From the IMG/VR virus record IMGVR_UViG_3300033144_002959, positions 29,709 to 93,708 of that record: 64,000 bases of DNA. One strand, given 5' to 3'. Shown here piece after piece: positions 1 through 64,000 of the stretch. The stretch comes from a virus. Below the pieces are notes generated by a model. That model did not search any database. It was given only the letters and a program-made list of their open reading frames with translations, and had not been told where the DNA came from. Position numbers and translations under genes: made by a program. Each line of letters opens with the position of its first letter. The first letter of the stretch is position 1.

Positions 1-227
1 TCCACGATTCGTTCTTCAATAACAATGGTGCCTTCAGCAGCGTCAACGATAGCTGTCCATTTGACCTTCTCTTCTTCGCGAATCTCTTCTCTGACAGCTT
101 CAATCTCAGCTTCCTGCGAAGTCACCGCAGCGTTCCACCCCGCATCATAAATCGCACCGTGGCCCCATTTCATTCCGGCCAGTAATATAGTAGCCAATGC
201 CACGTATGCCCAAATTTTAAGACCCAT
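1..227 (-). CDS. Rz/i-spanin-like protein (runs off window edge)
   Basis: Hand-translated: MGLKIWAYVALATILLAGMKWGHGAIYDAGWNAAVTSQEAEIEAVREEIREEE...; one N-terminal hydrophobic helix then a charged coiled coil; start overlaps holin stop (TGATG); follows amidase and holin. Confidence 0.6.
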   Translation of the reverse strand, partial: MGLKIWAYVALATILLAGMKWGHGAIYDAGWNAAVTSQEAEIEAVREEIREEEKVKWTAIVDAAEGTIVIEERIV

Positions 228-532
228 CACCCGTCTCCAGATTGCTTACTCGATGAACCATTCCAATAACTCTGCGTTAATTCCTTCAACACTTTCGTCA
301 AGATACCCAGAATGATAGCGGGAAATCCTGCGGTTGCCGCTGCCGCCACCGACCCAACAATAGGGTCAGTCGGCAAGTCATCCCAGTTAACAGCCATAAA
401 CCACTCAACAACGAAATACCACGCAGCAATAAAAAACGTGTAGTACACAATCAGAATGATACGAGGCACCACCCGATAACAGTTAATCATGTCGGCAAAG
501 AACCGGCACATCTTTTCACGTTCAGGCGTCAT
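227..532 (-). CDS. Putative holin
   Basis: 101 aa with two hydrophobic segments (IILIVYYTFFIAAWYFVV; VAAAATAGFPAIILGIL), between endolysin and spanin-like gene. Confidence 0.6.
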   Translation of the reverse strand: MTPEREKMCRFFADMINCYRVVPRIILIVYYTFFIAAWYFVVEWFMAVNWDDLPTDPIVGSVAAAATAGFPAIILGILTKVLKELTQSYWNGSSSKQSGDG

Positions 533-543
533 CGTCTTTCCCC

Positions 544-1194
544 TTATTTAATGCCACTAGGGCGATCCTCCGGGGGCAAATTATGCAGCTGGTGTTTACG
601 GTCAGCCAACGTGTACATTGCGCTGCAAATGCCTGCACAAGCAGCCTCACGACGAGCTTGTATATTTTCAATCTGTGCAATGAAATCTGGCTCTAGGATC
701 AAACTCGCGCACCGCGTCTTCGCGAGAAAGTAATCGGGATTCTCGTCACCGTCAACATCACCGGGGAAGTCGATCACACCGGGCCTATCCATCTTGTACC
801 AACCTTCTTTGACCCCACGATTCTTTACCTGCATCGCACTGAAGATTTCTTTGTTGACAAACTTACCAGCCTCTCTGCCTGCACTAGAGCCGGGGTAAAA
901 CAAAGTTTCGCAACCGCTAATATTTGGGTCTCCCGCTGCATTGAAGTGCACTTCTATTGCGATATCAACGCCCTTGATCGCGTTAATCTGTTTGACCTTC
1001 TCTCGCAGCGATCCGGTATCAACTCGCTTCGGAATAAAATGGATATTAGGACTGCCCTGATCCCACGAACCAAGCAGCTCAATAATTTTGTCCTGCCACA
1101 ATACCGCCTCATCGTACTCGTTAGCTTCTTTGTACGACGCGCCCTTGGCGTCAGGGTTATGGCCTGCCGAAACCGCTACTGTAAAAGCTGTCAT
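544..1194 (-). CDS. Endolysin, N-acetylmuramoyl-L-alanine amidase (Amidase_3)
   Basis: Zn/catalytic motifs VAVSAGH, NEYD, IEVHFNA, GCETLF, LILEPDFI. Confidence 0.9.
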   Translation of the reverse strand: MTAFTVAVSAGHNPDAKGASYKEANEYDEAVLWQDKIIELLGSWDQGSPNIHFIPKRVDTGSLREKVKQINAIKGVDIAIEVHFNAAGDPNISGCETLFYPGSSAGREAGKFVNKEIFSAMQVKNRGVKEGWYKMDRPGVIDFPGDVDGDENPDYFLAKTRCASLILEPDFIAQIENIQARREAACAGICSAMYTLADRKHQLHNLPPEDRPSGIK

Positions 1195-1400
1195 CGTCTT
1201 AACAATTTCCTCAAGTTCACCAGCTCAGTATCGTGCCGGTGACAACAAGAATTCATGTACTCCAACTCCCACGATTGAGCATCTTTACCGCTTTCATCTT
1301 CGAACGCAAACGTGTTGGTTTCATTCTGCACAGATTGCAACTCGCCTCCGTGCATTTTAATGAACGCAGCCAACCCCAACTTTCTCGTCTCTACAATCAT
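1191..1400 (-). CDS. Small hypothetical protein (DUF5659-like)
   Basis: 69 aa; ETRKLGLAAFI...FAFED pattern; ATGA overlap with amidase. Confidence 0.5.
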   Translation of the reverse strand: MIVETRKLGLAAFIKMHGGELQSVQNETNTFAFEDESGKDAQSWELEYMNSCCHRHDTELVNLRKLLRR

Positions 1401-1408
1401 GTCTCAAC

Positions 1409-2788
1409 TCACTTTAATCCCAAGAATTTCGCTATCGTCAACAGCTTCGAAGGCTGTATCAACGCACTCGTATCAACCGTTGATCCCGTACTGTTATTCG
1501 TGAACTGCGAGTTACCCCGCACACTGATCGAGCCATCCGTACACGTTGCATCAAGCGTAACTTTGCCCTCCGATATATCCAGCGCCACCTTATCATCGGC
1601 ATGATCACAGTTGGTCAGCACAATCTCACCGCTGTACCCCCGCATATTCATAGTCGCCCCGATGCTCGATGCGTTCATACTAAATATCGGACTCTCTGCT
1701 CCAGAACCTTCCGCGTGCGGATTGTTGTCAAACATCACATCGCCAGCTACCGCAATTTCCAACGTGCCGTCTAAGTCACAGTTATGAAAATGCCCATCAA
1801 GACCAGTTACCGAAAGTAACGTGCAGCGATTTGCATCTATTCGCCCAGACATAGCCCCAGTCAGATCACAAGACTGAAACTCTGACTTATCGACATTCTG
1901 CCCGTTCAGGTCAATAACCGGCCCCCCAATCCCCAGAATCACAAAGTTCTTAATCAGCCTATCAACGGTCGCATCGGCCAGCACCACGAGCGATTTGATA
2001 TTGTTTGCTTCGGCATCGTCAATCGCATCTGACCAATTGTTGTACGGGGTTTGCTGATATCCATCACCGACCGGGATTGCTTCGGTATCGATAAATATCG
2101 ACCGCTGAACCTGACCATGAATGTCTTCGATCAGTGTCTGAACCGCGCCGGGGAATCCTACCAACGTTGAACCGGATGCTTTCTCCAATGTCAGATATGT
2201 GCCCACGCTTGGCACCGCCGGTTCAATAGTCACCGGTACAGCATCCACCGCCGTTGCATTTCCGCCGCCCAGAAAAACTGGCGTTACGTTGAACACCGAG
2301 TAATTATCGAGCACGTCATACGTATTTCCCAACCCACTCGTAGGTACTTTTACCAGCAACGTATTCAGGTCAACAACAGAATCGATTGAGACGATACTTC
2401 GATCATCCCAATTGATTATGAAACTGCCCCGCTTCACCAATGTAGCAACGAAATCCGCAGCCGTATCGATTACCTGAATCTTGCCACCAATCGGCGCAAC
2501 TGATCCGGTCGTAATCGCCCCAGTCTCCGCTGGAGTTTGCCGGTCTTCGAATTGCGCCTGATTATTTTGGAACTGGTACGTGATACCAACTAAAGCACCG
2601 CCACCCAAATCCTCTTTACCGGAAGCATTGATTAACTTGGATTCCGACATACCCCGGAAACCATCTTCGACTTTGCGAATCGTATCGACCATGTCTTGCG
2701 CATCAAATCTCGTACGCAAGTTTTTAATCACAGTTACCCGAGGATCGGCGTTAAAGTCTTGCTCGACGTCTTCCAGTGCGGTAGTCAT
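1409..2788 (-). CDS. Putative virion structural protein (beta-rich, probable beta-helix C-terminus)
   Basis: 459 aa ORF, T/G/D/V-rich, repetitive short beta-strands with Cys in C-terminal half; in late gene block. Confidence 0.55.
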   Translation of the reverse strand: MTTALEDVEQDFNADPRVTVIKNLRTRFDAQDMVDTIRKVEDGFRGMSESKLINASGKEDLGGGALVGITYQFQNNQAQFEDRQTPAETGAITTGSVAPIGGKIQVIDTAADFVATLVKRGSFIINWDDRSIVSIDSVVDLNTLLVKVPTSGLGNTYDVLDNYSVFNVTPVFLGGGNATAVDAVPVTIEPAVPSVGTYLTLEKASGSTLVGFPGAVQTLIEDIHGQVQRSIFIDTEAIPVGDGYQQTPYNNWSDAIDDAEANNIKSLVVLADATVDRLIKNFVILGIGGPVIDLNGQNVDKSEFQSCDLTGAMSGRIDANRCTLLSVTGLDGHFHNCDLDGTLEIAVAGDVMFDNNPHAEGSGAESPIFSMNASSIGATMNMRGYSGEIVLTNCDHADDKVALDISEGKVTLDATCTDGSISVRGNSQFTNNSTGSTVDTSALIQPSKLLTIAKFLGLK

Positions 2789-3456
2789 TAGGCTTGCCCG
2801 ATTTTGACCCCCAGTCCACGCAGCTCATTGTCACGTTGTATGCACAGCGAAGCCACGCCATTTAATTCAGCAATCGATTCGAACTCTTGCTTGATAATTT
2901 TATCAGCGGCATCGATAGCCTCACGAAACTTCTCGATCTGAACTTTCATCTGCTCCATATCGTAAGGCGGGAAATTGATGCGTACCGATTTGATCTGCTC
3001 GTACTGAGCAATCTGAGCTTCGCTTACTTCCGTCAGTACCGGCTCACGGTTTTGTTCTTTAGCCCGGATACGCTCAGCCCCGTTCGCACCCATGAGTTTG
3101 CAAAGCGAGCCATCGGGATCGAGCACTTTCAATTGTGCGTCACGATAACCGTCCATCGAAATCTTGCCTTGATAGTCCTGAATCTTCAGGCCCATTTCGC
3201 CTTTGAATTTCGTTTGCTGATCGACGTTAAGCTGACACTCTTGCATTCGGCTCTGCAAATAATCGACCTTTTGCTTCGGGTACTTGGCAATCAAGTCCTC
3301 GATTTTATTTTGCCGAATCGTATCGTGTACTAACGGCATCTGCGCCTTTACATCCGCAGCATTTTGCAAAGGCAAGTCTTCGATTTTCATCCCGCCAATG
3401 CGGATCGAAGCAATACCCTCTTCACCAATGTTCGACGTTACTTGTCCTACCGACAT
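2788..3456 (-). CDS. Coiled-coil hypothetical protein
   Basis: 222 aa, Q/K/E-rich heptads; RBS AGGGAG; coupled to next gene. Confidence 0.6.
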   Translation of the reverse strand: MSVGQVTSNIGEEGIASIRIGGMKIEDLPLQNAADVKAQMPLVHDTIRQNKIEDLIAKYPKQKVDYLQSRMQECQLNVDQQTKFKGEMGLKIQDYQGKISMDGYRDAQLKVLDPDGSLCKLMGANGAERIRAKEQNREPVLTEVSEAQIAQYEQIKSVRINFPPYDMEQMKVQIEKFREAIDAADKIIKQEFESIAELNGVASLCIQRDNELRGLGVKIGQA

Positions 3457-3479
3457 ATCTCTACTCCCTCTTAGGGACC

Positions 3480-3497
3480 GTGGCCCCGAAGGGCCAC
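3480..3497 (-). other. Stable RNA hairpin with C(UUCG)G tetraloop
   Basis: Minus strand GTGGCCC-TTCG-GGGCCAC in the 3457-3511 intergenic gap; no U-tract follows, so a stabiliser/processing hairpin rather than a clear terminator. Confidence 0.55.
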
Positions 3498-3511
3498 TAA
3501 TACCCTAGCTC

Positions 3512-6133
3512 TTAGACTGCAATTGTGTCTGCTGTACGTACGACCGTAATCGATGCGCCGCCGTCTCCAACAAGCTGATTGATATCGAATGGCAGAATGA
3601 CTTTGCCCTGCCGCACGTTACAAACTGTTGTGAAATCAGACGCCAATGTTTTGACAAAAGTATTCGACGTTGGATCACCAACTGCTTCAACATCCAGAAT
3701 CAAATCGTGAATGTTGTCAGCCGCCGCGTACGTCTGAATCAGCTTATTGATTTCATACGTGTTGCCAACATCGAAGTCATCCGGCGTACCGTAAAGCGGA
3801 CTGATATCCAGAGTTATATCGTCAAATACATTCGTGACTTCCCAAACGTGTGTCGTTTTGCCACCGAAAGTATTGCGAACCAGATCACCACGAACAACCG
3901 GCGTACCGCCTGTCGAGAACAACTGTCCTGTATCGATCAACTGAGTTGTGCTCGCACTTGTCACCGTTCCGGTATCGGAAGTTGGCACCACCAAATCAAA
4001 CTCTTCATCGGTGAAGTCCGTTGCAGCATATCGGTACCTGTGCTCTTCCAGCAAAGTCGTTTCAATGATTCTAATCCACGCTACAGGCGGAACCTCAACA
4101 TCCAACGTGCCCGCTACTCTTACGCGAACATCGCCTTGGTTGTTATAGCCGACCGCAGGCGCAGCCAAACCGCCATGCTGATCCTTATCAACAACGCCCA
4201 ACACCCCGGTATCCCGAGCTGCATACACCCGATCAAGTGCCAGCGTATTGCCAACCGAGTATGTAACCGTATTCGGCGGCGTCCGCAGTACACCCAGATC
4301 ATCCGTCAGAATGTAATTCTGCGTGTCATTGTCGTGGAACCCAGTGTAGTTAATGCAACGAGCACCGAACAACACCGTGCCTGTAAACGTGCCAAACGGC
4401 GCACCCTTGGGCGACGTGAACGTTTGAATGCCACCGCCCGCACCGGCAAAGAACAACGTTGCGCCAGCGCCATTTTCAACAATAACATCCGCCGCACCTT
4501 CATCGACAAGAATCGAGTTGTCAACCACAGCATCCAGTGAAGTCTGTTGATCCGTCAGTACGACATGCGCAGGTGTACGAGTATCGTGATTTGACATCGC
4601 TCGCGAGCCATAATTAGGCTGAGCCGCGATGATAATGTCCTCGCCTTCATCCACGTTGAACGTCGCATCCGAATCAACTTCGTACACAGCATCTGCACCA
4701 CGATAAACTTCACCATCGATATTGACACCAACACCAAACAGATCGGTCGAATTGCCACCTCGTCGAGTAACGTATTTCAGTCGCTCATAAGTCTTAGCTG
4801 CGGTTACACCGTTAGCACCCGGACCCTGCGAATCAATCTGGGCCGAATATGGCTCAACACCACCGACACCATCGTGATCAACTTCAATGTCGCCCAGCAC
4901 AATCGTTACCGATCCGCCTTCGCCAACTCCAGCATCAGTAGGCCCGCCCGTGTTAGACGCTGGCGCACCCGCTGTACCTGAAGCATCGCCATCCGCGCCT
5001 GTCGCGAAATCATATTCGGTAACTGCCGCCGCTGACAGATCGGTCAAATCACCGACGATGTAATACTCAAGCGTTGGCGTCGCACCTGATCCGCCGACTG
5101 TGATAATGCCTCGCGCTGTCGCCGCAGCCCACGATGCACCAACGTAAATACCATTACCCACTTCCCACGTATTCGAAGCGCCTGACAATGTCGTGCGTCG
5201 ATACCCAGTCGTGTTGTTAATATCTGGAGCTGAAGCGAGCGGGAGCGCTGAGAATCCACCTGCGATTACATTCAATCGGAAGTTGTCATATAGGGATGTG
5301 TATCTGCGTGAGAATACCTCCACGTCCCCACTCGCAATCGTTACGCCAGCGTCAATCACCTTAACGAGAATCGAAATAATTCCCAGAGAGACTGCTGCGT
5401 CAGTAGCCCACCACTGGAAATTGCCTTCCCAGTCTGTCAGCTTGATTCGATCCTGCACCATGTAAACTTCGGTGCCATTCGGGACACTACCAATCGCCTG
5501 AATCGCGGACCACTGGTTATTGCCGTCAAGGCCAATTTCGGTACTTACCAAATCAACCGTGCCCGCGCCGCCGTCAGTCGTGCACTCCAACGTGCCGGTA
5601 TCCAAATTAAAAATATCCCCCGTTACCGGCGTCGAATCATTCGGTCGAATCCAAACAATCGTGTCACCGTTCTGGGCAATTTCGAAATCCAGCAACGTAC
5701 CTTGATCGGTACCGTCTGTGATCTGCCTGCCAATATCGCCTGTTATAAAATTCGTACCAAGCCCCTGCGAGTACACCTTACGGAGTACACCATGACCATC
5801 GATATCAGTTTCGGGAGTCGAGAGTGACCAATCAGCTGTGATCGCACCCTCTTTGAGATATTCGGTTGAACTCTTCGGCATGAAAAAGTGATTGATCAGC
5901 GTAAATGAATTCGGCGTTACCGGAATCATCGGATTCGTAAAGCCCATCGCGATAAAGTCATCGGTCACTTCAGCGATTGCTGAGTAAAGCGTACGAGTAG
6001 AAATGACATTCTCTGTCGCTGGTGTCGCAGTCCTTCTCACCGTGCGCAGCCCTGTGTTTAATGTGGCTGGCACCGTTATTTCATCCTGAAATAAGATTTC
6101 CCAGTCGCCGCCTAAAATCGTGATAGTGGTCAT
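3512..6133 (-). CDS. Large putative virion structural protein
   Basis: 873 aa, T/G/D/V-rich beta-type composition; RBS TTGGAG; shares a TGxVT...IDT...VxRG module with 1409-2788. Confidence 0.65.
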   Translation of the reverse strand: MTTITILGGDWEILFQDEITVPATLNTGLRTVRRTATPATENVISTRTLYSAIAEVTDDFIAMGFTNPMIPVTPNSFTLINHFFMPKSSTEYLKEGAITADWSLSTPETDIDGHGVLRKVYSQGLGTNFITGDIGRQITDGTDQGTLLDFEIAQNGDTIVWIRPNDSTPVTGDIFNLDTGTLECTTDGGAGTVDLVSTEIGLDGNNQWSAIQAIGSVPNGTEVYMVQDRIKLTDWEGNFQWWATDAAVSLGIISILVKVIDAGVTIASGDVEVFSRRYTSLYDNFRLNVIAGGFSALPLASAPDINNTTGYRRTTLSGASNTWEVGNGIYVGASWAAATARGIITVGGSGATPTLEYYIVGDLTDLSAAAVTEYDFATGADGDASGTAGAPASNTGGPTDAGVGEGGSVTIVLGDIEVDHDGVGGVEPYSAQIDSQGPGANGVTAAKTYERLKYVTRRGGNSTDLFGVGVNIDGEVYRGADAVYEVDSDATFNVDEGEDIIIAAQPNYGSRAMSNHDTRTPAHVVLTDQQTSLDAVVDNSILVDEGAADVIVENGAGATLFFAGAGGGIQTFTSPKGAPFGTFTGTVLFGARCINYTGFHDNDTQNYILTDDLGVLRTPPNTVTYSVGNTLALDRVYAARDTGVLGVVDKDQHGGLAAPAVGYNNQGDVRVRVAGTLDVEVPPVAWIRIIETTLLEEHRYRYAATDFTDEEFDLVVPTSDTGTVTSASTTQLIDTGQLFSTGGTPVVRGDLVRNTFGGKTTHVWEVTNVFDDITLDISPLYGTPDDFDVGNTYEINKLIQTYAAADNIHDLILDVEAVGDPTSNTFVKTLASDFTTVCNVRQGKVILPFDINQLVGDGGASITVVRTADTIAV

Positions 6134-6209
6134 TCAAATCTCCAATTCAAAATACCACCCAAGCGGCGGCAAGGCTATTCTACGTGGCAGTGTAAAACCG
6201 CCACCCTGT

Positions 6210-8408
6210 TTAGTCATTAGCTGGATCGAATAATGCCAGCGAGTTGATATTCCAAGGCACCGTCGTTGTCAACCCCGCTGGCAGTACCTCCCTCTTCAAG
6301 TCCTGTCGAAAATACTTCGTCACGTCCAGCGTCGCAAAGCGGCCAGCAGCACCAAGGGTCGATGTACCGGCAACAGATACTCGTGCTCGTACGTAATAAA
6401 ACGGACCTTGGCTGTTGATTGTCGTGACTATCCATCCCGCCTCCGCGTCAAACTCATATATAAATTCACCAACTGATCCAAAATTCGGATTCGGGTCTGC
6501 ATCTGTAAACGTCAGCGCAACCCACGCACCATTCCAAAACTCCCAGACAATCGTCGGCTCGCCCGCCGTATGCGCCACCGACACTTCCAACTTGAACCGG
6601 ATCGTGCCATTAGGGCCATTTATAAATTGTTCACTATGGCCCAAGTAGTACGCATCATTGACGTCCTGCGGGTTATCCGGGGTCAGAGTCATGTCATCGT
6701 CGGTCGAGCTGTTTGCTTCCATTGTCTCGTCGGTTAGAACCGCGCCATCATCAGCAACCGCTGCATTCGGCAAACCGTTCTGAGCCGCCCGCACGATAAT
6801 ATCGACACCCGCACCAAACGCACCTTCGTAGTTGAACGTGGTCAGAGCAGCCACGCCATTTGAGTCAGCAAGAATTTCCGCGATCACATCCCCGACAGTC
6901 AGCGACCCAACCGTTTCGTTGGCTATGAACTTGACCGCCGCGCCTTCGGTCATTCCGTTCGCTTCGATGGTCTGCGCATTGGTGATCGTCAGATTCGACG
7001 GGCTAGACAGCGACGTAGTATCCGTCGTAATCGTGCCCGCCCCGTTTTGTAAATTGATTGTAATAAGAGCTGTGCTCGTAACCGGATCAACATCAATAAA
7101 AGCATCGGCAGTATCATCAGCGCCATAGCCACTGTTCTGCCAATTGTCGAAGTTGTACACGAACGGCCCTGCTCCAGTAGGACGCAACCTCACGCCGTAG
7201 CCTGAACCATCACTGTTGAACGTCAGATCGGTCAGGTCACTCCTGTTGTGCTGGGTTTCGTCAAGCAGCAGCGCCCCGGTGGCATCGTTCGATCCATTGA
7301 ACGTAACCTGATCCATGTTTACGAGGCCGGGGTCAACCTGATCGCAATTAACCAGAATCGTAGCAACCCAAAACTTATCCACGTCGTTTGCTACGTTGCA
7401 ATTGATTGCGCCAATATCAACCAACGTACAGCTATTCATCTGCACGAAATCCATATCGGCATCAGACATATCAAACTGTGCTCGCGTACTGACCCCCACG
7501 ATAACAACGCGAGTTATAACCCAAGAATTTATGCCGGTCGAATTACCTACCAACCTAAATGGGAAGTGCGTGTCGGCCACAATATGACCGCCCTGATTGT
7601 CTCCAATCCAAAACCACTGAGTATCTGTCGAAGTGAAATAGCTATCTGACGTCCCTGCCGGTGGATTCCCCCATTGAGTCGGCGCGAAAAATCCATACTC
7701 AGTACCCTTCGGGTTGTTAACCATTCCCAGACCAGCGGTAATATCATCAGCAGCCACATCGACCATCGTTTCAGGGGTGCCGACTGTGCCACCCTCAATC
7801 GTCAACGCATAACCAGTAACAGACGAGACACTGTTCAGGATGTAATAGATGCCATCGCACCAAGCATTTTTCGCCGTCGATACAGCTTTCACCAACCCAA
7901 ACGAGCCATACCCGATTTGCAGAACAGCGGTGTGATCCAGTCCCGCTTCTGTGCCGTTATAAACGAAGTGATCAGTGCCCGCTGACCCCGGCGCTGCCAC
8001 AATCACAGACACATCGAGCTTCATAACGCCAAATCGAAACTCGTAGGGGAACCCTGCGATATCAGCACCATTAACGGCATACCCTACGATGTCACCGCCA
8101 GCACCATCGGCCCCATCGCCAAACGCGATCAGCCCACCGACGTTCCCAAAAAGCTCTCCGAGGTTGTACTTGATAATCATGTAGATAGTCATGTCCGACA
8201 TATCTACGTTGAACGTACTTCCGGCCTGATCTTGGTCGAACAATAAAACCTCTTGTGCGTCAGCTACCTGAAACTCAATAGAGTTCGAGCCTTGAACAAC
8301 GGTACCAACAATGTTGCTCGTTCCTGTAGGCGCAGCGGACGTATCGCCACTGACATCAGCAGCAGCTTCGCAGTCCTGAAGTCGAGTTCTGTTGTCAACC
8401 AGACTCAT
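6210..8408 (-). CDS. Large putative virion structural protein
   Basis: 732 aa, acidic beta-rich; C-terminal IVWEFWNGAW...YYVRARV jelly-roll-like module. Confidence 0.65.
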   Translation of the reverse strand: MSLVDNRTRLQDCEAAADVSGDTSAAPTGTSNIVGTVVQGSNSIEFQVADAQEVLLFDQDQAGSTFNVDMSDMTIYMIIKYNLGELFGNVGGLIAFGDGADGAGGDIVGYAVNGADIAGFPYEFRFGVMKLDVSVIVAAPGSAGTDHFVYNGTEAGLDHTAVLQIGYGSFGLVKAVSTAKNAWCDGIYYILNSVSSVTGYALTIEGGTVGTPETMVDVAADDITAGLGMVNNPKGTEYGFFAPTQWGNPPAGTSDSYFTSTDTQWFWIGDNQGGHIVADTHFPFRLVGNSTGINSWVITRVVIVGVSTRAQFDMSDADMDFVQMNSCTLVDIGAINCNVANDVDKFWVATILVNCDQVDPGLVNMDQVTFNGSNDATGALLLDETQHNRSDLTDLTFNSDGSGYGVRLRPTGAGPFVYNFDNWQNSGYGADDTADAFIDVDPVTSTALITINLQNGAGTITTDTTSLSSPSNLTITNAQTIEANGMTEGAAVKFIANETVGSLTVGDVIAEILADSNGVAALTTFNYEGAFGAGVDIIVRAAQNGLPNAAVADDGAVLTDETMEANSSTDDDMTLTPDNPQDVNDAYYLGHSEQFINGPNGTIRFKLEVSVAHTAGEPTIVWEFWNGAWVALTFTDADPNPNFGSVGEFIYEFDAEAGWIVTTINSQGPFYYVRARVSVAGTSTLGAAGRFATLDVTKYFRQDLKREVLPAGLTTTVPWNINSLALFDPAND

Positions 8409-8806
8409 TACTGACCATGCCTAATCGCCAGCGCAATCGCTGCCGCTTCTGACGGATACAAATGCGTTTTCGCAACCGACTTGATTTTGTAAGTCTCTCC
8501 AGCTTCAGCATGTTCCATGTTGGAGTAGTCGGTGCTGCCAGTAATCAAAACGATGTCGCCCTGCGGAATATCGGCCATGCCTTTGGTACCGGTTGGTTCA
8601 AGGAATACTCGCGCACCATCGCCAGCAGCCGCCAGAGCTTCTTCCATCGTAGCGTGTTGCTCAAGCTGGAAGGCATCCAAACCGGGTATGAAAGGCACGA
8701 ACATAATCCGTTGAACCTCAAACGCACCCTTGATCTGTCGCCACAACTGGTACTCCGCCACTGACGGTAGCTGTGTCTGTTCCCATCTTGCGATTATCGT
8801 GATCAA
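8408..8806 (-). CDS. Minimal SPOUT-fold (TrmL/SpoU-like) methyltransferase-like protein
   Basis: VFLEPTG, DIVLITGS and KI...LYPSEAAAIAL align by eye with TrmL-type knot motifs (LMFGPE; SMNLSNAV); canonical residues diverged. Confidence 0.6.
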   Translation of the reverse strand: MITIIARWEQTQLPSVAEYQLWRQIKGAFEVQRIMFVPFIPGLDAFQLEQHATMEEALAAAGDGARVFLEPTGTKGMADIPQGDIVLITGSTDYSNMEHAEAGETYKIKSVAKTHLYPSEAAAIALAIRHGQ

Positions 8807-9354
8807 CTGGTCACCTTCGGTATCAAATGCTTATCCGGGCACCGACATTTTGCTTCCTTTACCGGGTACGGATAGGCCCCAGCAAGCATCGTCACCCGGT
8901 TTGTGTCCCCGTGAATCGCCTTGATACCGTGGATTGCGTGATCCTTCATGACCGCCGCCCAACCAACCTTCGGTTGAAAACAATCAATCTCATTCATGTC
9001 AGGATCGAGTATCGCCAACCCACCGCCAGACTCCGGCACTTGCAAATACAGGATCATCGTACGGCCATCCCACTGGTGCGTATGTGGCATTTTCAATTGC
9101 CACTCGGGATCATGCTTTGGCGGAGTGTGTTCGCATTTCTCCAGAGCTTGAATATCGGAAACCCAGTACAACCAGTGATCGACCTCATAGCCCATTTCGT
9201 CTTCGATAATTGACTTTGCGTAATCCTTAAAAACTTGCGGTACGTTATTCGTCTCACAGGTCTTATGCGCCCCAGACACGTTTGCTAGAACGTGCTCCCG
9301 CAGCATGTCCACCGGGCAATCCTTCCATTCAAAAACTTCGAATACGTTTTCCAT
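8803..9354 (-). CDS. 2OG-Fe(II) oxygenase-like protein (HxH type)
   Basis: PHTHQWD...ILYLQVPESGG...QPKVG...HGI...NRVT: HxH...H...R double-stranded beta-helix signature. Confidence 0.8.
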   Translation of the reverse strand: MENVFEVFEWKDCPVDMLREHVLANVSGAHKTCETNNVPQVFKDYAKSIIEDEMGYEVDHWLYWVSDIQALEKCEHTPPKHDPEWQLKMPHTHQWDGRTMILYLQVPESGGGLAILDPDMNEIDCFQPKVGWAAVMKDHAIHGIKAIHGDTNRVTMLAGAYPYPVKEAKCRCPDKHLIPKVTS

Positions 9355-9890
9355 TACCTATACCCCGTTGCAATAATCGTCATACGATCTGTTTCACCGA
9401 ACACTTCCTCAACGCCGTGCTCGCACCAACCATCCAGTACAACTGTCGTTCCCAACTCTGGCGTAACTCGACCTTTCTCGGTAACTGCATCGTCCTCAAA
9501 GACCACCGTATCGCCACCAGAATCAGGCAGCTGTACGTAATGCACGCACGTCAAACCATCCCACTGGTGATTGTGTGGAAAGCCTTTGGCCCAGCCCACT
9601 CGATTACTCACGTGGCCGGGGTGCACCATGCCAGTCCAGTACCGCCATTTCGCTTCGTCGTATTTGTAATCGACTGCATCCAAACAATCCCGGTAATGTT
9701 GCTTCAACTCTTCCGGTAATTTATTTCTATCAACGTCTCTCGCCGACGTGTTGTTGTCCACCGCATTGTCACGAACTACTTCCCGCAACAACTCAAGCGG
9801 AGACTCAGAGAAATCAAATACTTCCAGTACCGGAAAACAATCATCCGGTCTCCTGTGCCCAGTACCCATCGCAACTATTTCGTTCACCAT
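9354..9890 (-). CDS. 2OG-Fe(II) oxygenase-like protein (HxH type), paralogue of 8803-9354
   Basis: PHNHQWD...VHYVQLPDSGG...TPELG...HGV...DRMT. ORF track starts at 10043; ATG at 9890 chosen to avoid overlap with upstream gene. Confidence 0.8.
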   Translation of the reverse strand: MVNEIVAMGTGHRRPDDCFPVLEVFDFSESPLELLREVVRDNAVDNNTSARDVDRNKLPEELKQHYRDCLDAVDYKYDEAKWRYWTGMVHPGHVSNRVGWAKGFPHNHQWDGLTCVHYVQLPDSGGDTVVFEDDAVTEKGRVTPELGTTVVLDGWCEHGVEEVFGETDRMTIIATGYR

Positions 9891-9900
9891 CCAAGCTCTC

Positions 9901-10341
9901 TCACGTGTACGTAAAGCCCAAGCGGTCATCCCAGACTTTGTCAAAATCCGAAGTACCTCCGGCCCAGCGAAATTCAAAATCATCTTGACCGTCACCACCA
10001 GTAATGACATCGATCTTTTGAATGCGCCATGCGTTCGTGGCATCTAATGTCCCCGGCTGAGCCTGACCCTTGTAGATCACTGCTTCACCAACAAAATCAA
10101 CTCTCGTTGCAAATGGCACATCACTCTCCGCTGCGGGGCCTTGAACACCAACGTCGGATATAATAACGCTTCCGTCCTCGGCCTCGATAACCGTAGTCGT
10201 TTGTTCAACAGAAATTACTTCGGAATCATCCGGCTGGACAACTACCGTGGTCTCATCAACCTGCGTAATAACATCAGCAGCATCAACGTCATTGACGACA
10301 ACACTGCCATCGTCGTTGACAATTACTTGAAACTGAGCCAT
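9901..10341 (-). CDS. Putative virion protein
   Basis: 146 aa; V/D/T-rich N-terminal repeats, GVQGP, then IYKGQAQPG...AWRIQK...VWDDR module typical of phage late genes. Confidence 0.6.
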   Translation of the reverse strand: MAQFQVIVNDDGSVVVNDVDAADVITQVDETTVVVQPDDSEVISVEQTTTVIEAEDGSVIISDVGVQGPAAESDVPFATRVDFVGEAVIYKGQAQPGTLDATNAWRIQKIDVITGGDGQDDFEFRWAGGTSDFDKVWDDRLGFTYT

Positions 10342-10344
10342 GAC

Positions 10345-10719
10345 CTATGGCCTCGTGACGTTAGCGACTGACTTAACTTTTCCCTCAAGCAATCGAATCA
10401 CGCAGGTAACGTCGGAAATCAAAGTCATTTCCAAATCGTAAACGCCAGCAGCCCACGTAATGTCATCGGTTACATCCGCCCCAACCTCCAGTAGAATCCC
10501 ACCGTCAACACCGGATAACGTAATCGATCCTTCGTCAACGGCGGGAGCGGTGCTACGGAGCGCCAGAAGTATTGCGGTCGCGGCTGCACTTTCCCGAATG
10601 TGCATTTCTGCCGTGTAGTCACTGGTATCGATTGGATTGCCATCCGAATCATTCCACGTCAGCTGCTTGGAGAACTTGGCCCCGACTTCAAATGTTAAAG
10701 CTAACTTTCCAGCTGACAT
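10345..10719 (-). CDS. BppU/LtfC-like tail-fibre attachment domain protein
   Basis: GAKFSKQLTW...PIDTSDYTAEMHIR...GVYDLEM...RLLEGKV pattern. Confidence 0.6.
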   Translation of the reverse strand: MSAGKLALTFEVGAKFSKQLTWNDSDGNPIDTSDYTAEMHIRESAAATAILLALRSTAPAVDEGSITLSGVDGGILLEVGADVTDDITWAAGVYDLEMTLISDVTCVIRLLEGKVKSVANVTRP

Positions 10720-10730
10720 GAGCTACCCCT

Positions 10731-10746
10731 GTCCAATTGATTGGAC
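10731..10746. promoter_or_regulatory. 16-bp palindromic site, copy 1
   Basis: Exact GTCCAATTGATTGGAC in a 28-bp intergenic gap. Confidence 0.8.
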
Positions 10747-10747
10747 G

Positions 10748-11158
10748 CTAGTCCAGATAGTTTACTGCCAGTGTGTAAGTGATCGAATCCGTGTCCCCGT
10801 GCGTCAACACCACCCTCCACAAATAAGGCAGACCATCTTTCGCGACAAGATTCGCAACCGCTGTCAGGTCAGGGTGAACTTTGTAAATATTGAACACCGC
10901 TGTCGTCACCGCTACACCGGTCAAAATGTTGTACCACGTATCCGAGCCGTAATCGTACCCGTCGATGGTCGCTACAACAGACGGAGTTGACGTGATAGAC
11001 GTAGCATCCAACAGGATATGAGCACCACGAAACCGCTGATGATTCGTCAGGAACGGGTACTCCGGTGCCGGAGTGGCATTAGGTACATCGGTTACTGGCG
11101 TCTCTGTTCGTGCTGCGCTTGTTAGCAGAACAATTGATTGCTGTACTGGTCCGCTCAT
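10748..11158 (-). CDS. Small beta-sandwich virion protein
   Basis: 136 aa; homologous to C-terminus of 11209-12105. Confidence 0.6.
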   Translation of the reverse strand: MSGPVQQSIVLLTSAARTETPVTDVPNATPAPEYPFLTNHQRFRGAHILLDATSITSTPSVVATIDGYDYGSDTWYNILTGVAVTTAVFNIYKVHPDLTAVANLVAKDGLPYLWRVVLTHGDTDSITYTLAVNYLD

Positions 11159-11208
11159 TTCAATCCTCCGTCATTGGTAGCCATTAAACAACTACCACGT
11201 TAATTCCA

Positions 11209-12105
11209 CTAGAGCTTATATTCCACTGAATAAGTTACAAGAGTTGCATCCCCGTGCTCTACTCTCACCCGCCACATATATGGCAGGACATCATTAGCCG
11301 ACAAATTGGCCACGTCATTGAGATACGATCCCACTTTCAACCGCTGCTTAGTGTTTTTCGCCGTAATATTTGCGCCAGCCAGAATAAGATACCAAGTACC
11401 TGACCCAAAATCGTAGCCCTCTATAAAACAAGTCAGATCAAATGGTCCGCCAGCCTGCTCGGGTAAGTCAATAATTACGTCTGTCGGAGGCCCACCGCCC
11501 CCTCCTTTGCCTTTGCCGCCAGAGCCAGCACCGCCCTGCTTCGTCGCTGGCTGTGTAACTACCGCCGTCTGCGTCTCATCATATTCCGCCTCGGGAATAG
11601 GCACCCCTCCACCGGGATTCTTTGGATTCTTAATCTTAGTGCCTTGATCGTAAGGCGGCAGTGGTGGTGGTGGAGCAGGCTCACCCTCAAACGTTGCTAC
11701 CCATTCGTTGCCCGCTTCAGACCCCCAATAACTGTCCTTACTTGGAAACCAGTAATATGTCCCCGCCGTTGAACTGCCCTGATCCAAATCACCACCAGCG
11801 CCAACATCAGCAAAATCAAACACGACATCAGCCTCGCCACTCCGAGACAAAGTCAAAGTCAGAATTGAATCAAAATCCCACTCCGTAGGAGATTCATCAC
11901 CCGGATCAAACCACATTTCCGTGCCGCCACTGGAAGTGCGATCACTGATTTCCATCCACTCGATATTGCCCGGTGGTGTATCATCTTGTAGGTAAGCCGG
12001 ATCAGGGACAATGGACCCAGTAGGCAGGCTAATTTTTGTGTACCCGTAAGTCGTACCGGAGAAAAACGCTACCGTAATCGTGTATGCCTGTGTCTCAATG
12101 GCCAT
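11209..12105 (-). CDS. Two-domain virion protein with Pro/Gly-rich linker
   Basis: 298 aa; PAPPPPLPP and GGAGSGGKGKGGGGGPP linker; C-terminal domain duplicates 10748-11158. Confidence 0.6.
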   Translation of the reverse strand: MAIETQAYTITVAFFSGTTYGYTKISLPTGSIVPDPAYLQDDTPPGNIEWMEISDRTSSGGTEMWFDPGDESPTEWDFDSILTLTLSRSGEADVVFDFADVGAGGDLDQGSSTAGTYYWFPSKDSYWGSEAGNEWVATFEGEPAPPPPLPPYDQGTKIKNPKNPGGGVPIPEAEYDETQTAVVTQPATKQGGAGSGGKGKGGGGGPPTDVIIDLPEQAGGPFDLTCFIEGYDFGSGTWYLILAGANITAKNTKQRLKVGSYLNDVANLSANDVLPYMWRVRVEHGDATLVTYSVEYKL

Positions 12106-12114
12106 GCCTGCCTC

Positions 12115-13047
12115 CTAAGTCGTAACGATCAATTGGCCGCTAACATCAGTTGAAACCGGCGGAACACGTTGATGCAGTACCTGAACCCAACACGTTGTTA
12201 CCTGAACATTAGGATTTGTAGCCCGCCCTAGAACTTCAGTGACAATATTAGTCAATTGTGTGTCCGGGTTCGCCTCGGTACCAGCGATCTCTGCCCATAA
12301 TCGAGTCATACGCACGGTCGTATTCGTGCTTGCATTGATCAGTGCCGTATCACCATTGGTACCGACCCCGAAATAGTCAATATCAAGAACACCCCCGTGA
12401 GCGGTCCCCGAGCCTACCCCGGTCCATCCTGCCGCCGTGATTCGACTACCACTCGTATCCTCGAAATCAATCTCCCACCACGGAGGTTCGTTGAGGCCGT
12501 TAATACCGTCAATCCAATGCTTTGCTTGCACCGTAACCGTCGCGCCCGTACCGTTGACTCTGAATCGCATGTACTGCCAAACATCAGAAACCGCATCATT
12601 CCAGTACGGGAGCCTCATGGTGTACATATAGCGGGGCGCTTGCTGATTACCAGAAACATATCCATCGAGAAGTTCTGTTTGAACACCAGCGGCCCACCGA
12701 TTGATTTCCAACTGGCCGAACTGATCGACCATTAAATCGTAGCCTGCTTCGTTTCCACCAGAGCCACTGGCCCGAAGGAATAGATTTGGGCGAGTATGTT
12801 GGTCGGCTGAATTTCTGTAACGACAAATGATTTCAGAGTTCGCCCGGTTGGCGTCGCCGTCTATGTCATCCCACGAGGCGAGCTGAAGACCTGTCCCTGA
12901 CGCTGCCGCTTGAAACACCCGATCATCTTCAGCATCTGTCGGTGCTTCTATAGTCCACTCAGACATCGCCGCGAACCTTGCCGTGAAATCGGTTGCAAAG
13001 ATTCCCGTAGTACCTTCGTCGCTAAAGTCTTTTGCGTAAGTCGTCAT
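12115..13047 (-). CDS. Lectin/ConA-like fold tail protein
   Basis: 310 aa; LRASGSGGNEAGY, WQYMRFRV, AAGWTGVG, DIDYFGVGT shared with 22940-23839. Confidence 0.6.
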   Translation of the reverse strand: MTTYAKDFSDEGTTGIFATDFTARFAAMSEWTIEAPTDAEDDRVFQAAASGTGLQLASWDDIDGDANRANSEIICRYRNSADQHTRPNLFLRASGSGGNEAGYDLMVDQFGQLEINRWAAGVQTELLDGYVSGNQQAPRYMYTMRLPYWNDAVSDVWQYMRFRVNGTGATVTVQAKHWIDGINGLNEPPWWEIDFEDTSGSRITAAGWTGVGSGTAHGGVLDIDYFGVGTNGDTALINASTNTTVRMTRLWAEIAGTEANPDTQLTNIVTEVLGRATNPNVQVTTCWVQVLHQRVPPVSTDVSGQLIVTT

Positions 13048-14126
13048 GTCTCTAACGTAATCCCAAATTCTGCTGCGTCAATAGTAGTGTCAGACCAGTT
13101 CGCTGGCCCATTAGGATTCTGCTCAAATATCCCCGACACCATACGATACCTGTCTTGGTTAAAATGCGTTACATCCCCGTTAGACTCAGAAGTGCTGCTG
13201 CGACACAAAGCACTAATATCACGTCGCCCCGCATCCTCATTCCTGCCCAACATCTTAACCTGCACCCCATAAACTGTCGTGAAATTAGAAACAAGATTTG
13301 AGAACGTGTACAAATCGTCATCAAGTGCCGTGGCACTGCTAACGTACGAGGTTTCTTCATCCTGCTCCGCCTCATCTACCATTTCATAGTTGGTCAACCC
13401 AGAGAGTTGCGTGAAATCATTGCGGTTACCATCGCCATCAGGGTCCAACACTTCAATATGAATATCACCGAGAAAATCATTCCACGGAGAACCGCCCGTG
13501 GTGTCGAGGACATACAAATCAGCAAACTGAAACTCCACCGCTGCTTCAGGATAAAGTTCCAAATTAGTAGCCCACGCATTTACCGTAAACTGAGTATCCA
13601 CCGTGCTACCTGACATGATGTTTACGCCATCCAATCTAAGTTCATACGACCCGGCACTAGCGTCTATCGTCGTCTTGTATTCGATGTAGTGCCAACGACG
13701 ATCCAGATGAATGTCAGCCCGTACGCGATCAATCTCGTCATTAGCAGAATCCCCAGCATACAAAACAAATTCCTGATTGCCATTCAGATAAACACTCTGC
13801 TGCCATTCAGCGTTTCCGCTAGTTATACCATCCACGTCTATGAGTCCGAAAATCATAACAGGCAAAAACGGAATGAGGTTTGGGGTCTCATCTATTCGAA
13901 ACCTAAAGCCTAAAACTATCGATGTCATCCGGTCAGGTAATTGATATCCGGCATAAATATTCGTTGATGCCTCAGATAAAAAGCGCCCAGTCAACGGGTG
14001 CACATTATTAAGATCAGGCCCTGCGGTACCGCTCGACCACCGCAACCACATCTGCGTATTGAGCCGCCCATTAGCTTCAGACGATGCGTCAAATGTAGAC
14101 ATGCTATCCAGTAAAATTAGTGCCAT
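13044..14126 (-). CDS. LamG/ConA-like tail protein, paralogue 1
   Basis: WHYIEYK...YELRLDG, then DFLGD.H.E.L.PDGDG...NYEMVDE...AEFGITLET. Confidence 0.65.
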   Translation of the reverse strand: MALILLDSMSTFDASSEANGRLNTQMWLRWSSGTAGPDLNNVHPLTGRFLSEASTNIYAGYQLPDRMTSIVLGFRFRIDETPNLIPFLPVMIFGLIDVDGITSGNAEWQQSVYLNGNQEFVLYAGDSANDEIDRVRADIHLDRRWHYIEYKTTIDASAGSYELRLDGVNIMSGSTVDTQFTVNAWATNLELYPEAAVEFQFADLYVLDTTGGSPWNDFLGDIHIEVLDPDGDGNRNDFTQLSGLTNYEMVDEAEQDEETSYVSSATALDDDLYTFSNLVSNFTTVYGVQVKMLGRNEDAGRRDISALCRSSTSESNGDVTHFNQDRYRMVSGIFEQNPNGPANWSDTTIDAAEFGITLET

Positions 14127-14129
14127 CAG

Positions 14130-15170
14130 TTAACTCTCAATTGTGAATCCAAATTCTGCGGCATTTATCGCCGCTTCGTCCCATGCTGCCCCGCCATTAG
14201 GATCAACTTCATAAACTCCCTTTCCATCCGTAGGCATCATCCAACTAATCGACGCAGACTGAGAAGTTCCCTCAACTTCCGTGACATTACTCCGCGATAA
14301 AGTGCGCGCCATACGCACCCCAGCATCCGTCGTACGAAACATGGGCTTGACGTTGGCACAATAAATCGTATCCATCGTTAAAGTCAGATTGTCAAACGTG
14401 TACAGCTCGTCATCGCCTACTACTGACGACCACACATACGTCGTGTCGTCATCAGGATTGTTCCCGTCATCCACGGCTTCATAATTATTCAACCCACCCC
14501 CGACTCGCGTGAAGTTATTACGATTACCGTCACCATCGGGGTACAAGGTTTCTATGTAGCACGGCCCAAGCAAGTCATTATTAGTCAGCCCTGTCCCATC
14601 CAAGACATAAGCAAATGCACATCGGTATCCAGACTGCGCGTCGTTAATTGAACGAACTAATCCACATGACGCAACCGACCCTGCCTGTGTGTCTTGGCCA
14701 GTCAAGCTAATCCACGACTCACCATTCACCTCAAGATCAATCGTGCCAGTTGAAGCATGGACTAAAACCTTTGCTTCGATAAAATAATACACCCCATGAA
14801 TAAAAGTCTGTGGGTACACCGACCGACCGACTTCCGTACCGGTACCATCCCGTGCCGACACTGAGCCATCTTGATTTAACCGAAATTCAACGTGCGGACT
14901 TTCACCCTCATTAAACGAAAGAAAAATCCCGTTCACTGAAAAAGGCAGAAGATCGAACATTCGCAAATGACCAAAAATCACAGTCGTAGATAACGGGATA
15001 TAAAAATTTATTGATGTATTAGCCCCAGCCAAATCAAGCGAATTATTACTGGGCAGCACTGGGTCCGAACTCGCGACAACAGTGTACGAAGTTGCATCTA
15101 TCATTTCACTACGCTGCAATTGTGCTTTCGTTGAGCAGTAATCAAATGCCGTTGTTCTTAAAACTGCCAT
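14130..15170 (-). CDS. LamG/ConA-like tail protein, paralogue 2
   Basis: YYFIEAK...DLEVNG, NNDLLGPCYIETLYPDGDG...NYEAVDD...AEFGFTIES. Confidence 0.65.
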   Translation of the reverse strand: MAVLRTTAFDYCSTKAQLQRSEMIDATSYTVVASSDPVLPSNNSLDLAGANTSINFYIPLSTTVIFGHLRMFDLLPFSVNGIFLSFNEGESPHVEFRLNQDGSVSARDGTGTEVGRSVYPQTFIHGVYYFIEAKVLVHASTGTIDLEVNGESWISLTGQDTQAGSVASCGLVRSINDAQSGYRCAFAYVLDGTGLTNNDLLGPCYIETLYPDGDGNRNNFTRVGGGLNNYEAVDDGNNPDDDTTYVWSSVVGDDELYTFDNLTLTMDTIYCANVKPMFRTTDAGVRMARTLSRSNVTEVEGTSQSASISWMMPTDGKGVYEVDPNGGAAWDEAAINAAEFGFTIES

Positions 15171-15173
15171 AGT

Positions 15174-16202
15174 TTAGCTCTCTATCGTTACACCAAACTG
15201 AGCGCTGAGCAGACCGCCCTCAATCCACGCTGCTACGGTATCGGGGTCTTGCTCCCATACCTCATAGTACGTCCGCCACGACGGCCCTAGATACCAGTTA
15301 ATCGATCCCTCGTACGTTACCCCACCACTGCGAACCGCTGAACGCATAACACGAGTACCAAGACCCCCAGCAATTCTGCACTTATACCCGACCTTCACCC
15401 CGTAAATCGTGTCAACAGTCTGAACCGGGGCAGGGTAATCGTACAAATCGGTGTGGCCCACCGTGGAAGACTCTACGTAACTGGTATCCTCATCCGGTGG
15501 TGTTTCATCAATCATTTCATAATTCGTAAGGCCAGACAAAGGCGAGAAGTCATTGGAGAATCCGTCACCGTCAGCAAACAATGTCTCGACCCAGCAATCT
15601 CCTAGATAATCATTATTCTCTGTCCCGTTACCGTCGAGCACATACAGATCATCCCACCAGTTATCAAGATGTGCCGAGCTGCCAACCAACTGAAAATAGT
15701 CTACGTTTACAGGGGACGCACCATTGTTTGTGTCTTGGCCCGTTGCCGACAACGACGTAGTCACTTCGTCAACCCTAACTTCATAAGTTCCAAGCGTATC
15801 GTGCACTCGAAACTTAAACTCAAAGTAATACCACTGGTCTTGAACCAGCCCTAATCCACTCGTAACAGCTAACTGCGTTGTGCCACGATCAACTGCCAGC
15901 TCTCCCCCAGTCACATAGCGAAAAACCAAATGCTCAGTAATACCCTGCAACACCCGGATAAGATCATGACTTGGATCATTTTGCCATCGATGAGCGAACC
16001 CAACTATGATTGTTTCACTGTTATCTAACTGGGGCAACGGATACCCCACATCCAAAGAACTTGACGTCAACTCCAACGCCTTCCCAGACCCAGATCGACC
16101 AGTCACATATACCGTAGTGGACGTGCTGCCACCAAGCATTTCGTTACGTATGTCATCGAAGCTATCGCCCTCATCGAACCCATCCATAAACAGCAAAGTC
16201 AT
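15174..16202 (-). CDS. LamG/ConA-like tail protein, paralogue 3
   Basis: WYYFEFK...YEVRVD, NNDYLGDCWVETLFADGDG...NYEMIDE...AQFGVTIES. Confidence 0.65.
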   Translation of the reverse strand: MTLLFMDGFDEGDSFDDIRNEMLGGSTSTTVYVTGRSGSGKALELTSSSLDVGYPLPQLDNSETIIVGFAHRWQNDPSHDLIRVLQGITEHLVFRYVTGGELAVDRGTTQLAVTSGLGLVQDQWYYFEFKFRVHDTLGTYEVRVDEVTTSLSATGQDTNNGASPVNVDYFQLVGSSAHLDNWWDDLYVLDGNGTENNDYLGDCWVETLFADGDGFSNDFSPLSGLTNYEMIDETPPDEDTSYVESSTVGHTDLYDYPAPVQTVDTIYGVKVGYKCRIAGGLGTRVMRSAVRSGGVTYEGSINWYLGPSWRTYYEVWEQDPDTVAAWIEGGLLSAQFGVTIES

Positions 16203-17405
16203 CTAAGCATCCCGTGTCAAGGCCAGCGTGAAATACACGTTAGCAAGAGTTGCATCTGGAGTAACAGGGGCCTGAATCTCCAACAAGTCCCCACCTACAA
16301 AAGTCGTCTCAGATATGCCCACAAAAGTTGCCACCGTTCCCGAGATTGCAAACCGCAGAGTGCCGATGCTGCCACCATTTTTCTGCAAATCAAAATCGGT
16401 CTGCGCCGTAGCTGCGGTCTCTGCCTCAACTGATGAATTCGTTGCACCAGCCGGTAACGTAAGACTCGTAATACCAGACGGCATCGAAAAGCCAAGGCAA
16501 CGTTCACTCACTCCCGGTGCACCATTTTTCCAAGACCCCACAACAAATGGTTGCGTTCCGCCTGCAACCGCTCCTGCTAGGGAAAGCGCAAGCACATTCG
16601 TGCCATCACAAACCACCAGTGCGACCGACCCTTGAGTAACGACCACGCCAGTACCCGCTGCCGTCTTCACAGTGACATCGAATGATCCTGTCGTGTTATT
16701 GATAATGATGTACGGCTTCTCAAAATCAGGCACTTCCAAATCACGATCACCGGTCAACGTACCAGTCAATAAGAATACAGCGTGCTCCATGCCCTCAGCC
16801 GTCGTGAGCGTCACGTTAGCGCCCGAAATCGTTACCGGATGGATCAGGGTATGCCCACCTTCTCCAGCCTCTAAGCGTTGATCTAATTCTAGGTACGTTT
16901 GACTTCCCAAAACAGCACTGAGTTGAGCATTCTGATTTACCGTATCGCCCCAGACAACCGGGGGCTGGGTGATTGTGGTAAACGTGCTCGGAGACGTAAA
17001 CGCAATTGTATGAACAGCATCAGACGCTGTCGTATCAAAACTCCACGTGCCGAATGAATCGATGTGCGTGTAAAACGTGTCTGTCGCCTGCCCGGTAAAA
17101 TCCAAAGTGATGCCGGGACTGAATGTTGTGACCGTGGCATTACTTGGTCTCCATACTGACCCAGCCGTAACATCCAGCACCGCACCGCCAGCGTCAGTCG
17201 CAAGGACTCCGCCAGCCGACAATCTACCAACCGAAGCTCCAAATACAGCAGTCGCAAATCCGGGGTAATTAACTACCGCTCCAGCAGACCCAACAAGAGA
17301 CGCCTGAAGACTATCAATCGCCGACTTGATTATGGCGTAATTCGAATTGTGCTTTGAAATATAGTTGACGTCGCCAATCGCAAGAGTGTCAAGTGTAATG
17401 GTCAT
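16203..17405 (-). CDS. Tail fibre/spike-like protein
   Basis: 400 aa; LTGTLTGDRDL.VP...NNTTGSF.VTVKT...VVCDGTNV module common in phage tail fibres. Confidence 0.65.
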   Translation of the reverse strand: MTITLDTLAIGDVNYISKHNSNYAIIKSAIDSLQASLVGSAGAVVNYPGFATAVFGASVGRLSAGGVLATDAGGAVLDVTAGSVWRPSNATVTTFSPGITLDFTGQATDTFYTHIDSFGTWSFDTTASDAVHTIAFTSPSTFTTITQPPVVWGDTVNQNAQLSAVLGSQTYLELDQRLEAGEGGHTLIHPVTISGANVTLTTAEGMEHAVFLLTGTLTGDRDLEVPDFEKPYIIINNTTGSFDVTVKTAAGTGVVVTQGSVALVVCDGTNVLALSLAGAVAGGTQPFVVGSWKNGAPGVSERCLGFSMPSGITSLTLPAGATNSSVEAETAATAQTDFDLQKNGGSIGTLRFAISGTVATFVGISETTFVGGDLLEIQAPVTPDATLANVYFTLALTRDA

Positions 17406-17887
17406 GCAAATATCTCCAACAAAACTCCGCCCTCAAATCGACCCATTGACCCGTAAGCTGTATATCCATAACCGTCGCCGAGTGTTGACAGCTCACCGTA
17501 ATTCAAGGCCCGAATATAAAATGTTCGATCAATCGGTGTGTCGCTTGTGTACGTAGGCAACCCAAACTCAAAGTCTGGCACCGTCACTCCTACTTCAGTA
17601 CGAGTACCCGGCATTACTTTTGAAAATCCAGACACCGTCCATCGCTGCGCCGTACGTGTGAGCGTGACTGGTTGCCCTATTTGAGCGTACCGCAAATCAT
17701 TATTGCCTTGTGCTATAGCGACATCGTGCATCAAAAAATCTTCGCCGACATCTACATTGCACACGTATATTGAATTGCCTGCCTCATCCCCAAGCCACAG
17801 AACAGGGCGAGACGCAACCTTCCCTTCTATTGTGGTTTTTGCCCGATCAATATCGGCATCAATTATATTTGTAAGAATGCTGCCCAT
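17402..17887 (-). CDS. Tail tip protein
   Basis: 161 aa, coupled to neighbours on both sides; follows hub-like gene. Confidence 0.5.
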   Translation of the reverse strand: MGSILTNIIDADIDRAKTTIEGKVASRPVLWLGDEAGNSIYVCNVDVGEDFLMHDVAIAQGNNDLRYAQIGQPVTLTRTAQRWTVSGFSKVMPGTRTEVGVTVPDFEFGLPTYTSDTPIDRTFYIRALNYGELSTLGDGYGYTAYGSMGRFEGGVLLEIFA

Positions 17888-19362
17888 TACGATCTAAATC
17901 CTTTAAGGGTCAACGTCGCTGGTGAACCTCGGGTGAGATTCCTTTCGTAATCTGTAACGAATACCCGCGAGGTGTCAGGCAGCTCCACGATATCTCCCGG
18001 CTCAATACGTGGGTCATCAATAATTTGAGCATCCCAACTATTCTCCGACGCTATCCGGTACAACAATTCTCGAATCGCAACCTGCTGTGCGTGAGGCTCA
18101 TCAAAAATCAAATCGTTCTCATCGGTCTGCTGAGCTTCCATCCAATTCGGTGCCGCGTTGTCAAAAGCAATCGTCGCATTCTGCGTATGCACGAAGTCAA
18201 ACGGCTCACCAAAAATCTCATATTCCCCGGTACCAATGCTCATCATAATGAGCAGCAAAATACCCTCGGCTAGACCGCGAATAACTCGACCAACCGGAAC
18301 TGTGACGCCGCCACTAGCAATAAAGCCCACCACGACTACCAAATCAGGATACCAATCAAGGATCAACATAACCGCCAATGCAATCGTAGCCAACGTAGGC
18401 ACCCAATTATCGGTGACTACTAATATTTTCCCCTTAAACAAATCAAGCTGAGTGTAACTTTCCTCCGCAATATTCAACAGCGCATCATTCACCGACTGAT
18501 GAATAACCATTCGTGTATTCTTAGCTCGTTGCTTTTCGTCCTCAGACCAAGACACTATTTCTCGCTGCTGCAACTGATAAAACCCTGCCGTAATTCCGGT
18601 CCTGTCTAATGACGTTTCTGCCTGTACGACTTCAGTCAGATTTCGATCAAGCCATTTAATCCGGTATCGCGAAATTGCTGGACGTGACTTGCCACCGAGA
18701 ATGCGCTTCACTCTCTCTTGGGTCATTGCAATTGTTGCAATTCGATCTACTCTCCGATCATAAAATGTGATCTGCCCTTTCGCATTGGTGTAGGGCCAAC
18801 GACCCATCGCCATACCAACCTTCTCAAGAATTGACCACGGTTGTTGCTCAACAAACTGGACATTCGAATGAGGAACTGCTTCACCACCCAACGGGATTAC
18901 AAATTCATTCTCAGTAAGTCCTAGCTGCCGCAACACATCCTCGGCAACAGCGTTCAGCAACGTACCTTGTGGGTACCGACGTGTGGCTACTCTACCCTTA
19001 CGCCAAATACCAACACCGTCACGACTACGCGCCGTAATACTGATCGTCCGATTTCCCCTTTCTTCATTGAAATTGTTTATCTCGTCAACGAAACCAATCC
19101 AAAGAATTGCACTGTGCTCAGAAATTCTAATCGAATCACCGACCTTTGGCTGGCTTGCAGTGAACATGCCAGTCCCGTCCCACGTCATAGTGACTCTACA
19201 CTCAAACGCGCTATGTCTTGCTTGGGAAACAAAAGGTGTCAAGTCAAACGATGTACCCGTATCTTTGAGAACATCTATATAATCAACGGACTTATTATAA
19301 GTTTTGATCGTCACATTACGAGTAACGCTCGGGGCCGGTATTCTGGAAATATCTGTTCTCAC
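17887..19362 (-). CDS. Baseplate hub/Tal-like protein
   Basis: 491 aa; WIGFVDEI...ISITARSRDG N-terminus and DPRIEPGDIV C-terminus typical of hub proteins; internal hydrophobic segment. Confidence 0.65.
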   Translation of the reverse strand: MRTDISRIPAPSVTRNVTIKTYNKSVDYIDVLKDTGTSFDLTPFVSQARHSAFECRVTMTWDGTGMFTASQPKVGDSIRISEHSAILWIGFVDEINNFNEERGNRTISITARSRDGVGIWRKGRVATRRYPQGTLLNAVAEDVLRQLGLTENEFVIPLGGEAVPHSNVQFVEQQPWSILEKVGMAMGRWPYTNAKGQITFYDRRVDRIATIAMTQERVKRILGGKSRPAISRYRIKWLDRNLTEVVQAETSLDRTGITAGFYQLQQREIVSWSEDEKQRAKNTRMVIHQSVNDALLNIAEESYTQLDLFKGKILVVTDNWVPTLATIALAVMLILDWYPDLVVVVGFIASGGVTVPVGRVIRGLAEGILLLIMMSIGTGEYEIFGEPFDFVHTQNATIAFDNAAPNWMEAQQTDENDLIFDEPHAQQVAIRELLYRIASENSWDAQIIDDPRIEPGDIVELPDTSRVFVTDYERNLTRGSPATLTLKGFRS

Positions 19363-19901
19363 GAGGCTGGCCCAACTATCTGGTAAACCATTGTCACTGG
19401 TAGATCAATCCAACCTTGAAGGCTTATATCAGTAAACATAAATCCACGTTGACCACCTACCTGCATATCTTTGATCACTACATCGAATCCATTCGCTGTC
19501 ACGTAACTTGGCCACCACTGAATATAGTCCACTGTAGGGTCAGGGGGATTCTGGAAAAAACTGATCAAAACACGAAGCTGCGACATCGACATTGCAAGCC
19601 CACCCGGTGCAGTCCATATCTCTTTGCATTCCACGTCCTTGATGTTCCCCGCCCACAACGTGTTCTGACCAGAGCTAAGCGTTTTTGTGTTCTGCCAATC
19701 CGGCACAATAATCGCCTCACCATCCATATTGATCCACTGCTCTGGCAGGTAATCATAATCAAACGTGCCCAGCGTCGGGTGAATTAACCGACCTCTACCC
19801 TCTCCAGAAACCGCATTAGGAATTACTGCCACAGTAACTTCTGCTGTAGCCGAACTCTGGGCAGCGATTATGAACGCTGTGCTATTTGTGATGACTGCCA
19901 C
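19359..19901 (-). CDS. Tail tip (distal-tail-like) protein
   Basis: 180 aa directly upstream of hub gene; call rests on position. Confidence 0.45.
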   Translation of the reverse strand: MAVITNSTAFIIAAQSSATAEVTVAVIPNAVSGEGRGRLIHPTLGTFDYDYLPEQWINMDGEAIIVPDWQNTKTLSSGQNTLWAGNIKDVECKEIWTAPGGLAMSMSQLRVLISFFQNPPDPTVDYIQWWPSYVTANGFDVVIKDMQVGGQRGFMFTDISLQGWIDLPVTMVYQIVGPAS

Positions 19902-21931
19902 TACAAGTTCTCCTGCTGAGTCGTATCGATATACGTGTTGCCCTCTGAATCAACACCCAACAAATCATCCGGGTCAAGAGTCCACACTACCGTTTGACAG
20001 TATAGAACTTGCGATGCTGGAGCACCGCCCTCCCAATTATTGAATACCTTCAATTCATCGAATTTATTGGTCCCTGTCGTCGCTGTCGGTATTGCTTCAT
20101 TCGCTGTGAAATCCACCAAGGCCCCAGCCCCTGCTGTTTCCAAATGCCGTGCCTGATCATCAACCAATTCCCAAAGCAGAATGCCATCAATCCAAAATCG
20201 TTGTGCTGCACTTGCCCCAACATCTGTGTTGTTCGAATAAAACTGAAAGAAATGCCACGTGTCTGCCGAGATTAACCCCGAGCTATCCGCTGTAAAATTA
20301 TGGCGAGCGTCAGTCACCGTCTCATCAGGCCACGTCAACTCGTAACCTGTATGCGTAGAACCTGCACTATGCTTGAGCTTGATCGTTACGTAATTCGCCG
20401 TCTGATCGTTACCTAATCGAAACAACATCAAACCATTTGACGTTGTACTGAAATCGAATCCAGTCGGAAAATAGAACCAACCACCAAACCAGACTTGCCC
20501 GCCGAACAGCGTCTGAGCCGAAGTAGTTGGAACGATGTCTCCACCAAACGTACCGTCAGTCGGATTATCTGGCGTACCTGTCGTGCCCGAGGCAATGCCA
20601 ATTTCGCATGACCTAACCTTGCCAATTTTTAGAATCGTGACGTCCGAATTGCACCCACGCGGCTGAGTCGTTCCCTGTTCCCAATCTACCTGCTCAGCGA
20701 TAATTGTATTGACAGGTAGATTGGGTAGTGTGGGAAATTGATTAAAGTCCAAATCAATCTCTGGCGTCCAGACAGGAGGGCCATACCCACCTCCCGATCC
20801 CTCGCTCGGCTCAAACAAATCATCCGGTACAACTGCCGACACCGTAATCGTCTCGGCCCCGCCCGTAGCCAAGCCATCGTAAAATGCCTCAGCCCAACCG
20901 TCCACATCCGTGACCACCGTAACTGGAGCAACATCGCCCACACCTTCATCTGAGAACGTCACCTCTACGCCCGCCACGCCCTCTCCAGAGCTTCCAATCG
21001 CTTTGGTGAACACCTTGGTTACCGCGTTGACTCGCGGCTCTCTGACGGCCACTGGTTGCTGTAGGTGATGAACAATGGGCACTGGGCTAAACCCACGGAT
21101 GTAAGTCTGCTCAACTCCGCCTGACTGTGGCTGCAAATCACAAATCAATAATCGATGGTTGTGCCGGTCATAGCCATACAGCCTTGACGTATCCACCGAT
21201 CCCGCCAACTGAGGCCGATGCTTCGTCACGTGGACTATCTGATTGTTCAAATAGTTAAACGTAACTGCAACCCCAGTGCGATTGACAACCACGGCATACG
21301 GATTACCAATATCAAAAATTGATTGTGCTAGTCCACACGCATGTGTCGTTTCCCCAATCCGTGTCCAAGGATTATCGTTGTCATACGTCCTAACTTTGCC
21401 TTGCTGGGAATTACCATCAGGCGAAGTCACGTGTGAACATATCAATCGAGAAATCGGATCATAAAAAGATTCCGGCCCGCCCCCGTCACGATAGAACGCA
21501 GTAAATGGGTCGGTATCGTCATAGGCGGAAAATTTGAAAAGCGGTAAAGTGTCTGTAACCTGACCGCCCGGTTGGGTGCCGAACCGCAACCACACCGCCA
21601 AAAGATTAGTCCATATATATAAATTTCCGTCTCTGAATTCCCTTATAGCCGTAGTGTGGAGATACAAGCCAGAGGCACCTGTAACCGGCCCCTGCGATAT
21701 CTGCTCACCAGTAGTACCGTCCCACCGAAACATATGCCACGTAATACTGCCACCGGCACTAGCACGAACTCGGCTAAACAAAGCCACAGCCACACCGCTG
21801 GGAGCATCATTCGTCTTATACGAAAAAATGCTGTACGTATTATCAGCCAGCTCACCGTTCACAAGATTGTCCAGTAAAGCAGGGGCACTAATAGGAACCG
21901 GCGTCGTATTGTATGTCTCTCGATAGCCCAT
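19901..21931 (-). CDS. Tail protein with Big_1-like Ig domain and C-terminal polysaccharide-lyase-like jelly roll
   Basis: GEGVAGVEVTFS...TDVDGWAEAFY (Big_1-like); VWFGGWFYFPTGFDF...TWHFFQF...RFWIDG (lyase/ConA-like). Confidence 0.6.
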   Translation of the reverse strand: MGYRETYNTTPVPISAPALLDNLVNGELADNTYSIFSYKTNDAPSGVAVALFSRVRASAGGSITWHMFRWDGTTGEQISQGPVTGASGLYLHTTAIREFRDGNLYIWTNLLAVWLRFGTQPGGQVTDTLPLFKFSAYDDTDPFTAFYRDGGGPESFYDPISRLICSHVTSPDGNSQQGKVRTYDNDNPWTRIGETTHACGLAQSIFDIGNPYAVVVNRTGVAVTFNYLNNQIVHVTKHRPQLAGSVDTSRLYGYDRHNHRLLICDLQPQSGGVEQTYIRGFSPVPIVHHLQQPVAVREPRVNAVTKVFTKAIGSSGEGVAGVEVTFSDEGVGDVAPVTVVTDVDGWAEAFYDGLATGGAETITVSAVVPDDLFEPSEGSGGGYGPPVWTPEIDLDFNQFPTLPNLPVNTIIAEQVDWEQGTTQPRGCNSDVTILKIGKVRSCEIGIASGTTGTPDNPTDGTFGGDIVPTTSAQTLFGGQVWFGGWFYFPTGFDFSTTSNGLMLFRLGNDQTANYVTIKLKHSAGSTHTGYELTWPDETVTDARHNFTADSSGLISADTWHFFQFYSNNTDVGASAAQRFWIDGILLWELVDDQARHLETAGAGALVDFTANEAIPTATTGTNKFDELKVFNNWEGGAPASQVLYCQTVVWTLDPDDLLGVDSEGNTYIDTTQQENL

Positions 21932-22950
21932 CAGTACGTCACGCTCGCTTGAATCGTCGGGTTCACCCCACCCGTGAGCAATGTCCGGTATTGAATTTCA
22001 GCAACACCATCTTCGTCAGTCGTACTCTGCGGAGCTGTAGGCCCCAACAAATCCCCGTTGCCAACCGTAATACTCCAATCAACCAACCGGTCTGGTACCC
22101 CAGTACCAGCGTCATCCAGTAAAGTAGTCTGAATCGTGCTCACCCGCCCTTGCGTAATGGGGGTCAAAGCAATCGGTGCCGACAACGAATCAACTTCATT
22201 CTCATTCGACCAAATTCTCATTTCCTGATTGCCAGTGTTATCGTGCAACGAAATAAAAATATCGAACTTCGGTGAGTACAACACTGTCTCTGATGCTATT
22301 CCCAGAGTCTTACGGGGAAGTATCTCGGTCCTTCTCTGCCAATCGTAAGTTGCAATCGTACTAACCGAGTCATCGGTAGACAGATATATCAACCCATCCC
22401 GCCCCGGTATCATGCGATTCCAGATTCCAAGAGTGCCGAAGCCCGGATCAAATACGTACTCCGACACTAGATCGGCCTGTACTTCATCAAGAGCGCAAGA
22501 CGCCATTTCTGCCTGTGAAAAAGTAGGCGCTGCCCACGTAAGCCATCGATCAGGCAACCTAAATAGACCCACGTACGACCAGTCATTCGCAACCGTAAAC
22601 GCCTGCGCCTCTATCCACGATCCAGTCCACGGCTCCAAAGGGTACTCAGGTGTAGTCAAACCAAAACAAGCAATCGCGTTTTGAGTAATGTAATCGTAAC
22701 CCATCTTGCCTAAGCCGGGAGTGTTCGCCTTCTTATTCCTTACGTAAAAAACACCGTCAAGATTGACCACAATCATCGACCCCGGCCCCGCCCGTGCACC
22801 ATACCCAGAGACATTTGCAGCACCGATAATGCCATGATCATCCAGCCATATTGACGAAGCCTCTGTCAGCAACACGTCAAACCCAGCAGTATCATCATCA
22901 TTTGGGTCAGCTGTGCAAACGATTGGCCCTTGCAAAAGTTTAAGTACCAT
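21931..22950 (-). CDS. Tail protein with C-terminal Big_1-like Ig domain
   Basis: GTGVPDRLVDWSITVGNG...TTDEDGVAEIQY; ATG at 22950 with GAGG RBS (ORF track 22962). Confidence 0.6.
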   Translation of the reverse strand: MVLKLLQGPIVCTADPNDDDTAGFDVLLTEASSIWLDDHGIIGAANVSGYGARAGPGSMIVVNLDGVFYVRNKKANTPGLGKMGYDYITQNAIACFGLTTPEYPLEPWTGSWIEAQAFTVANDWSYVGLFRLPDRWLTWAAPTFSQAEMASCALDEVQADLVSEYVFDPGFGTLGIWNRMIPGRDGLIYLSTDDSVSTIATYDWQRRTEILPRKTLGIASETVLYSPKFDIFISLHDNTGNQEMRIWSNENEVDSLSAPIALTPITQGRVSTIQTTLLDDAGTGVPDRLVDWSITVGNGDLLGPTAPQSTTDEDGVAEIQYRTLLTGGVNPTIQASVTY

Positions 22951-23839
22951 ACGTGACCTCAATCGTCTTCACGCCTTCCGTACCGGGAAAATATGTGTTG
23001 TAGGCTCGACCAAGAGAATCCGTCTGATTGCTGGCAACATCTAACGAACCGTCACCAACTGTTATGGCCCAACCCAAAGACTTATTAGGTTCTCCCACAA
23101 ATACCAAATGCGAAGACGCGCTCAACTGCACCCGAGCCGGTGTCGCTGTCACCTCCGTAGCCCCAGCAGGTAAAACCTTGGGTAGCTGCGCCGGGGCACC
23201 GTCAGTACCAACTGCAACAAAATCAACTTCAATATCGTTAGAAAACCCAGCCCCAAATCCAGTCCACCCAACAGCCGTATGCGTGCCGTCAGTAGCTTCA
23301 AGGTTCCACGTACCGGGATTCTGATCGCCATAGGCCCACATCCGCCCTTTAATCGAGGTACCTTCCACCCGCAGCTGTGCCCAGTACCACGTGTTGATTA
23401 CCAGTGTCGGCCCAGTCCACGTATCAATAATGGTTTCAACCCCAGCACTCCATTCAGAAAGCTCCCACTCAGTCCCCAATTGTGCGTCTCGGAGTGCGTA
23501 GCCATTCTCACTGCCACCAGCACCGCTGGCACGAGCACCCATAATAAAATTGTCATCGACATCAGGGCCTTCAATGTACTGAAACAATACAAGCATGTCC
23601 GTGTCCGCAGACTGATGCACCTGCAAATCAAGCCTGTCCCACGCAAGCAGTAGCCCAATCCCAGTGGCCACTTTACCTTCAACATACAACACATTTGGCC
23701 CGATATTATTCGTCGTCGATGTATCGAAATAAGCAAGCTGTGGCGTACCGTGTACCGCCCAACGTGGCGTCCAATCTGGTATTGCCCCATTTACTGACGC
23801 CAAAAGCGGGTCCGTCATTGTTTGTGCTAAATGTCCCAT
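22940..23839 (-). CDS. Tail protein, ConA-like domain plus Big_1-like segment
   Basis: Paralogous to 12115-13047; C-terminal WAITVGDGSL...TDSLGRAYNTY; immediately after tape measure gene. Confidence 0.6.
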   Translation of the reverse strand: MGHLAQTMTDPLLASVNGAIPDWTPRWAVHGTPQLAYFDTSTTNNIGPNVLYVEGKVATGIGLLLAWDRLDLQVHQSADTDMLVLFQYIEGPDVDDNFIMGARASGAGGSENGYALRDAQLGTEWELSEWSAGVETIIDTWTGPTLVINTWYWAQLRVEGTSIKGRMWAYGDQNPGTWNLEATDGTHTAVGWTGFGAGFSNDIEVDFVAVGTDGAPAQLPKVLPAGATEVTATPARVQLSASSHLVFVGEPNKSLGWAITVGDGSLDVASNQTDSLGRAYNTYFPGTEGVKTIEVTYGT

Positions 23840-26800
23840 TATCTCGTCGCCAGTATCCTTCCAAATTCACGTTCCAGAACATCACGCATCATGGAATTTA
23901 ACGCATCGTCACTTACATTCAAGACAAGTTCTGTCGGTTGCTGTGTTGCTGCCCGCTGTTGACCCGATGCACTCGCACCCGCCCTAAGTTGAGCCTGCGT
24001 TGGTGAAGTACCAACTGAACCGCCATCCGCAAACCGTCGTTTCGGAGGTTTCGTAATTGATAGTCGCCTAGATACATCCACGGGTTCTGCAATGCCACGG
24101 TTAATTGCCTCCATCATTTGTACGCCGTACTGCCTAACCGACGCAGCTTTCATCACATATTCACCATCAGAAAGCATTGCCGGAATCGAATCACTGGTGC
24201 TAGTTCCCGGCCCACGTACACTGCCCCCCGGCCCGCCTCTAGCCAACTCGGGCACGCTGTCCTCCAGCTCGGGCACACTACCCACCGGCCCGCCTCTAGC
24301 TAAGTGAGGCACGCTGCCCCCCGGTTCATGTGCACTACCCTCCGGTCTATCGCCTACCAGCTTGGATACACCGTCTTCCGCCAGTCCTGCGGCTCCTGCG
24401 GCTCCTGCGGCTTTCACCGGTACACCGTCTTCCAACTTGGGTACGCTGCCCCCACGAGCACGAGTATGAGTATGAGTATGAGTATGGGTACTGCTTACCG
24501 GCCCGCCGCTCGCCAGCTCACGTATTCTGCTTACCAGCCCACCGCTCGCCAGCTGGGCCACATTGCGGCTCGGTCCACCGCTTGCCAACTTCAATACCCC
24601 ACCATCAGCCGCCTTAATAAATCCCCCTGTCGAGGGGGACGATATAAGACCGCCCTCAGAACTGCCCAAGAAACTAAACAACGAATCGACCAACCGCTTA
24701 GCCAACCGCTCTGCGATCAATCGCAGAATTGCTTTGCGTACACCCTGCACAAACTTTTCGAAGGCATCACTTAAACTACCGAAATTGTTCAATAAATCTT
24801 CGAAAAAGTCAGCAAGATTTGCTTCCAATAAAGTCTTAACACCCTGTTGAAATTCGGTCAGTTCGACCGTAGTGTTATCAAGAGTTAATTGCAATTCCTC
24901 CAAAAATCTCAGTAGCGCCGGGTCACCGGGGTCCAGTAACAACAATGCTTCAACTGCCGGAATCAATTCATCCCTAAGTGCACTGGCAGTAACGCGAGCA
25001 GCATCTGCAATTTTCTCCTGAGCCACAGCCTGCGAAATTGCACCGGCCTCAAGCCGTGCCGTCACCAAAGCAACCTGAGCGTCTTGATTAGCAATCAACC
25101 GCTCAAACGCTCTCTCGATCCCCTCGATACTGCCCTCGGCAATATCATCCGCGATTGCTTTGACCTGTGCTTCTGTTCGTATGCCAAGAGCCGTAAGCCG
25201 CCCAGTGATCGTTGTTTCTAACGTGTCAAACTCAAGCTCAAGTTGCTGTTTTCGAGCATCAGCCAAATTCAATGTTGCCTGCGAACTCGTTGCCGTCTCA
25301 CTGCTAGACGCCGCATCTTGTGCAAGTTTCACTCGATCAATACCGGCTTCGATTACAGCGAGCTTTGCATCAGTAAGTTTACGGGCATTCTCAAGCTGCA
25401 ACGCTGCAAGCTGTTTATCCGCCTCTAGTTGCCCGAGAACAATTCTTGATCGCGCATCCGCAAATTCCTGCTCATTGATTTCTCGCGCATCGAGCTGGCG
25501 TTGCAAGTCATCAGTAAGGGCTTCGTCCCCTGCCCGAATAGCATCAACATCCGCACGCGCCTGCGCCTCAGCCAACCTATTCTCAGCACCCGTTATCGAT
25601 ACCCTTGTTTTTGCCGCCGCTAATTTTTCTGCCGCAGACAGCTCAGCTGCTGCCGCCGACTCTTTATCCTTGGTTACCAAATCCTCAGCAAATAATGCTT
25701 GCTGTGCAACCGTCAATTTCTGGGCAAGAACCTGAATAATTTCCTTTTCTGTTTCAAGTTCTTTTACTTTGTTCTCTATCAAAATATTTTGTACACCGCC
25801 TATCACACTTCTCGCCGCAGACGCTGCCTTACTTATCACGCTCTCGTCGCCAAACACTGACTCTATCTGGAATCCAGTAACAGGCTCTTCTAGTTCTGCT
25901 CGCATATTCGCAATCGAACCAGTAAGCGCAACCACTTTTATTTCGGCCTCGTCCAGCTGTTCAAAATAAGATCGAATTCCTTCGATAGATACATCAACGT
26001 TTCCGATATTTATTTCAGATTTTTCTTTAAGTATGTCGAACTTATCTCCGACCTCTATGATCCGCGCTTCAAGCTCATCAACCTCGGCCTGCGCATCTTC
26101 AATATCAGACTCGGTCGTGAAAAGTTTCTGTAGAGGATTACCGACATCCTCCCTCAAAGTCAGCTGTTCTAATTTGTCTTTTGCCTCGTCCAGTTCTTTG
26201 TTTAATTGGTCAACGGCCCCCTCGGCAAGATCAAGAGCCTTAACTTTATCCAGCTCAGATAACGCTTCAAACGATTCGATAGAATCATCAACCGCTTCCG
26301 TCACTTCATCCATATCCGAAGCGAACGCAACCGCTGTTGAACTCAGCAACAGCAAACCAGTTACGATAAATCCAACCGGCCCCAGCATCGCCCTAGACGC
26401 GACAGTGAACACCCGCACAGCGGTTGTGGCCCTAGCCAAATTGATTCTTGCTAATCTCAAGCCACGATTAAAACCTGTGAGTGCCAGCTTTAAGACAGTG
26501 AACCCTTTACCCGCAACCAAAATCGTCGTAAACAATGCGGTCAACGCCACACCAAGCGCCGTGAGTGCCAACGTAACCTGTGCAATAGTTTGCGCCACTT
26601 CCGAAGTGGCTAGTAATTGCTGAAACGCAACAGCAAGATTTCCGATACCCACCACCATTGGTTCCAATATCGGAATAACCGCCTGACCAAGCTCAGTGAA
26701 TGCGTTACTTATTCGCGTAAGCGCCGTTTCAAGTTGCACACCAAACGACTGTTGAACGATATCAGCCGCTCTTGCTGCCGCACCAGCCGCCTCTTCCTGA

Positions 26801-27831
26801 TCCTTCAACGCCTGCGTAAATCTCTCAGCGGGTCCACCGCCAGCAGTGGTCAATTGTAGGATCGCTTGTACACCCTCAATTGATCCCAGCATCTTGATCA
26901 TTTGGGCTTCGCTGCCCTTCGCTGCTTTCCTTATTTGATCAAATGTCTTTTGCAGACCCTGTTTAGCAATAGCCTCTGAGACGCTACCAAACTCACCAAG
27001 AGCCTCGGTTACTTCCGGGGTATCTCGGGCAAGGCCCTGCAACGCTGCACGAATCTGAGTGGTTGCCACGGATGTCGGCGTACCTGAAAGAGTGATCGTT
27101 TGGATCGCCGCATTCAGCTCGGTGAAGTCAACGCTTAATGCGTTTGCCAACGGAGCAGCTTGGAATAGGAAATTAGACAACTCATCGATAGTTGTCGCGC
27201 CGCCTTTAACCGTCGTGAACAGAGAATCCGCAACCCGAGCTGCTTCCGTCCCTTCCAGATTAAACGCATTCAATACAGACGCCAAACCTTTGGTCACTGT
27301 CTCGACATCCGCAACGCCTGCACGGGCCAACGTAAGAGCTATGGCGAGACGTTCGTTTGCATCGGCACCAGCCTCCGCTCCGGTCGATATAGTTTGATAC
27401 AGGGCAGCTGCGACACGCGCACGGTCAACTCCGAACTCGTTTGACAGAGCAACTACTGACTTGCGTAACTCTTCGTTCGCTCTCGCAGACGGTGCAACCA
27501 ACGTTTCAATCTCAGCAATCTGGGTTTGGAATTCCCCAGCCGCTTTTGCCGCCGCCAGAAACGGGGCTGCGATTGCCGTACCGATAGCAGCAAGTGCAAG
27601 GCCCGAACTTCTCAGCTCATTGAATTCTATCGCCGCATCAGCGGCTTGGTCTTCGGTATTTTTAAGTTCTCGGTTGAGACCTTTGACGCCCTTTTCAGTT
27701 TCCCCAACATCAACGTCTTCCAGCTCTTCGCCTGCCTTAGCAGCAGCCGAAAAGTTTTTCTTGAGCTTAGTGATTCCAGCCTGCGTTAGATCACGCAGTT
27801 TGATCAGAATGTTTAAGGTCGAGTCAGCCAT
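23839..27831 (-). CDS. Tail tape measure protein (TP901-like core)
   Basis: 1330 aa, Ala-rich helical; ALYQTISTG, RVADSLFTTVKGGATTIDEL core; hydrophobic segments; GPGTSTSDSIPAMLSDGEYV C-terminal motif. Confidence 0.92.
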   Translation of the reverse strand: MADSTLNILIKLRDLTQAGITKLKKNFSAAAKAGEELEDVDVGETEKGVKGLNRELKNTEDQAADAAIEFNELRSSGLALAAIGTAIAAPFLAAAKAAGEFQTQIAEIETLVAPSARANEELRKSVVALSNEFGVDRARVAAALYQTISTGAEAGADANERLAIALTLARAGVADVETVTKGLASVLNAFNLEGTEAARVADSLFTTVKGGATTIDELSNFLFQAAPLANALSVDFTELNAAIQTITLSGTPTSVATTQIRAALQGLARDTPEVTEALGEFGSVSEAIAKQGLQKTFDQIRKAAKGSEAQMIKMLGSIEGVQAILQLTTAGGGPAERFTQALKDQEEAAGAAARAADIVQQSFGVQLETALTRISNAFTELGQAVIPILEPMVVGIGNLAVAFQQLLATSEVAQTIAQVTLALTALGVALTALFTTILVAGKGFTVLKLALTGFNRGLRLARINLARATTAVRVFTVASRAMLGPVGFIVTGLLLLSSTAVAFASDMDEVTEAVDDSIESFEALSELDKVKALDLAEGAVDQLNKELDEAKDKLEQLTLREDVGNPLQKLFTTESDIEDAQAEVDELEARIIEVGDKFDILKEKSEINIGNVDVSIEGIRSYFEQLDEAEIKVVALTGSIANMRAELEEPVTGFQIESVFGDESVISKAASAARSVIGGVQNILIENKVKELETEKEIIQVLAQKLTVAQQALFAEDLVTKDKESAAAAELSAAEKLAAAKTRVSITGAENRLAEAQARADVDAIRAGDEALTDDLQRQLDAREINEQEFADARSRIVLGQLEADKQLAALQLENARKLTDAKLAVIEAGIDRVKLAQDAASSSETATSSQATLNLADARKQQLELEFDTLETTITGRLTALGIRTEAQVKAIADDIAEGSIEGIERAFERLIANQDAQVALVTARLEAGAISQAVAQEKIADAARVTASALRDELIPAVEALLLLDPGDPALLRFLEELQLTLDNTTVELTEFQQGVKTLLEANLADFFEDLLNNFGSLSDAFEKFVQGVRKAILRLIAERLAKRLVDSLFSFLGSSEGGLISSPSTGGFIKAADGGVLKLASGGPSRNVAQLASGGLVSRIRELASGGPVSSTHTHTHTHTRARGGSVPKLEDGVPVKAAGAAGAAGLAEDGVSKLVGDRPEGSAHEPGGSVPHLARGGPVGSVPELEDSVPELARGGPGGSVRGPGTSTSDSIPAMLSDGEYVMKAASVRQYGVQMMEAINRGIAEPVDVSRRLSITKPPKRRFADGGSVGTSPTQAQLRAGASASGQQRAATQQPTELVLNVSDDALNSMMRDVLEREFGRILATR
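24220..24600 (-). repeat. Mosaic short-duplication tract inside the tape measure gene
   Basis: (GAGTAT)x4 encodes HTHTHTHT; (CCTGCGGCT)x3 encodes AAGAAGAAG; duplicated GGCCCGCCTCTAGC, TACACCGTCTTCC, CCGCTCGCCAGCT; repeated LASGG/LARGG peptides. Confidence 0.85.
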
Positions 27832-28129
27832 TCGTCAGTTCCTTAATGTAAGCCTTGAAGCCTTTCTTGTCAGCCCAAGCAGCGGCTCTGACATTTATGG
27901 CGAACGCAGCCCGCTCAGCATCTACACGTATTCTTGCCAACTCGACTAAACTGATTAACCTCCTGATCGGATATCGGAGCACTTTTTCATAATCGTGACC
28001 ATTGGCGATCAGGAATTCTGCTCCGGCTGCAAGTCCTTTAATCCACCGATCAAGGGATTCTGCACCTCGGCCAGACCCGTGTCGTTCAGCTTCCCGATGC
28101 TTTTGAGGATGCTTCCGGCCAGTTTTCCC
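27824..28129 (-). other. -1 programmed frameshift extension of tail assembly chaperone (GT-like)
   Basis: Slippery G GGA AAA at 28129-28123 in chaperone frame; -1 frame open to TGA at 27826-27824 (...WIKGLAAGAEFLIANGHDYEKVLRYPIRR...ELTNG), overlapping the TMP start. Confidence 0.8.
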
Positions 28130-28452
28130 AACGTCTCAATGTCCAGTGAAGACAAGTCCCATACCTCCTGAATGGCACGGAGCTGCACGCCTACCGGTAA
28201 TTTTCTGACCTGTTCCTCAAGATCATGCTCGTCAGCAGCGTACGCTATAGCTGCCGCCACAAATTGCGGGAACTCTTTCAATAAAATTTCAAAATCCGCC
28301 CCCGCTTCCGCACCAAACATTGCCTTCAATGCGTCCGTGTGGTTTTCCAGTAGCAACACAACATCCTCTAGTGAAAGCCCGCGCACCTGAAAATTCTGGT
28401 CCCCCGGACATTCAATCTCAACCTTTCGATCTACAAGGTCTCTTAAACTCAT
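28009..28452 (-). CDS. Tail assembly chaperone (G-like)
   Basis: 147 aa between tail tube and TMP; VRGLSLEDV motif; contains slippery site. Confidence 0.8.
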   Translation of the reverse strand: MSLRDLVDRKVEIECPGDQNFQVRGLSLEDVVLLLENHTDALKAMFGAEAGADFEILLKEFPQFVAAAIAYAADEHDLEEQVRKLPVGVQLRAIQEVWDLSSLDIETLGKLAGSILKSIGKLNDTGLAEVQNPLIGGLKDLQPEQNS

Positions 28453-28473
28453 TTCTCAACTCCCGTCTCTATT

Positions 28474-28512
28474 AAAACTAGGGGGACGTCCAATTGATTG
28501 GACAATCCCCCC
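28474..28512 (-). terminator. Terminator-like hairpin containing 16-bp palindrome copy 2 (28488-28503)
   Basis: Minus strand GGGGGATT-GTCCAATCAATTGGAC-GTCCCCC-TAGTTTT just after the tail tube gene. Confidence 0.65.
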
Positions 28513-28526
28513 AATCAATCACCCGC

Positions 28527-29303
28527 TTACGTTATTGTCGGGGCTTGCGTGATCTGGAAAAACTTCGATCCAACTGCCCGCGTTGCATCCGATAGCGCGT
28601 TACCCTCAACGGCCATCTGTGCAATCTCGTCATTGATCAAAGCCAGCTCGGCCAACGGTGTGATTTCCATCTTAAAGATATCAACCGTAACCGGGTTATC
28701 CAAGTCCGCCGTGTTCAACCCGTGGAACCGTGCCCAGCGAGTCGGATTCGCCGACACTGTCAAAGCGTCAACGGTCTCCTGAGCCACGTACGTGTAATCC
28801 GCCAACAGAGCCTGACCCTCGGTGATCGTACCCGTGCCTATGGGCCTGAACGCGCCTGCCGAAGCATCGAGTTCATAGTCGGTGTCGAGTACATACGTCA
28901 CAATTGCGCCGACATTTGTCAGCACAAAAGCCGCAACCTGAATGAAATCAAGCGGCGTCCACAGATCGATATAACCAGTTACCGCTTCGTCAGTCACGGT
29001 GCCTGCTATCACGTCAGCAGACGTACCCTTCAGGGAAATGGCCAAGTTCTCGGACTCAATCGATTCCATCGTCATGTTGACTGCGACACTAATCTCGGTG
29101 ATCAGCGTCAAGTCAACGGCTCGCTGGCCTGACTGGGATTCTTTGTGCTCAAACTCTGATATTTCATTACCGATAGTCAACGCGCTAACGTTTCCCACAG
29201 CTCTGAAACCCGAATTCGGCTCACCGGTCGTACCGTCTTTTGTTGCCAGCAACAGCACACCCTGACCGGAGAGGTAATTACTGGATTTTTCAGCAGTAGT
29301 CAT
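28527..29303 (-). CDS. Major tail (tube) protein
   Basis: YLSGQG...FRAVGNVSAL...EHKESQSGQR...ENLAISL.G; inserted Ig-like YVLDTDYELD domain; position before chaperone and TMP. Confidence 0.85.
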   Translation of the reverse strand: MTTAEKSSNYLSGQGVLLLATKDGTTGEPNSGFRAVGNVSALTIGNEISEFEHKESQSGQRAVDLTLITEISVAVNMTMESIESENLAISLKGTSADVIAGTVTDEAVTGYIDLWTPLDFIQVAAFVLTNVGAIVTYVLDTDYELDASAGAFRPIGTGTITEGQALLADYTYVAQETVDALTVSANPTRWARFHGLNTADLDNPVTVDIFKMEITPLAELALINDEIAQMAVEGNALSDATRAVGSKFFQITQAPTIT

Positions 29304-29356
29304 TTGCTTCTCCTAAAAGTTTTGACTCCAAGTCAGGCCACATGGCCGACCGGGTG

Positions 29357-29620
29357 TTAATCATCGTCCACTTCGGACGACGTTTCTTCATCAGCCTCAA
29401 CGGCTTCCTCTTCGGATTCAGTCTCTTCAACTGACCCCAACTCAACCGGCGTTTCTTCCGGGTTCTCTCTGTCAATGACGCCAACTTTCTTGGCGGCACC
29501 TCTTCGAATCAATTTATCAGCTCGCGATACCTGAGCGGCGAACCTGTCGCCCTTCGTGTAGTGCACGCCTCCCGCAGTCAAACTCTCAACCACGCATTCC
29601 ATTTCAACGTCTAACGACAT
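29357..29620 (-). CDS. Small neck-region protein with acidic tail
   Basis: GVHYTKGDRF...ADKLIRRGAA motif, E/D-rich C-terminus; ATG at 29620 with GGAG RBS. Confidence 0.55.
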   Translation of the reverse strand: MSLDVEMECVVESLTAGGVHYTKGDRFAAQVSRADKLIRRGAAKKVGVIDRENPEETPVELGSVEETESEEEAVEADEETSSEVDDD

Positions 29621-29663
29621 TTTAATTCTCCGCTTTGGTCGGTATCTTACCGCCACCAGTTCG

Positions 29664-30152
29664 TCACGTCAGCAACACAGTGGTTTCCCACCGCTGCACG
29701 TACGCAATTACACCCTCACTAAGTTGAGCCGGGGTCTCCATCACAAAAACCCAGAATCTATTCGCCTGCACTACCGGAACCTGATTAGCCCCTGTCCCTG
29801 TTAATGGTTTCGTCAGCTTGATTGCGTCCCGAATCTGTTCCAAAAATTCGGTTGTGTTCATTTTCACACCAGTTGCCTTGCTGATTTTTTCAACGCATTG
29901 CTGCCCGCCGATAATATAAATATCGATAGTCACAGTCGCAGCCAAGCCATGATGTCCTTGCTTACGCTCGCCTGCCCCGTGGCCCTTCATGTTGTTGTAC
30001 ACGACACCAATAGCAGGTACGCCGATCTTCGACTGCTCAGAAAGCAAATCATCGCCATCAAACATATAGATAATTTTATCTTTGATCGCAGTGATAGTCT
30101 GCATTTTCACAGTCAGATCAGTAATCAATTCGCTGATAATATCGTGAGCCAT
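29664..30152 (-). CDS. Putative tail terminator
   Basis: PAIGVVY motif; position between morphogenesis gene and tail tube; ATG at 30152 (ORF track 30194). Confidence 0.55.
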   Translation of the reverse strand: MAHDIISELITDLTVKMQTITAIKDKIIYMFDGDDLLSEQSKIGVPAIGVVYNNMKGHGAGERKQGHHGLAATVTIDIYIIGGQQCVEKISKATGVKMNTTEFLEQIRDAIKLTKPLTGTGANQVPVVQANRFWVFVMETPAQLSEGVIAYVQRWETTVLLT

Positions 30153-30153
30153 A

Positions 30154-30600
30154 TCAATTCTTTTTCGCAATGCGCTCCAGAATAGCTGCCGCAATAATCG
30201 AAGCAGTGTCAGCGTCGTCTCGGGTCACACCCATAAACGGCCTCTCGATTTCGCCGCCTTCACCAAAATGATGCTTAGCAGCATACGGAACATCAGTCGC
30301 AATCTCACCAACAGTGTCTGTCTTGCGAGCAAATTGAATTGAGTGGAATAGGGCACCCGTGTCAAACAAAGTACCACCACCTTCGCCAGATTCTTTTCTT
30401 CGTAGGCCGAACGTTGATGGAATCCACGGCTTGCCTTCCGGGTCTTGCTCGTCAAGGAAGTGTTTGCGTATGCGATCAAGAGTCGAAGCGCCGACCGCAT
30501 CCGTAATAGTCTGTTTAGTACGCTGAGAGTCAGTCATCAAATCGAGTTTTTTGAATAGATCAGTCAGACCAACAAACGTAATTTCTATATCACGTGCCAT
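30154..30600 (-). CDS. Phage virion morphogenesis protein (Mu G / P2 S family)
   Basis: F.DEQDPEGKPW, TLFDTGALFHSI, VPYAAKHHFG, IERPFMG. Confidence 0.85.
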   Translation of the reverse strand: MARDIEITFVGLTDLFKKLDLMTDSQRTKQTITDAVGASTLDRIRKHFLDEQDPEGKPWIPSTFGLRRKESGEGGGTLFDTGALFHSIQFARKTDTVGEIATDVPYAAKHHFGEGGEIERPFMGVTRDDADTASIIAAAILERIAKKN

Positions 30601-31265
30601 TAGCTCATCGGCTTCAGTGCAGACGGCAAATACCGGATGTATCGATTCACCAAACCTTCAATAGAAATACAACAACCGAGCGCATTTTTATCGGAGTCAT
30701 CGCACGGCACACCATTATCGAAAATGGCTTTCGAAATAATCTGTGCAGCTTCCGTCAGCCAGTCTGGTGTGTTTTCGTAGATAGTGCCGAACGAATCAGC
30801 TACCGCAGTGAACCCGGCATCATAGGTCACCGACAGAAAATACCTGTCGCCGGAAACTATCTGCAACGTGCCACTCAATACCTGATCAGTTCCGGTAATC
30901 AAGACCGTACCCTTGCTCTGATCGAGCACAACGAAATCATTATTGATAGCAGTAGCCGCAGCAAGATCACCGAGCTGTGTTGCATTTTTGATTGATAGAG
31001 CCGCAGTTGCCGTGATGACAAACCCCTGACTCAAATAGAAGCGCGGGAATTCCCCGACGAAAGGGAACTCCCCGGTGTCCACGTAGTACGTGTCCGTGAT
31101 TGCTAGATTTTGATCAAACTCCGTACGGATGATCGAAATAAGATGCAGCGTTGCCGCTTCAATAGACGCCTGAGCCTTTGCGGTTACTTCATCCGCAAGG
31201 TTCTCAACATCCCCTAGACCTGCGCGAATCGCGAAGTCTTCAACTGATACCAACTTAGCGACCAT
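30600..31265 (-). CDS. Head-tail adaptor-like protein
   Basis: LVSVEDF...IEAAT N-terminus and VTYDAGF...PDWLTEAA C-terminus of gp6/gp15-like adaptors. Confidence 0.7.
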   Translation of the reverse strand: MVAKLVSVEDFAIRAGLGDVENLADEVTAKAQASIEAATLHLISIIRTEFDQNLAITDTYYVDTGEFPFVGEFPRFYLSQGFVITATAALSIKNATQLGDLAAATAINNDFVVLDQSKGTVLITGTDQVLSGTLQIVSGDRYFLSVTYDAGFTAVADSFGTIYENTPDWLTEAAQIISKAIFDNGVPCDDSDKNALGCCISIEGLVNRYIRYLPSALKPMS

Positions 31266-31272
31266 GCTGCCC

Positions 31273-31644
31273 TCATACGGTTACTGCTTCCTCATCCTCG
31301 TCGGCGTCATCATTCTCACCGTCGTCTTCCTCACCGTCTTCATTCACAGCCGAGGGACTATCGTCATCGTCTGCCGGATCGGGATCAGTATCGGGACCGT
31401 CAACCTTGTTATCGTCATCTTCGACAACAGGAGTCGGCACGCCGCCCTTATTGATAGATTTTTTCGGAGCCTCAAACGCCGGAGCGTTATCGTCGGCAGC
31501 ACGTCGGAAGTAAAACACGTTCCGTTCGTTGTTCTGCGCCAGCAAATGCTTTGCAGCTTTTTTAGAGACTTCGTAAACAACGCCCCGGTTGTACACCTTG
31601 CCGCTGTGTACATAAGTCTTCGACAACATAAGTTCGATCTTCAC
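31273..31644 (-). CDS. Small head-associated protein with acidic tail
   Basis: GKVYNRGVVYEVSKKAAKHLL then D/E-rich tail; GTG start with GGGAG RBS. Confidence 0.6.
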   Translation of the reverse strand: MKIELMLSKTYVHSGKVYNRGVVYEVSKKAAKHLLAQNNERNVFYFRRAADDNAPAFEAPKKSINKGGVPTPVVEDDDNKVDGPDTDPDPADDDDSPSAVNEDGEEDDGENDDADEDEEAVTV

Positions 31645-31700
31645 CGCTTTCTCCCGTTATTAACGCAAGGGGGGACTACGCCCCCCACTCACGTTGGATA

Positions 31701-32750
31701 CTAGCCGATGACGGCAGCGTCCGCCACATCCACGTTGCCGTGGACAACGATACTGACCGTACTGGTCGCAGCCCAGTCCACCAGACCCGCGTTGTCGAGC
31801 AGTACCAGATTGTTCACCCGGTCCAGCGTTATCACGCCATCCCATGCTTCAACCAGACCGTCAGCCGTTGTGGTCACGTAAACCGAGGCACCTGTCGGTT
31901 CGAAGTTAAGATGCACAACCAGCAGACCAGCCGTTACTTCCTCAGCAGTCGGGACTCGCCCTTCATGCAGGCTAATGTTCGCGTTTGCATTTCGACCGTT
32001 GTACGTCGGCGTCGCGCTCCACGTATGGTTCGCATGGGCCTCTGCAAGCGTTACCGCACGAGAGCCACCCACCGTCGAGAACAGATACCCTGTCGTAGCG
32101 TTAACAGCAACAAAGCGCCAGCTCGGATTCTTGATTTTCGGTTGCCCGACAACCACGTTGCCGAAAGCGTTCGACGGAATGTCCAAATGCAAAGGACCGC
32201 GACCCACCAGAGTGTTCTGACCAACAATCGCTGCCAGTGCTGCCAAACCTGCAACAGCTGTTACCGCAACACTCGGAACAACGATGTGACCGGCTACCAG
32301 AGCCGTCGCTTCCTGAATCTCAATCGGATCAGTGCCTGTAGCGTGAGCCACAATGGTTGTACCAGCAACACCGCGATAGAACCCAACCGTATCGGTTGCC
32401 CCGGTTACCACGCTCGTCACGAGCGCAATTTCCAGTTCGACGGCAACGTAATCACCAACCGTCAACAGGCCAGTCGTGATACCTGTCTGCACAACTTCCT
32501 GATCGGTGTTATTCCAGAACGTCAGGATGTCATCGAGGGAGTCGGTGGACAAATCGACAATCGCGTAAATGTCGTCATCACCAGCCGCAGCTGTGCCAAT
32601 AGTGAAAAACTCGCGATCAACGAATACGCCGGTCGATACAAATGCGGCCATGTCAGGTTGCCCCTGCCCCATAGCCATACCAGCGAGCATGTGTGCTGCA
32701 CCTTTATTGGTGTGCACGTCGAGAAAATTAAATGGATTTTTCGTAGGCAT
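31701..32750 (-). CDS. Putative capsid decoration/head fibre protein
   Basis: 349 aa A/V/T/G-rich, directly after major capsid gene; AGGAG RBS. Confidence 0.55.
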   Translation of the reverse strand: MPTKNPFNFLDVHTNKGAAHMLAGMAMGQGQPDMAAFVSTGVFVDREFFTIGTAAAGDDDIYAIVDLSTDSLDDILTFWNNTDQEVVQTGITTGLLTVGDYVAVELEIALVTSVVTGATDTVGFYRGVAGTTIVAHATGTDPIEIQEATALVAGHIVVPSVAVTAVAGLAALAAIVGQNTLVGRGPLHLDIPSNAFGNVVVGQPKIKNPSWRFVAVNATTGYLFSTVGGSRAVTLAEAHANHTWSATPTYNGRNANANISLHEGRVPTAEEVTAGLLVVHLNFEPTGASVYVTTTADGLVEAWDGVITLDRVNNLVLLDNAGLVDWAATSTVSIVVHGNVDVADAAVIG

Positions 32751-32806
32751 ATCGGTCTCCTATTACGCCCCTTCACTTATCAGGCACCACGCCCAATACA
32801 TTTTTT

Positions 32807-32822
32807 GTCCAACCAATTGGAC
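32807..32822. promoter_or_regulatory. 16-bp palindromic site, copy 3 (1 mismatch)
   Basis: GTCCAACCAATTGGAC, extended by flanking T/A, intergenic after the capsid gene. Confidence 0.75.
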
Positions 32823-32829
32823 AGGACTG

Positions 32830-32878
32830 AAACTAAGAGCCTCGGGGGCGAGGGTGAACAAACCCCCAAGGCAACTCA
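32830..32878 (-). terminator. Probable terminator after major capsid gene
   Basis: Imperfect stem GCCTTGGGGG...CCCCCGAGGC followed by TCTTAGTTT on minus strand. Confidence 0.5.
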
Positions 32879-32887
32879 GGTTACTGC

Positions 32888-33832
32888 TTAGCCGATGTTC
32901 GTGTACTTAACAGTGGCTTCCTCTTCCTCGTACTTGAAGTCCATCCGCATCGTCAAGACAATGATATACACACGAGCACTGATGTCTTTATCAGTCTCAA
33001 TATGGATGTCCCTCTGGATGCCGAAAATCATATTCAGCGGATTGGTCGTTAAACCATTCGACGCTGGCATGAGGCTGGCAGGATCGACCGCGACGCCGAA
33101 CCCGAACACTGGTGATGTGCCCTGAATCTGCGCGTCTCCCAAAGCCGTCTCACGATTCGCAAGCGAGTCGCGATAAGCAATTTCGTTATCCACTGAACAG
33201 AAGTGGCGCATCGCAGCACGGTTGCGAAGGTACTGATCAGGCATCGCCTGAAGACCTTGCTTCCATGTGTCCTTACTGATTTCAGCACCAGCAACGTCCA
33301 CAACATTGGTAGTGGACTGAATCAGCCAGCCATCGAGCAATGCAAGGAACGGATCGCCTGATCCGACGTCTCCGAGCAACGCCAGCTCTTCAAGGTCAAG
33401 CGCAGCACGCTCGGCAATGAGAGTCATGATCGTGTCACGGATACCGCCAGACGTCGGCGTACCATTCGTGTCGGTGTGCATACCGATATTGCCGCGCTCG
33501 ATATTGTCTTCGATAACGTCATACGGCAACCGCACTTCTGCGATTACTTCAGACGTTGCCAGCAAGACCTGCTCGGTCGTCGGGGCTGATCGATCACCCA
33601 CCACGAGAGGTGTGTTCGAAACAGCAGGGTGCAAGATTCGACTGGAAAACTGAATCTTGTTGATCTGCCGCTGCGGACTCGACATCGTCACGACACGCGA
33701 TTGATTGAGGATTGTAGGCTGAACGAGCAGCTTACGAATAAACTGGTTCGACTGTTCGTCGTTCAGTAGGCCACCGCTTGATAGATCGCCAACCGACCAG
33801 TCCGCTTTTTGCATCAAGTCTTTGTTGTCCAT
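32888..33832 (-). CDS. Major capsid protein (HK97 fold)
   Basis: GGLLNDEQSNQFI, YDVIEDNIE, AALDLEELALLGD, LDGWL, NPLNMIFGIQRDI; follows protease and scaffold. Confidence 0.92.
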   Translation of the reverse strand: MDNKDLMQKADWSVGDLSSGGLLNDEQSNQFIRKLLVQPTILNQSRVVTMSSPQRQINKIQFSSRILHPAVSNTPLVVGDRSAPTTEQVLLATSEVIAEVRLPYDVIEDNIERGNIGMHTDTNGTPTSGGIRDTIMTLIAERAALDLEELALLGDVGSGDPFLALLDGWLIQSTTNVVDVAGAEISKDTWKQGLQAMPDQYLRNRAAMRHFCSVDNEIAYRDSLANRETALGDAQIQGTSPVFGFGVAVDPASLMPASNGLTTNPLNMIFGIQRDIHIETDKDISARVYIIVLTMRMDFKYEEEEATVKYTNIG

Positions 33833-33876
33833 TTCAACTCCAAGTTTTCTGAGAATATAACCGTTGGTCGGAAGAA

Positions 33877-35259
33877 TTACGCAGCGCTTTCGATATCGCC
33901 TGCAATCCTATCCAGCGAAGTTCCGCCCCAGAACTTTTCGTCCGAGGCTTCGCCTTTTGAACGATGGGTGCCAAGACTCTGGTCGGCGTTATCGCCGCCA
34001 TCACTATTTGACGGAACAGTACCCTTAACAGCTTTAGTCGCTTTCTCCGCAGCCTCCGCAGTCGCATCAACCTTCTCGGTCAACTTGTCCTGCTTCGATT
34101 TTAGATCGGCAACTTCAGTCCGTACTCCGCTTACAGCCTCCAGAACTGGGGCCAGTGCTGCTTTGATAATCGCAGCAATGTCCTGTTCACTCTCATCACT
34201 CTTCTCAGTTGACTTATCGTCATCCGATGCACTTTCGTCTTTCTTGTCGTCTGACTTCGAAGCGGTATCGCCTGCTTTGTCGTCAATGTCCAAATCCTCG
34301 ATGTGGACGCTCTTCAATTTCTTGCGGTCCTCATCGGTTAGTCCGCCGTCTTTCTGGACCGCCTCACCAGCGTCGTCGCCTGCGGCTGCGTCGCCCGCAC
34401 CGCCTGCGTCCGCGTCACCGGCATCAGCGTCCGCGTCACCGGCAGCATCGGCGTCATCAGCCGCCGCGCTGTCTCCGGCGTCATCGGCACCATCGTCTGC
34501 TCCGGCGTCAGCATCATCTTTACCAGCTTCGTCGTCCCCGGCATCAGCGTCTCCAGCGTCATCGCCTGCATCTGCCTGCGAATCAGCTTCGCCGGGTGCA
34601 GGAGTTTCCAGTTCCATTTCGTCAATCTTAAATGCCACTTCCGGCAAACCATCAACGAAGCTGAGGACATGATTGGTGTACGCATTTAACAACGTACCGA
34701 TACCATTACGTGCAGCCGTCTGATCCTCGGCAGTACGCAGTACATTCCGCATCGTCTCCATCATTACATCCGTCGCCACATGGACACCCGGAAGGAATGC
34801 CCCTTGGCTAAAATTCTCAGCAAAATCAGTACCTTCGGGAAAAGGATCGAACTGTTTCTTAACCTGCTCAGAGGCATTCAGAAACAACCCACCCATTTCG
34901 TTGAGCTTGATCAGAACCACCTGATCTTCCTCAAAGTCGCACTGCTTCAGGATAACCACGTCATCTTTCTCAACGCGATCATCAATCTTCAGGCCCAACT
35001 CTTTTAGCTTGGGGCCAAACTCTGCTTCGTGTTTCTGTTGAACCACGATGCCCGCGAGTACGCAGCCGGTAGCCTTTGACTCGGCACCGTCCTGCTTAAA
35101 CATTCTTGTCAAATTGATCATCAAGCTGCCCTCCACTGGGTCATCTGCTTTCATTACTCGAAACGGAATCCTACTGGCTGGTCGAGTGACCAACGAAATG
35201 AAATTGACATCTGCGTCTTCCATCGCGTTTGCCTTCACTTTGATGCGTCGTGTTGTCAT
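33877..35259 (-). CDS. Scaffold/prohead-protease-associated protein
   Basis: N-terminal VNFISLVTRPA motif, long D/A/G low-complexity linker, C-terminal coiled coil, directly before capsid gene. Confidence 0.7.
   Translation of the reverse strand: MTTRRIKVKANAMEDADVNFISLVTRPASRIPFRVMKADDPVEGSLMINLTRMFKQDGAESKATGCVLAGIVVQQKHEAEFGPKLKELGLKIDDRVEKDDVVILKQCDFEEDQVVLIKLNEMGGLFLNASEQVKKQFDPFPEGTDFAENFSQGAFLPGVHVATDVMMETMRNVLRTAEDQTAARNGIGTLLNAYTNHVLSFVDGLPEVAFKIDEMELETPAPGEADSQADAGDDAGDADAGDDEAGKDDADAGADDGADDAGDSAAADDADAAGDADADAGDADAGGAGDAAAGDDAGEAVQKDGGLTDEDRKKLKSVHIEDLDIDDKAGDTASKSDDKKDESASDDDKSTEKSDESEQDIAAIIKAALAPVLEAVSGVRTEVADLKSKQDKLTEKVDATAEAAEKATKAVKGTVPSNSDGGDNADQSLGTHRSKGEASDEKFWGGTSLDRIAGDIESAA
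34365..34600 (-). repeat. Degenerate DAG/DDAG coding repeats
   Basis: ADAGDDAGDADAGDDEAG...; direct repeat GCGTCCGCGTCACCGGCA twice. Confidence 0.75.
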
Positions 35260-35873
35260 GCTGCCCTTTCACTTACCACGTTCACTTCCTCAGCAATGCT
35301 ATATCGGTGCGTGTGCCCGTCCGCCGCTTCAGTCACGGTGCCTCGTTGAATCTTGTGGCTATGCCCAGCATTCGTCGCCGTACTGCCTCCGAGAAAATTA
35401 CCCTCATCGTCAAACTTCACCGTGTACCGGTGTGTATGACCATCGGCTTCGACGGTAACACCTCCGAGAACGTCTGGCACCTCAATCTCGATGACTTTTT
35501 CTTTCATGTGTACAAGGGCTTCCATCGAGAAACCGTTAATCTCGCCCGACTTGATAGCCTCCCACATGCCAGCATCAGGCACGTGCATCCCAATAACCCA
35601 CGCCTCGGGAATGTAGATAACGTCATCTTCGCGAGCAATAAACGACTCCACGACAGTAGACCCATTCAGATTATTGTCATGGTTTGTATCGCATTGATCA
35701 AGAATTTGCTTGGTCATAAAGAGGTGAGCCATCTTGCGAACCTCAACCGGAGTCATAAATTCGCCGTGGACATCGGGGACATTCGGAGCGTACACCTCGC
35801 CATAAACGATTTGCAGCTCGTCGTCCGTTTTGCGGATCAAGCATTCCATGAGACTGGATGCTAAGACCTCCAA
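35256..35873 (-). CDS. XkdF-like prohead protease with His-rich C-terminal repeats
   Basis: IVYGEVYAPNVPDVHGE, DTNH, VVESFIA, WEAIKSGEINGFS; tail has GHTH, GHSH, GHTH. Confidence 0.85.
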   Translation of the reverse strand: MEVLASSLMECLIRKTDDELQIVYGEVYAPNVPDVHGEFMTPVEVRKMAHLFMTKQILDQCDTNHDNNLNGSTVVESFIAREDDVIYIPEAWVIGMHVPDAGMWEAIKSGEINGFSMEALVHMKEKVIEIEVPDVLGGVTVEADGHTHRYTVKFDDEGNFLGGSTATNAGHSHKIQRGTVTEAADGHTHRYSIAEEVNVVSERAA

Positions 35874-35900
35874 CTACTCTTTGCAAATAATTGGACTAGA

Positions 35901-36197
35901 TTATTCGAATCGTTTTGCTCGCCAACCAACGGTTGCCAGCTCGATTGCCTCTTCATCCGTGGGCACGGGATCGATGGTTTTCAGATCGAATTTGTAGCCC
36001 ATGAAATTATCCCGAATGAAATCGTTGTCGTGAATCACCCACTCTCCCGCTTCAGGATCGAAGCGCCGGAACTCATTGACAGGGGGCTTCGCCGCAGTAT
36101 CGTACTCCCAGCGGAACAACAGGAACGGGGCCTCGGAATGCTTCGACAGCATGTACCGTACCTGCTTGATTCTCTTTTTTGTGACTATGTCTGTCAT
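35901..36197 (-). CDS. Putative immunity protein for the MuF toxin
   Basis: 98 aa, ATGA-coupled to toxin stop; position typical of polymorphic-toxin immunity genes. Confidence 0.65.
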   Translation of the reverse strand: MTDIVTKKRIKQVRYMLSKHSEAPFLLFRWEYDTAAKPPVNEFRRFDPEAGEWVIHDNDFIRDNFMGYKFDLKTIDPVPTDEEAIELATVGWRAKRFE

Positions 36198-37786
36198 CCG
36201 CTCGGTCCATTAAATTCCGCAATTAGCCCATCCATGAATTCCATAAAGTCTGGTCTCGTAATCCCCTCGGCGTTTTCGACCATTTCAGCAAACATCGCTT
36301 TAGCTGTGGGATCGTTTGGATTCATTTCCCGCCACACTACGTAAATGTCATGATTGATTTTCTTTACTTCTATAGAGATTGGGGTGTGAAACTGGACTTC
36401 AATCTGCAACCCTTGCGGCGTTATCAGGTTGACATTTACGCCCTTATACTCCGGGCGCGAATCCCACGTGGATTCGAAGGAAGCGTTTTTGTAGCCCAAG
36501 TTTCTGAACCTTTCCATCACAGCCCGAATATCATTTACGTAATCCTCCGGCTCAGCCAGAAACGTGTACCGCAATGAGTCCGATATTCTCGCTGCCGCTT
36601 GCTCTTCAGTGACCCCGTACTTTTCCATCTGATTGCGAATCTTGCGCCTCGTGGACTTCAAATCCTTCAAGCGGTTATAGATCAACGTTCCGTCTTCAAT
36701 CGTTACAAGCCCATCGATACCGGGAAACTGCATTTCTTTAGAAGGAAAATCCATATCCAGTTCATCAGCCAGTCGAACCACGTCTCCAGTAACCGTGCTA
36801 TCAGACTCCCTCGCCAGTGCGACCATATCCCTTGCCAATGCAGCGACTAATTTTTCCTGCTCTGCGGGGGTAAACTCTTCACCCGGCAGCTCTACTATAT
36901 TTTCATTGATCGGTGTGACGTCGGCTGGCTGAGTCACCGTAACCGTTCCCGCTTTCACAATCACGCCCCGACACAATGGGTGAAATGGTGGCGTATCCCA
37001 ACCCTTATCCTGAACCTGAGATTTCGTCATCTGAGCAAGCTGGGCAACAGACTTCTCATCCTGCTTCGGCCAAGGAGCCACAGATTTCATGTCATCAGGA
37101 TTCGTTGTGGACATCCAGTTTTCCAGCTTGGCCTGCGCCTGCGGAACATCGAACGTGCGCCCGTGCATAGTCCGACATACTGGACAGGTCCGCCCATCGA
37201 GACGTTCATTGATCTGGAATTTACTGATACCTCTTGAAGTCGCCTCTACGGTGTACCCCCAGCTGGCCAGTCGTGACGTATGCAAACTTGAACCGATATC
37301 AATAAACGACTTCCCATTTTGGTTAACGCTACTGACAAACTCTTGCGGAAACCCCGGCGTTGCATCTTTTTTAACCGTCGCATCTTGCTGATCCGCCCGC
37401 TCACGTCCCAACATTTCAACAGCCAACCGGCACACAGACTGGGTCGCGTTTTCTTCCATCATAATGACCAGATTATTCGCCGCCAGCTTTATCTCTTCCG
37501 GCCTGCCAGTCTCCATGAATATAGATTTTCTCGGGTCACGGCTTAACCGGCTGGCCCCAAACAACACCGCTTGCATACCAATAAATTCAGCAAACCTACG
37601 GTTGTCTTCCGCCGCTTTGGCCAGACTAAACCCTTCACACAGATCAACAGCCGCAGCGAAATCGCCTGCGTTTACCAGCTCAAGCACTTCTCGGGTAAGG
37701 GTGGCAATATCACCGCGCCACGAATTTTGGATTCGGTTGCTGAGTGATTGTTCTAAGACTAAAAAACTTTTAATGCTGACAGTCAT
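36194..37786 (-). CDS. MuF minor head protein fused to RelA/SpoT-like alarmone synthetase domain
   Basis: MuF: LDGRTCPVCRTMHG and PPFHPLCR. C-terminus: RLKDLKSTRRKI, SDSLRY, YKGVN, IEVQFHT, HDIY (SYN1-4-like). Confidence 0.85.
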   Translation of the reverse strand: MTVSIKSFLVLEQSLSNRIQNSWRGDIATLTREVLELVNAGDFAAAVDLCEGFSLAKAAEDNRRFAEFIGMQAVLFGASRLSRDPRKSIFMETGRPEEIKLAANNLVIMMEENATQSVCRLAVEMLGRERADQQDATVKKDATPGFPQEFVSSVNQNGKSFIDIGSSLHTSRLASWGYTVEATSRGISKFQINERLDGRTCPVCRTMHGRTFDVPQAQAKLENWMSTTNPDDMKSVAPWPKQDEKSVAQLAQMTKSQVQDKGWDTPPFHPLCRGVIVKAGTVTVTQPADVTPINENIVELPGEEFTPAEQEKLVAALARDMVALARESDSTVTGDVVRLADELDMDFPSKEMQFPGIDGLVTIEDGTLIYNRLKDLKSTRRKIRNQMEKYGVTEEQAAARISDSLRYTFLAEPEDYVNDIRAVMERFRNLGYKNASFESTWDSRPEYKGVNVNLITPQGLQIEVQFHTPISIEVKKINHDIYVVWREMNPNDPTAKAMFAEMVENAEGITRPDFMEFMDGLIAEFNGPSG

Positions 37787-39629
37787 CGGGACGCTCAGCT
37801 ATAGAACTGGCAGCTCCGACAAGTTCAACAGCCCCGATCATGTCATGATCCACAGCGGACATCATTTTCAGAGTGCAATACCCATCAAACCGTTGTCGCG
37901 TAACTGCATCCATCCGTTCAATAGTGGTCCGCATTAACTCAGTTTCGGTTGCGGATACTTCGTTAGTCAACTGTGCTCGGCACCATTGGCCAACCAAGTC
38001 CATCATATCGAACGTATCCATCGCTTCCTTGCGCGACGGGGGGGTCGCTGGCTGCGAGGTGTTAGGCGGATTCTCAACGCCTGCCGTGAGTGCTGGCGCT
38101 GGCTCACCGACCGGTGCCACTATAACCGGAGGTTCAGGCTCTTCCGGCTCGCTGTCATCTGGTACCAGTGTCATACCAACAATCTCATTGACTGCTCCGA
38201 CTCTGGTCTCTCTCGACAAGTCTTCGGCCACGATACCCAGCGCTTCCAACTTGGTCTGCACGTCATCAACCGTCAACGGTAGTGACCTGAAAATAAACTC
38301 ACCTTCAGGGTCCAGTTCGCGCATGATCGTGTTGTTGATTATCTCATCGAACTCATCGCGCTCTGGTTGAAACACTTGCGCCTCGGTCACCGTGTAACTG
38401 GCAAACGCAGTTGCGAAACTGTAGTCCTGCGCTTTGCCCACAAAGATAGGGGGCAAGCGGAATGACGAACGCACACGCTCTTCACATCGAGCATCGTAAT
38501 TCTCAAACATCGAATCCTGAATACGCTCAGAACCAAAACGCTCTACCGTCACACGCACGGTACCGGGCTTATCCAATGAGCCTCCCGACGCAGCCACTTC
38601 GACAATGCCTGCCCGGTGATAGCTCGATCCCTTGCCCGACATATATTGCTGCAACTGCTTACGCACTTCGGGGGTCAACTCACCGCCCTGAATGATAATC
38701 AGCGCCGGAGGCAAGCCGCCGCTATTAAAGAAATCCAGATTCAACTCTTCGGCTTTACGGCTACCCAGTACGCTCGGAATCTGATTGATCCAACGTGGCA
38801 CACCGTAAGGAGTTTTCGCATCCTCATACACTGTGAAATACAGCACTTCGGTTGCCCGGTCTTTTATGTCCAGCTTTTCCTCACTCCATTCCCCGGTGAG
38901 TCTATTCAGCTCGCGGCTCGCGCCGTACTCTTTGAAGTAAATCACCCGCTTGCTAATGATCTGAGCGAACCGCCGCTCTCGAACATTCATCACAACTTCC
39001 ATTTCCTGACCGTCGCGCTGCACTTTCTGCTCAACCAATACGGGTTCATCCAGCTTCACCAGCCGCATTTGATGCGCCGGGATATGCTTCAGAAACATCA
39101 GCTCACCATCGATTGAACGCAGCACTTCCATGAATGCGTAGCCGACCTGCTCCAGATCGCGCCGGGTCTCGCGCCTCAATGTGGTGAATGACGTGCGGGG
39201 AAACGGTTCCTTGAACCAGTCTTCCAGCTTTTCTTTCTCTGGATCATTTTTAGGTTCGTCGTTCTCTTCGGCTTCATCATCCCTTTCTATTTCCCAGCCG
39301 GTGCCATCGATATTGACTTCCATTGCAGCAATCATCTGGCCCAGCGTATTATTGCGCTGGCACAGCATGGTCAATTGCTGGGGCTGAAACGGGGGGCGCA
39401 GCACTTGCGCCTCGGGATCATTCTTACGGGGGTCGAAAAAGAATGCTTCAAACGCATCGTCTTTTTCCAACTGACTACCAGCCAGCACTGCCTTATCCTG
39501 CTTCGACACGGTACCGGTTTTTACAACGGTCATGTGCGATGCAGGATCGCCCTGCACACCCATCGCGTTACCGAGAGACACGACTTTAGTACTCGGCCCC
39601 TCTCCATCACCCTTGTATATGATTGACAT
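37770..39629 (-). CDS. Portal protein (PBSX/P2-like)
   Basis: DLEQVGYAFMEV.R, YGVPRW, FFNSGGLP, FRLPPIFVG, VFQPER; ATG at 39629. Confidence 0.9.
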   Translation of the reverse strand: MSIIYKGDGEGPSTKVVSLGNAMGVQGDPASHMTVVKTGTVSKQDKAVLAGSQLEKDDAFEAFFFDPRKNDPEAQVLRPPFQPQQLTMLCQRNNTLGQMIAAMEVNIDGTGWEIERDDEAEENDEPKNDPEKEKLEDWFKEPFPRTSFTTLRRETRRDLEQVGYAFMEVLRSIDGELMFLKHIPAHQMRLVKLDEPVLVEQKVQRDGQEMEVVMNVRERRFAQIISKRVIYFKEYGASRELNRLTGEWSEEKLDIKDRATEVLYFTVYEDAKTPYGVPRWINQIPSVLGSRKAEELNLDFFNSGGLPPALIIIQGGELTPEVRKQLQQYMSGKGSSYHRAGIVEVAASGGSLDKPGTVRVTVERFGSERIQDSMFENYDARCEERVRSSFRLPPIFVGKAQDYSFATAFASYTVTEAQVFQPERDEFDEIINNTIMRELDPEGEFIFRSLPLTVDDVQTKLEALGIVAEDLSRETRVGAVNEIVGMTLVPDDSEPEEPEPPVIVAPVGEPAPALTAGVENPPNTSQPATPPSRKEAMDTFDMMDLVGQWCRAQLTNEVSATETELMRTTIERMDAVTRQRFDGYCTLKMMSAVDHDMIGAVELVGAASSIAERPDDCQH

Positions 39630-39635
39630 GCGTCC

Positions 39636-39651
39636 GTCCAATTGATTGGAT
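39636..39651. promoter_or_regulatory. 16-bp palindromic site, copy 4 (1 mismatch)
   Basis: GTCCAATTGATTGGAT between the putative -10 box and the portal ATG. Confidence 0.75.
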
Positions 39652-39658
39652 AGAGCGC

Positions 39659-39688
39659 ATCATACAACGTTCATTCAAAAACGTGCAA
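39659..39688 (-). promoter_or_regulatory. Putative sigma70-like promoter of the structural operon
   Basis: TTGCAC-N18-TATGAT upstream of the portal gene. Confidence 0.5.
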
Positions 39689-39691
39689 TTT

Positions 39692-40192
39692 TTAGAACTT
39701 ATTGGGTTCTTTTGCCGTTTTTTGATTCAATTCGGATGCTAATGACAACGCCATGAATTGCTTACTCAGCTCGGTGACCTCCTTTTTGAGCACTTCGAAC
39801 GGGGATGGTCCGAGCAATTCAGTGTCCTCAACTCCCGCTTCGGCAAGCGTCATACCGGCTTCCATAAAGTACCTGCACATTTCTTGCAGCGAGTGAATGT
39901 GTTCCCTCATCGAATCAACATGGGCCTCACCAGTCTGAACTCCCTTCGGCCTCATCCCGGCGCTCCACATTTCCTGCATCAACGTATCGGCCTGATCGTA
40001 ATCCAGACTCAACGTTGGATCACCGGGGCTGTACATCGCGCCCGCCTCAACCGTAATTTCCTCGACCTCCTTAAAGCGCCGATGAAACGATTCACCATTG
40101 ACGCCCTCGCCCATCCAGTAAAAATCAATTTGCTGCGACATGATGTTTCGATTTACGAACCATCGCCACGTTTTGTTGTGTTGAAACTTCAT
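39692..40192 (-). CDS. Hypothetical protein
   Basis: 166 aa ORF collinear with neighbours. Confidence 0.6.
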   Translation of the reverse strand: MKFQHNKTWRWFVNRNIMSQQIDFYWMGEGVNGESFHRRFKEVEEITVEAGAMYSPGDPTLSLDYDQADTLMQEMWSAGMRPKGVQTGEAHVDSMREHIHSLQEMCRYFMEAGMTLAEAGVEDTELLGPSPFEVLKKEVTELSKQFMALSLASELNQKTAKEPNKF

Positions 40193-40234
40193 ATAGATTC
40201 TCTCAAATCAGGGGATACCAAGGGTAGGGGTACT

Positions 40235-40504
40235 TCATTTTAACGCAGGAGGCGCGCTCTCAGTGCCCCGTTTCAGGGCCAACCCCGTGTAATTACTAGG
40301 ATTTTGGCGATATCGTTCACAATCCTCTTTGAACGCTTCGAAGTGCGGCAACGCCTCTTTACGATTCTCCACCCAAATACTTGCCTTGTGAAACGGGTAA
40401 TCGTGATTCGAATAAAACGTCACTTTCATTTTCGTGTCCGACTGCCTGCGCATTACCATCCTGCCAATAAAATACATCGGCAACTTTTTCTTGCGCTTAC
40501 TCAT
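40235..40504 (-). CDS. Hypothetical protein
   Basis: 89 aa, overlaps upstream stop. Confidence 0.5.
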   Translation of the reverse strand: MSKRKKKLPMYFIGRMVMRRQSDTKMKVTFYSNHDYPFHKASIWVENRKEALPHFEAFKEDCERYRQNPSNYTGLALKRGTESAPPALK

Positions 40505-40751
40505 TCAGAGTTTCGTGAGCTGTCCTCAAATGAACCAACGTAACTTCGTGTAACGGTGCGCCACTGGTATGTGCCAACGCAAACGGCAACAGCGCCTGAC
40601 TCAATTCCTGATTACGAGAAATAAGGTCAGCCATTTTGTTCACCGCGTTTGCTGCTTGACTCTCCAGCTCGCCACGTAACATAGTGATTTCACCCTCCAG
40701 TATCTTTTTTGTTCCGAGTGGGTGCGTTTCAAAATCCAGATCGCCGCTCAT
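40497..40751 (-). CDS. Hypothetical protein
   Basis: 84 aa, ATGA-coupled. Confidence 0.55.
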   Translation of the reverse strand: MSGDLDFETHPLGTKKILEGEITMLRGELESQAANAVNKMADLISRNQELSQALLPFALAHTSGAPLHEVTLVHLRTAHETLNE

Positions 40752-40936
40752 ATAAACCCCTTTTCTGTTGCCACACTATCGTACAACTCAATCTTCGCAC
40801 TGCATCCCGGCTCCAGATCATCCTCCTGATCCAACACCTGACTCAACGGAATCCAGACCCGCTCGGTTTCAAACTCGACCAGCACCGCTTTCTCAGTCCG
40901 GTGCACCACGTGTATATCAATCCAGTGCGTCATCAT
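40748..40936 (-). CDS. Small beta-barrel phage protein
   Basis: TEKAVLV...VWIPLSQ motif; coupled to polymerase stop. Confidence 0.6.
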   Translation of the reverse strand: MMTHWIDIHVVHRTEKAVLVEFETERVWIPLSQVLDQEDDLEPGCSAKIELYDSVATEKGFI

Positions 40937-43251
40937 AATGGTAACTTCACAGTCTCTGCCAAATTGTTTAATCCGAACTCTACATCAACCGGGAAATCCA
41001 ACTGCGGTTTCCAACCGAATGCCCCCAACGGTAAATTCTCCATGACCTCTTTGATACGCCCAGCCCATTCCATATACTCATCCTCGGGCACGTAAAAACT
41101 CAAGCTGTCATGCGTGAACCCAAACATCCAAAGGTCTGGGTAACGCTTGTCCAGCTCTGCCATTGCCAGCAAACCCATGTCTGTCAACGTGGCCTGCACT
41201 CCAGTGTTCACTGCCTGCCGTTCACTCTGTGCCCGGATATCCTGCGCCCATGATTTGATCAATGGCAAATGTCTGATTCGACCCAGCGGAGACTCAATGT
41301 ATTTATGCTTACGGGCAAACGCTTTGGTCTCGTCATGCCACGGATGCAGCCGATCATACAGCCCAAAAAACGATTCTATGAATGCGTATGCTTCTTTGAG
41401 AGTCAGCGTCACCCCAAAAGATTTCTGTGCATAGTCCACAAAACCTTCCGCGCCCATCGTATAAATCAATCCGAAGTTTCCAGCTTTGCCCCCCTGCCTG
41501 ATATCAGCAATTGCCGGGTGTTTGATCGAAACCATTTCCATTGCTTCGGCCAGCTCCAGCCCATTCAACTGGGCACCGGTTTTCAAATGTAGATCGACGC
41601 CATCCTTGTACGATTGAATCATCGTCGGCTCATCAGCAATGCAGGCCACGATCCGTAACTCGCCCTGAGAGAAATCGACGTCCAGAATCACATAGCCTTC
41701 AGGCGGCACGTACACGCTTCTAAGCGGCTTTGCCCAGTCGGTATGCTTGGGTATCGTTTGGTACGCAGGTTCCTTTACAGACGTTCTCCCGGTACGTCCG
41801 CCGCTGTCATCAGCCTTTGTATCGTCGCCATGAAACAATCCACGAAAAAGCATATAGCTCGGGTGGAAACGGTCATCTGATCGCACGTGTTTCATGAACC
41901 CATCGATGTACGTGCTCTTAGTTTTGCTCGCCTTACTAAATTCCAGTAGCGCCGCAATGAATGGCCCAGCTGTTTTGTGTGTCTTGAACAATTCGAAGTG
42001 CGCCGCAGCTGTGCTCGGCTTGCCGGTCTTCGGCGTCATTATCTTTGGGGTGAGATTCAATCCCTGCCGAGTGAACAGAAAATCGGATACGATCTTTGGG
42101 CGACTGGGTCTCAGGTCTCGATAATGTTTATGCCGCAACGTGTACGGCAACATTTCAATCATAGCTTCCTGATTCGTTTCCAGAACCTGACTCACTTCCT
42201 CATCAAGTTCGTGGTACCGCTTCATGTCCACTACCATGCCGCGTTGTTCCATCTTGCGCACCGCATGTTGTGCCGGGTGCAGCAGCTTCTGATAGAACCG
42301 CAACAGCCGTGGTTGCTTGATCAACTGGCCACGCATCTTTTGTGCTACCTGAAGGCCAGCATCGGTATCGCCCCCAGCGTATTGAATGATGTCCGACTTC
42401 GGCACCAAATCCATTCGCGACTTATCGTACTTACGATTGAATTCGTCGTCATACCCGCCCATGCCCGTGTAAACTTTCGTGTGCAGGTTCAGGCTGTTGC
42501 TGCGGTTCTCTTGCAGCAACGATCCGACCAGTGTGGTGTCCAGTTTGAACGCACTGAAATCGTGAATGTCCCACTTACGCTCCAACCATAACGCATCGTA
42601 TTTGAAATTCGCGCCGTACAATTTAACCTCATTGCTAGAGCACAAGTAATCCAGCCACACCAATTCCTGCGCATCAGGCCAGCCAGCCTTATCGAAATAC
42701 ATGACGTAAGATTCACTCGGTGTAATCGTCAAACTCACTGCGACTATGTAAGCATCCGGGTCCATGTAATCCGTACCGACTGTTTCCAAATCAAGCGATA
42801 TCGGTACTGCCTTACCAGACAATTTGTAAGCTGCCTGAATCGTCTTCACGGGTTCCGCGAAACTCGTAACCTCTTTGTACACTCCGACAACCGGGTTCAA
42901 TGTTCCCTCGGTCATCAAGCGCATCGCGAGTTTCATATCCCAGAAGATTTCAGGACGTCTGGCGTAATCAAAAAAGGCCAGACTCGCGTCCCACGTCACG
43001 AGATACTGACCTGTATCTTTGCCAAGAATCACCCCACGCATACTGGTGATCGCTCGATTCTTCGGGGCGAACCCACGGGTCGCGAGTTCCTTGAGATTGT
43101 CTTTTCCGAATGCGAGACACACGTCTTTCGTCCCCATCTTTGTCGGAAACTTAGACACGCATTTATAAATGACCCCGGATTTTATAAGCCGGGGCCTGAC
43201 TAATTCTTTGAACGATTTGTCGTCGTAGTTAGCCCACGCTATTAGGGTCAA
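40933..43251 (-). CDS. polA: DNA polymerase family A with 3'-5' exonuclease
   Basis: ExoI LDLET, ExoII NFKYD, ExoIII YAGGD; motif A DFSQGELR, B RQGGKAGNFGLIY, C THDS. TTG start at 43251 after CATGGAGG (ORF track 43284). Confidence 0.95.
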   Translation of the reverse strand: MTLIAWANYDDKSFKELVRPRLIKSGVIYKCVSKFPTKMGTKDVCLAFGKDNLKELATRGFAPKNRAITSMRGVILGKDTGQYLVTWDASLAFFDYARRPEIFWDMKLAMRLMTEGTLNPVVGVYKEVTSFAEPVKTIQAAYKLSGKAVPISLDLETVGTDYMDPDAYIVAVSLTITPSESYVMYFDKAGWPDAQELVWLDYLCSSNEVKLYGANFKYDALWLERKWDIHDFSAFKLDTTLVGSLLQENRSNSLNLHTKVYTGMGGYDDEFNRKYDKSRMDLVPKSDIIQYAGGDTDAGLQVAQKMRGQLIKQPRLLRFYQKLLHPAQHAVRKMEQRGMVVDMKRYHELDEEVSQVLETNQEAMIEMLPYTLRHKHYRDLRPSRPKIVSDFLFTRQGLNLTPKIMTPKTGKPSTAAAHFELFKTHKTAGPFIAALLEFSKASKTKSTYIDGFMKHVRSDDRFHPSYMLFRGLFHGDDTKADDSGGRTGRTSVKEPAYQTIPKHTDWAKPLRSVYVPPEGYVILDVDFSQGELRIVACIADEPTMIQSYKDGVDLHLKTGAQLNGLELAEAMEMVSIKHPAIADIRQGGKAGNFGLIYTMGAEGFVDYAQKSFGVTLTLKEAYAFIESFFGLYDRLHPWHDETKAFARKHKYIESPLGRIRHLPLIKSWAQDIRAQSERQAVNTGVQATLTDMGLLAMAELDKRYPDLWMFGFTHDSLSFYVPEDEYMEWAGRIKEVMENLPLGAFGWKPQLDFPVDVEFGLNNLAETVKLPL

Positions 43252-43660
43252 CGACCTTCCTCCATGTTGCCTCAGCGGGATCACATTCCCACTTTCGGAC
43301 TACTCCTGAGTGTACCCGACTCGACGCTTGTAGAAAAGTTTTCACTGACTTAAATATCTCCGGCATTTTATAGTCCACTTTCGATCCATCGATCAGCATG
43401 ATATACGCCGGAACGTCCAGTCCGAAAAACACCAACATCAGATACAGGTCTCCGCGCACGTGCACGACCAGTGCAGATTGATTGCCTTTCTTTTTGTGCA
43501 TTGCTGCCACAATTTCCATCGGGCAACTCATTCGCATTGTCGGCACCATCGGTACCGACAGAGTGCCTTTACCTTTGACCGTACGCGCAGTCACACGTAA
43601 GTGCATTTTCAGCGCGTCCGCCATCCAGTACGAATGTTCTTTTGGTAACAGTTGATTCAT
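43229..43660 (-). CDS. Hypothetical protein
   Basis: ATGA-coupled to upstream ORF. Confidence 0.55.
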   Translation of the reverse strand: MNQLLPKEHSYWMADALKMHLRVTARTVKGKGTLSVPMVPTMRMSCPMEIVAAMHKKKGNQSALVVHVRGDLYLMLVFFGLDVPAYIMLIDGSKVDYKMPEIFKSVKTFLQASSRVHSGVVRKWECDPAEATWRKVVDPNSVG

Positions 43661-43950
43661 GTGATCGCCTTCCATTCGACTTTGTTTTTGTTTAGTTCAG
43701 TGGCACGAATCCGGCCCATCAAAACTCCGAGGTACGTCAGATCAAAATCAACCACCGCGAATTCTGTCCTGACCCCTTTACCCGTGTCCCCTTCCAGCCT
43801 AATGCCAGTAATCGCATTCGTTGCAGTCCAAACAATTTCCTCATTTTCGTCCAGACCGGGAAACGGATTACCGGTTGTTATCTGGTCGCCCTTTTCGAAT
43901 TTCCTAAGTGCAGTTGCATCCATGTCAAATACCTTACGTCCCTTCGCCAT
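43657..43950 (-). CDS. Hypothetical protein
   Basis: 97 aa, overlaps neighbours. Confidence 0.6.
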   Translation of the reverse strand: MAKGRKVFDMDATALRKFEKGDQITTGNPFPGLDENEEIVWTATNAITGIRLEGDTGKGVRTEFAVVDFDLTYLGVLMGRIRATELNKNKVEWKAIT

Positions 43951-44929
43951 TGATCACCCCAAGGTCAGGCATCGGAGTTTCAAATTCCAACCCTGTGCCC
44001 ATCAGTACCGCGCCCAGTGCTCGCTTCGCAATCAGCTCTTCAATGCCATTGAAGTGCACCGACGTGTACCCTTTTTGTATGTAGTCTTCATTGAATCCTG
44101 CCGCGACCAGCGGGTCTTTATGTTTGCCAACCGGCCCCTCGACTCGGATACTCAAATTCGAATTGCTCACCCATCGGGCAGCGAACTTTAGTTTCCCGGC
44201 AATGCCAATGCAGTGATACGTACTGGAATCACTCGTGGCTTTAACCGGCTGATACATCGTTGTCGCCTGCGACAGTTTCACCTTATCCATTTTCAGCGCA
44301 ACGTCTTTGTCCGTTGGAAATACTTCACTCACTTTCGGGCCGTGCACAATCTCATCTTTATCAGGGAACACGGTCACTTCATCGGACTGGTTGAACTGAG
44401 TGTCAACCAAATTTCCTAATTCAACCTGTCCCTTAATAAACGCAGTCCCCTCCATGCTCTCTTCGGCCTCAACGTCATCCAGCATTGCCGATGCCATGTG
44501 CTCTTTGAATACTTTGCCCTCGACAAATTCGCTTGAACTGATCGTGCCAATCTTGGGGCCGGTCTTCTCACCTTCCGCAGCCAACTGGTCAAGGTCTTTC
44601 CAGACTGCCGCTACTGACCCGGTTTTCTTCAGAGGCTTTTTCTTCAACTGTTTCAAGCAAATCGAAAGGGCACCGTTTATTTTCTTCGCCACTTCCTCTT
44701 GTGCAGCAACAGGCAAAATACCTTCCTTTGCCATTTTCAATATGCCGGATTTGATCGGCATATCTTTGACGATGCCATACTCGTGGTTACCGAACTCCAG
44801 CTTGGTGCCTGCGACATTAGCCTTACAGATAACGTCGTAATTTTTCAGTGACGATACCTGTTCAATAGACAACCCGAGACCGAACCATGCGTCCAGTTTC
44901 TCGGGGGTGTATTTGAAACTCAGTGCCAT
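43934..44929 (-). CDS. Hypothetical protein
   Basis: About 331 aa with own promoter and GACATGGAGGC RBS. Confidence 0.75.
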   Translation of the reverse strand: MALSFKYTPEKLDAWFGLGLSIEQVSSLKNYDVICKANVAGTKLEFGNHEYGIVKDMPIKSGILKMAKEGILPVAAQEEVAKKINGALSICLKQLKKKPLKKTGSVAAVWKDLDQLAAEGEKTGPKIGTISSSEFVEGKVFKEHMASAMLDDVEAEESMEGTAFIKGQVELGNLVDTQFNQSDEVTVFPDKDEIVHGPKVSEVFPTDKDVALKMDKVKLSQATTMYQPVKATSDSSTYHCIGIAGKLKFAARWVSNSNLSIRVEGPVGKHKDPLVAAGFNEDYIQKGYTSVHFNGIEELIAKRALGAVLMGTGLEFETPMPDLGVINGEGT

Positions 44930-44956
44930 CAATTGCCTCCATGTCTGTATATAATC

Positions 44957-44985
44957 ATTGTGCCTGATTGATGCACGTCTGTCAA
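44957..44985 (-). promoter_or_regulatory. Sigma70-like promoter
   Basis: TTGACA-gacgtgcatcaatcagg(17)-CACAAT. Confidence 0.7.
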
Positions 44986-44989
44986 ACTC

Positions 44990-45685
44990 TCACTTGACAT
45001 CAAGATCACCGAAAATACAGTGCTTCGCATTAACCGGATTGATCATTGCTTGCATCGCTTTGGTTGTTGTCCCAATCTTTTTTTTGCTGCCGAAAACCTT
45101 CGCGCCCTTGACTTCTTTACAGGCAAAATATTTCATTAAGAATTTGACCTGCGTCGTGGACTCGACCGCTTTCTTACAATAGTTTTTGCGTACATACGTG
45201 ATCGCATCAGGCTCATCAGTCATCACCGCGACCAATGCACTGAGCACAATCCCGGTTCTGCCGTGGCCTCCAATGCAACCAATGTGCACCTTCTGACCGT
45301 CACGAATCTGATCGGCCAACCAAGCAATCAACTCTATAAATTCATCGGAGTCTTTCGGCACCGACATATCTTTGATTTCATAATGAATAGCATGACCGTG
45401 CGCCCACGGAAACCGCTGCTTATGCTGCTTCATGCCGTAATCAAGACCAACGTAAATGTCAGCGTCATTGTGGATTGGGTATGAGCACGATCCGCCAAAC
45501 ACGAACCGGGTTCCACCTTCTGACAAATTCAATTCCAATGGTGGGTGACTTTCATAACAGCGTTTGAATTCGCCCCACTTGGTTTTTGATTTCGATTTCT
45601 GTGACTCCCACGTGGACGCAGCAGTCGAATCCCAATCGGGAGTCGAACTAATCGCCACAACTTTTCCTGATTTTTTAGTAGTCAC
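44990..45685 (-). CDS. Cys-based (PTP/DSP-like) phosphatase
   Basis: VHIGCIGGHGRTG (CX5R), IKDMSVP (WPD-loop equivalent), AVESTTQ. Confidence 0.88.
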   Translation of the reverse strand: MTTKKSGKVVAISSTPDWDSTAASTWESQKSKSKTKWGEFKRCYESHPPLELNLSEGGTRFVFGGSCSYPIHNDADIYVGLDYGMKQHKQRFPWAHGHAIHYEIKDMSVPKDSDEFIELIAWLADQIRDGQKVHIGCIGGHGRTGIVLSALVAVMTDEPDAITYVRKNYCKKAVESTTQVKFLMKYFACKEVKGAKVFGSKKKIGTTTKAMQAMINPVNAKHCIFGDLDVK

Positions 45686-46730
45686 GTGCCTTCACCGCCT
45701 TTTTAATTTTCACTCCGGGCATCACTTCGAAATACAACTTCTCGTGTGCCGCCTTTTTCGCCGCCGCTGCATCCTTCGCCGCCGCAACTTTCTCCAGCAC
45801 CGCTGCATTGGCAGCTTTGAATTTTGGATCGTTACCGAACTTTTGCATGTTCGCTGACTTATACTGATCGTATGTTTGAACCGCACCCAACGCTTCAACA
45901 ACGTCCCAGTCAACCCAACTGTCGTACTCTGTTTTTAGCAATGTCTCCATCGAGAACAGATCGCCCGAATGCGTATTTTGCACGTGTGTGCAAAACGGTG
46001 ACCCGGACTTAATGAGGTTTGGAATTTGCCCAGCTCTTTGGCAATCCAAAATCGTGTACAACTGGAATGCGTCATAGTGCGTGAACTGAAATCCTTTGTT
46101 AAAAATTGGCCCATTGTTATGCGCCAATGCGTAACCAATATCGAGCATCATTTCAACGCTGATTTTTCCGTTCACAGTATCGCGTATCGCTTCGGTGACA
46201 CTGCCCCACGGCTTGCCGCCATAACTCGATGACCAGCTCAACGTGTTAAATACGTCAACCAAATAATCCAGATACGGTCCCAACTTCAGATCACCACTGT
46301 AATTAAACAGAGCCTTCTGAGCACCGGACTTCACTTTTTTCGTAAAGTCCGCACACTGCGAACCATGTTTTTGGATCAACTGGTCTTCTTGCACATTCGT
46401 CAAATGCCGTGACTCACGAGTTGTCGTGATCAGAATGTACTGGAACAATCGCGACCCAGCGGAATTCAAAACTTCGTGGAATCGTTCAACCAATGGCAGC
46501 TTACTGCCCAATGGTTCATCGGGATCGTGCGCAGCTTCAATCTCACCCATCGCGTGCTGCAACAGATAAAATTCAAGCGCCTCGCTCTCAGGGCTTTTCT
46601 GCCCTGCCGAGTTAAGGTTCGCTTTCGCAGTCTTCCCGGCAACCGATAAAGGTACCTGCGACAAATCACGCGCCATCGTACCGGGGCGCTCACTCTTGTG
46701 GTATGCAATTGTGTCGTAATCGTGAATCAT
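45675..46730 (-). CDS. Hypothetical protein with RESRH / YGGKPW / HNNG motifs
   Basis: 351 aa from ATG 46730 with GACATGGAGGC RBS and own promoter; lies between two phosphatases. Confidence 0.75.
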   Translation of the reverse strand: MIHDYDTIAYHKSERPGTMARDLSQVPLSVAGKTAKANLNSAGQKSPESEALEFYLLQHAMGEIEAAHDPDEPLGSKLPLVERFHEVLNSAGSRLFQYILITTTRESRHLTNVQEDQLIQKHGSQCADFTKKVKSGAQKALFNYSGDLKLGPYLDYLVDVFNTLSWSSSYGGKPWGSVTEAIRDTVNGKISVEMMLDIGYALAHNNGPIFNKGFQFTHYDAFQLYTILDCQRAGQIPNLIKSGSPFCTHVQNTHSGDLFSMETLLKTEYDSWVDWDVVEALGAVQTYDQYKSANMQKFGNDPKFKAANAAVLEKVAAAKDAAAAKKAAHEKLYFEVMPGVKIKKAVKARDY

Positions 46731-46752
46731 CAAGCCTCCATGTCTTACCTTT

Positions 46753-46781
46753 AGTATGCCTGCGTGAACCGCGTTTGTCAA
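46753..46781 (-). promoter_or_regulatory. Sigma70-like promoter
   Basis: TTGACA-aacgcggttcacgcagg(17)-CATACT. Confidence 0.7.
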
Positions 46782-46783
46782 AT

Positions 46784-47338
46784 CTACTTATACGATCTGA
46801 CTATTTTCGCTAACCGTTTGACATCGAAATCTCGCACAAACTCTTCCTGTGCTTTTGTCTCGACAGCTTCCGGGCGATACATTGCACGGGCCTTACTAAC
46901 GTAATCGACCGTTCGAAAATCCCACCATCGCCGGGTCGATTCGTGCGCCACCTTAATCAGCAGTGCCACAAATAATCCTGTCCTGCCTCTGCCCCAACCG
47001 CAGCCCACAAACGGAATCAAACCGCCCTTCATCAGCACAATCGTGCTCAGCAAAGCGCTCTCAACCAGCTTCGTATTAGGGATGCCGAAATCTTTGATCG
47101 GACAATCGACCATGTACTTTGCTTTCATTTCCGCAGCCAACTTAATGCCGGGACTATCCTTCGGCTTCTCACTGTACGGCCCAGCCATAACCGGGGACAC
47201 ACCCCACGGAAATAGAATACCAAACGCTATTGTCTCAACCGCTGGGTGTCCAATTGATTGGACGCCTGCAAAATCGAACACGTCATCGTCTTCGATTTGG
47301 TATTCGATATCCACGTTATAGTTTTTCTTTTCTGACAC
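46784..47338 (-). CDS. Cys-based (PTP/DSP-like) phosphatase
   Basis: FVGCGWGRGRTG (CX5R), IKDFGIP, AVETKAQEEFV; GTG start at 47338 after CACGGAGG (ORF track 47437). Confidence 0.88.
   Translation of the reverse strand: MSEKKNYNVDIEYQIEDDDVFDFAGVQSIGHPAVETIAFGILFPWGVSPVMAGPYSEKPKDSPGIKLAAEMKAKYMVDCPIKDFGIPNTKLVESALLSTIVLMKGGLIPFVGCGWGRGRTGLFVALLIKVAHESTRRWWDFRTVDYVSKARAMYRPEAVETKAQEEFVRDFDVKRLAKIVRSYK
47248..47263. promoter_or_regulatory. 16-bp palindromic site, copy 5
   Basis: Exact GTCCAATTGATTGGAC inside the 5' part of the phosphatase gene. Confidence 0.75.
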
Positions 47339-47342
47339 TGCG

Positions 47343-47777
47343 CTACCTCCGTGCTTTGTGTCTGTTATTCGTATTTCCATTTTGCCTGCGTGACGCACGT
47401 TTGTCAACGCCGCTACAATCGGGGCATGGCCACTCACGCCTGTGTGAATTCTCGCACTCCGAAAGTTCGCAGTGCCCGTTGCAACTTACGCAAGCCTCAT
47501 ACACGACAAATTTCCGCGTATCGTCACAGCTCACACAATCCGGCTCATAAAAACTCAGGGACTCAAGCCTATTACGGTTCACCGTCAACAGCAGGTCGCC
47601 ATAGCGACGATTGCCCTCTGGGTGGGTGATGGGAGCGCTTAAATACACGGCCTCCCTGAGCCACGTCAGAGCGTCTGAGCCATCCTGCAAATCCATGTCT
47701 CGGACCCAGCCCAACAAACTCAACGGGATACTAATCCCCTGATTTTGCTGCTTTCTTTTTCCGATATACAACGCCAC
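47343..47777 (-). CDS. Hypothetical protein with CxxC zinc-finger repeats
   Basis: CVSC, CVSC.G, CPDCSG motifs. Confidence 0.65.
   Translation of the reverse strand: MALYIGKRKQQNQGISIPLSLLGWVRDMDLQDGSDALTWLREAVYLSAPITHPEGNRRYGDLLLTVNRNRLESLSFYEPDCVSCDDTRKFVVYEACVSCNGHCELSECENSHRREWPCPDCSGVDKRASRRQNGNTNNRHKARR
47379..47407 (-). promoter_or_regulatory. Sigma70-like promoter
   Basis: TTGACA-aacgtgcgtcacgcagg(17)-CAAAAT. Confidence 0.7.
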
Positions 47778-48045
47778 GATCTACTTTTATCCTCCGTGGT
47801 GCTTCGACAACCACCTTGACTCCATGCCGTTTAATATCTGCACCTGTTCCGGCACTCACCCTGACCTGCGGCAAAATTTCCGACGCACGTCGATCAGTAA
47901 CTTCATGCACCGTATGCAGGGCTGGCTGAAAAACTTTCAGATGGAAATTAAATTCGTGCCGAATATCGTGCAAAACCACGCGCACGTCGTCAACATAAAA
48001 ATCGTTGTACGGTTCATCGGGGTAAAGTTCCAATACCAATCCCAT
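47731..48045 (-). CDS. CsrA/RsmA-like RNA-binding protein (extended)
   Basis: GVKVVVEAPRRIKVDRGVVYRK resembles CsrA [22 protein letters not shown]; N-terminus MGLVLE resembles CsrA beta-1. Confidence 0.6.
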   Translation of the reverse strand: MGLVLELYPDEPYNDFYVDDVRVVLHDIRHEFNFHLKVFQPALHTVHEVTDRRASEILPQVRVSAGTGADIKRHGVKVVVEAPRRIKVDRGVVYRKKKAAKSGD

Positions 48046-48505
48046 CGTCTTCCTCCGTGTTCACGCTGATACTCAGCGCTGTTAATGCTCGCCGGGTTAC
48101 TCTCCATATGGAGCCACCCTTTGTACCGGGCCGAGCCTCTACCCGTTCGATCAAACCTTTGTGCATCAATACGATCAACTGACTACTCACGTCCGACGTA
48201 TTCTGGCCACTCACCCCGCACAAGTCCCGAGTCGTTACAGTCTTCGGGTACAACGATGCGACATGCCCTAAGCACTTTTTGAGTTTCGTACCCTGTTCAG
48301 GCATTCGAAACTCTTCCTTTTTCTGAGTGTGTATGCGGAAACCACCATCAGTAGTTTTCGCATAAACATAACGATGCAGTCCGCAAATGCAACGCTGAAT
48401 AATATCCATGTCCGTGATTTCGTACCAAGCATTGCCATGACATTTCGGGCACTCATCCCGTTCGTTCATCACTCGCGGTTGCTTTCGTACGATCCGTACA
48501 GCCAT
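48014..48505 (-). CDS. Zn-ribbon plus winged-helix DNA-binding protein
   Basis: CPKC...CICG, then VTTRDL...TSDVSSQLIVLMHKGLIERV...WRVT. Confidence 0.7.
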   Translation of the reverse strand: MAVRIVRKQPRVMNERDECPKCHGNAWYEITDMDIIQRCICGLHRYVYAKTTDGGFRIHTQKKEEFRMPEQGTKLKKCLGHVASLYPKTVTTRDLCGVSGQNTSDVSSQLIVLMHKGLIERVEARPGTKGGSIWRVTRRALTALSISVNTEEDDGIGIGTLPR

Positions 48506-48511
48506 ATACCC

Positions 48512-50650
48512 TCACTTGAACACGTCAAATACCAAGCGATTTTTGGATACAGCCTTTGGCTTTACCCGCACCGGAGTACCGGCTTTCTCCATCATTTCGA
48601 ACAGCTTAGTCGCGACGTGCTCGCCTCCGATTTCTTTGGCGAACCCTTCATCAATCTCGACTATACCATCGCTTTCAAGTAATTCCTCAATTGTTTCAAC
48701 ACGTGACACCACCTTCCAACCCGCATCACGTAATTTGTTGACCTGATCTGGCGTCGAAAAACTAGACGGAACTATGATCACTTTTTCTTTCAGTTTCTGC
48801 CAATTCAAATTCATCAACGCCTTTATTCGATCATGCGTTTCCGCTTCATTGACCGAATTGTTAGGTGGCCCAACCAGATTCCAAAGCATCTTGTCGGCAT
48901 CCAACCTGTTCTCTCCGGGCAACGTCAAATCAATGTAGCACTCAACAATATCGGTGTCGGCTTCCGCCTTCATCAGAAATTGTGTGAACTGTCCAAGGTC
49001 TGATCCCCCGGTCGCAATGTATCGATTGTCCAGCACCTTGCTATCGTGCGACGTCTTGACCATAACCTTATCGGTCGCATCAATCGCCCAACCTAAAACA
49101 GTTTTCGCGTAATCGTCAACGTCGCCTTTCGTAAGCACCAACGGTTGTAACCAGACTTTACCGCTGGCACCGTCAATCGTAATCTTTGGCCAACCAGATA
49201 TCTCCGGCAAGTCTATGCAACCAACAACACAATGTTTTTCAAGTGATCGCCCGACAACCGCTGCATGACTGGTCGCTCCCCCGGTTCGTGTCAGGATGCC
49301 GACACTCGCTGCCATGCCCCCAAAATCTTCTGGCGTCGTTTCATCCGTGACCAGTATCACCGGCTTATCCGCACCGAGCATCTTAGCTTCCTCAGCACTG
49401 GTAACAACGCTACCAACAACCAGACCACCACCAGCGGCGATACCCTGATAATCCGGCTCAGGAACTTCGCCCTTGATCCGAACTTTTTTCATTGCCATGT
49501 ACTGCTTGGCGCTAACTCGACTGACCGCTTCCTCTTTGGAAATCAATCCGCCCTTCGCCATGTCATGTGCAATTCTGAATGCTGCCTTGCCGCTTCGCTT
49601 GCCAACTCTGCACTGGAGCATCCAAAGTTTACCGTCTTCAACAGTGAACTCGATATCCATCATTTCTTTGTAATGCTTCTCAAGCGTCATGGCGATATCA
49701 TCCAGTTCTTTCGCAATGTCCGCATTCCAAACAGCCATGCCCGTTAAATCGAGCGGAGTAGTAGTGCCAGCAACAACGTCTTCGCCCTGAGCGTTCACAA
49801 GGAACTCACCCATCATTGCGTTTTTGCCTGTTGCTGGGTCGCGAGTAAACGCAACACCGGAACATGACTCATCGTTCATGTTGCCATACACCATCATTTG
49901 AATGTTGACCGCAGTACCCAAGTCATTATCCATGTCGTGCAACTCCCGGTATTCTTTCGCTCGCTTGCTGTCCCACGAGTTGAACACCGCAGTAATCGAT
50001 CCGATCAACTGATCACGCAAGGTGTCGGGAAAGTCGGTGCCAAATCGTTTCGCGTAATGCGTCTCAAACTTAATAACCGCTTTGGTCAAATGCTTGACAC
50101 TCTTCACCGTCTCCGCATCGGAACTCGGTGACGATTTCAAATTATATTTGTAGCCCTTGATGAAATCCCACAACTGACCGAACCCATGCAAGCCCTTAAC
50201 CGTTGTGGCGTACTGAGAAATCTGACGACGTCTGCAATCAAGCGCTGAGCATTCGCCCAGTCGCGATTTCCAGTCATCAAGATTGTCGGACGTCAGCCCG
50301 ATATTCAACAGGGTATCCATCATACCCGGCATCGAAAACTTACCGCCAGATCGCACAGAAAACAGCGGCTCATAGCCAACCGTCTTCGTGATTTTTTCCA
50401 GCGCCGGAAGCACATACTTATCAACTAACATTTCGACATACTTATTTTTTTCAAAGTTGCCGGTCATGTCGTTTCGATATGAATTACATGCCAGTGTCGG
50501 AATCGTGATCCCGTAAGGTACAGGCATACCCAGCTTGGCCATTTCAGCAAGGTTCGCGCCCTTGCCACCAAGCAGGTCTGACATTGAAGCATCGCCTTCG
50601 GTGAAACCATTCACCGAACCGAATTGATAAATTACTTGACCTTCTGCCAT
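48512..50650 (-). CDS. Pyruvate phosphate dikinase-like protein lacking the pyruvate-binding barrel
   Basis: GGKGANLAEM, SVRSG..SMPGMMDT, NAQGEDVVAG, DIEFT, GGATSHAAVV present; 712 aa; canonical C-terminal motifs not seen. Confidence 0.9.
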   Translation of the reverse strand: MAEGQVIYQFGSVNGFTEGDASMSDLLGGKGANLAEMAKLGMPVPYGITIPTLACNSYRNDMTGNFEKNKYVEMLVDKYVLPALEKITKTVGYEPLFSVRSGGKFSMPGMMDTLLNIGLTSDNLDDWKSRLGECSALDCRRRQISQYATTVKGLHGFGQLWDFIKGYKYNLKSSPSSDAETVKSVKHLTKAVIKFETHYAKRFGTDFPDTLRDQLIGSITAVFNSWDSKRAKEYRELHDMDNDLGTAVNIQMMVYGNMNDESCSGVAFTRDPATGKNAMMGEFLVNAQGEDVVAGTTTPLDLTGMAVWNADIAKELDDIAMTLEKHYKEMMDIEFTVEDGKLWMLQCRVGKRSGKAAFRIAHDMAKGGLISKEEAVSRVSAKQYMAMKKVRIKGEVPEPDYQGIAAGGGLVVGSVVTSAEEAKMLGADKPVILVTDETTPEDFGGMAASVGILTRTGGATSHAAVVGRSLEKHCVVGCIDLPEISGWPKITIDGASGKVWLQPLVLTKGDVDDYAKTVLGWAIDATDKVMVKTSHDSKVLDNRYIATGGSDLGQFTQFLMKAEADTDIVECYIDLTLPGENRLDADKMLWNLVGPPNNSVNEAETHDRIKALMNLNWQKLKEKVIIVPSSFSTPDQVNKLRDAGWKVVSRVETIEELLESDGIVEIDEGFAKEIGGEHVATKLFEMMEKAGTPVRVKPKAVSKNRLVFDVFK

Positions 50651-50677
50651 TTATGCCTCCCTGTCTTTGGTACCCTC

Positions 50678-50706
50678 ATTGTCTCAAACGTGGGTACGTT
50701 TGTCAA
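50678..50706 (-). promoter_or_regulatory. Sigma70-like promoter of the dikinase gene
   Basis: TTGACA-aacgtacccacgtttga(17)-GACAAT. Confidence 0.7.
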
Positions 50707-50894
50707 ATTCTATTGATCGTCGCACCCAGCCCCTCGGCTACCTCGACCAGTGTAGAAATTTCCAACTCACTGAAACCATCAATCTCAACATGCACCTGAC
50801 TGTCTTCAGTCCACCAAATGTATTTGTCGAGTACAGCTTCCTCAATGAACAGCGCCTCATTCGTGTTACTCGGAAAGAAGATATTCAGTTGCAT
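50703..50894 (-). CDS. Hypothetical protein
   Basis: 63 aa from ATG 50894. Confidence 0.45.
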   Translation of the reverse strand: MQLNIFFPSNTNEALFIEEAVLDKYIWWTEDSQVHVEIDGFSELEISTLVEVAEGLGATINRI

Positions 50895-51417
50895 ACCCAG
50901 CGTACCCCGCAAAGTTATCCAACGTCACGATGTCCAGTTTGAAATGCGTGTCCGTCTTATTCAAAACCTCGCGCCATTTTGTTGTGCGAAGTATATTCAA
51001 TCGTTTCGTCGGTGCCGGAATTTCATACGGCGTCGTGCCTTGGATACCGTAGCGCAAAACATCGTACGCCTCAACCGATCCTTCGCCCTGCTCAAGCGCA
51101 ATGAACACCGTCCGATAGTGCGGAAATACTCGGATGATTGACGTCCAGTCTCCGGCCCTCTCGCTGAAACCCACAGCTGCCTGATATGTCGAGTGCAAGT
51201 AGTTGAATGCGTCCCGCAATTTTACTTCGTGCCGACTACTCACGTTCATATGTTTTCGAATCGCTTCCTGAGTGGTCGTATCGATCACCATTGCGTTCAC
51301 AACTTCACGGATTTTCTCGCGGTTAAATTGCACCAGCTGATCGTGATAATAAATCAGCCCGTTCCACGTGCTCGCGGAATTCGGTGCTTTCAATGCTTGG
51401 GTCAAATCGTATTTCAA
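50866..51417 (-). CDS. Hypothetical protein
   Basis: 183 aa, TTG start with CACGGAGG RBS. Confidence 0.65.
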   Translation of the reverse strand: MKYDLTQALKAPNSASTWNGLIYYHDQLVQFNREKIREVVNAMVIDTTTQEAIRKHMNVSSRHEVKLRDAFNYLHSTYQAAVGFSERAGDWTSIIRVFPHYRTVFIALEQGEGSVEAYDVLRYGIQGTTPYEIPAPTKRLNILRTTKWREVLNKTDTHFKLDIVTLDNFAGYAGYATEYLLSE

Positions 51418-51434
51418 TCTAGCCTCCGTGACTA

Positions 51435-52040
51435 TTACTCTACTATTGCATAGTGAAACCGCTTTGTCAAATAGACTTTATGCTCATTTGAATCCAGCGC
51501 CATCCACAGCTTGTAATCCCTATCGAAATATCGGTGCACTGCTTGCAACAACTCAGTGTCGTAAAAATCAGGCCAGTGATAATAACCATGCTGCGGTTTG
51601 TAAGGCATTTTCATCGACACCCCGAGCCAGTCCGACAAAGCCCCTTTCGCCAACCACTGCATACGCTCAAGCTGCCCGACCCATATCAGACCATCGGCAC
51701 CACTCAAATGCCCAGCAAGTTCGTTCGTCTGTGGCCGGATATGAGCATTAAAGCTGTCAGGGTCTTGGGCCAATACCCACCGGCACCACTCTGGGAAATC
51801 GACGTGCGGCCCAAACTTCGATATACCGTCGAGAGTAGATGTCTCAATCTTTGGCCTAACAAGATGATTCCAACACGACACCAACCTGTGTGCTGGGTTA
51901 CGGACCACGGTCACATAACGATGTTCAGGAAACTGGTGTGGCCCCCAATGCTTTCCTGCGAACGCCTTTCGAATATTCGATGACCCGCACTTCATCAATC
52001 CAATAGCTGTGACTGCTCCGCATTCTATGGGGACTGACAC
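51435..52040 (-). CDS. Sulfotransferase family 2-like protein
   Basis: MKCGSSNI (5'-PSB), VVRNPAHRLVSCW (3'-PB), HIRPQ, VGQLE, FYD...YFDRDY. Confidence 0.82.
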   Translation of the reverse strand: MSVPIECGAVTAIGLMKCGSSNIRKAFAGKHWGPHQFPEHRYVTVVRNPAHRLVSCWNHLVRPKIETSTLDGISKFGPHVDFPEWCRWVLAQDPDSFNAHIRPQTNELAGHLSGADGLIWVGQLERMQWLAKGALSDWLGVSMKMPYKPQHGYYHWPDFYDTELLQAVHRYFDRDYKLWMALDSNEHKVYLTKRFHYAIVE

Positions 52041-52041
52041 T

Positions 52042-52467
52042 TCACACGCTGCACTCTTCGACTGGATTGCCGGATTCTATGCAGCGCAAATACCTGAGTC
52101 GCTTCTGTAAATCAGCCCGGTATTCAATCAACACTTCCAGCTCTAAGTCTTGATCGGCATTACGTTCTGACAAATTATTCAGATACCTAATCTGCAAATT
52201 CAACCGGCTCAAATCAATTTCAGCATCTGCAATTTCCCGGTGTCGCCGCTCGTCAACAAGGTCTTCGCCGTATTCCTTGAGCACCTGTAATTGCGCCTCT
52301 TGCGTTTCAGACGCCTCGGCCTCAGTGACAACCCACTCGTCAACCGCTTCCCACATTCCAGCGATTGCAAAGTACGCAGCAATAATCGCCGCCGCTCCAG
52401 TCGATACCGACGTCAGCCATTTCCATGTTTCACTGAGACTGCCCCAGTGCTGCTTAACTGATTTCAT
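52042..52467 (-). CDS. Membrane-anchored coiled-coil protein
   Basis: Hydrophobic AAAIIAAYFAIAGMW then heptads; terminal C...C. Confidence 0.6.
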   Translation of the reverse strand: MKSVKQHWGSLSETWKWLTSVSTGAAAIIAAYFAIAGMWEAVDEWVVTEAEASETQEAQLQVLKEYGEDLVDERRHREIADAEIDLSRLNLQIRYLNNLSERNADQDLELEVLIEYRADLQKRLRYLRCIESGNPVEECSV

Positions 52468-52476
52468 CGTGCCCCC

Positions 52477-52492
52477 GTCCAATCAATTGGAC
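52477..52492. promoter_or_regulatory. 16-bp palindromic site, copy 6
   Basis: Exact reverse orientation GTCCAATCAATTGGAC, intergenic, 9 nt before an ATG. Confidence 0.8.
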
Positions 52493-52496
52493 TCGA

Positions 52497-52805
52497 CTAC
52501 TCAATCGTAACGGATAAATCTGCCACGGCTTCAGGAGCTGACAAAATCTGCTCCGACGTTACTTCAGCAGTATCCGAGCGCCGAGCCTCGGTATCCACAA
52601 CAACAGCCCGAAAGATATACGTGCCCGGTGCTAGATCAGCCACCACATGCTCAACATCAGGCGGAGGTACCTGAGCCAGACCAGAAAAATTCTCGCCGCC
52701 ATCAGCACTCATGCTGATTTCAAGATGCTCAATTTGTGCCTCGGGTAATGCCTCGCCGAGAACTCGTTTTGTTGGCCATGTCCACGCTAATCTTGCTGTG
52801 CTCAT
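52497..52805 (-). CDS. Fibronectin type III-like domain protein
   Basis: ARLAWTWP...ADLAPGTYIFRAVVVDTEARRS. Confidence 0.7.
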   Translation of the reverse strand: MSTARLAWTWPTKRVLGEALPEAQIEHLEISMSADGGENFSGLAQVPPPDVEHVVADLAPGTYIFRAVVVDTEARRSDTAEVTSEQILSAPEAVADLSVTIE

Positions 52806-52951
52806 TGCTCTATCTCCACTGTAAAGTTCGTGACCGGCATTGGAGTCTTATCCCGCGAATGTGGCGGACGATTCCGTTGCCTGACTACCTGTTCGCGAAT
52901 CCAGTCGCGTACTCTTTTCAAGAATCCCTTCAGTCGATTGATCAGTGACAT
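52802..52951 (-). CDS. Small hypothetical protein (49 aa, below ORF track cut-off)
   Basis: MSLINRLKGFLKRVRDWIREQVVRQRNRPPHSRDKTPMPVTNFTVEIEQ; fills the gap and overlaps both neighbours. Confidence 0.5.
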   Translation of the reverse strand: MSLINRLKGFLKRVRDWIREQVVRQRNRPPHSRDKTPMPVTNFTVEIEQ

Positions 52952-54072
52952 ACTGCCACAACCATCACGGGTTCTGTGTTTCCCGTGATCGTAACGTCAG
53001 CCACAGGAACGCTGTAGCCGGTGAATGGAAGAAAATTAAACAGCCCTTTCACCATACTGTTTTCGTCGCACTCCGTGCCAACCGGTACCGTGCCAATAAT
53101 AAACGCCACGAAGTTACCGCCTGATTGCGCCACTGTGTAAGCCTTATCATCCGACACTTCCAGCGGACCAATTACTTGAAACGCATCATTAGAAAATACC
53201 GATTCGACACCCTCGGTGTTATACGCCGTTGACACGTAGCGATACTCACCCGGAGGCAACCAGTCACCCGTCCACGATGTAACCGTTGGGTCTTCGGTGT
53301 CGTGCACCTGACGAAAAATACGCACCCCTGCAAGATTCTCCAGCGGAGTACCGTCTTCATTTTCAATCGGCAGCGTCCAACTTATCGTCGGTGGATTATT
53401 CGTGCCCGGAGGCACAGTAGGATTTTCACAAGCAGGGTCAATGCCCTGATCCCAGCTCCCCGTATTATCTAACGGCACGTTCGCATTGATAGTGCCAACA
53501 ACATCAACTGAACAGCCATTGTATGACTGAGACAAATCATAAGTTCGCAGCTTGAAGGTGCCATTAGAAGGCTGGCTTCCATCAACCTGTGCGCCGTACA
53601 CTCCGTTGACTATGTCCGGGTCAGGGAAAACAGTTGTCGGGGTTGTCTGCCAATCGTGAATCCTGACCACGCCATCAACGAGTACAGCGTAACCTGACTG
53701 GTCCCACGTGATTACAATTTTAACTTCGACGCCGTTCGCTGGCAGACCCCACCGTGTTCTGTATAACCTGCGTTCGTCAGCGTCGTTGTACCACTCGCCG
53801 TGTATGCCATCGTCCCAAACCCAAACACCCAAATGATTCGGTATGTCCAGTATTCTCAGGGAGTCACCCGTGGTATGCAGCTGCCCCGGCGTAAAATCAA
53901 TCTCAAGCCTACCGACTGACTGCCCGAACGTTTCAAGGTCCGATGCGGATAACGCGACAACGCCATCGCCTTCATTCCACACGCGCTCAAAATAAGGTAG
54001 CAATTCCTCTTGTGCTTGTGCCCCAAACGCTAGGCCGCACAGCGCAACAATGACCCAGTATCTATTCATCAT
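52942..54072 (-). CDS. Exported protein with ConA-like and FN3-like domains
   Basis: Signal peptide ending AQA; ITWD...VLVDG; ISWTLPIENEDGTPLENLAG...GEYRYVSTAYNTEGVES.FSN. Confidence 0.75.
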   Translation of the reverse strand: MMNRYWVIVALCGLAFGAQAQEELLPYFERVWNEGDGVVALSASDLETFGQSVGRLEIDFTPGQLHTTGDSLRILDIPNHLGVWVWDDGIHGEWYNDADERRLYRTRWGLPANGVEVKIVITWDQSGYAVLVDGVVRIHDWQTTPTTVFPDPDIVNGVYGAQVDGSQPSNGTFKLRTYDLSQSYNGCSVDVVGTINANVPLDNTGSWDQGIDPACENPTVPPGTNNPPTISWTLPIENEDGTPLENLAGVRIFRQVHDTEDPTVTSWTGDWLPPGEYRYVSTAYNTEGVESVFSNDAFQVIGPLEVSDDKAYTVAQSGGNFVAFIIGTVPVGTECDENSMVKGLFNFLPFTGYSVPVADVTITGNTEPVMVVAVCH

Positions 54073-54400
54073 TATCCCCGAATCTTGATTGTACCTCTTC
54101 GCTTTCTACGCTGACTTTCGCGTAGCTCTCTGCCGAACTGTGGAAGGATATTTCCGTGACCTTTGGTTTTGTTACCGTAACCGGGGCCACACCCTTGTTG
54201 AAAGCCACGACTATCGCGTCCTCGATTGCCGCCTTGCTCAACTTCAGCAGCACTCCGCCCTTCATGTGCAGCGTCATCACGTGTTCTGCTTGAATGCTGT
54301 GGAACGAGACTTCCTCGATCTGAGACACCGGATTCCACCCTTCCTCCAGTGCGTTTTCGATCATTGATGTTACTTCTTTTTTTGAAAATGGAATTTTCAT
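54062..54400 (-). CDS. Hypothetical protein with internal duplication
   Basis: EEVSFHS / TEISFHS repeat; ATG at 54400. Confidence 0.55.
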   Translation of the reverse strand: MKIPFSKKEVTSMIENALEEGWNPVSQIEEVSFHSIQAEHVMTLHMKGGVLLKLSKAAIEDAIVVAFNKGVAPVTVTKPKVTEISFHSSAESYAKVSVESEEVQSRFGDNDE

Positions 54401-54698
54401 TAAGACCCCTGCTCTCCAAATCAGCAACCATCAGCTGCTTCAACTCTTTCCACTGATCCTCAGACCTGCACCCCGGCCTCGATGGATGCCACTTCGCTGC
54501 TACAAAATCCGCATCAACATCTGGCTTCGGCGACTCAACCGCTTGAAAATATCGTAAACAATACGACCGTATAAGCCCATACGTTCGATGGCCTTCACGC
54601 GCTTCCGCAACCCGCTGTTGCATTCGCTCTTGCAAATCTCTCGGACAATGCCTGCCATTTACTCGGTCGTCATTACCGGAGTTAGTGTCATCTGGCAT
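54072..54698 (-). CDS. Hypothetical protein (3' half overlaps 54062-54400 in another frame)
   Basis: 208 aa ORF; N-terminal half fills an otherwise empty gap. Confidence 0.4.
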   Translation of the reverse strand: MPDDTNSGNDDRVNGRHCPRDLQERMQQRVAEAREGHRTYGLIRSYCLRYFQAVESPKPDVDADFVAAKWHPSRPGCRSEDQWKELKQLMVADLESRGLNENSIFKKRSNINDRKRTGGRVESGVSDRGSLVPQHSSRTRDDAAHEGRSAAEVEQGGNRGRDSRGFQQGCGPGYGNKTKGHGNILPQFGRELRESQRRKRRGTIKIRG

Positions 54699-54719
54699 CC
54701 CGCCCTTTACGACCTGTCG

Positions 54720-54914
54720 TCAACAGGTTATTGGATCAACGTCAAACTCTCCACTCTGGGGCGCTGAGCAATCTTCTCTTGGCGGTCCCGTTCCTGTCTT
54801 GCAATAGAACGTGACTTCATCTGGCGGCTCACCGCAAATGTAAGCGTCGGCTTCCTGCTTGGCACATCCCGATAGGGCACTCAGCGAAATTACAATCAGT
54901 AAGTACTTGAACAT
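54720..54914 (-). CDS. Small lipoprotein
   Basis: MFKYLLIVISLSALSGC lipobox; AGGAGG RBS; four further Cys. Confidence 0.7.
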   Translation of the reverse strand: MFKYLLIVISLSALSGCAKQEADAYICGEPPDEVTFYCKTGTGPPREDCSAPQSGEFDVDPITC

Positions 54915-54937
54915 AACCCCCTCCTGTGCAGACCACC

Positions 54938-55270
54938 TTAATCGAACCACGTTTCCCACTCAACCTTGTGGTAAATATCGTACAGGCTCGCACCCATCCG
55001 ACGCATGTAAATTTTAGCGGCACACTTGCGACCCATATCTTCGAACCGAAAAAATTGGTGGTGCCCGTTGCCCCAGTAAAATTCGTCTTTGTGATATCTA
55101 CCAACAGCTATGACGTCGCCCGGTGTGACCATTGGGGACGGTGGCATAAGCGTCTGTCCGTTTTTGCCGGTGACTGTAAACTGGTACGGATCGATATTGA
55201 CCTGCACGTAAACAATCGTGTTGTCGAGTGGACCCCCAACCAACATTCGATGCACATGCTCCCAGCTCAT
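54938..55270 (-). CDS. Hypothetical protein
   Basis: LVGGPLD N-terminal motif; ATGA-coupled. Confidence 0.6.
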   Translation of the reverse strand: MSWEHVHRMLVGGPLDNTIVYVQVNIDPYQFTVTGKNGQTLMPPSPMVTPGDVIAVGRYHKDEFYWGNGHHQFFRFEDMGRKCAAKIYMRRMGASLYDIYHKVEWETWFD

Positions 55271-55953
55271 GCAGTCTTCGCGAGGTACTGATCCATGTGA
55301 GCAGTGCTGCAAAACAGCACCCCAGCCTGCCTACGATGCTCTGTAATGAACTGACCACAGCACCGGCACCTGTCGTTACGGATCGGTGTCACGTTGCTTG
55401 GAAGCGCTTTCAGGCCCTCTGGTGCGTCGTGACCGTCTTCCTCTGCGGCCTTGCAAACCAGCCAATTGATGAACAGCTCAATCGGGATATTCAGAATGTC
55501 ACCTTCCTTGGCCCCCAGCTTGCCGACGTCAGCGATAAACGCCTCCAACAGATCACTGGCAGTCAGGTACTTATTCAGGATTCTCGGATCGAGTCTCGGA
55601 TTCTGTGGCGGTGGTGAACTACCGAAGCCAGCATTGCCACCACTGGTTCCGCCGTATATCGTAATGCCAGTATTCGTGGTCGTCTGCGGAGTGCCTGTAG
55701 AAATCAAAAATGTATTGTCATCAAGCTGACTCACCGCAGCTGTCTGCCCGGTGTCGTTTCCAATCGACAGCATATGCTGCGTCGCTGTCGCCATCGTCGC
55801 ATTCGTGCCTGCGTGTATAAACGCTGCCATGTCAGGTTGCTCCATCCATTGAAATCTTTTTGTTTGGCCATTCGGCACATTCATACAAAACCGGGGCTTC
55901 GGCGGCGGCGGTTGCGGACGTTGCGGGGCATTGCATGAATAGCAATTGGTCAC
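55267..55953 (-). CDS. Hypothetical protein with terminal zinc-finger-like motifs
   Basis: CYSC at N-terminus; CRCCG...FCSTAH at C-terminus. Confidence 0.6.
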   Translation of the reverse strand: MTNCYSCNAPQRPQPPPPKPRFCMNVPNGQTKRFQWMEQPDMAAFIHAGTNATMATATQHMLSIGNDTGQTAAVSQLDDNTFLISTGTPQTTTNTGITIYGGTSGGNAGFGSSPPPQNPRLDPRILNKYLTASDLLEAFIADVGKLGAKEGDILNIPIELFINWLVCKAAEEDGHDAPEGLKALPSNVTPIRNDRCRCCGQFITEHRRQAGVLFCSTAHMDQYLAKTA

Positions 55954-56357
55954 GTATATTTATCCAGAAACCGCTCGCGAATATGCTGGTGTGCCGACGT
56001 CGTTTTTATGTTCTCAGTCTCAGCAGACCACATCGTTTCAGTCGGGGCGTCAATCCATTCGGTTTCCCCCTTACGATCTGTATGCGACCAACGGTCCCCG
56101 GTCATCACTCCATCCTTCACAACTCGGAAATGAATATGCCCACAGTGCGGACAAATAATCCTGTGGTTACCGTTCACATCGAAATTGATTTTCGCAACGA
56201 TTACCTTGTGGCACTCGCTGCATTTTTCCTCCGTACGAACAATGCCTTTCCCCTTCAGGTTAAAACCGTCTAACTCTAGCTCACCGTCTTTCATGTCCAG
56301 AACACCCAATACGTTACGGCCCAAAATACGATACCAACTGCAAAACCTACCAAGCAA
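55950..56357 (-). CDS. Zn-ribbon protein
   Basis: CSEC...CPHCGH; start uncertain (possibly 56294). Confidence 0.6.
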   Translation of the reverse strand: MLGRFCSWYRILGRNVLGVLDMKDGELELDGFNLKGKGIVRTEEKCSECHKVIVAKINFDVNGNHRIICPHCGHIHFRVVKDGVMTGDRWSHTDRKGETEWIDAPTETMWSAETENIKTTSAHQHIRERFLDKYT

Positions 56358-56393
56358 CCACTACCGGGCGGAAATTTATCGTCATCAAAATCG

Positions 56394-56726
56394 TCATACA
56401 TCGGCAAACTCCATTACTGCGATGTGCGTTCCTTCTGGGTCAACCACTTCCGTCTTATGAATCTGGAACAATCCTCCGAGCGTCCAGTCACAGCCGCGCC
56501 CCTCCACGTAGCGACCGATGCACGAGAAGAAAAACTTATCCCTCCCATTCTCAACTCGGTTATCAACAAACTCACGAAATGTCTGAACCTCTTCACACAC
56601 CGGGCACTGAAATTTCCAGTGGTGCATGTCTTCGCCGAATTTCTCCGTACCCTCGGCCTGCCACTCGGCAAAGCTAATCGTTCGCCGCTCGACCTTGCTG
56701 GGTTTTGCCTTTCCGTTCCCTGTCAT
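56394..56726 (-). CDS. VVA0879-like zinc-binding phage protein
   Basis: W.AEG..KFG...WKFQCPVC...CIGRY...GCDWTLGGLF. Confidence 0.7.
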   Translation of the reverse strand: MTGNGKAKPSKVERRTISFAEWQAEGTEKFGEDMHHWKFQCPVCEEVQTFREFVDNRVENGRDKFFFSCIGRYVEGRGCDWTLGGLFQIHKTEVVDPEGTHIAVMEFADV

Positions 56727-56804
56727 TGAATACCGCCTCGTAAAAAATCATGGCCACTGCCCCGACTGACAACAGCCCCAACAAAATTGCGACCACGATC
56801 CAGA

Positions 56805-57266
56805 TCAGAAATCTGCCAGTGTGACGACCATCATCTTCAGCTCGCGAATACGAACCGGCTCCAGATACTCGGTACGGTCTTTGACCTCTTTATCCACAAC
56901 CTCCGCACGATACGCATTGTGTTTCGTAATCAATTCCTTGATTTCGATTTCAAAAAACAATTCCTGATCATCCTGATCCGTCAGAATCTCTTTGCTGTCG
57001 TAAAGCAAACTCTGCTCAATGTCGATCCGGTCATCGGGATCAACCACAAACACACGCACTAATCTCTTGCCACTCATACCCTCTTCCTCAAAGTCATCGT
57101 CAACAGCCTGTTTCAAATGCTGATCAACTTTCTGAAAAATATCCGCGCCCACCGGGGCCGGATTATTAAATTGCAGTCGCCTGACATGCCCTTCCGGGTC
57201 TGCGGTCTGCGCCGTTGTCGTTACGTACGCCGTGTGAGAACTAATCTCTGGCATTTCTTGGTTCAT
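56805..57266 (-). CDS. Hypothetical protein
   Basis: ATGA-coupled; 153 aa. Confidence 0.65.
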   Translation of the reverse strand: MNQEMPEISSHTAYVTTTAQTADPEGHVRRLQFNNPAPVGADIFQKVDQHLKQAVDDDFEEEGMSGKRLVRVFVVDPDDRIDIEQSLLYDSKEILTDQDDQELFFEIEIKELITKHNAYRAEVVDKEVKDRTEYLEPVRIRELKMMVVTLADF

Positions 57267-57841
57267 GATGCGTCTTGCTCCCTGTAGCACTCACCCGGTT
57301 CACAGTCATAACTGCACTTCTGCCCATCGTGTGCACAATGCGTCTGTCGATATCGTGTTACTTTTTCAGCCGGAGTCTTCGCCAACACTTGCTTGAGCTG
57401 TTTGCTAATAGCCTCGAAATCCATGTCTGCCCCAGCCGGTTGCTGTAAAAACCCCATCACAAATTTCTGAATATCGGTCATGTCTTTTGCCTTACTAAGT
57501 TGCTCTACTGTCGAAGCAAAATCCCGACCAGCCATCTGTGCGCCAAGAGCATCCATAAACATAGGCAAAAATTCCCCAATAGAACCGGCGTCAACCGGCA
57601 CTAACTCACCGTCTGTGGTTTTACGCATAAGCCGTGGCTGATTCTTTCGGAAGGTCTCGACCTGAGCCTTGAACATATCGCGTTCTTTTTTCAACCGTGC
57701 AATCACCGCGTCCAGCTCTCTGGTCTGATCCTTTAACAATGCGTTTTCCTGAATCGTTCCGGCAGGATCAGCATTCGTTTCCAGATCGTGAATGTACTGC
57801 CGCACCCGTTCCGGCAACGCATTGATTTCATCAGGTGTCAT
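57263..57841 (-). CDS. Hypothetical coiled-coil protein
   Basis: INALPERVRQYIHDLETNADP N-terminus; Cys cluster at C-terminus. Confidence 0.65.
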   Translation of the reverse strand: MTPDEINALPERVRQYIHDLETNADPAGTIQENALLKDQTRELDAVIARLKKERDMFKAQVETFRKNQPRLMRKTTDGELVPVDAGSIGEFLPMFMDALGAQMAGRDFASTVEQLSKAKDMTDIQKFVMGFLQQPAGADMDFEAISKQLKQVLAKTPAEKVTRYRQTHCAHDGQKCSYDCEPGECYREQDAS

Positions 57842-57847
57842 GTCGTC

Positions 57848-58345
57848 TTATTTCCCCAATTCGCTAATAGCTCGCTTCATCTTGTCGAGAATCATACGCC
57901 CAACAGTGCCAGCTTTCGCGATTGGTTCGACGCGCTCAAATGGGCGTCTGTGCATACTACGATGTTTAGCAACCTTCTCAGCCGCCGACATGATGTGCTC
58001 TGCGGATGCGTGTCTGGCACCGTCTCTGGCACCAACAGCGATCACTGCATCCCACGGGAACGGCGTCTTGTCATGCCACACCCACGGCGTTTGGAAATCA
58101 TCGTCTTTAACCCCGTGGAAACTGAAGGCTTTTTTGAAACCCAGTTCACGCATGGTGTCACGATATTCAAAAACCGTTTCACCCGACAAATCGAAAACGG
58201 AATATACAACTCGACCATCTTCGGTTGATTCCACAAAAAGCATTGAACCGTCTTCATGCTCGGCCCAACAACCCATCGCCAGCTCATCGTTATTTTTTGA
58301 TTTGCCCGACTTGTCTTTAAGTCCCGGTACGTCTCGTGTTGACAC
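57848..58345 (-). CDS. Hypothetical protein
   Basis: GTG start with CACGGAGG RBS and own promoter. Confidence 0.7.
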   Translation of the reverse strand: MSTRDVPGLKDKSGKSKNNDELAMGCWAEHEDGSMLFVESTEDGRVVYSVFDLSGETVFEYRDTMRELGFKKAFSFHGVKDDDFQTPWVWHDKTPFPWDAVIAVGARDGARHASAEHIMSAAEKVAKHRSMHRRPFERVEPIAKAGTVGRMILDKMKRAISELGK

Positions 58346-58375
58346 AGCTTCCTCCGTGATTTTATTTGGTCAGAC

Positions 58376-58404
58376 ACCATAGCCTGACTGTTCTAATTTG
58401 TCAA
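58376..58404 (-). promoter_or_regulatory. Sigma70-like promoter
   Basis: TTGACA-aattagaacagtcaggc(17)-TATGGT. Confidence 0.65.
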
Positions 58405-58616
58405 ATGCCACGGCGAAACGTACCCATACTATCCAATTGATTGGACGGATGCGGTTCCCCGAATCCCTTACACGCTCCACACCTGTGCCGCTCTTTGTAT
58501 CGGCCTGCACGAATATTGAAGACGTCTTCGGCCCCACGTTGTTTCGGGTTCGCCATGCCTGAGCCTTTGCAATATTGACAAACGACTACGTCACCTGTTG
58601 TCGTGTACGTTGTCAT
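58401..58616 (-). CDS. DnaJ-type zinc-finger microprotein
   Basis: CQYCKGSG and CGACKGFG. Confidence 0.6.
   Translation of the reverse strand: MTTYTTTGDVVVCQYCKGSGMANPKQRGAEDVFNIRAGRYKERHRCGACKGFGEPHPSNQLDSMGTFRRGI
58431..58446. promoter_or_regulatory. 16-bp palindromic site, copy 7 (1 mismatch)
   Basis: ATCCAATTGATTGGAC, 26 bp upstream of a TTGACA -35 box. Confidence 0.75.
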
Positions 58617-59634
58617 CGTGCATCGTCATTTCGAAATCTTTTTTCACCACGCCCAGCTTACGGTCACCACGCCAATGTGGCTTCACCCAAATGACTTTAC
58701 CTGACTGTAAATGCCGTGGGAATCCTCGTACTTGGTGCAATCGTTTTCTCGGTTGCTCGGCGTGATACCCAACCTGTTGCGGAGCTGGCAAATCAATCTC
58801 CAACTCACAAACAAAATGTTCGAACATCGGGCGCTCCCATCTTTTCTTTTTATGCAGCGGCTTAGTTCGCATCCCGACCTTGTGCGCTATACCGTGCTGA
58901 CGCCGCCTGAGCATCCCTGCAAGTCCGAAACTCGCCAGCCAGTTCACTATGCACACCCTGACCAATTCGATCACGTTAGCGCCCTTCTGCGTGACCTCGA
59001 CATTCGATGCCATCGCATTCAAAAATGTGGTCTCGGATAACAGCGCCCCTTTGTTGAAATGAATCTCAACCGGGCACATGCTCAGCCGTTCGTTCGCCCT
59101 GATTTTTCCGTTTTCCATTTCGACGCCGACCGGCCTGTAAAAACACATCGATACCGATATGAATTTCTCGCCTTCCTCGACGCCAAGTTCCGGGTACGCC
59201 TTCAACTTATCGGGTGACCTCGGGTCATCGTCTTCTGCCGTGGTCTCCATCAGGCTGATCACAACGTCATCATCGCCTAACCCAGTCAGCACCAACGTGC
59301 ACCACTCGTATGGCAAATGCAGCGGTCGCGTATTCAACAGATAGTTGATTTCATCGTCATACTGAATTTGCATTTCACGAATGGTGTCTATGTCCAATGA
59401 GAACTTCACCGAGCTGCGTACCACTGTTGCCAGCCACGCATCCACCACCGCCATTTCTCGGATCGTTGTATTCGCATCCCCGGTCTGTTTGAACAACGTG
59501 TTGTTGAACAAATAGTGCGGTGGCTTCGGCATGTACTTTTCAGTCGTGATCAATTTCTCGACACGCTCCAAGTGCATCAGCCACTCGTAAAATGCCGGGG
59601 GTAAATACCCCGGCTTAGCTCGCTTCCGCTTCAA
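58591..59634 (-). CDS. Hypothetical phage protein with HxVRG...WVKPHWRG motif
   Basis: 347 aa; basic C-terminal RLHQVRGFPR...WVKPHWRGD motif. Confidence 0.7.
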   Translation of the reverse strand: MKRKRAKPGYLPPAFYEWLMHLERVEKLITTEKYMPKPPHYLFNNTLFKQTGDANTTIREMAVVDAWLATVVRSSVKFSLDIDTIREMQIQYDDEINYLLNTRPLHLPYEWCTLVLTGLGDDDVVISLMETTAEDDDPRSPDKLKAYPELGVEEGEKFISVSMCFYRPVGVEMENGKIRANERLSMCPVEIHFNKGALLSETTFLNAMASNVEVTQKGANVIELVRVCIVNWLASFGLAGMLRRRQHGIAHKVGMRTKPLHKKKRWERPMFEHFVCELEIDLPAPQQVGYHAEQPRKRLHQVRGFPRHLQSGKVIWVKPHWRGDRKLGVVKKDFEMTMHDDNVHDNR

Positions 59635-60007
59635 CGATTGCCCCCTGTTTCAGAAATCCTGCGATCAACGTAGTCGATTGAGTATCGCTGTACCCGAAGT
59701 TTCTCAACTCCTGCACCCAGCCTCGACGTGTCGCCTCGGAAGCATTACCGAGCAACAACTTCTCAATAGCCTTGCCTCGCATACTGCCCACCTGAAACCT
59801 TGGTGCTACCTCGGGGACCAATACCAACATCGCATTCTGGTCACGCCGTGGTGGCGCGAGTTTCCTCTTTTTCTTGGCCTTCGGTTTAGCGAGCGGTGAA
59901 TCACTCTCACCGTATTCCATAATCGCTGCACCCGATGCGAGTGCGAATTGGACTATCTCAGTCCCGACCTTTATGTCCTGCGCGAGCAGGGTGATTTTCG
60001 TAGCCAT
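59615..60007 (-). CDS. Hypothetical protein
   Basis: 130 aa, CAGGAGG RBS. Confidence 0.65.
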   Translation of the reverse strand: MATKITLLAQDIKVGTEIVQFALASGAAIMEYGESDSPLAKPKAKKKRKLAPPRRDQNAMLVLVPEVAPRFQVGSMRGKAIEKLLLGNASEATRRGWVQELRNFGYSDTQSTTLIAGFLKQGAIVEAEAS

Positions 60008-60022
60008 AATTACCTCCTGATT

Positions 60023-60439
60023 TCATGGCATTAAAATTCGTACTCTCCCTCCGATACGCTTCGCGTACCTGACTGATGCCCACGTGCCCGACCGCTGAAT
60101 TTCTTTCGGCTGAGCTGGGGCAGCAATTAAAAAATCTGACTCTTTTACAATCATGTGATTGCGATCCAAATATGGCAACGGCGAACGTACCTGCTTTACC
60201 GGCAACTCCAACAGCATGTCCGCCATCAATCGTTTGTCTGTCGGCGGATGCGCGATTATTCGATGTATGCCTAACAACCATTTCGCGAAGTCATGAAACT
60301 CACGGTCTGCACCAACACAACAACCGTGGTGCACTTCCTCAATGCCCTCATGCTCGTGAAATGACAGCATCGTCTTAATAAGCCCAACCTTCTGCCGATC
60401 AGACAAGCCATCGCGAGTACCGGTAAAGCCTAAGATCAT
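60023..60439 (-). CDS. SLOG-superfamily (YspA/DprA-like) protein
   Basis: ILGFTGTR, HHGCCVGAD, LDRNHMIV, SGTWASVRYA. Confidence 0.82.
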   Translation of the reverse strand: MILGFTGTRDGLSDRQKVGLIKTMLSFHEHEGIEEVHHGCCVGADREFHDFAKWLLGIHRIIAHPPTDKRLMADMLLELPVKQVRSPLPYLDRNHMIVKESDFLIAAPAQPKEIQRSGTWASVRYAKRIGGRVRILMP

Positions 60440-60675
60440 TCGCCTTTCCTCACTTCGAATAACCAGTTGAGCCTATCAGACCAGAACATCAAACGCTTCT
60501 GTCGTTCCAGTACCGCTCGCGGATTTTCCCGGCGTCTCTTGCGCCAGTAATACCGTGACGAACTGCATCGGCTACATAGCCCACGCATCTGATTTCCTTT
60601 TGGATACTCACCGTCCAGTGGAACAATAAGCCGCCCACACTTAGGGGTATCGCAAAGATTTTTTCTTCGTGCCAT
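60436..60675 (-). CDS. Small basic zinc-finger protein
   Basis: CDTPKC...GLCSRC; CAAGGAGG RBS. Confidence 0.6.
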   Translation of the reverse strand: MARRKNLCDTPKCGRLIVPLDGEYPKGNQMRGLCSRCSSSRYYWRKRRRENPRAVLERQKRLMFWSDRLNWLFEVRKGE

Positions 60676-60707
60676 CGTCTAGCCTCCTTGTCGAAACTGG
60701 TCGTGAC

Positions 60708-60736
60708 ACCTTAATGTGTTTGGTCTGGTTTGTCAA
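60708..60736 (-). promoter_or_regulatory. Sigma70-like promoter
   Basis: TTGACA-aaccagaccaaacacat(17)-TAAGGT. Confidence 0.6.
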
Positions 60737-61145
60737 ATGGAGGATCGATCATTTCCAGAGCGATCTTGTACTTCGCAGCCAGCTTCGGTGGCGGAGCATT
60801 CCCAAGGTTCACCATCAGATCGGCGCTCTTCACGAACACGGCCAAATCGTTTTTCCTGACCCTGTCTATATATTCGAAATACGTCTCGTCTTCCCTTTTG
60901 GTAATCGCGTCAACTGCCTCAACGATCACATCGTCAAAGAACAATCTCAGGCCATCAAGGGTGACTTCCGTATCCTCAACCACATCATGCAAATAGGCCA
61001 CAGTCACTTGTGCGTCCGTTGCCCCGGTAGCCTTAACCAGCGTAGCAACCTCTTCGACATGCCTCTCAAAATAAGGCTTGCCCTTATAAAGTTTCCCGGT
61101 CCCATCATGCGCCAGCTTGGCAATAAATGCCGCTTTCAATTTCAT
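60711..61145 (-). CDS. Small alarmone hydrolase-like HD-domain protein (Mesh1/SAH-like)
   Basis: LAH, KPYFERH, YLHDVVEDT, VDAITK, VKSAD..N. Confidence 0.85.
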   Translation of the reverse strand: MKLKAAFIAKLAHDGTGKLYKGKPYFERHVEEVATLVKATGATDAQVTVAYLHDVVEDTEVTLDGLRLFFDDVIVEAVDAITKREDETYFEYIDRVRKNDLAVFVKSADLMVNLGNAPPPKLAAKYKIALEMIDPPFDKPDQTH

Positions 61146-61147
61146 TG

Positions 61148-61330
61148 TTACCTCTCTTCGTTGCCGAACGTCTCCATCCAGTACAACACAACTTCCTTGG
61201 CTTCCGCCTTGTCAACGTCGAACTCGCTCTCGACGTACGCGCCAGCACCAAACATATTCGTGGCACCGGACTCCCTCAGTCCATCCAGATAAACCAATCG
61301 TTCATCGGTCACACTCTCTGGTCTCGTCAT
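61148..61330 (-). CDS. Small hypothetical protein (LRESGxTNMF family)
   Basis: YLDGLRESGATNMFGA; ATG at 61330 with GACATGGAGGC RBS. Confidence 0.7.
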   Translation of the reverse strand: MTRPESVTDERLVYLDGLRESGATNMFGAGAYVESEFDVDKAEAKEVVLYWMETFGNEER

Positions 61331-61353
61331 TTTTCTGCCTCCATGTCTTCTGA

Positions 61354-61593
61354 TTAAACGTACACCGGCATCTTCGCAACGGTGCACACCACAACAGGCT
61401 TCAGCTTGTACAGGAATTCTTTCCCGCACTCTTCGCAGTCCACCTTGCCTTCACCCTTCAGTCCCGCACCATCTTCGTTTTTGTACGGGGACTCATTCGC
61501 CATTGCCGAAAACGGGGCATACGATATTTCCATTCCGTCTCCAGTGTGGTCGCAGTACGGGCATGTCATCGTAACTTCATTTTTCCCAGTCAT
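61354..61593 (-). CDS. Zn-ribbon protein
   Basis: CPYC...CEECGKEF; ATG at 61593 with GACATGGAGGC RBS. Confidence 0.65.
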   Translation of the reverse strand: MTGKNEVTMTCPYCDHTGDGMEISYAPFSAMANESPYKNEDGAGLKGEGKVDCEECGKEFLYKLKPVVVCTVAKMPVYV

Positions 61594-61607
61594 ACCTGCC
61601 TCCATGT

Positions 61608-62438
61608 CTAACTCAAAACTGCAACTCGGTTAACCATTGTTTCGTTAACCCCCTTGTAATCTCCGTGCTTTTTGACAGTGGCCTTGAACCGGATTTCGTC
61701 ACCGGCTTTCGGCTCCCACTTGTATCCAGAATAAAACGTGGCAAGTCTGTGCCCGCCTGAATCAATCATCTTGACCAACGTGCTGCCACCGTAATCGCTA
61801 TCGATCAACATGGTGGAAACAATCGTGGCTTCGAACTCATAACGCTTTTTCAATTCCCCGAAGTGATCATCAACTGAAACCAGCACCGCTCCGTGGTTTT
61901 CCAAGAAAGTATTCAACGCCAGATTTCGTAATTCGTCGGACGGAAAGGTGAAGTTCTCACGAGTTGCCATCCACTCCAGATAGCCCCGGTCAAACTTGTT
62001 AACCTCGACCCATGTCTTGCCAGCATACTTGCCGCCACCAAAAGTACCCAGCGGGTACCGGGTCAAATTGATCATCGTCCAGTAATCGTTATTCTCCGTG
62101 CGTTCGTTGGACTCGATTGCCAGCGCGTATGTGCGTTCCGCCATTTCCTCAGCGCTCGCTCGCGTCAGCTTTCTCATTTCCTCTTCCATGCCTTCGCGCT
62201 CGGTGATCATCGGAATGCCCATCGCCTTGCCAGCTTCGTTGGCTTTTTCCCACGCCAGATCAGCTGTGTTCGCGAGGTTCCTGTGATGAAAAGACCGAAC
62301 GGTCTTGTCCATGTATCCGCCTGCACCGCCAACCCAGCGTTCGTGCAGGTAGGTTTCACGCAGGGTCCAGAACCCAAACGTGGCACCGATGCCTATGAAT
62401 AGCACCGGAGAAAAAGAATTTGCAGAGCCGTTTTTCAT
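61608..62438 (-). CDS. Hypothetical protein with C-terminal OB-like domain
   Basis: GGKYAGK...YLEW motif; SDYG...GDEIRFKATVKKH.DYKGV.ET.VNR C-terminus. Confidence 0.7.
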   Translation of the reverse strand: MKNGSANSFSPVLFIGIGATFGFWTLRETYLHERWVGGAGGYMDKTVRSFHHRNLANTADLAWEKANEAGKAMGIPMITEREGMEEEMRKLTRASAEEMAERTYALAIESNERTENNDYWTMINLTRYPLGTFGGGKYAGKTWVEVNKFDRGYLEWMATRENFTFPSDELRNLALNTFLENHGAVLVSVDDHFGELKKRYEFEATIVSTMLIDSDYGGSTLVKMIDSGGHRLATFYSGYKWEPKAGDEIRFKATVKKHGDYKGVNETMVNRVAVLS

Positions 62439-62465
62439 ACTGCCTCCATGTCAATCTACACCCCA

Positions 62466-62494
62466 ATTATCGCACAATGGGTACGTATTGTCCA
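62466..62494 (-). promoter_or_regulatory. Sigma70-like promoter
   Basis: TGGACA-atacgtacccattgtgc(17)-GATAAT; the -35 box is itself a palindrome half-site. Confidence 0.65.
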
Positions 62495-62501
62495 ATGATT
62501 T

Positions 62502-62517
62502 GTCCAATCAATTGGAC
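62502..62517. promoter_or_regulatory. 16-bp palindromic site, copy 8
   Basis: Exact GTCCAATCAATTGGAC with flanking T/A, 7 bp upstream of the -35 box. Confidence 0.8.
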
Positions 62518-62625
62518 AGTAAAATCGACCCTCGCTCCCCGCCGTACCGCTCTAGGTTTCGGGCTATGCTTCTCAGGTCGATCCATCCGGGCAAGTAGTC
62601 CATTACGGGGGTCGCCCGGTTCGTG

Positions 62626-62823
62626 CTATGTCTCTTCGTAACCGTCAAACCAGTCACCACGCTCGTTGGTAATCCGCACTCGGTCTGCTCTGGTGCAGGT
62701 ATTGGAGCTGGTCTCTGGGTCACTACAATGGGCCTGCGCCTCTTCCAGCGTTAGCCCGGACTTGATCGTCCGGTTGAAATGCCGCGACTCTTCGCGAGCG
62801 TACATTCTTATGACTTTGTACAT
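62626..62823 (-). CDS. Small hypothetical protein
   Basis: GLTLEEAQAHC.DPETSS...WFDGY; coupled to upstream gene. Confidence 0.65.
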   Translation of the reverse strand: MYKVIRMYAREESRHFNRTIKSGLTLEEAQAHCSDPETSSNTCTRADRVRITNERGDWFDGYEET

Positions 62824-63203
62824 TACGCTGCCGCCTTGGTTTCGGCCATCACTTCCTTCAGGCTTCCGCCGCTGTAATACAAATCCCGCTCGATGCCTAA
62901 CCCAAGCGGCCCCTTGTATGCCTCAAGTTCTGAGAGCAAAACGTAACCCAGCTCAGCACACACCGGATCGCCAAGATTGGCGAAACCAAACATATGCCAG
63001 TCAGCAGGATTCTCGGTTTCGTAATCCGGCTCACCATTCACTGTTGCCAGCGGGGTGGCCCGTGTCACGTACCAAGTCGCAGCACCAACCGGATTGAAAT
63101 ACTTGACTGCTATCTCATCGGTCGTGTTGCCATCCTCCGACTCAAGAAACGCCAGATCAGCTACCTTCAGCTTTTTGGCAATTGCCTTAGTCATTAGCTT
63201 CAT
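62823..63203 (-). CDS. DUF2958-like protein
   Basis: VKYFNPVGAATWYVT, MFGFANLG, ELGYVLLSEL, IERDLYY. Confidence 0.8.
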   Translation of the reverse strand: MKLMTKAIAKKLKVADLAFLESEDGNTTDEIAVKYFNPVGAATWYVTRATPLATVNGEPDYETENPADWHMFGFANLGDPVCAELGYVLLSELEAYKGPLGLGIERDLYYSGGSLKEVMAETKAAA

Positions 63204-63211
63204 GCTTCCTC

Positions 63212-63481
63212 CTACAGATAATTTTCGTCGCCATCAAATTTGATGTGGACAGCCCCGGCGTTGGGCATCCCATAATCATCGACCGGCTCAAAGCCTTCAT
63301 AATCTCCGTACAGCCAGCCGTGATAATAGGCATTGTCATCGTCATCGTAGAGCGTGAAGCCCTTCGGATTGGCGCTGACATTTTCGTCCAGATCACGTGG
63401 ACCCTCGACACCAACAGCAGAATATTTGTTGCCACCGTCAAGGTAGTCTTTATCGATTTTCCATCGATAGGTAGCGGTCAT
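63212..63481 (-). CDS. Hypothetical protein
   Basis: FTLYDDDDNAYYHG...PVDDYGMPNAGA; coupled. Confidence 0.65.
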   Translation of the reverse strand: MTATYRWKIDKDYLDGGNKYSAVGVEGPRDLDENVSANPKGFTLYDDDDNAYYHGWLYGDYEGFEPVDDYGMPNAGAVHIKFDGDENYL

Positions 63482-63678
63482 TACGCTGCCACCGGGAACG
63501 GCCCAGCCGCCTCATCCAGATCAACTACCGCAGTCAACTCCAGCACGTTGTCTCGTGCATAACGTGCCGCAACTGCGTTAGCTCGCGCACTGCCGAATGC
63601 TTCAAACTCAACCACTGGGCGCGGCGTCTCTGGCGCAACAGGCGTAACGTATTCGTAAAACGCTGTGTATTTGCTCAT
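63481..63678 (-). CDS. Hypothetical protein
   Basis: 65 aa, GGAGG RBS. Confidence 0.55.
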   Translation of the reverse strand: MSKYTAFYEYVTPVAPETPRPVVEFEAFGSARANAVAARYARDNVLELTAVVDLDEAAGPFPVAA

Positions 63679-63689
63679 GATTACCTCCC

Positions 63690-63812
63690 CTAAAAAACGA
63701 ACGTGTTTGTGACAGCCGATGCGATTGCTAAAACCGCAACCGTAAGCGGGAGCGCGGCCATCGTTAGCGCTATCACCGCCAGCTTAAATCTCAGTAGAAA
63801 TGAAATACTCAT
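63690..63812 (-). CDS. Hydrophobic microprotein (40 aa)
   Basis: MSISFLLRFKLAVIALTMAALPLTVAVLAIASAVTNTFVF; GACATGGAGGC RBS. Confidence 0.55.
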   Translation of the reverse strand: MSISFLLRFKLAVIALTMAALPLTVAVLAIASAVTNTFVF

Positions 63813-63826
63813 ACTTGCCTCCATGT

Positions 63827-63991
63827 CTAACTAACGAAAAATGCAATAACCGGTATCACGGCTATCGTCGCCGCAACAAATCCAACAATCATCGCGACCT
63901 CAAAATTGGACACCGCGAACTCAACGCCCTCAGCCGCAGCAGCAGCATTAACAGCGTCATTCGCCAACCAGTATTCATAAGGATTATTCAT
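63827..63991 (-). CDS. Membrane microprotein (54 aa)
   Basis: MNNPYEYW...VAMIVGFVAATIAVIPVIAFFVS; GGAGGC RBS at window edge. Confidence 0.55.
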   Translation of the reverse strand: MNNPYEYWLANDAVNAAAAAEGVEFAVSNFEVAMIVGFVAATIAVIPVIAFFVS

Positions 63992-64000
63992 TTTGCCTCC

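Follow-up and report, generated by a model that had tools for sequence, protein, structure and literature searches.

A Shine-Dalgarno-embedded box and a distant CsrA relative in a family of tailed phages: candidate parts of a phage-encoded translational regulon

Background

Canonical CsrA comprises about 60-75 aa arranged as five strands and a C-terminal helix, assembles as an interdigitated homodimer, and shares with RsmE the recognition consensus (A/U)CANGGANG(U/A). Bacteriophage T4 provides established precedents for phage control at early ribosome-binding sites (RBSs), including (i) RegA, an autoregulating translational repressor of early mRNAs, and (ii) RegB, an endonuclease that cuts GGAG in early Shine-Dalgarno (SD) sequences. 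CsrA-type repressors bind GGA motifs in RNA, with a preference for hairpin loops that overlap an SD. The canonical complement of the anti-SD sequence is TAAGGAGGTGATC.

CsrA-family genes have been described in tailed phages, e.g., Serratia phage Parlo and Burkholderia phage DC1 (Campa et al. 2021, PMC8450108). The RsmA/CsrA homologues described there are of canonical length, were detected with PF02599, and correlate with CsrA-bearing hosts. They are proposed to manipulate host regulons or CRISPR-Cas, no phage-genome-wide target motif is known to have been reported for them, and published thinking favours host targets (PMC8450108). Separately, cluster K mycobacteriophages carry so-called start-associated sequences, 13-bp boxes that include the SD and lie 3-7 nt 5' of start codons in a single orientation (Pope et al. 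2011, PMC3203893). These boxes are restricted to non-structural genes and missing from the host genome, and 16S pairing does not account for them. Phage CsrA homologues and boxes of this kind are thus each known; linking both appears to be new.

An extended box at the ribosome-binding sites

The window analysed here comprises 64,000 nucleotides of a viral genome (IMGVR_UViG_3300033144_002959:29709-93708), with positions counted from its first letter, whereas whole-genome counts refer to the 93.7-kb phage genome (~94 kb) and to our own gene calls. An identical 11-mer, GACATGGAGGC, had been noticed ahead of six genes in a preliminary description, and all six copies are indeed present where described. 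They lie on the minus (coding) strand (6 observed, 0.06 expected, 6 reached by 0/100 shuffles), and the shorter CANGGAGG occurs 18 times (6.8 expected, 18 reached by 0/100 shuffles), 17 times on the minus strand and 16 of these within 43259-63827; common ancestry among the repeats may inflate these shuffle tests. Thirteen copies lie 4-7 nt 5' of a start codon opening an ORF of at least 40 aa.

All sites listed below are on the minus strand. The CATGGAGG core of the 11-mer is located at (i) 63818..63825, 5 nt 5' of the ATG at 63812 of a 40-aa ORF; (ii) 62443..62450, the RBS of a 276-aa gene (61608-62438) with a promoter-like site upstream (62494-62466); (iii) 61599..61606, ahead of a 79-aa gene (61354-61593); (iv) 61338..61345, ahead of a 60-aa gene (61148-61330); (v) 46735..46742, ahead of a 351-aa gene (45675-46730, phrog_20946; promoter-like site 46781-46753); and (vi) 44936..44943, ahead of a 331-aa gene (43934-44929; promoter-like site 44985-44957). 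The variant CAAGGAGG forms the RBS of a second 79-aa gene (60683..60690; gene 60436-60675), and CAGGGAGG that of the dikinase-like gene (50656..50663; promoter-like site 50706-50678). CACGGAGG serves a 165-aa gene with a GTG start (58351..58358; gene 57848-58345; promoter-like site 58404-58376), a 183-aa gene with a TTG start (51423..51430; gene 50866-51417; promoter-like site 51470-51442), the CsrA-like gene itself (48052..48059), and a tyrosine-phosphatase-like gene with a GTG start (47346..47353; gene 46784-47338; promoter-like site 47407-47379). In addition, CATGGAGG at 43259..43266 lies 7 nt 5' of a TTG at 43251 that would open the family-A DNA polymerase gene, whose start is uncertain (alternative GTG at 43284). 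At the right window edge, GGAGG at 63996..64000 precedes by 4 nt the ATG at 63991 of a 54-aa ORF; its GAGACAT prefix falls outside the window and can be read from the copy in the terminal repeat (genome positions 93708 and 114).

The variants had been reported ahead of eight more genes. This stands for most of them; 43259 depends on the TTG start, and the CACGGAGG copy at 47791..47798 is withdrawn as an RBS, since it encodes A-P-R-R inside the CsrA-like ORF and lies 13 nt from the nearest GTG. Two further copies, at 47651 and 44449, are gene-internal and were likewise rejected.

The extended box of this phage reads (R)(W)CA(Y)GGAGG(C/A)A. The 35 GGAGG-type RBSs of the whole genome favour C at -3 (25 sites), A at -2 (24 sites), and a pyrimidine at -1 (23 sites). 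As had been proposed, the motif matches a CsrA-type site: CANGGAGG falls within the RsmE/CsrA consensus, fitting CANGGANG, and overlaps the SD, as do the sites of CsrA/RsmA/RsmE systems (e.g., glgC, hcnA). It is likewise a subset of the SELEX consensus RUACARGGAUGU (PMC3879156). Among GGAG sites, 30% of those that are RBS-like combine A at -2 with a Watson-Crick-compatible -3:+2 pair, versus 7% of the others (p = 8e-7), and positions -5:+3 are complementary at 26 sites versus 14.7 in shuffles (p = 4e-4). Such -5:+3 pairing would close an A-Y-GGA loop. The sites of the window phage form no thermodynamically stable hairpins, with the hexaloop stem stopping at C:G.

A first alternative holds that the CA prefix does no more than lengthen the pairing to the host 16S 3' end, marks a transcription start, or belongs to repeats of chance or shared descent that lack function. 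Extended 16S pairing had been raised from the outset as an objection to a regulatory site. The A at -2 could pair with the canonical anti-SD tail, but it is the only prefix position that would, the C at -3, the pyrimidine at -1, and the (C/A)A following GGAGG being non-complementary. Sigma-70-like promoters are located just 5' of seven motif sites; nevertheless, the spacing between the -10 box and CA ranges over 10-25 nt, and the motif also occurs at several intergenic sites that have no promoter. The shuffled counts given above speak against chance.

Distribution among genes

The box is confined to one class of genes. Of 102 non-structural genes, 23 have CA.GGAGG at the RBS, compared with none of the 44 virion/terminase genes (Fisher p = 1.3e-4), and a difference is retained when only GGAGG-type RBSs are compared (23/32 versus 0/3, p = 0.03). 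The earlier remark that structural-gene RBSs lack the CA-N prefix, made from a few examples, therefore extends to the genome: virion genes carry weaker GGAG/GAGG sites without it. The boxed genes had been described as early; they are not purely so, since the motif is also scattered over genes of the left-arm replication region. The genes for the core helicase, primase, and recombinase lack it.

The strongest SDs of the genome belong to motif-bearing genes, an observation that favours a second alternative, a purely cis-acting design in which a strong SD, placed in a small loop or after a CA/ACA enhancer, would make non-structural mRNAs more stable or better translated and would spread and be homogenised within each lineage by recombination, while the CsrA-like protein would act on host mRNAs. 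ACA motifs just 5' of the SD act as translational enhancers in Salmonella (Yang, Figueroa-Bossi and Bossi 2014, PMC3879156), and in the window lineage GACATGGAGG occurs nine times, the nine copies reading GACATGG, with ACA directly 5' of the SD. The cluster K boxes offer a precedent of conserved RBS sequences without a known binder (PMC3203893), and host pathways are the proposed targets of phage CsrA homologues (Campa et al., PMC8450108). The enhancers act at variable positions, however, whereas the CA is fixed here at -3/-2, and -4 is A at just 15 of the 35 GGAGG-type RBSs.

The CsrA-like protein and its gene neighbourhood

The CsrA-like gene (47731..48045, minus strand) encodes 104 aa and was examined by Pfam, family profile, and structure model. 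Its match to Pfam CsrA (PF02599; E = 0.0046, 17.3 bits, under the 27-bit gathering threshold) spans residues 70-97 only, corresponding to profile positions 24-51. Within the homologue family, 74 of 92 members match PF02599 at E <= 0.01 (best 1.7e-9), and the 92-member family profile, compared with the PDB, retrieves at E <= 0.05 solely CsrA, RsmE, RsmF, and RsmN chains (best 2.4e-4). Residues I86, V88, R90, V93, and Y94 align with V40, V42, R44, I47, and Y48 of CsrA, so that the protein shares the β4-β5-helix region of CsrA/RsmA/RsmE, and RNA-binding region 2 is conserved, with R90, A82, and P83 present in at least 90% of the family. RNA-binding region 1 (L2, L4, R6, and R7 in strand 1 of CsrA) is not conserved: L3 and L5 are kept, but R6/R7 of CsrA are replaced by L7/Y8, which are invariant in the close family.

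The AF2 model (pLDDT 87.6) is built of nine strands plus a C-terminal helix. Its residues 42-101 align with CsrA chains at Z 3.3-3.9 (1vpz_A, Z 3.9) and its residues 2-95 with RsmN at Z 3.8, in both cases among many unrelated matches, and a Foldseek search with the monomer model returned no CsrA-like fold. Judged from sequence and profile comparison, the 104-aa protein, described beforehand as CsrA-like, is a genuine but distant CsrA relative, part of a divergent family of ~100-aa proteins that comprises at least 210 clusters at 50% identity. Compared to CsrA, it is 104 rather than about 61 aa long, with ~40 extra β-rich residues, and scores below the Pfam cutoff; both the added length and the loss of R6/R7 count against a CsrA-type regulon.

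The gene lies in a conserved dikinase/CsrA-like/phosphatase module, syntenic in J26, RcZahn, DLP_3, TM16, KarBoss, and PG28, whose first member is a pyruvate-phosphate-dikinase-like gene (48512..50650, minus strand; Pfam PPDK_N 1.2e-48, PEP-utilizers 1.9e-19). Between the two lies a 163-aa gene (48014..48505, minus strand), possibly encoding a winged-helix protein (weak Pfam B-block_TFIIIC match, E = 8.9e-4), and 3' of the CsrA-like gene lies a Cys-rich, Zn-ribbon-like gene with CxxC pairs and an uncertain start (47343..47696, minus strand; weak Anti-TRAP match, E = 0.07). The CsrA-like genes of RcZahn and DLP_3 are gene 7 and DLP3_137, respectively. DLP_3 carries genes at both equivalent positions, DLP3_138 corresponding to the Zn-ribbon-like gene, while J26, PG28, and KarBoss have no 163-aa gene between the dikinase and CsrA-like genes.

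This neighbourhood bears on a third alternative, that the box is the site of a trans-acting factor other than the CsrA-like protein, namely (i) host CsrA/RsmA, in gammaproteobacterial hosts, (ii) the 163-aa protein, (iii) the Zn-ribbon protein, or (iv) a RegB-like endoribonuclease. The sequence fits the established consensus of host CsrA, both small genes keep their positions in DLP_3, and T4 supplies the precedents. PG28 and KarBoss, nevertheless, have a motif and lack the 163-aa gene at that position, the A-N-GGA loop described below is specifically a CsrA-type signature, and CsrA was not found in the presumed host family of RcZahn. We consider another binder unlikely.

The motif and the CsrA-like gene in related phages

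An over-represented, lineage-specific RBS motif is present in all phages of the family whose syntenic CsrA-like gene retains A-P and a basic residue equivalent to R44: GTCACGGAGGC in L003, CCAAGGAGGG (13 copies) and GCAAGGAGGC (eight copies) in RcZahn, CCACGGAGGG in TM16, CAATGGAGTG (ten copies) in DLP_3, and GTCAGGAGAC (four copies in each) in KarBoss and PG28. No such RBS motif was found in J26, with a degenerate CsrA-like homologue lacking A-P and R, in MT835511, with the dikinase gene and no CsrA-like gene, or in RcTiptonus, which has no CsrA-like gene and shares its host strain with RcZahn. The protein and the lineage-specific motif thus co-occur across the phage family, in a sample whose lineages, about six of them positive and three negative, are phylogenetically non-independent. 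The J26 syntenic ORF has been annotated as CsrA (PMC12038007), and the retention of a degenerate homologue in J26-type phages hints at another role for the protein.

Orthologues of the dikinase, phosphatase, and phrog_20946 genes bear the version of the motif belonging to each lineage, the dikinase orthologue doing so in L003, RcZahn, TM16, and DLP_3; a co-evolving trans-acting factor fits this pattern better than a near-invariant ribosome. As had been claimed for the window phage, the CsrA-like gene itself carries the motif, and CATGGAGG occupies the same place at its RBS in the close relatives L001, L002, and L003, an arrangement seen in the window lineage only.

Structural comparison of the sites highlights a shared shape. 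In RcZahn, TM16, and DLP_3, the GGA of the SD is located inside an A-N-GGA-G hexaloop with a covarying closing stem, and Watson-Crick complementarity at -3:+2 and -4:+3 is far above shuffles. For RcZahn the values are 41 versus 24.8 and 41 versus 22.0, respectively, with 0/5000 shuffles as high; the closing pairs comprise C:G (27), G:C (7), and T:A (5). Slid controls show no such excess. A compensatory swap is observed at one orthologous gene, where KarBoss reads GUC-AGGA-GAC and PG28 reads GAC-AGGA-GUC. This is the classic shape of a CsrA site and resembles hcnA, where a C:G pair closes an A-N-GGA-N hexaloop.

This intramolecular covariation argues against the first alternative, as does the conservation of the motif at orthologous genes of phages whose CsrA-like proteins share only 73-79% identity; that alternative is largely refuted, and we regard it as highly improbable. 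The relatives also bear on the cis-acting design. Their prefixes (GTCAC, CCAAG, CCACG, CCAATG) contain no ACA. A stem of just 2-4 bp is too weak to suffice on its own, and no obvious role in cis can be assigned to the invariant A at -2 of the loop.

The host comparison was made for RcZahn against the Rhodobacteraceae-type family of a Cypionkella genome, which we take to be the family of the RcZahn host, R. capsulatus. PF02599 is detected in 0 of 101 genomes of this presumed host family, so that host CsrA does not explain the motif in RcZahn; the suggestion that host CsrA might couple infection to carbon status is weakened, since RcZahn displays the same arrangement. In addition, CCAAGGAGGG occurs 13 times in the 0.1-Mb RcZahn genome versus 2-12 times in the 3-5-Mb genomes of that family. 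Neither the host-matched RcTiptonus nor these genomes use the motif, which is therefore not a general preference of the host ribosome; with this added, a purely cis-acting design appears somewhat unlikely.

A proposed regulon and its relation to known systems

The co-occurrence of motif and CsrA-like gene across relatives makes a phage-owned translational control circuit plausible, although unproven. That the box is the operator of a regulon run by the CsrA-like protein is our tentative preference, held at a level just short of probable. In this proposal, the extended SD box would act as an RNA operator over the RBSs of about two dozen non-structural genes, with the 104-aa protein as its binder. 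The protein would be made from the dikinase operon, under a host sigma-70-type promoter, and its binding to A-N-GGA, by analogy with CsrA/RsmE, would block 30S access, so that translation of the boxed genes would fall as the protein accumulates. Since the CsrA-like gene carries the box, it would be included in its own repression, as in CsrA systems whose regulator has a site at its own RBS. The virion genes, with their weaker unprefixed sites, would escape, and repression would time the transition from early/middle to late. We infer the identity of the binder, the repressive outcome, and the timing. Candidate target RNAs would be GACAUGGAGGC for the 104-aa protein and ACCAAGGAGGGU for RcZahn gp7.

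Compared to bacterial CsrA systems, the proposed regulon would be phage-encoded and directed at the mRNAs of the phage itself, with one site per mRNA, and relatives occur in a host family without a detected CsrA gene. No CsrB/RsmZ-type sponge RNA was found: a 3.8-kb non-coding stretch (19.65-23.42 kb) is below the genome average in GGA and CA.GGA per kb, and Rfam identifies a single tRNA in it. As proposed, the regulon would resemble T4 RegA/RegB as a phage-encoded post-transcriptional shut-off at many early RBSs, although the proteins and recognition sequences are unrelated.

A broader and slightly more tentative possibility is that 80-100-kb siphophages of alpha- and gammaproteobacteria carry self-contained CsrA-type regulons, in which ~100-aa proteins and lineage-specific hairpin operators co-evolve on dozens of the phage's own RBSs and work in CsrA-less hosts. 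Such regulons would represent a second general solution, after T4 RegA/RegB, by which lytic phages achieve post-transcriptional shut-off of early/middle protein synthesis, based on a global regulator borrowed from bacteria and independent of host Csr. Cultured phage-host pairs exist (RcZahn/Rhodobacter capsulatus, DLP3/Stenotrophomonas), and the RcZahn pair, in which no host CsrA is expected, would permit an interference-free experiment. An RNA-binding protein this compact, whose operator is short, tunable, and SD-overlapping, could also provide a useful orthogonal translational switch.

The same proposal would supply a first candidate binder for start-associated sequences, and with it a testable mechanism for RBS-embedded repeats that have been binder-less since 2011. 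The box of the window phage is longer than the SD, lies at a fixed distance from the start codon in one orientation, and is restricted to non-structural genes, as in the cluster K boxes. These occur in a different phage group with an actinobacterial host and have neither a known binder nor a reported CsrA-like gene (PMC3203893), whereas in the window family a candidate binder is encoded beside the target genes and its presence tracks that of the motif. The start-associated sequence GGGATAGGAGCCC offers a further likeness, since its outer triplets are complementary and enclose an A-rich loop with GGA.

Genome Organization of the Locus

The 93,708-bp viral record, of which the window covers bases 29709-93708, is bounded by direct terminal repeats and carries almost all of its genes on the minus strand. 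The genome comprises (i) a virion block (window 1-39,600) encoding the portal, a MuF-like protein, the capsid protein, the major tail protein and the tape measure; (ii) a non-virion stretch (window 40,900-64,000) with small genes of unknown function, the dikinase-like gene, the CsrA-like gene, two tyrosine-phosphatase-like genes and a family-A DNA polymerase; and (iii) 29.7 kb outside the window with replication genes (DnaB-like helicase, primase, helicase, UvsX-like recombinase, exonuclease and RtcB), the large terminase and a non-coding stretch with one tRNA. A megablast search with 9 kb of the locus gave no match in the phage collection, and scans of viral contigs with the queries P0024 and P0028 found no relatives.

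Within the third region, about 3.8 kb (genome 19650-23420) lack a credible ORF, the sole Rfam match being the tRNA. A sponge RNA was sought in this stretch and rejected, since GGA motifs are not enriched. Near the tRNA and non-coding region lies an RtcB-type RNA ligase gene (genome segment L090, 16707-17810; phrog_1075, E = 1.8e-133), which suggests repair of tRNA or RNA cut by host defences.

An Extended Shine-Dalgarno Box on Non-structural Genes

Ribosome-binding sites (RBSs) of the phage carry a box with the consensus R-W-C-A-Y-GGAGG-(C/A)-A, in which the CA prefix extends the Shine-Dalgarno (SD) sequence. The preliminary description had noted such boxes on early and middle genes and their absence from the structural genes inspected, an observation that holds for the whole genome: the box is far more common than expected by chance, keeps a fixed offset from GGAGG, and occurs at 23 of 102 non-structural genes and at 0 of 44 virion or terminase genes, with gene starts taken from our own gene calls. 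The virion-gene RBSs mostly show the weaker GGAG or GAGG, so that this contrast reflects a strong SD and the CA prefix together. The copies of the box may have a common origin, and the shuffle tests are then inflated. PHROGs assigns no function to most of the motif-bearing genes.

The best σ70-like sites on the coding strand precede seven box copies, all on the minus strand and with a 17-nt spacer, one reading TGGACA (62494-62466) and six TTGACA (58404-58376, 51470-51442, 50706-50678, 47407-47379, 46781-46753 and 44985-44957). These near-consensus promoters, often extended to ATTTGACAAAC, each lie just upstream of a motif-bearing RBS, so that the leaders are very short; no 10-mer of the genome is more frequent than ATTTGACAAA (10 copies). 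A role of the box as transcription start was rejected because the gap between the -10 hexamer and CA ranges from 10 to 25 nt and further copies are intercistronic. The complement of the canonical 16S 3′ tail is TAAGGAGGTGATC. Against this tail, which may not be that of the host, only the A at -2 of the box pairs, so the concern that the motif simply extends 16S pairing is not borne out. Altogether, 16S pairing, a transcription start or chance is a highly improbable account of the box. An upstream ORF starting at the ATG within CATGG was also rejected, the frames being inconsistent and the CAC variants having no ATG.

A serious alternative for the nine box copies that read GACATGG is an ACA translational enhancer of the Salmonella type (PMC3879156). 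The Salmonella element, however, tolerates different positions (PMC3879156), position -4 is A in just 15 of 35 sites of the genome, and the boxes of the relatives have no ACA.

The CsrA-Like Protein

The 104-aa product of window 47731-48045 (minus strand) matches Pfam CsrA (PF02599) over residues 70-97 with 17.3 bits (E = 0.0046), below the 27-bit cutoff. A profile built from its 22 close relatives (68-93% identity) reaches at least 210 clusters of proteins of about 100 aa, and 74 of the 92 family members scanned match PF02599 at E ≤ 0.01. Searched against solved structures, the joint profile of the family retrieves at E ≤ 0.05 exclusively CsrA, RsmE, RsmF and RsmN chains, the best at 2.4e-4. 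The alignment pairs I86, V88, R90, V93 and Y94 of the phage protein with V40, V42, R44, I47 and Y48 of CsrA, and conservation within the family reaches at least 90% at A82, P83 and R90. In the first strand, both leucines are kept, and R6 and R7 of CsrA are replaced. A language-model look-up, the score of which serves as a lead only, points to a viral cluster with PF02599 in 68% of its members.

The AlphaFold model (pLDDT 87.6) displays nine strands and a C-terminal helix. Foldseek with the monomer model gave no match in the PDB at E ≤ 0.001. An exhaustive structural search aligned CsrA chains on residues 42-101 (Z 3.3-3.9) and RsmN on residues 2-95 (Z 3.8), both ranked under unrelated β-rich proteins, the top rows being β-sandwich viral fusion proteins (Z 5-8). 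A single-chain pseudo-dimer arising by internal duplication, suggested solely by the number of strands and the placement of CsrA chains in the alignments, is not claimed and was rejected by hhalign of the N- against the C-terminal half (probability 1.5%). We conclude that the protein is a distant and enlarged relative of CsrA with an intact second RNA-binding region; it is not classed as a canonical member of the CsrA family.

A perfect inverted repeat, GGGAT-TAGT-ATCCC (window 47725-47738), overlaps the stop codon of the gene and could form a small terminator or attenuator ahead of the Zn-ribbon-like gene.

Lineage-Specific Boxes in Related Phages

A common module, ordered dikinase / (small gene) / CsrA-like / (Zn-ribbon) / phosphatase / ... 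/ polymerase / portal, is also found in the Vibrio phages J26, KarBoss and PG28, the Stenotrophomonas phage DLP_3, the Rhodobacter phage RcZahn and the Rhizobium phage RHph_TM16 (TM16). Every phage with an intact CsrA-like homologue has an RBS box of its own, which we present as a new finding. The boxes comprise (i) (A/T)CA(T/C)GGAGG(C/T) in three IMG/VR relatives (CsrA-like proteins 73-79% identical), present also at their CsrA-like gene; (ii) CCAAGGAGGG (13 copies, all on the coding strand) and GCAAGGAGGC (8 copies), the two commonest 10-mers of RcZahn; (iii) CCACGGAGGG in TM16; (iv) CAATGGAGTG, the commonest 10-mer of DLP_3 (10 copies); and (v) GTCAGGAGAC, with 4 copies in each of KarBoss and PG28. 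Orthologues of the dikinase, the phosphatase and the phrog_20946 gene carry the box in the version of each lineage. This pattern, seen in a small number of non-independent lineages, speaks for a lineage-specific trans factor and not for the ribosome. A purely cis-acting RBS design is somewhat unlikely; that another factor binds the box is unlikely.

In the phage under study, the module includes two dual-specificity/tyrosine-phosphatase-like genes (window 44990-45685 and 46784-47338) on either side of the 351-aa phrog_20946 gene (window 45675-46730), downstream of the dikinase-like gene, an arrangement kept from Vibrio to Rhodobacter phages.

Phages and a Presumed Host Family without the Intact Gene

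ORF99 of J26 (26575-27057), syntenic with the CsrA-like gene and named 'sRNA-binding carbon storage regulator CsrA' in the J26 paper (PMC12038007), is a degenerate family member (hhalign probability 48%) without the A-P pair and the R44 equivalent, and with no Pfam CsrA match at E ≤ 0.1; J26 shows neither an over-represented SD-containing 10-mer nor flank complementarity. The faecal phage fragment MT835511 encodes the dikinase, and both the CsrA-like gene and the box are absent. RcTiptonus (94 kb), which infects the R. capsulatus strain that RcZahn also infects, has no CsrA-like gene (no HMM match at E ≤ 10) and no box, and its -3:+2 complementarity matches that of shuffles (9 vs 8.8).

On the presumed host side, a search that recovered CsrA from E. 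coli, B. subtilis and T. maritima gave no PF02599 match in any of 101 genomes of a Rhodobacteraceae-type family. This family was entered via a Cypionkella genome, R. capsulatus not being identified among its genomes, and we take it to be the family of R. capsulatus; if so, the only CsrA-family protein in RcZahn infections would be phage-encoded. In four 3-5-Mb genomes of the family, CCAAGGAGGG occurs in 2-12 copies, the level of the reversed-pattern control.

Stem Complementarity around the Boxes

High-affinity CsrA/RsmE sites present a hexaloop, A-N-GGA-N, with a closing stem. In RcZahn, TM16 and DLP_3, the flanks of GGAG show Watson-Crick complementarity at -3:+2 and -4:+3 well in excess of shuffles, and in RcZahn and TM16 at -5:+4 too, which places the SD GGA within an A-N-GGA-G hexaloop on a stem of 2-4 bp. 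RcZahn shows 41 complementary sites at both -3:+2 (24.8 in shuffles) and -4:+3 (22.0), with 0 of 5000 shuffles as high; slid controls are flat. The pair types include C:G (27), G:C (7) and T:A (5), A:T predominating in DLP_3. Moreover, the RBS hairpins of the phrog_20946 orthologues in KarBoss (16701) and PG28 (21724), GUC-AGGA-GAC vs GAC-AGGA-GUC, show a compensatory exchange at the middle pair of the stem.

For the phage under study, the case for a stem is less strong than for its relatives. Stable hairpins were rejected there, since RNAfold revealed no common hairpin at 24 sites, and the hexaloop stem stops at C(-3):G(+2), with no extension. Only -5:+3 complementarity stands out (26 sites vs 14.7 in shuffles, p = 4e-4; G:C 13, T:A 6, A:T 5), a pairing that fits G-N-C / A-Y-GGA / G-G-C with a weak middle pair, A·G in this phage and U·G in the GTCAC relatives. 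CsrA-type proteins are able to induce the loop upon binding.

Proposed Regulatory Mechanism

The best, though tentative, reading is a phage CsrA-like protein with RBS operators of its own. The regulon put forward in the preliminary description is retained in part: the co-occurrence of box and gene extends to the relatives, whereas repression and all further steps we infer. The dikinase operon, including the CsrA-like gene, would be expressed by the host polymerase, as expected from its σ70-like promoter (50706-50678); the accumulating protein would bind the boxes and occlude the SD, damping translation of the marked genes, its own included, while translation of the virion genes, having no box, would continue. 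Binding may instead activate translation or stabilise the mRNA.

CsrA-type control, phage CsrA homologues and start-associated sequences are each of a known kind, the homologues in general being described by Campa et al. (PMC8450108) with the proposal that they target the host. What is new is the link joining the three, of which the literature searched yielded no report.

A Repeated Palindrome

The window contains 9 copies of the 10-bp palindrome CAATCAATTG (7399, 10734, 11131, 28491, 39639, 47251, 52480, 58434 and 62505) vs 0.25 expected. Related palindromes rank among the commonest 10-mers of relatives, including TGCAATCAATT in DLP_3 (9 copies), CAATCGATTG in RcTiptonus (38 copies) and TTAATTGCAA in the Vibrio phages, and probably represent a family-wide DNA operator.

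Follow-up and report, generated by a model that had tools for sequence, protein, structure and literature searches.

A phage gene cassette around a relative of pyruvate phosphate dikinase that may encode an ATP-driven module for phosphoryl transfer

A short dikinase is encoded together with two cysteine-based phosphatases, PTP-A and PTP-B, and a 351-aa protein in the window, a stretch of 64,000 nucleotides of viral DNA. All genes of the set, and all features described below, lie on the minus strand. We lean towards the view that these genes specify a multi-protein, ATP-driven phosphoryl-transfer module, which derives from pyruvate phosphate dikinase (PPDK) and is not a PEP/pyruvate enzyme. We regard it as likely that the dikinase, the phosphatases and the 351-aa protein serve a shared substrate system other than pyruvate/PEP.

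The linkage of the dikinase to two phosphatases and the 351-aa gene had been proposed in an initial annotation and was borne out by a neighbourhood survey of homologues. PTP-A, the 351-aa family and PTP-B occurred in this order and on the same strand in 59 of 59 IMG/VR viral loci that had a short dikinase and enough flanking sequence. This recurrence makes the gene arrangement far exceed chance. None of 11 loci with a canonical PPDK had the phosphatase/351-aa partner set. Loci found via the 351-aa protein contained the dikinase and PTP-A in 10 of 10 cases and PTP-B in 9 of 10. Cultured Vibrio, Stenotrophomonas, Rhizobium and Rhodobacter phages matched the dikinase, 351-aa protein and PTP-B queries; the numbers of matched records were 59, 40 and 38, respectively. 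Genes annotated as PPDK and PTP in marine Vibrio siphoviruses, which had been mentioned in the initial annotation, were seen among these records, and the gene order of RcZahn and TM16 was that of the window. About 19 dikinase-matching records were without a 351-aa match; both that were inspected (MT835511.1 and OR846604.1) were unverified records with canonical 881-aa PPDKs.

While the linkage held, the module is larger than the dikinase, phosphatases and 351-aa protein first named: the cassette is part of a fixed block that ends at DNA polymerase A, whose gene follows the cassette in 58 loci. Because synteny throughout the lineage covers the entire region between the dikinase and the polymerase and portal genes, the conserved order could be inherited rather than selected, and the genes could be mere neighbours in a genome backbone, each with a separate and unrelated role. 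The linked loci may all belong to one broad siphovirus lineage, so that the co-occurrence counts lack independence and may be due in part to synteny. Yet, the cassette order is maintained among loci that have diverged to 30-37% identity and whose gene content upstream is freely variable, and the genes overlap or abut, the stop of the 351-aa gene overlapping the PTP-B start by 11 nt. Mere neighbourhood is thus improbable.

The dikinase-like ORF of 712 aa (48512-50650; Pfam PPDK_N and PEP-utilizers) retains the ATP-grasp and phospho-His domains, as had been noted. Residues 1-385 (49496..50650) correspond to the PPDK-type ATP-grasp nucleotide-binding domain (PPDK_N, 1.2e-48). Residues 390-505 (49136..49483) correspond to the swivelling phospho-His carrier domain (PEP-utilizers, 1.9e-19, matching residues 428-497) with the motif GGATSHAA at residues 457-464, which includes His462. 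Among 71 dikinase relatives K30, R100, E334, Q346 and R348 of the ATP-grasp domain as well as H462, T454, G457 and G458 of the swivel domain were invariant. A profile search of the PDB matched solved PPDKs with 1e-210 at about 30-32% identity, and the swivel domain superimposed on the carrier domain of 2fm4 with a Z of 15.2 and an rmsd of 2.0 over 114 aligned residues (VIA). The phage protein has the ATP-grasp and swivel domains, the domain order and the catalytic residues in common with PPDK (EC 2.7.9.1; C. symbiosum 1KBL/1DIK, maize 1VBG; TIGR01828). Judged by its sequence, the engine of ATP-grasp and swivel phospho-His domain is intact. Upstream of the dikinase start lies a promoter-like site (50678..50706; TTGACA, 17 nt, GACAAT, with TG before the -10); other perfect -35 hexamers of this strand are at 47407, 46781 and 44985. 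The total of such sites, 13, was not in excess of that in shuffled sequence (9.7 ± 3.5).

The C-terminal domain (residues 506-712 and stop, 48512..49135) differs from that of PPDK in length, with about 200 versus 340 aa, and is without the PEP/pyruvate and Mg ligand motifs. The motifs RTEH, TNDL and CGE were sought in the dikinase and none was found; the Pfam scan did not match PEP-utilizers_C, or any other family in this region. C571, the sole cysteine beyond residue 478, is not conserved. No column beyond W500 was invariant in the 71 relatives, and mean column conservation was 0.30 as compared to 0.50-0.65 in the other dikinase domains. On the other hand, residues ~526-712 were modelled as a compact beta/alpha domain that resembled TIM barrels with Z of 8.4-9.2, e.g. 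3h7v (Z 9.2, rmsd 4.2, 145 aligned) and 4ph6 (Z 8.5, rmsd 5.3, 165 aligned). The whole chain aligned with PPDK 1kbl up to residue 865 of that chain (Z 45.8, rmsd 7.2, 664 aligned; VIA). Thus the initial description of some 210 residues without a pyruvate barrel was correct as to the motifs, while the structural model indicates that the barrel is decayed and shrunken, not absent.

The phage literature labels the gene PPDK and a carbon-metabolism auxiliary gene, as argued for vB_VneS_J26 (PMC12038007), and many records are annotated as such. A genuine PPDK would raise the energy metabolism of the host by interconverting PEP and pyruvate, and its neighbours would be unrelated. Sequence and fold are strongly similar to PPDK across residues 1-535 and the C-terminal domain remains barrel-like. 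However, with every PEP/pyruvate motif missing, the dikinase scored 478 bits on the PPDK equivalog TIGR01828, for which the cut-off is 843 bits. The profile of its C-terminal domain, devoid of invariant residues, had no detectable sequence relation to canonical barrels (hhalign probability 1.6%). Furthermore, the partner genes always accompany the short forms and never canonical PPDKs. The earlier proposal that this is not a canonical PEP/pyruvate enzyme is supported by these sequence comparisons, and we consider the metabolic explanation extremely improbable.

Both phosphatases were found as initially annotated, flanking the 351-aa ORF, the whole set extending no more than 3.5 kb from the dikinase stop. 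PTP-A (46784..47437), of the dual-specificity type, has the P-loop CGWGRGR and matched Pfam PTP-SAK (7.7e-7; 29.7 bits versus a cut-off of 27), with marginal matches only in the PDB. D116, P120, C146, R152, T153, E193 and Q197 were invariant in 56 sequences. A promoter-like site falls within the 5' part of this reading frame, which leaves the actual start in doubt. PTP-B (44990..45685) has the P-loop CIGGHGR and matched Tc-R-P (9.3e-6; 26.6 bits versus a cut-off of 27) besides PTP-SAK, Y_phosphatase and DSPc. Here D106, P110 and C137 were invariant, and R143, T144, E175 and Q179 as well as the N-terminal C43 and H47 were conserved at 98%. With phmmer PTP-B matched small archaeal and bacterial PTPs at 3.5e-7 to 9e-6, Tk-PTP and SsoPTP at 3.5e-7 (PDB). 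The phage phosphatases share with SsoPTP (2I6I) and Tk-PTP (5Z59) a minimal DSP-like fold, in which a general-acid Asp and a CX5R(T) P-loop are followed by a Gln, yet they carry extra N-terminal regions, in PTP-B with the conserved Cys/His set. On the basis of general-acid Asp, P-loop and downstream Glu/Gln pair both look hydrolytically competent.

In plant starch, the phosphate esters written by glucan water dikinase (GWD) are removed by SEX4 and LSF2, which are dual-specificity phosphatases. The phage set, one phospho-His dikinase with two DSP-type cysteine phosphatases that kept the general-acid Asp, would by analogy fit the same logic, with host glycogen or a polysaccharide precursor as the target. 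Yet, Pfam and NCBIfam scans of the cassette proteins detected no carbohydrate-binding module, the dikinase belongs to another lineage with the domain order and sequence of PPDK instead of GWD, the 351-aa protein did not match a glycoside hydrolase or (alpha/alpha)6 fold (VIA), and the block is located among replication genes. A glycan phosphorylation cycle therefore appears very improbable.

The 351-aa protein (45675..46730; phrog_20946, PHROG 7e-61) is all-helical in an AlphaFold2 model with a pLDDT of 94.3 and a pTM of 0.88. The model had no match in the PDB (best Foldseek E 0.64, best VIA Z 4.5), and its BFVD matches were members of its own family only; it is a confident model of a new fold. 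Unlike PPDK, the phage dikinase is always encoded with this protein and the two phosphatases. E106, R108, H109, D197, H204, N205, K212, D229 and Q231 were invariant and R232 was conserved in at least 90%. This conserved set of Glu, Arg, His, Asp, Asn, Lys and Gln looks like an active site. We tentatively put forward the 351-aa protein as an acceptor-side partner of the dikinase, a proposal about as open to doubt as to belief. Moderately conserved acidic and glycine positions at the strand ends of the decayed barrel (D574 73%, D586 89%, G675 85%) imply that the barrel might hold an acceptor site of its own, in which case the 351-aa protein would have another role.

The two invariant histidines of the 351-aa protein also bear on a regulatory protein kinase, in which the phospho-His would pass phosphate to a host or phage protein, possibly the 351-aa protein, and the phosphatases would erase the mark as part of a host-takeover or timing switch, comparable to VadK or PTS Enzyme I. 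VadK (M. tuberculosis Rv1127c; NF004531) is a truncated PPDK that lost pyruvate chemistry, autophosphorylates its own His with ATP and Mg and binds metabolic enzymes, non-pyruvate partners having been proposed (PMC13400623); the phage dikinase is likened to it from sequence. Enzyme I has the swivel domain in common (E 1e-8 to 1e-12), and the phage phosphatases are closest to small protein tyrosine phosphatases. On the other hand, the dikinase stayed below the cut-off of the VadK-type NF004531 (374.8 versus 456 bits) and has the third domain that VadK with its 490 aa lacks. PTP-type phosphatases or the 351-aa family are not reported alongside VadK, an HPr-like carrier or HPr-binding subdomain was not found, and the invariant set of the 351-aa protein resembles a catalytic pocket rather than a lone acceptor residue. 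We consider a protein kinase unlikely.

In the remainder of the block, a basic 163-aa protein (48014..48505; pI 9.4), whose family is present in 14 loci, a subset of the relatives, had a weak winged-helix-type match below cut-off (B-block_TFIIIC, 9e-4; Pfam). The 104-aa (47731..48045) and 144-aa (47343..47777) proteins are small paralogues that are conserved in the block and form part of a cluster of 62 members in 43 loci; the former is conserved in RcZahn and TM16 and matched CsrA weakly, below cut-off. A 332-aa protein (43934..44932), with 46% identity to RcZahn gp12 over 114 aa and no match in Pfam or NCBIfam, represents a family in 50 loci that always follows PTP-B. Between its gene and the polymerase are two ORFs of 97 and 148 aa (43229..43950; the latter with pI 9.4) without family matches in Pfam or NCBIfam; in most loci a protein of 135-160 aa occupies this slot. 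The family A DNA polymerase with its 3'-5' exonuclease domain (40933..43284; DNA_pol_A 4.7e-62, DNA_pol_A_exo1 1.6e-8) is the fixed downstream end.

As the target we weakly favour a nucleic acid or nucleotide, e.g. in end processing or DNA modification, over a protein, glycan or metabolite, a choice that we regard as doubtful. Weak pointers are the constant end of the block at DNA polymerase A, the basic character of the phosphatases and small ORFs (median pI 9.1) and the resistance of DLP3 and DLP5 DNA to restriction enzymes (PMC7326821, PMC8228603). Such resistance is reported for many unrelated S. maltophilia phages (PMC8228603) and thus does not single out the cassette. A hydroxymethylase, C5-methyltransferase or TGT/DpdA gene was not found in the genome, so that no known base-modification route is visible, and RtcB of the genome showed no consistent partnership with the cassette.

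Rifampin phosphotransferase (RPH), GWD, phenylphosphate synthase and PigC use the same two modules with other hydroxyl or enol acceptors. In RPH and the two-component dikinases (phenylphosphate synthase PpsAB, HpeHI) ATP-grasp and swivel-His serve a hydroxyl acceptor that another domain or subunit holds. Structures matched within the group of RPH and small-molecule dikinases included 5hv1 (Z 25.1, rmsd 2.5, 242 aligned) and 9goj (Z 19.3, rmsd 5.1, 241 aligned). Yet, the swivel domain of RPH is C-terminal, the phage sequence is far less similar to this group than to PPDK, and homologues of their acceptor domains are lacking. For the phage module we envisage that the ATP-grasp domain would pyrophosphorylate His462 and pass the gamma-phosphate to phosphate or water, leaving His-P on the swivel domain as in PPDK and PEP synthase. 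From the swivel domain this phosphate would then move to an acceptor other than pyruvate, most probably a hydroxyl group. The acceptor site would no longer be the canonical barrel pocket but would be formed by the decayed barrel, the co-inherited 351-aa protein, or both. The phosphatases may strip the phosphate installed by the dikinase as a reset or editing step, or may dephosphorylate a precursor or product of the same pathway, which fits equally well.

The 712-aa dikinase (window 48512-50650, minus strand) retained two of the features of pyruvate phosphate dikinase (PPDK). The ATP-grasp nucleotide-binding domain was present with K30, R100, E334, Q346 and R348 invariant among 71 relatives, and so was the swivel domain with its catalytic histidine in the GGxTSHAA motif (GGATSHAA, residues 457-464), the carrier His462 being likewise invariant. 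Over residues 1-535, a profile built from the 71 relatives hit solved PPDK structures at about 1e-210. A Pfam scan of the dikinase gave two families only, PPDK_N at 1.2e-48 and, for residues 428-497, PEP-utilizers at 1.9e-19; PEP-utilizers_C was not found. From the conserved residues we infer that the swivel histidine would become autophosphorylated with ATP and Mg. N-terminally extended homologues of the dikinase showed no additional domain in Pfam. In one metagenomic homologue of 1159 aa (P0218) the swivel match was split, with weak LAGLIDADG and homing-endonuclease matches between the halves, which suggests an intein within the dikinase.

The C-terminal PEP/pyruvate TIM barrel of PPDK, which is marked by Arg, Glu/Asp (Mg) and Cys motifs, could not be recognized in the dikinase sequence. 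None of the pyruvate-site motifs RTEH, TNDL and CGE occurred in the 712 residues, and hhalign aligned the C-terminal profile with the canonical barrel at a probability of 1.6%, with the stretch that carries the first Arg motif missing. No column beyond W500 was invariant among the 71 relatives. The mean conservation of the C-terminal domain was 0.30 compared to 0.50-0.65 for the other dikinase domains, and its best-conserved polar positions were D586 (89%) and D574 (73%). The AlphaFold2 model was confident (pLDDT 90.8) and superimposed on Clostridium symbiosum PPDK with a Z of 45.8 and an rmsd of 7.2 over 664 aligned residues, extending to chain residue 865. The C-terminal part alone resembled the unrelated TIM barrels 3h7v (Z 9.2, rmsd 4.2, 145 aligned), 4ph6 (Z 8.5, rmsd 5.3, 165 aligned) and 6lkc (Z 8.4, rmsd 4.9, 148 aligned). 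Because these Z values barely exceed the range that the tool terms "common", the assignment of a barrel-like fold to the C-terminal domain is moderate, not firm. With the PPDK equivalog TIGR01828 the dikinase scored 478 bits, below the cut-off of 843.45, and the match spanned residues 6-538 only. Considering the barrel-like model, the absent sequence relation and the scores below cut-off we concluded that the pyruvate domain has probably decayed and shrunken rather than been deleted, and that PEP/pyruvate chemistry by the dikinase is very unlikely. Thus the claim of the initial annotation that the protein lacks a pyruvate barrel altogether has to be modified.

Among characterised designs VadK of Mycobacterium tuberculosis comes closest; this truncated PPDK undergoes autophosphorylation at His422 with ATP and Mg and has methylcitrate-cycle enzymes as interaction partners (PMC13400623). 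Truncated PPDKs of the VadK type (NF004531/PRK05878) consist of two domains in about 490-530 aa, whereas the phage dikinase possesses an additional, third domain (about 200 aa). With NF004531, a short actinobacterial family, the dikinase reached 374.8 bits at a cut-off of 456. Membership in the VadK family was thus ruled out by score and architecture. A carbohydrate-binding module as in the system of glucan water dikinase and glucan phosphatases (CBM45, CBM20 or CBM48) was not detected in any cassette protein at E <= 0.01 with Pfam and NCBIfam, scans that divergent modules can escape. In the phage literature the gene is treated as an auxiliary metabolic PPDK. The study of phage vB_VneS_J26 found the structural overlap with PPDK to be limited to residues 1-527 and modelled PEP binding nonetheless (PMC12038007).

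Downstream of the dikinase two cysteine phosphatases are encoded, PTP-A (46784-47437, P-loop CGWGRGR) and PTP-B (44990-45685, P-loop CIGGHGR). In cysteine phosphatases a general-acid Asp, a CX5R loop and a Glu/Gln pair accompany the hydrolysis of a phosphomonoester through a thiophosphate intermediate. The CX5R motif was intact in both proteins in all 59 informative loci of our survey (see below); C146 and R152 of PTP-A and C137 of PTP-B were invariant, and R143 of PTP-B was conserved in 98%. The general acid, D116 in PTP-A and D106 in PTP-B, was invariant and formed part of a DxxxP motif, some 30 residues ahead of the cysteine. Both classes shared the loop G-C-x-x-G-x-G-R-T-G and the downstream Glu/Gln pair; in PTP-A Asp, Cys, loop and Glu/Gln were all invariant, while in PTP-B loop Arg/Thr and Glu/Gln were conserved in 98%. 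PTP-A matched the Pfam family PTP-SAK above the gathering threshold (29.7 vs. 27 bits). PTP-B reached 26.6 bits with Tc-R-P at a threshold of 27 and had four concordant phosphatase-family matches; its nearest relatives, with PDB matches at 3.5e-7, were Tk-PTP and SsoPTP, two small phosphatases from archaea. By these residues both phosphatases are apparently active. Outside of the P-loop PTP-B has conserved C43 and H47 (98% each), C67 (88%) and C170 (98%), which could form a metal site. The phosphatase family is widely labelled "thymidylate synthase", in phrog_17568 as well as in several GenBank records, including those of phages DLP3, DLP5 and SIO-2, which appears to be a propagated annotation error.

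Between the phosphatases lies the gene of a 351-aa protein (45675-46730), a member of phrog_20946, which PHROG lists as of unknown function. None of its 72 relatives in a large protein collection carried a Pfam domain. The model was all-helical with a pLDDT of 94.3. Foldseek gave no match in the PDB (best E 0.64), the highest Z among 48,161 chains compared with VIA-align was 4.5, a profile search of PDB sequences was negative and the ESM Atlas held no usable match; in BFVD solely members of the own family were found. The family has 19 invariant columns, among them E106, R108, H109, D197, H204, N205, K212, D229 and Q231, and R232 was conserved in at least 90%. Such a pattern resembles that of a catalytic or phosphate-binding pocket. 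Fusions with the dikinase were not seen among proteins of 1004-2865 residues, and the extensions of the long homologues P0035, P0037 and P0080 contained no phosphatase motif. At the positions it gives, the description in the initial annotation was found to be correct.

The source genome from IMG/VR is complete with 93,708 bp and 114-bp direct terminal repeats, and the window covers its right-hand 64 kb, in which the minus strand carries almost every gene. The organisation is of the siphovirus type with head and tail genes at low coordinates; the portal gene is found at 37770-39641 and that of a family A DNA polymerase at 40933-43284. RecA, helicases, primase, RuvC, DnaB, an AAA ATPase and RtcB are encoded in the same genome beyond the window. 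The dikinase gene is followed by three small ORFs and then by four larger ones, the last of which encodes a 332-aa protein without a match in family searches and with a low-confidence ESM Atlas model. On the minus strand at 44957-51470, a perfect TTGACA -35 element combined with a 17-nt spacer was noted at five promoter-like sites, which precede a sulfotransferase-like gene, the dikinase gene, that of PTP-A (within its 5' end as annotated) and those of the 351-aa and 332-aa proteins. They suggest four transcription units in the block. The sulfotransferase-like ORF of 201 aa (51435-52040), directly upstream of the cassette region, matched Sulfotransfer_2 at 5.8e-7 with 30.3 bits at a cut-off of 22. 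Elsewhere in the window, two adjoining ORFs amid the virion genes (8803-10043) had weak 2OG-Fe(II) oxygenase matches below cut-off (2e-4 and 3e-3), a 132-aa ORF beside them had none, and a 144-aa ORF (60711-61145), a possible alarmone hydrolase in the initial annotation, matched HD_4 exactly at the gathering score of 27.2 bits.

If the dikinase and the phosphatases belonged to one system, as had been proposed from the window, their genes should be linked in other phages. The collection of cultured phages yielded 59 records with the dikinase as query, 40 with the 351-aa protein and 38 with PTP-B; the latter two queries retrieved siphoviruses of Vibrio, Stenotrophomonas, Rhizobium and Rhodobacter with genomes of 80-100 kb. 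The gene order of the window recurs in phages RcZahn (Rhodobacter) and TM16 (Rhizobium). Two of the dikinase matches outside the siphovirus group were examined, the unverified "phage" records MT835511.1 and OR846604.1. Both encode a canonical 881-aa PPDK, the cassette partners are absent, and they look like bacterial contigs that inflate the counts of "viral PPDK". For a survey of IMG/VR 80 loci were scored with purpose-built profiles, and short-dikinase loci with at least 4.5 kb of downstream sequence were taken as informative. PTP-A, the 351-aa protein and PTP-B accompanied the short dikinase in 59 of 59 loci with order and strand preserved, while none of 11 loci with a canonical PPDK of 875-901 aa had any cassette partner. 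These counts do not represent independent events because the surveyed loci probably belong to one broad viral lineage. In the reverse search from the 351-aa protein, contigs from bacterial genomes and MAGs contained dikinase and PTP-A in 10 of 10 and PTP-B in 9 of 10 cases. A copy of the module in a 5-Mb chromosome (OZ001190.1, L091:3732-8044) lacked PTP-B and matched the dikinase far more weakly (2e-70, 629 aa); a decaying prophage is a possible explanation.

Clustering of all ORFs delineated a fixed block of dikinase, one or two small paralogous proteins, PTP-A, the 351-aa protein, PTP-B, the 332-aa family, a small ORF, a basic protein of about 140 aa, DNA polymerase A and portal. Upstream of the dikinase the gene content varied freely among loci. 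The block order was maintained down to 30-37% identity, and a megablast search with the region as query retrieved no nucleotide-level relatives from the phage collection. The interpretation in the initial annotation is partly supported: the linkage to the phosphatases (59 of 59) and the view that the protein is no canonical PEP/pyruvate enzyme (478 vs. 843 bits, motifs absent) hold up, while the absence of the barrel does not.

To our knowledge, wherever PEP-utilising relatives have switched acceptor, the phosphate goes to a hydroxyl or enol oxygen, as in rifampin phosphotransferase, glucan water dikinase, phenylphosphate synthase, HpeHI and PigC/RedH. In some of these relatives the acceptor is held on a separate subunit. 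HpeHI and PigC/RedH were among the NCBIfam matches of the dikinase. Because the machinery from ATP to phosphohistidine is intact and the pyruvate pocket is lost, His462 would, by the mechanism of the family, be loaded from ATP and then discharge to an acceptor other than pyruvate. Since some relatives use a separate subunit, the 351-aa protein is a reasonable candidate for the acceptor-side partner. The phosphatases might equally well erase the product of the dikinase or serve another step of the same pathway.

As to the target, a nucleic acid or nucleotide is weakly favoured on account of the adjacent polymerase, the basic phosphatases and small proteins, and the restriction-resistant DNA of phages DLP3 and DLP5 (PMC7326821, PMC8228603). 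Such resistance is common to many unrelated S. maltophilia phages (PMC8228603). In its explicit form, which we consider rather unlikely, this would mean a nucleic-acid chemistry not described before, in which the dikinase and the new-fold 351-aa protein phosphorylate a hydroxyl of DNA, RNA or a nucleotide for end processing or to provide an activated leaving group in a new DNA modification, with the phosphatases trimming unreacted or precursor phosphates. The tight attachment of the block to the DNA polymerase gene of the phage would then be accounted for. Known hypermodifications of thymidine, cytosine or deazaguanine type were rejected, as no precursor-making enzyme (ThyA-like hydroxymethylase, C5-methyltransferase or TGT/DpdA) was detected in the complete 93.7-kb genome while positive controls matched. 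In the literature we found no paper that ties such a dikinase to phage DNA modification. The RNA ligase RtcB is encoded at full length outside the window (position 16707-17897 of the full genome, L085; Pfam 9.9e-121); it is widespread in unrelated phages, its presence does not track the cassette, and it was dismissed as a cassette partner. A defence system was also discarded, PADLOC models giving noise only. Overall, the dikinase derives from a known kind of enzyme and sits in an uncharacterised multi-gene module.

Phage genome papers and database entries that class the gene as PPDK, an auxiliary gene of carbon metabolism, number in the dozens. The evidence presented here contradicts this label, which bears on ecological claims that viruses reprogram host glycolysis. 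The module combines a well-understood phosphate-carrier engine with a confidently folded protein of new fold and two apparently active phosphatases, and stays together in phages that infect Vibrio, Stenotrophomonas, Rhizobium and Rhodobacter as well as many uncultured hosts. Because cultured, tractable members such as DLP3/DLP5, SIO-2 and RcZahn exist, the substrate can be sought directly. Beside mycobacterial VadK, the phage dikinase would be a second natural case of a PPDK repurposed after loss of its pyruvate chemistry.
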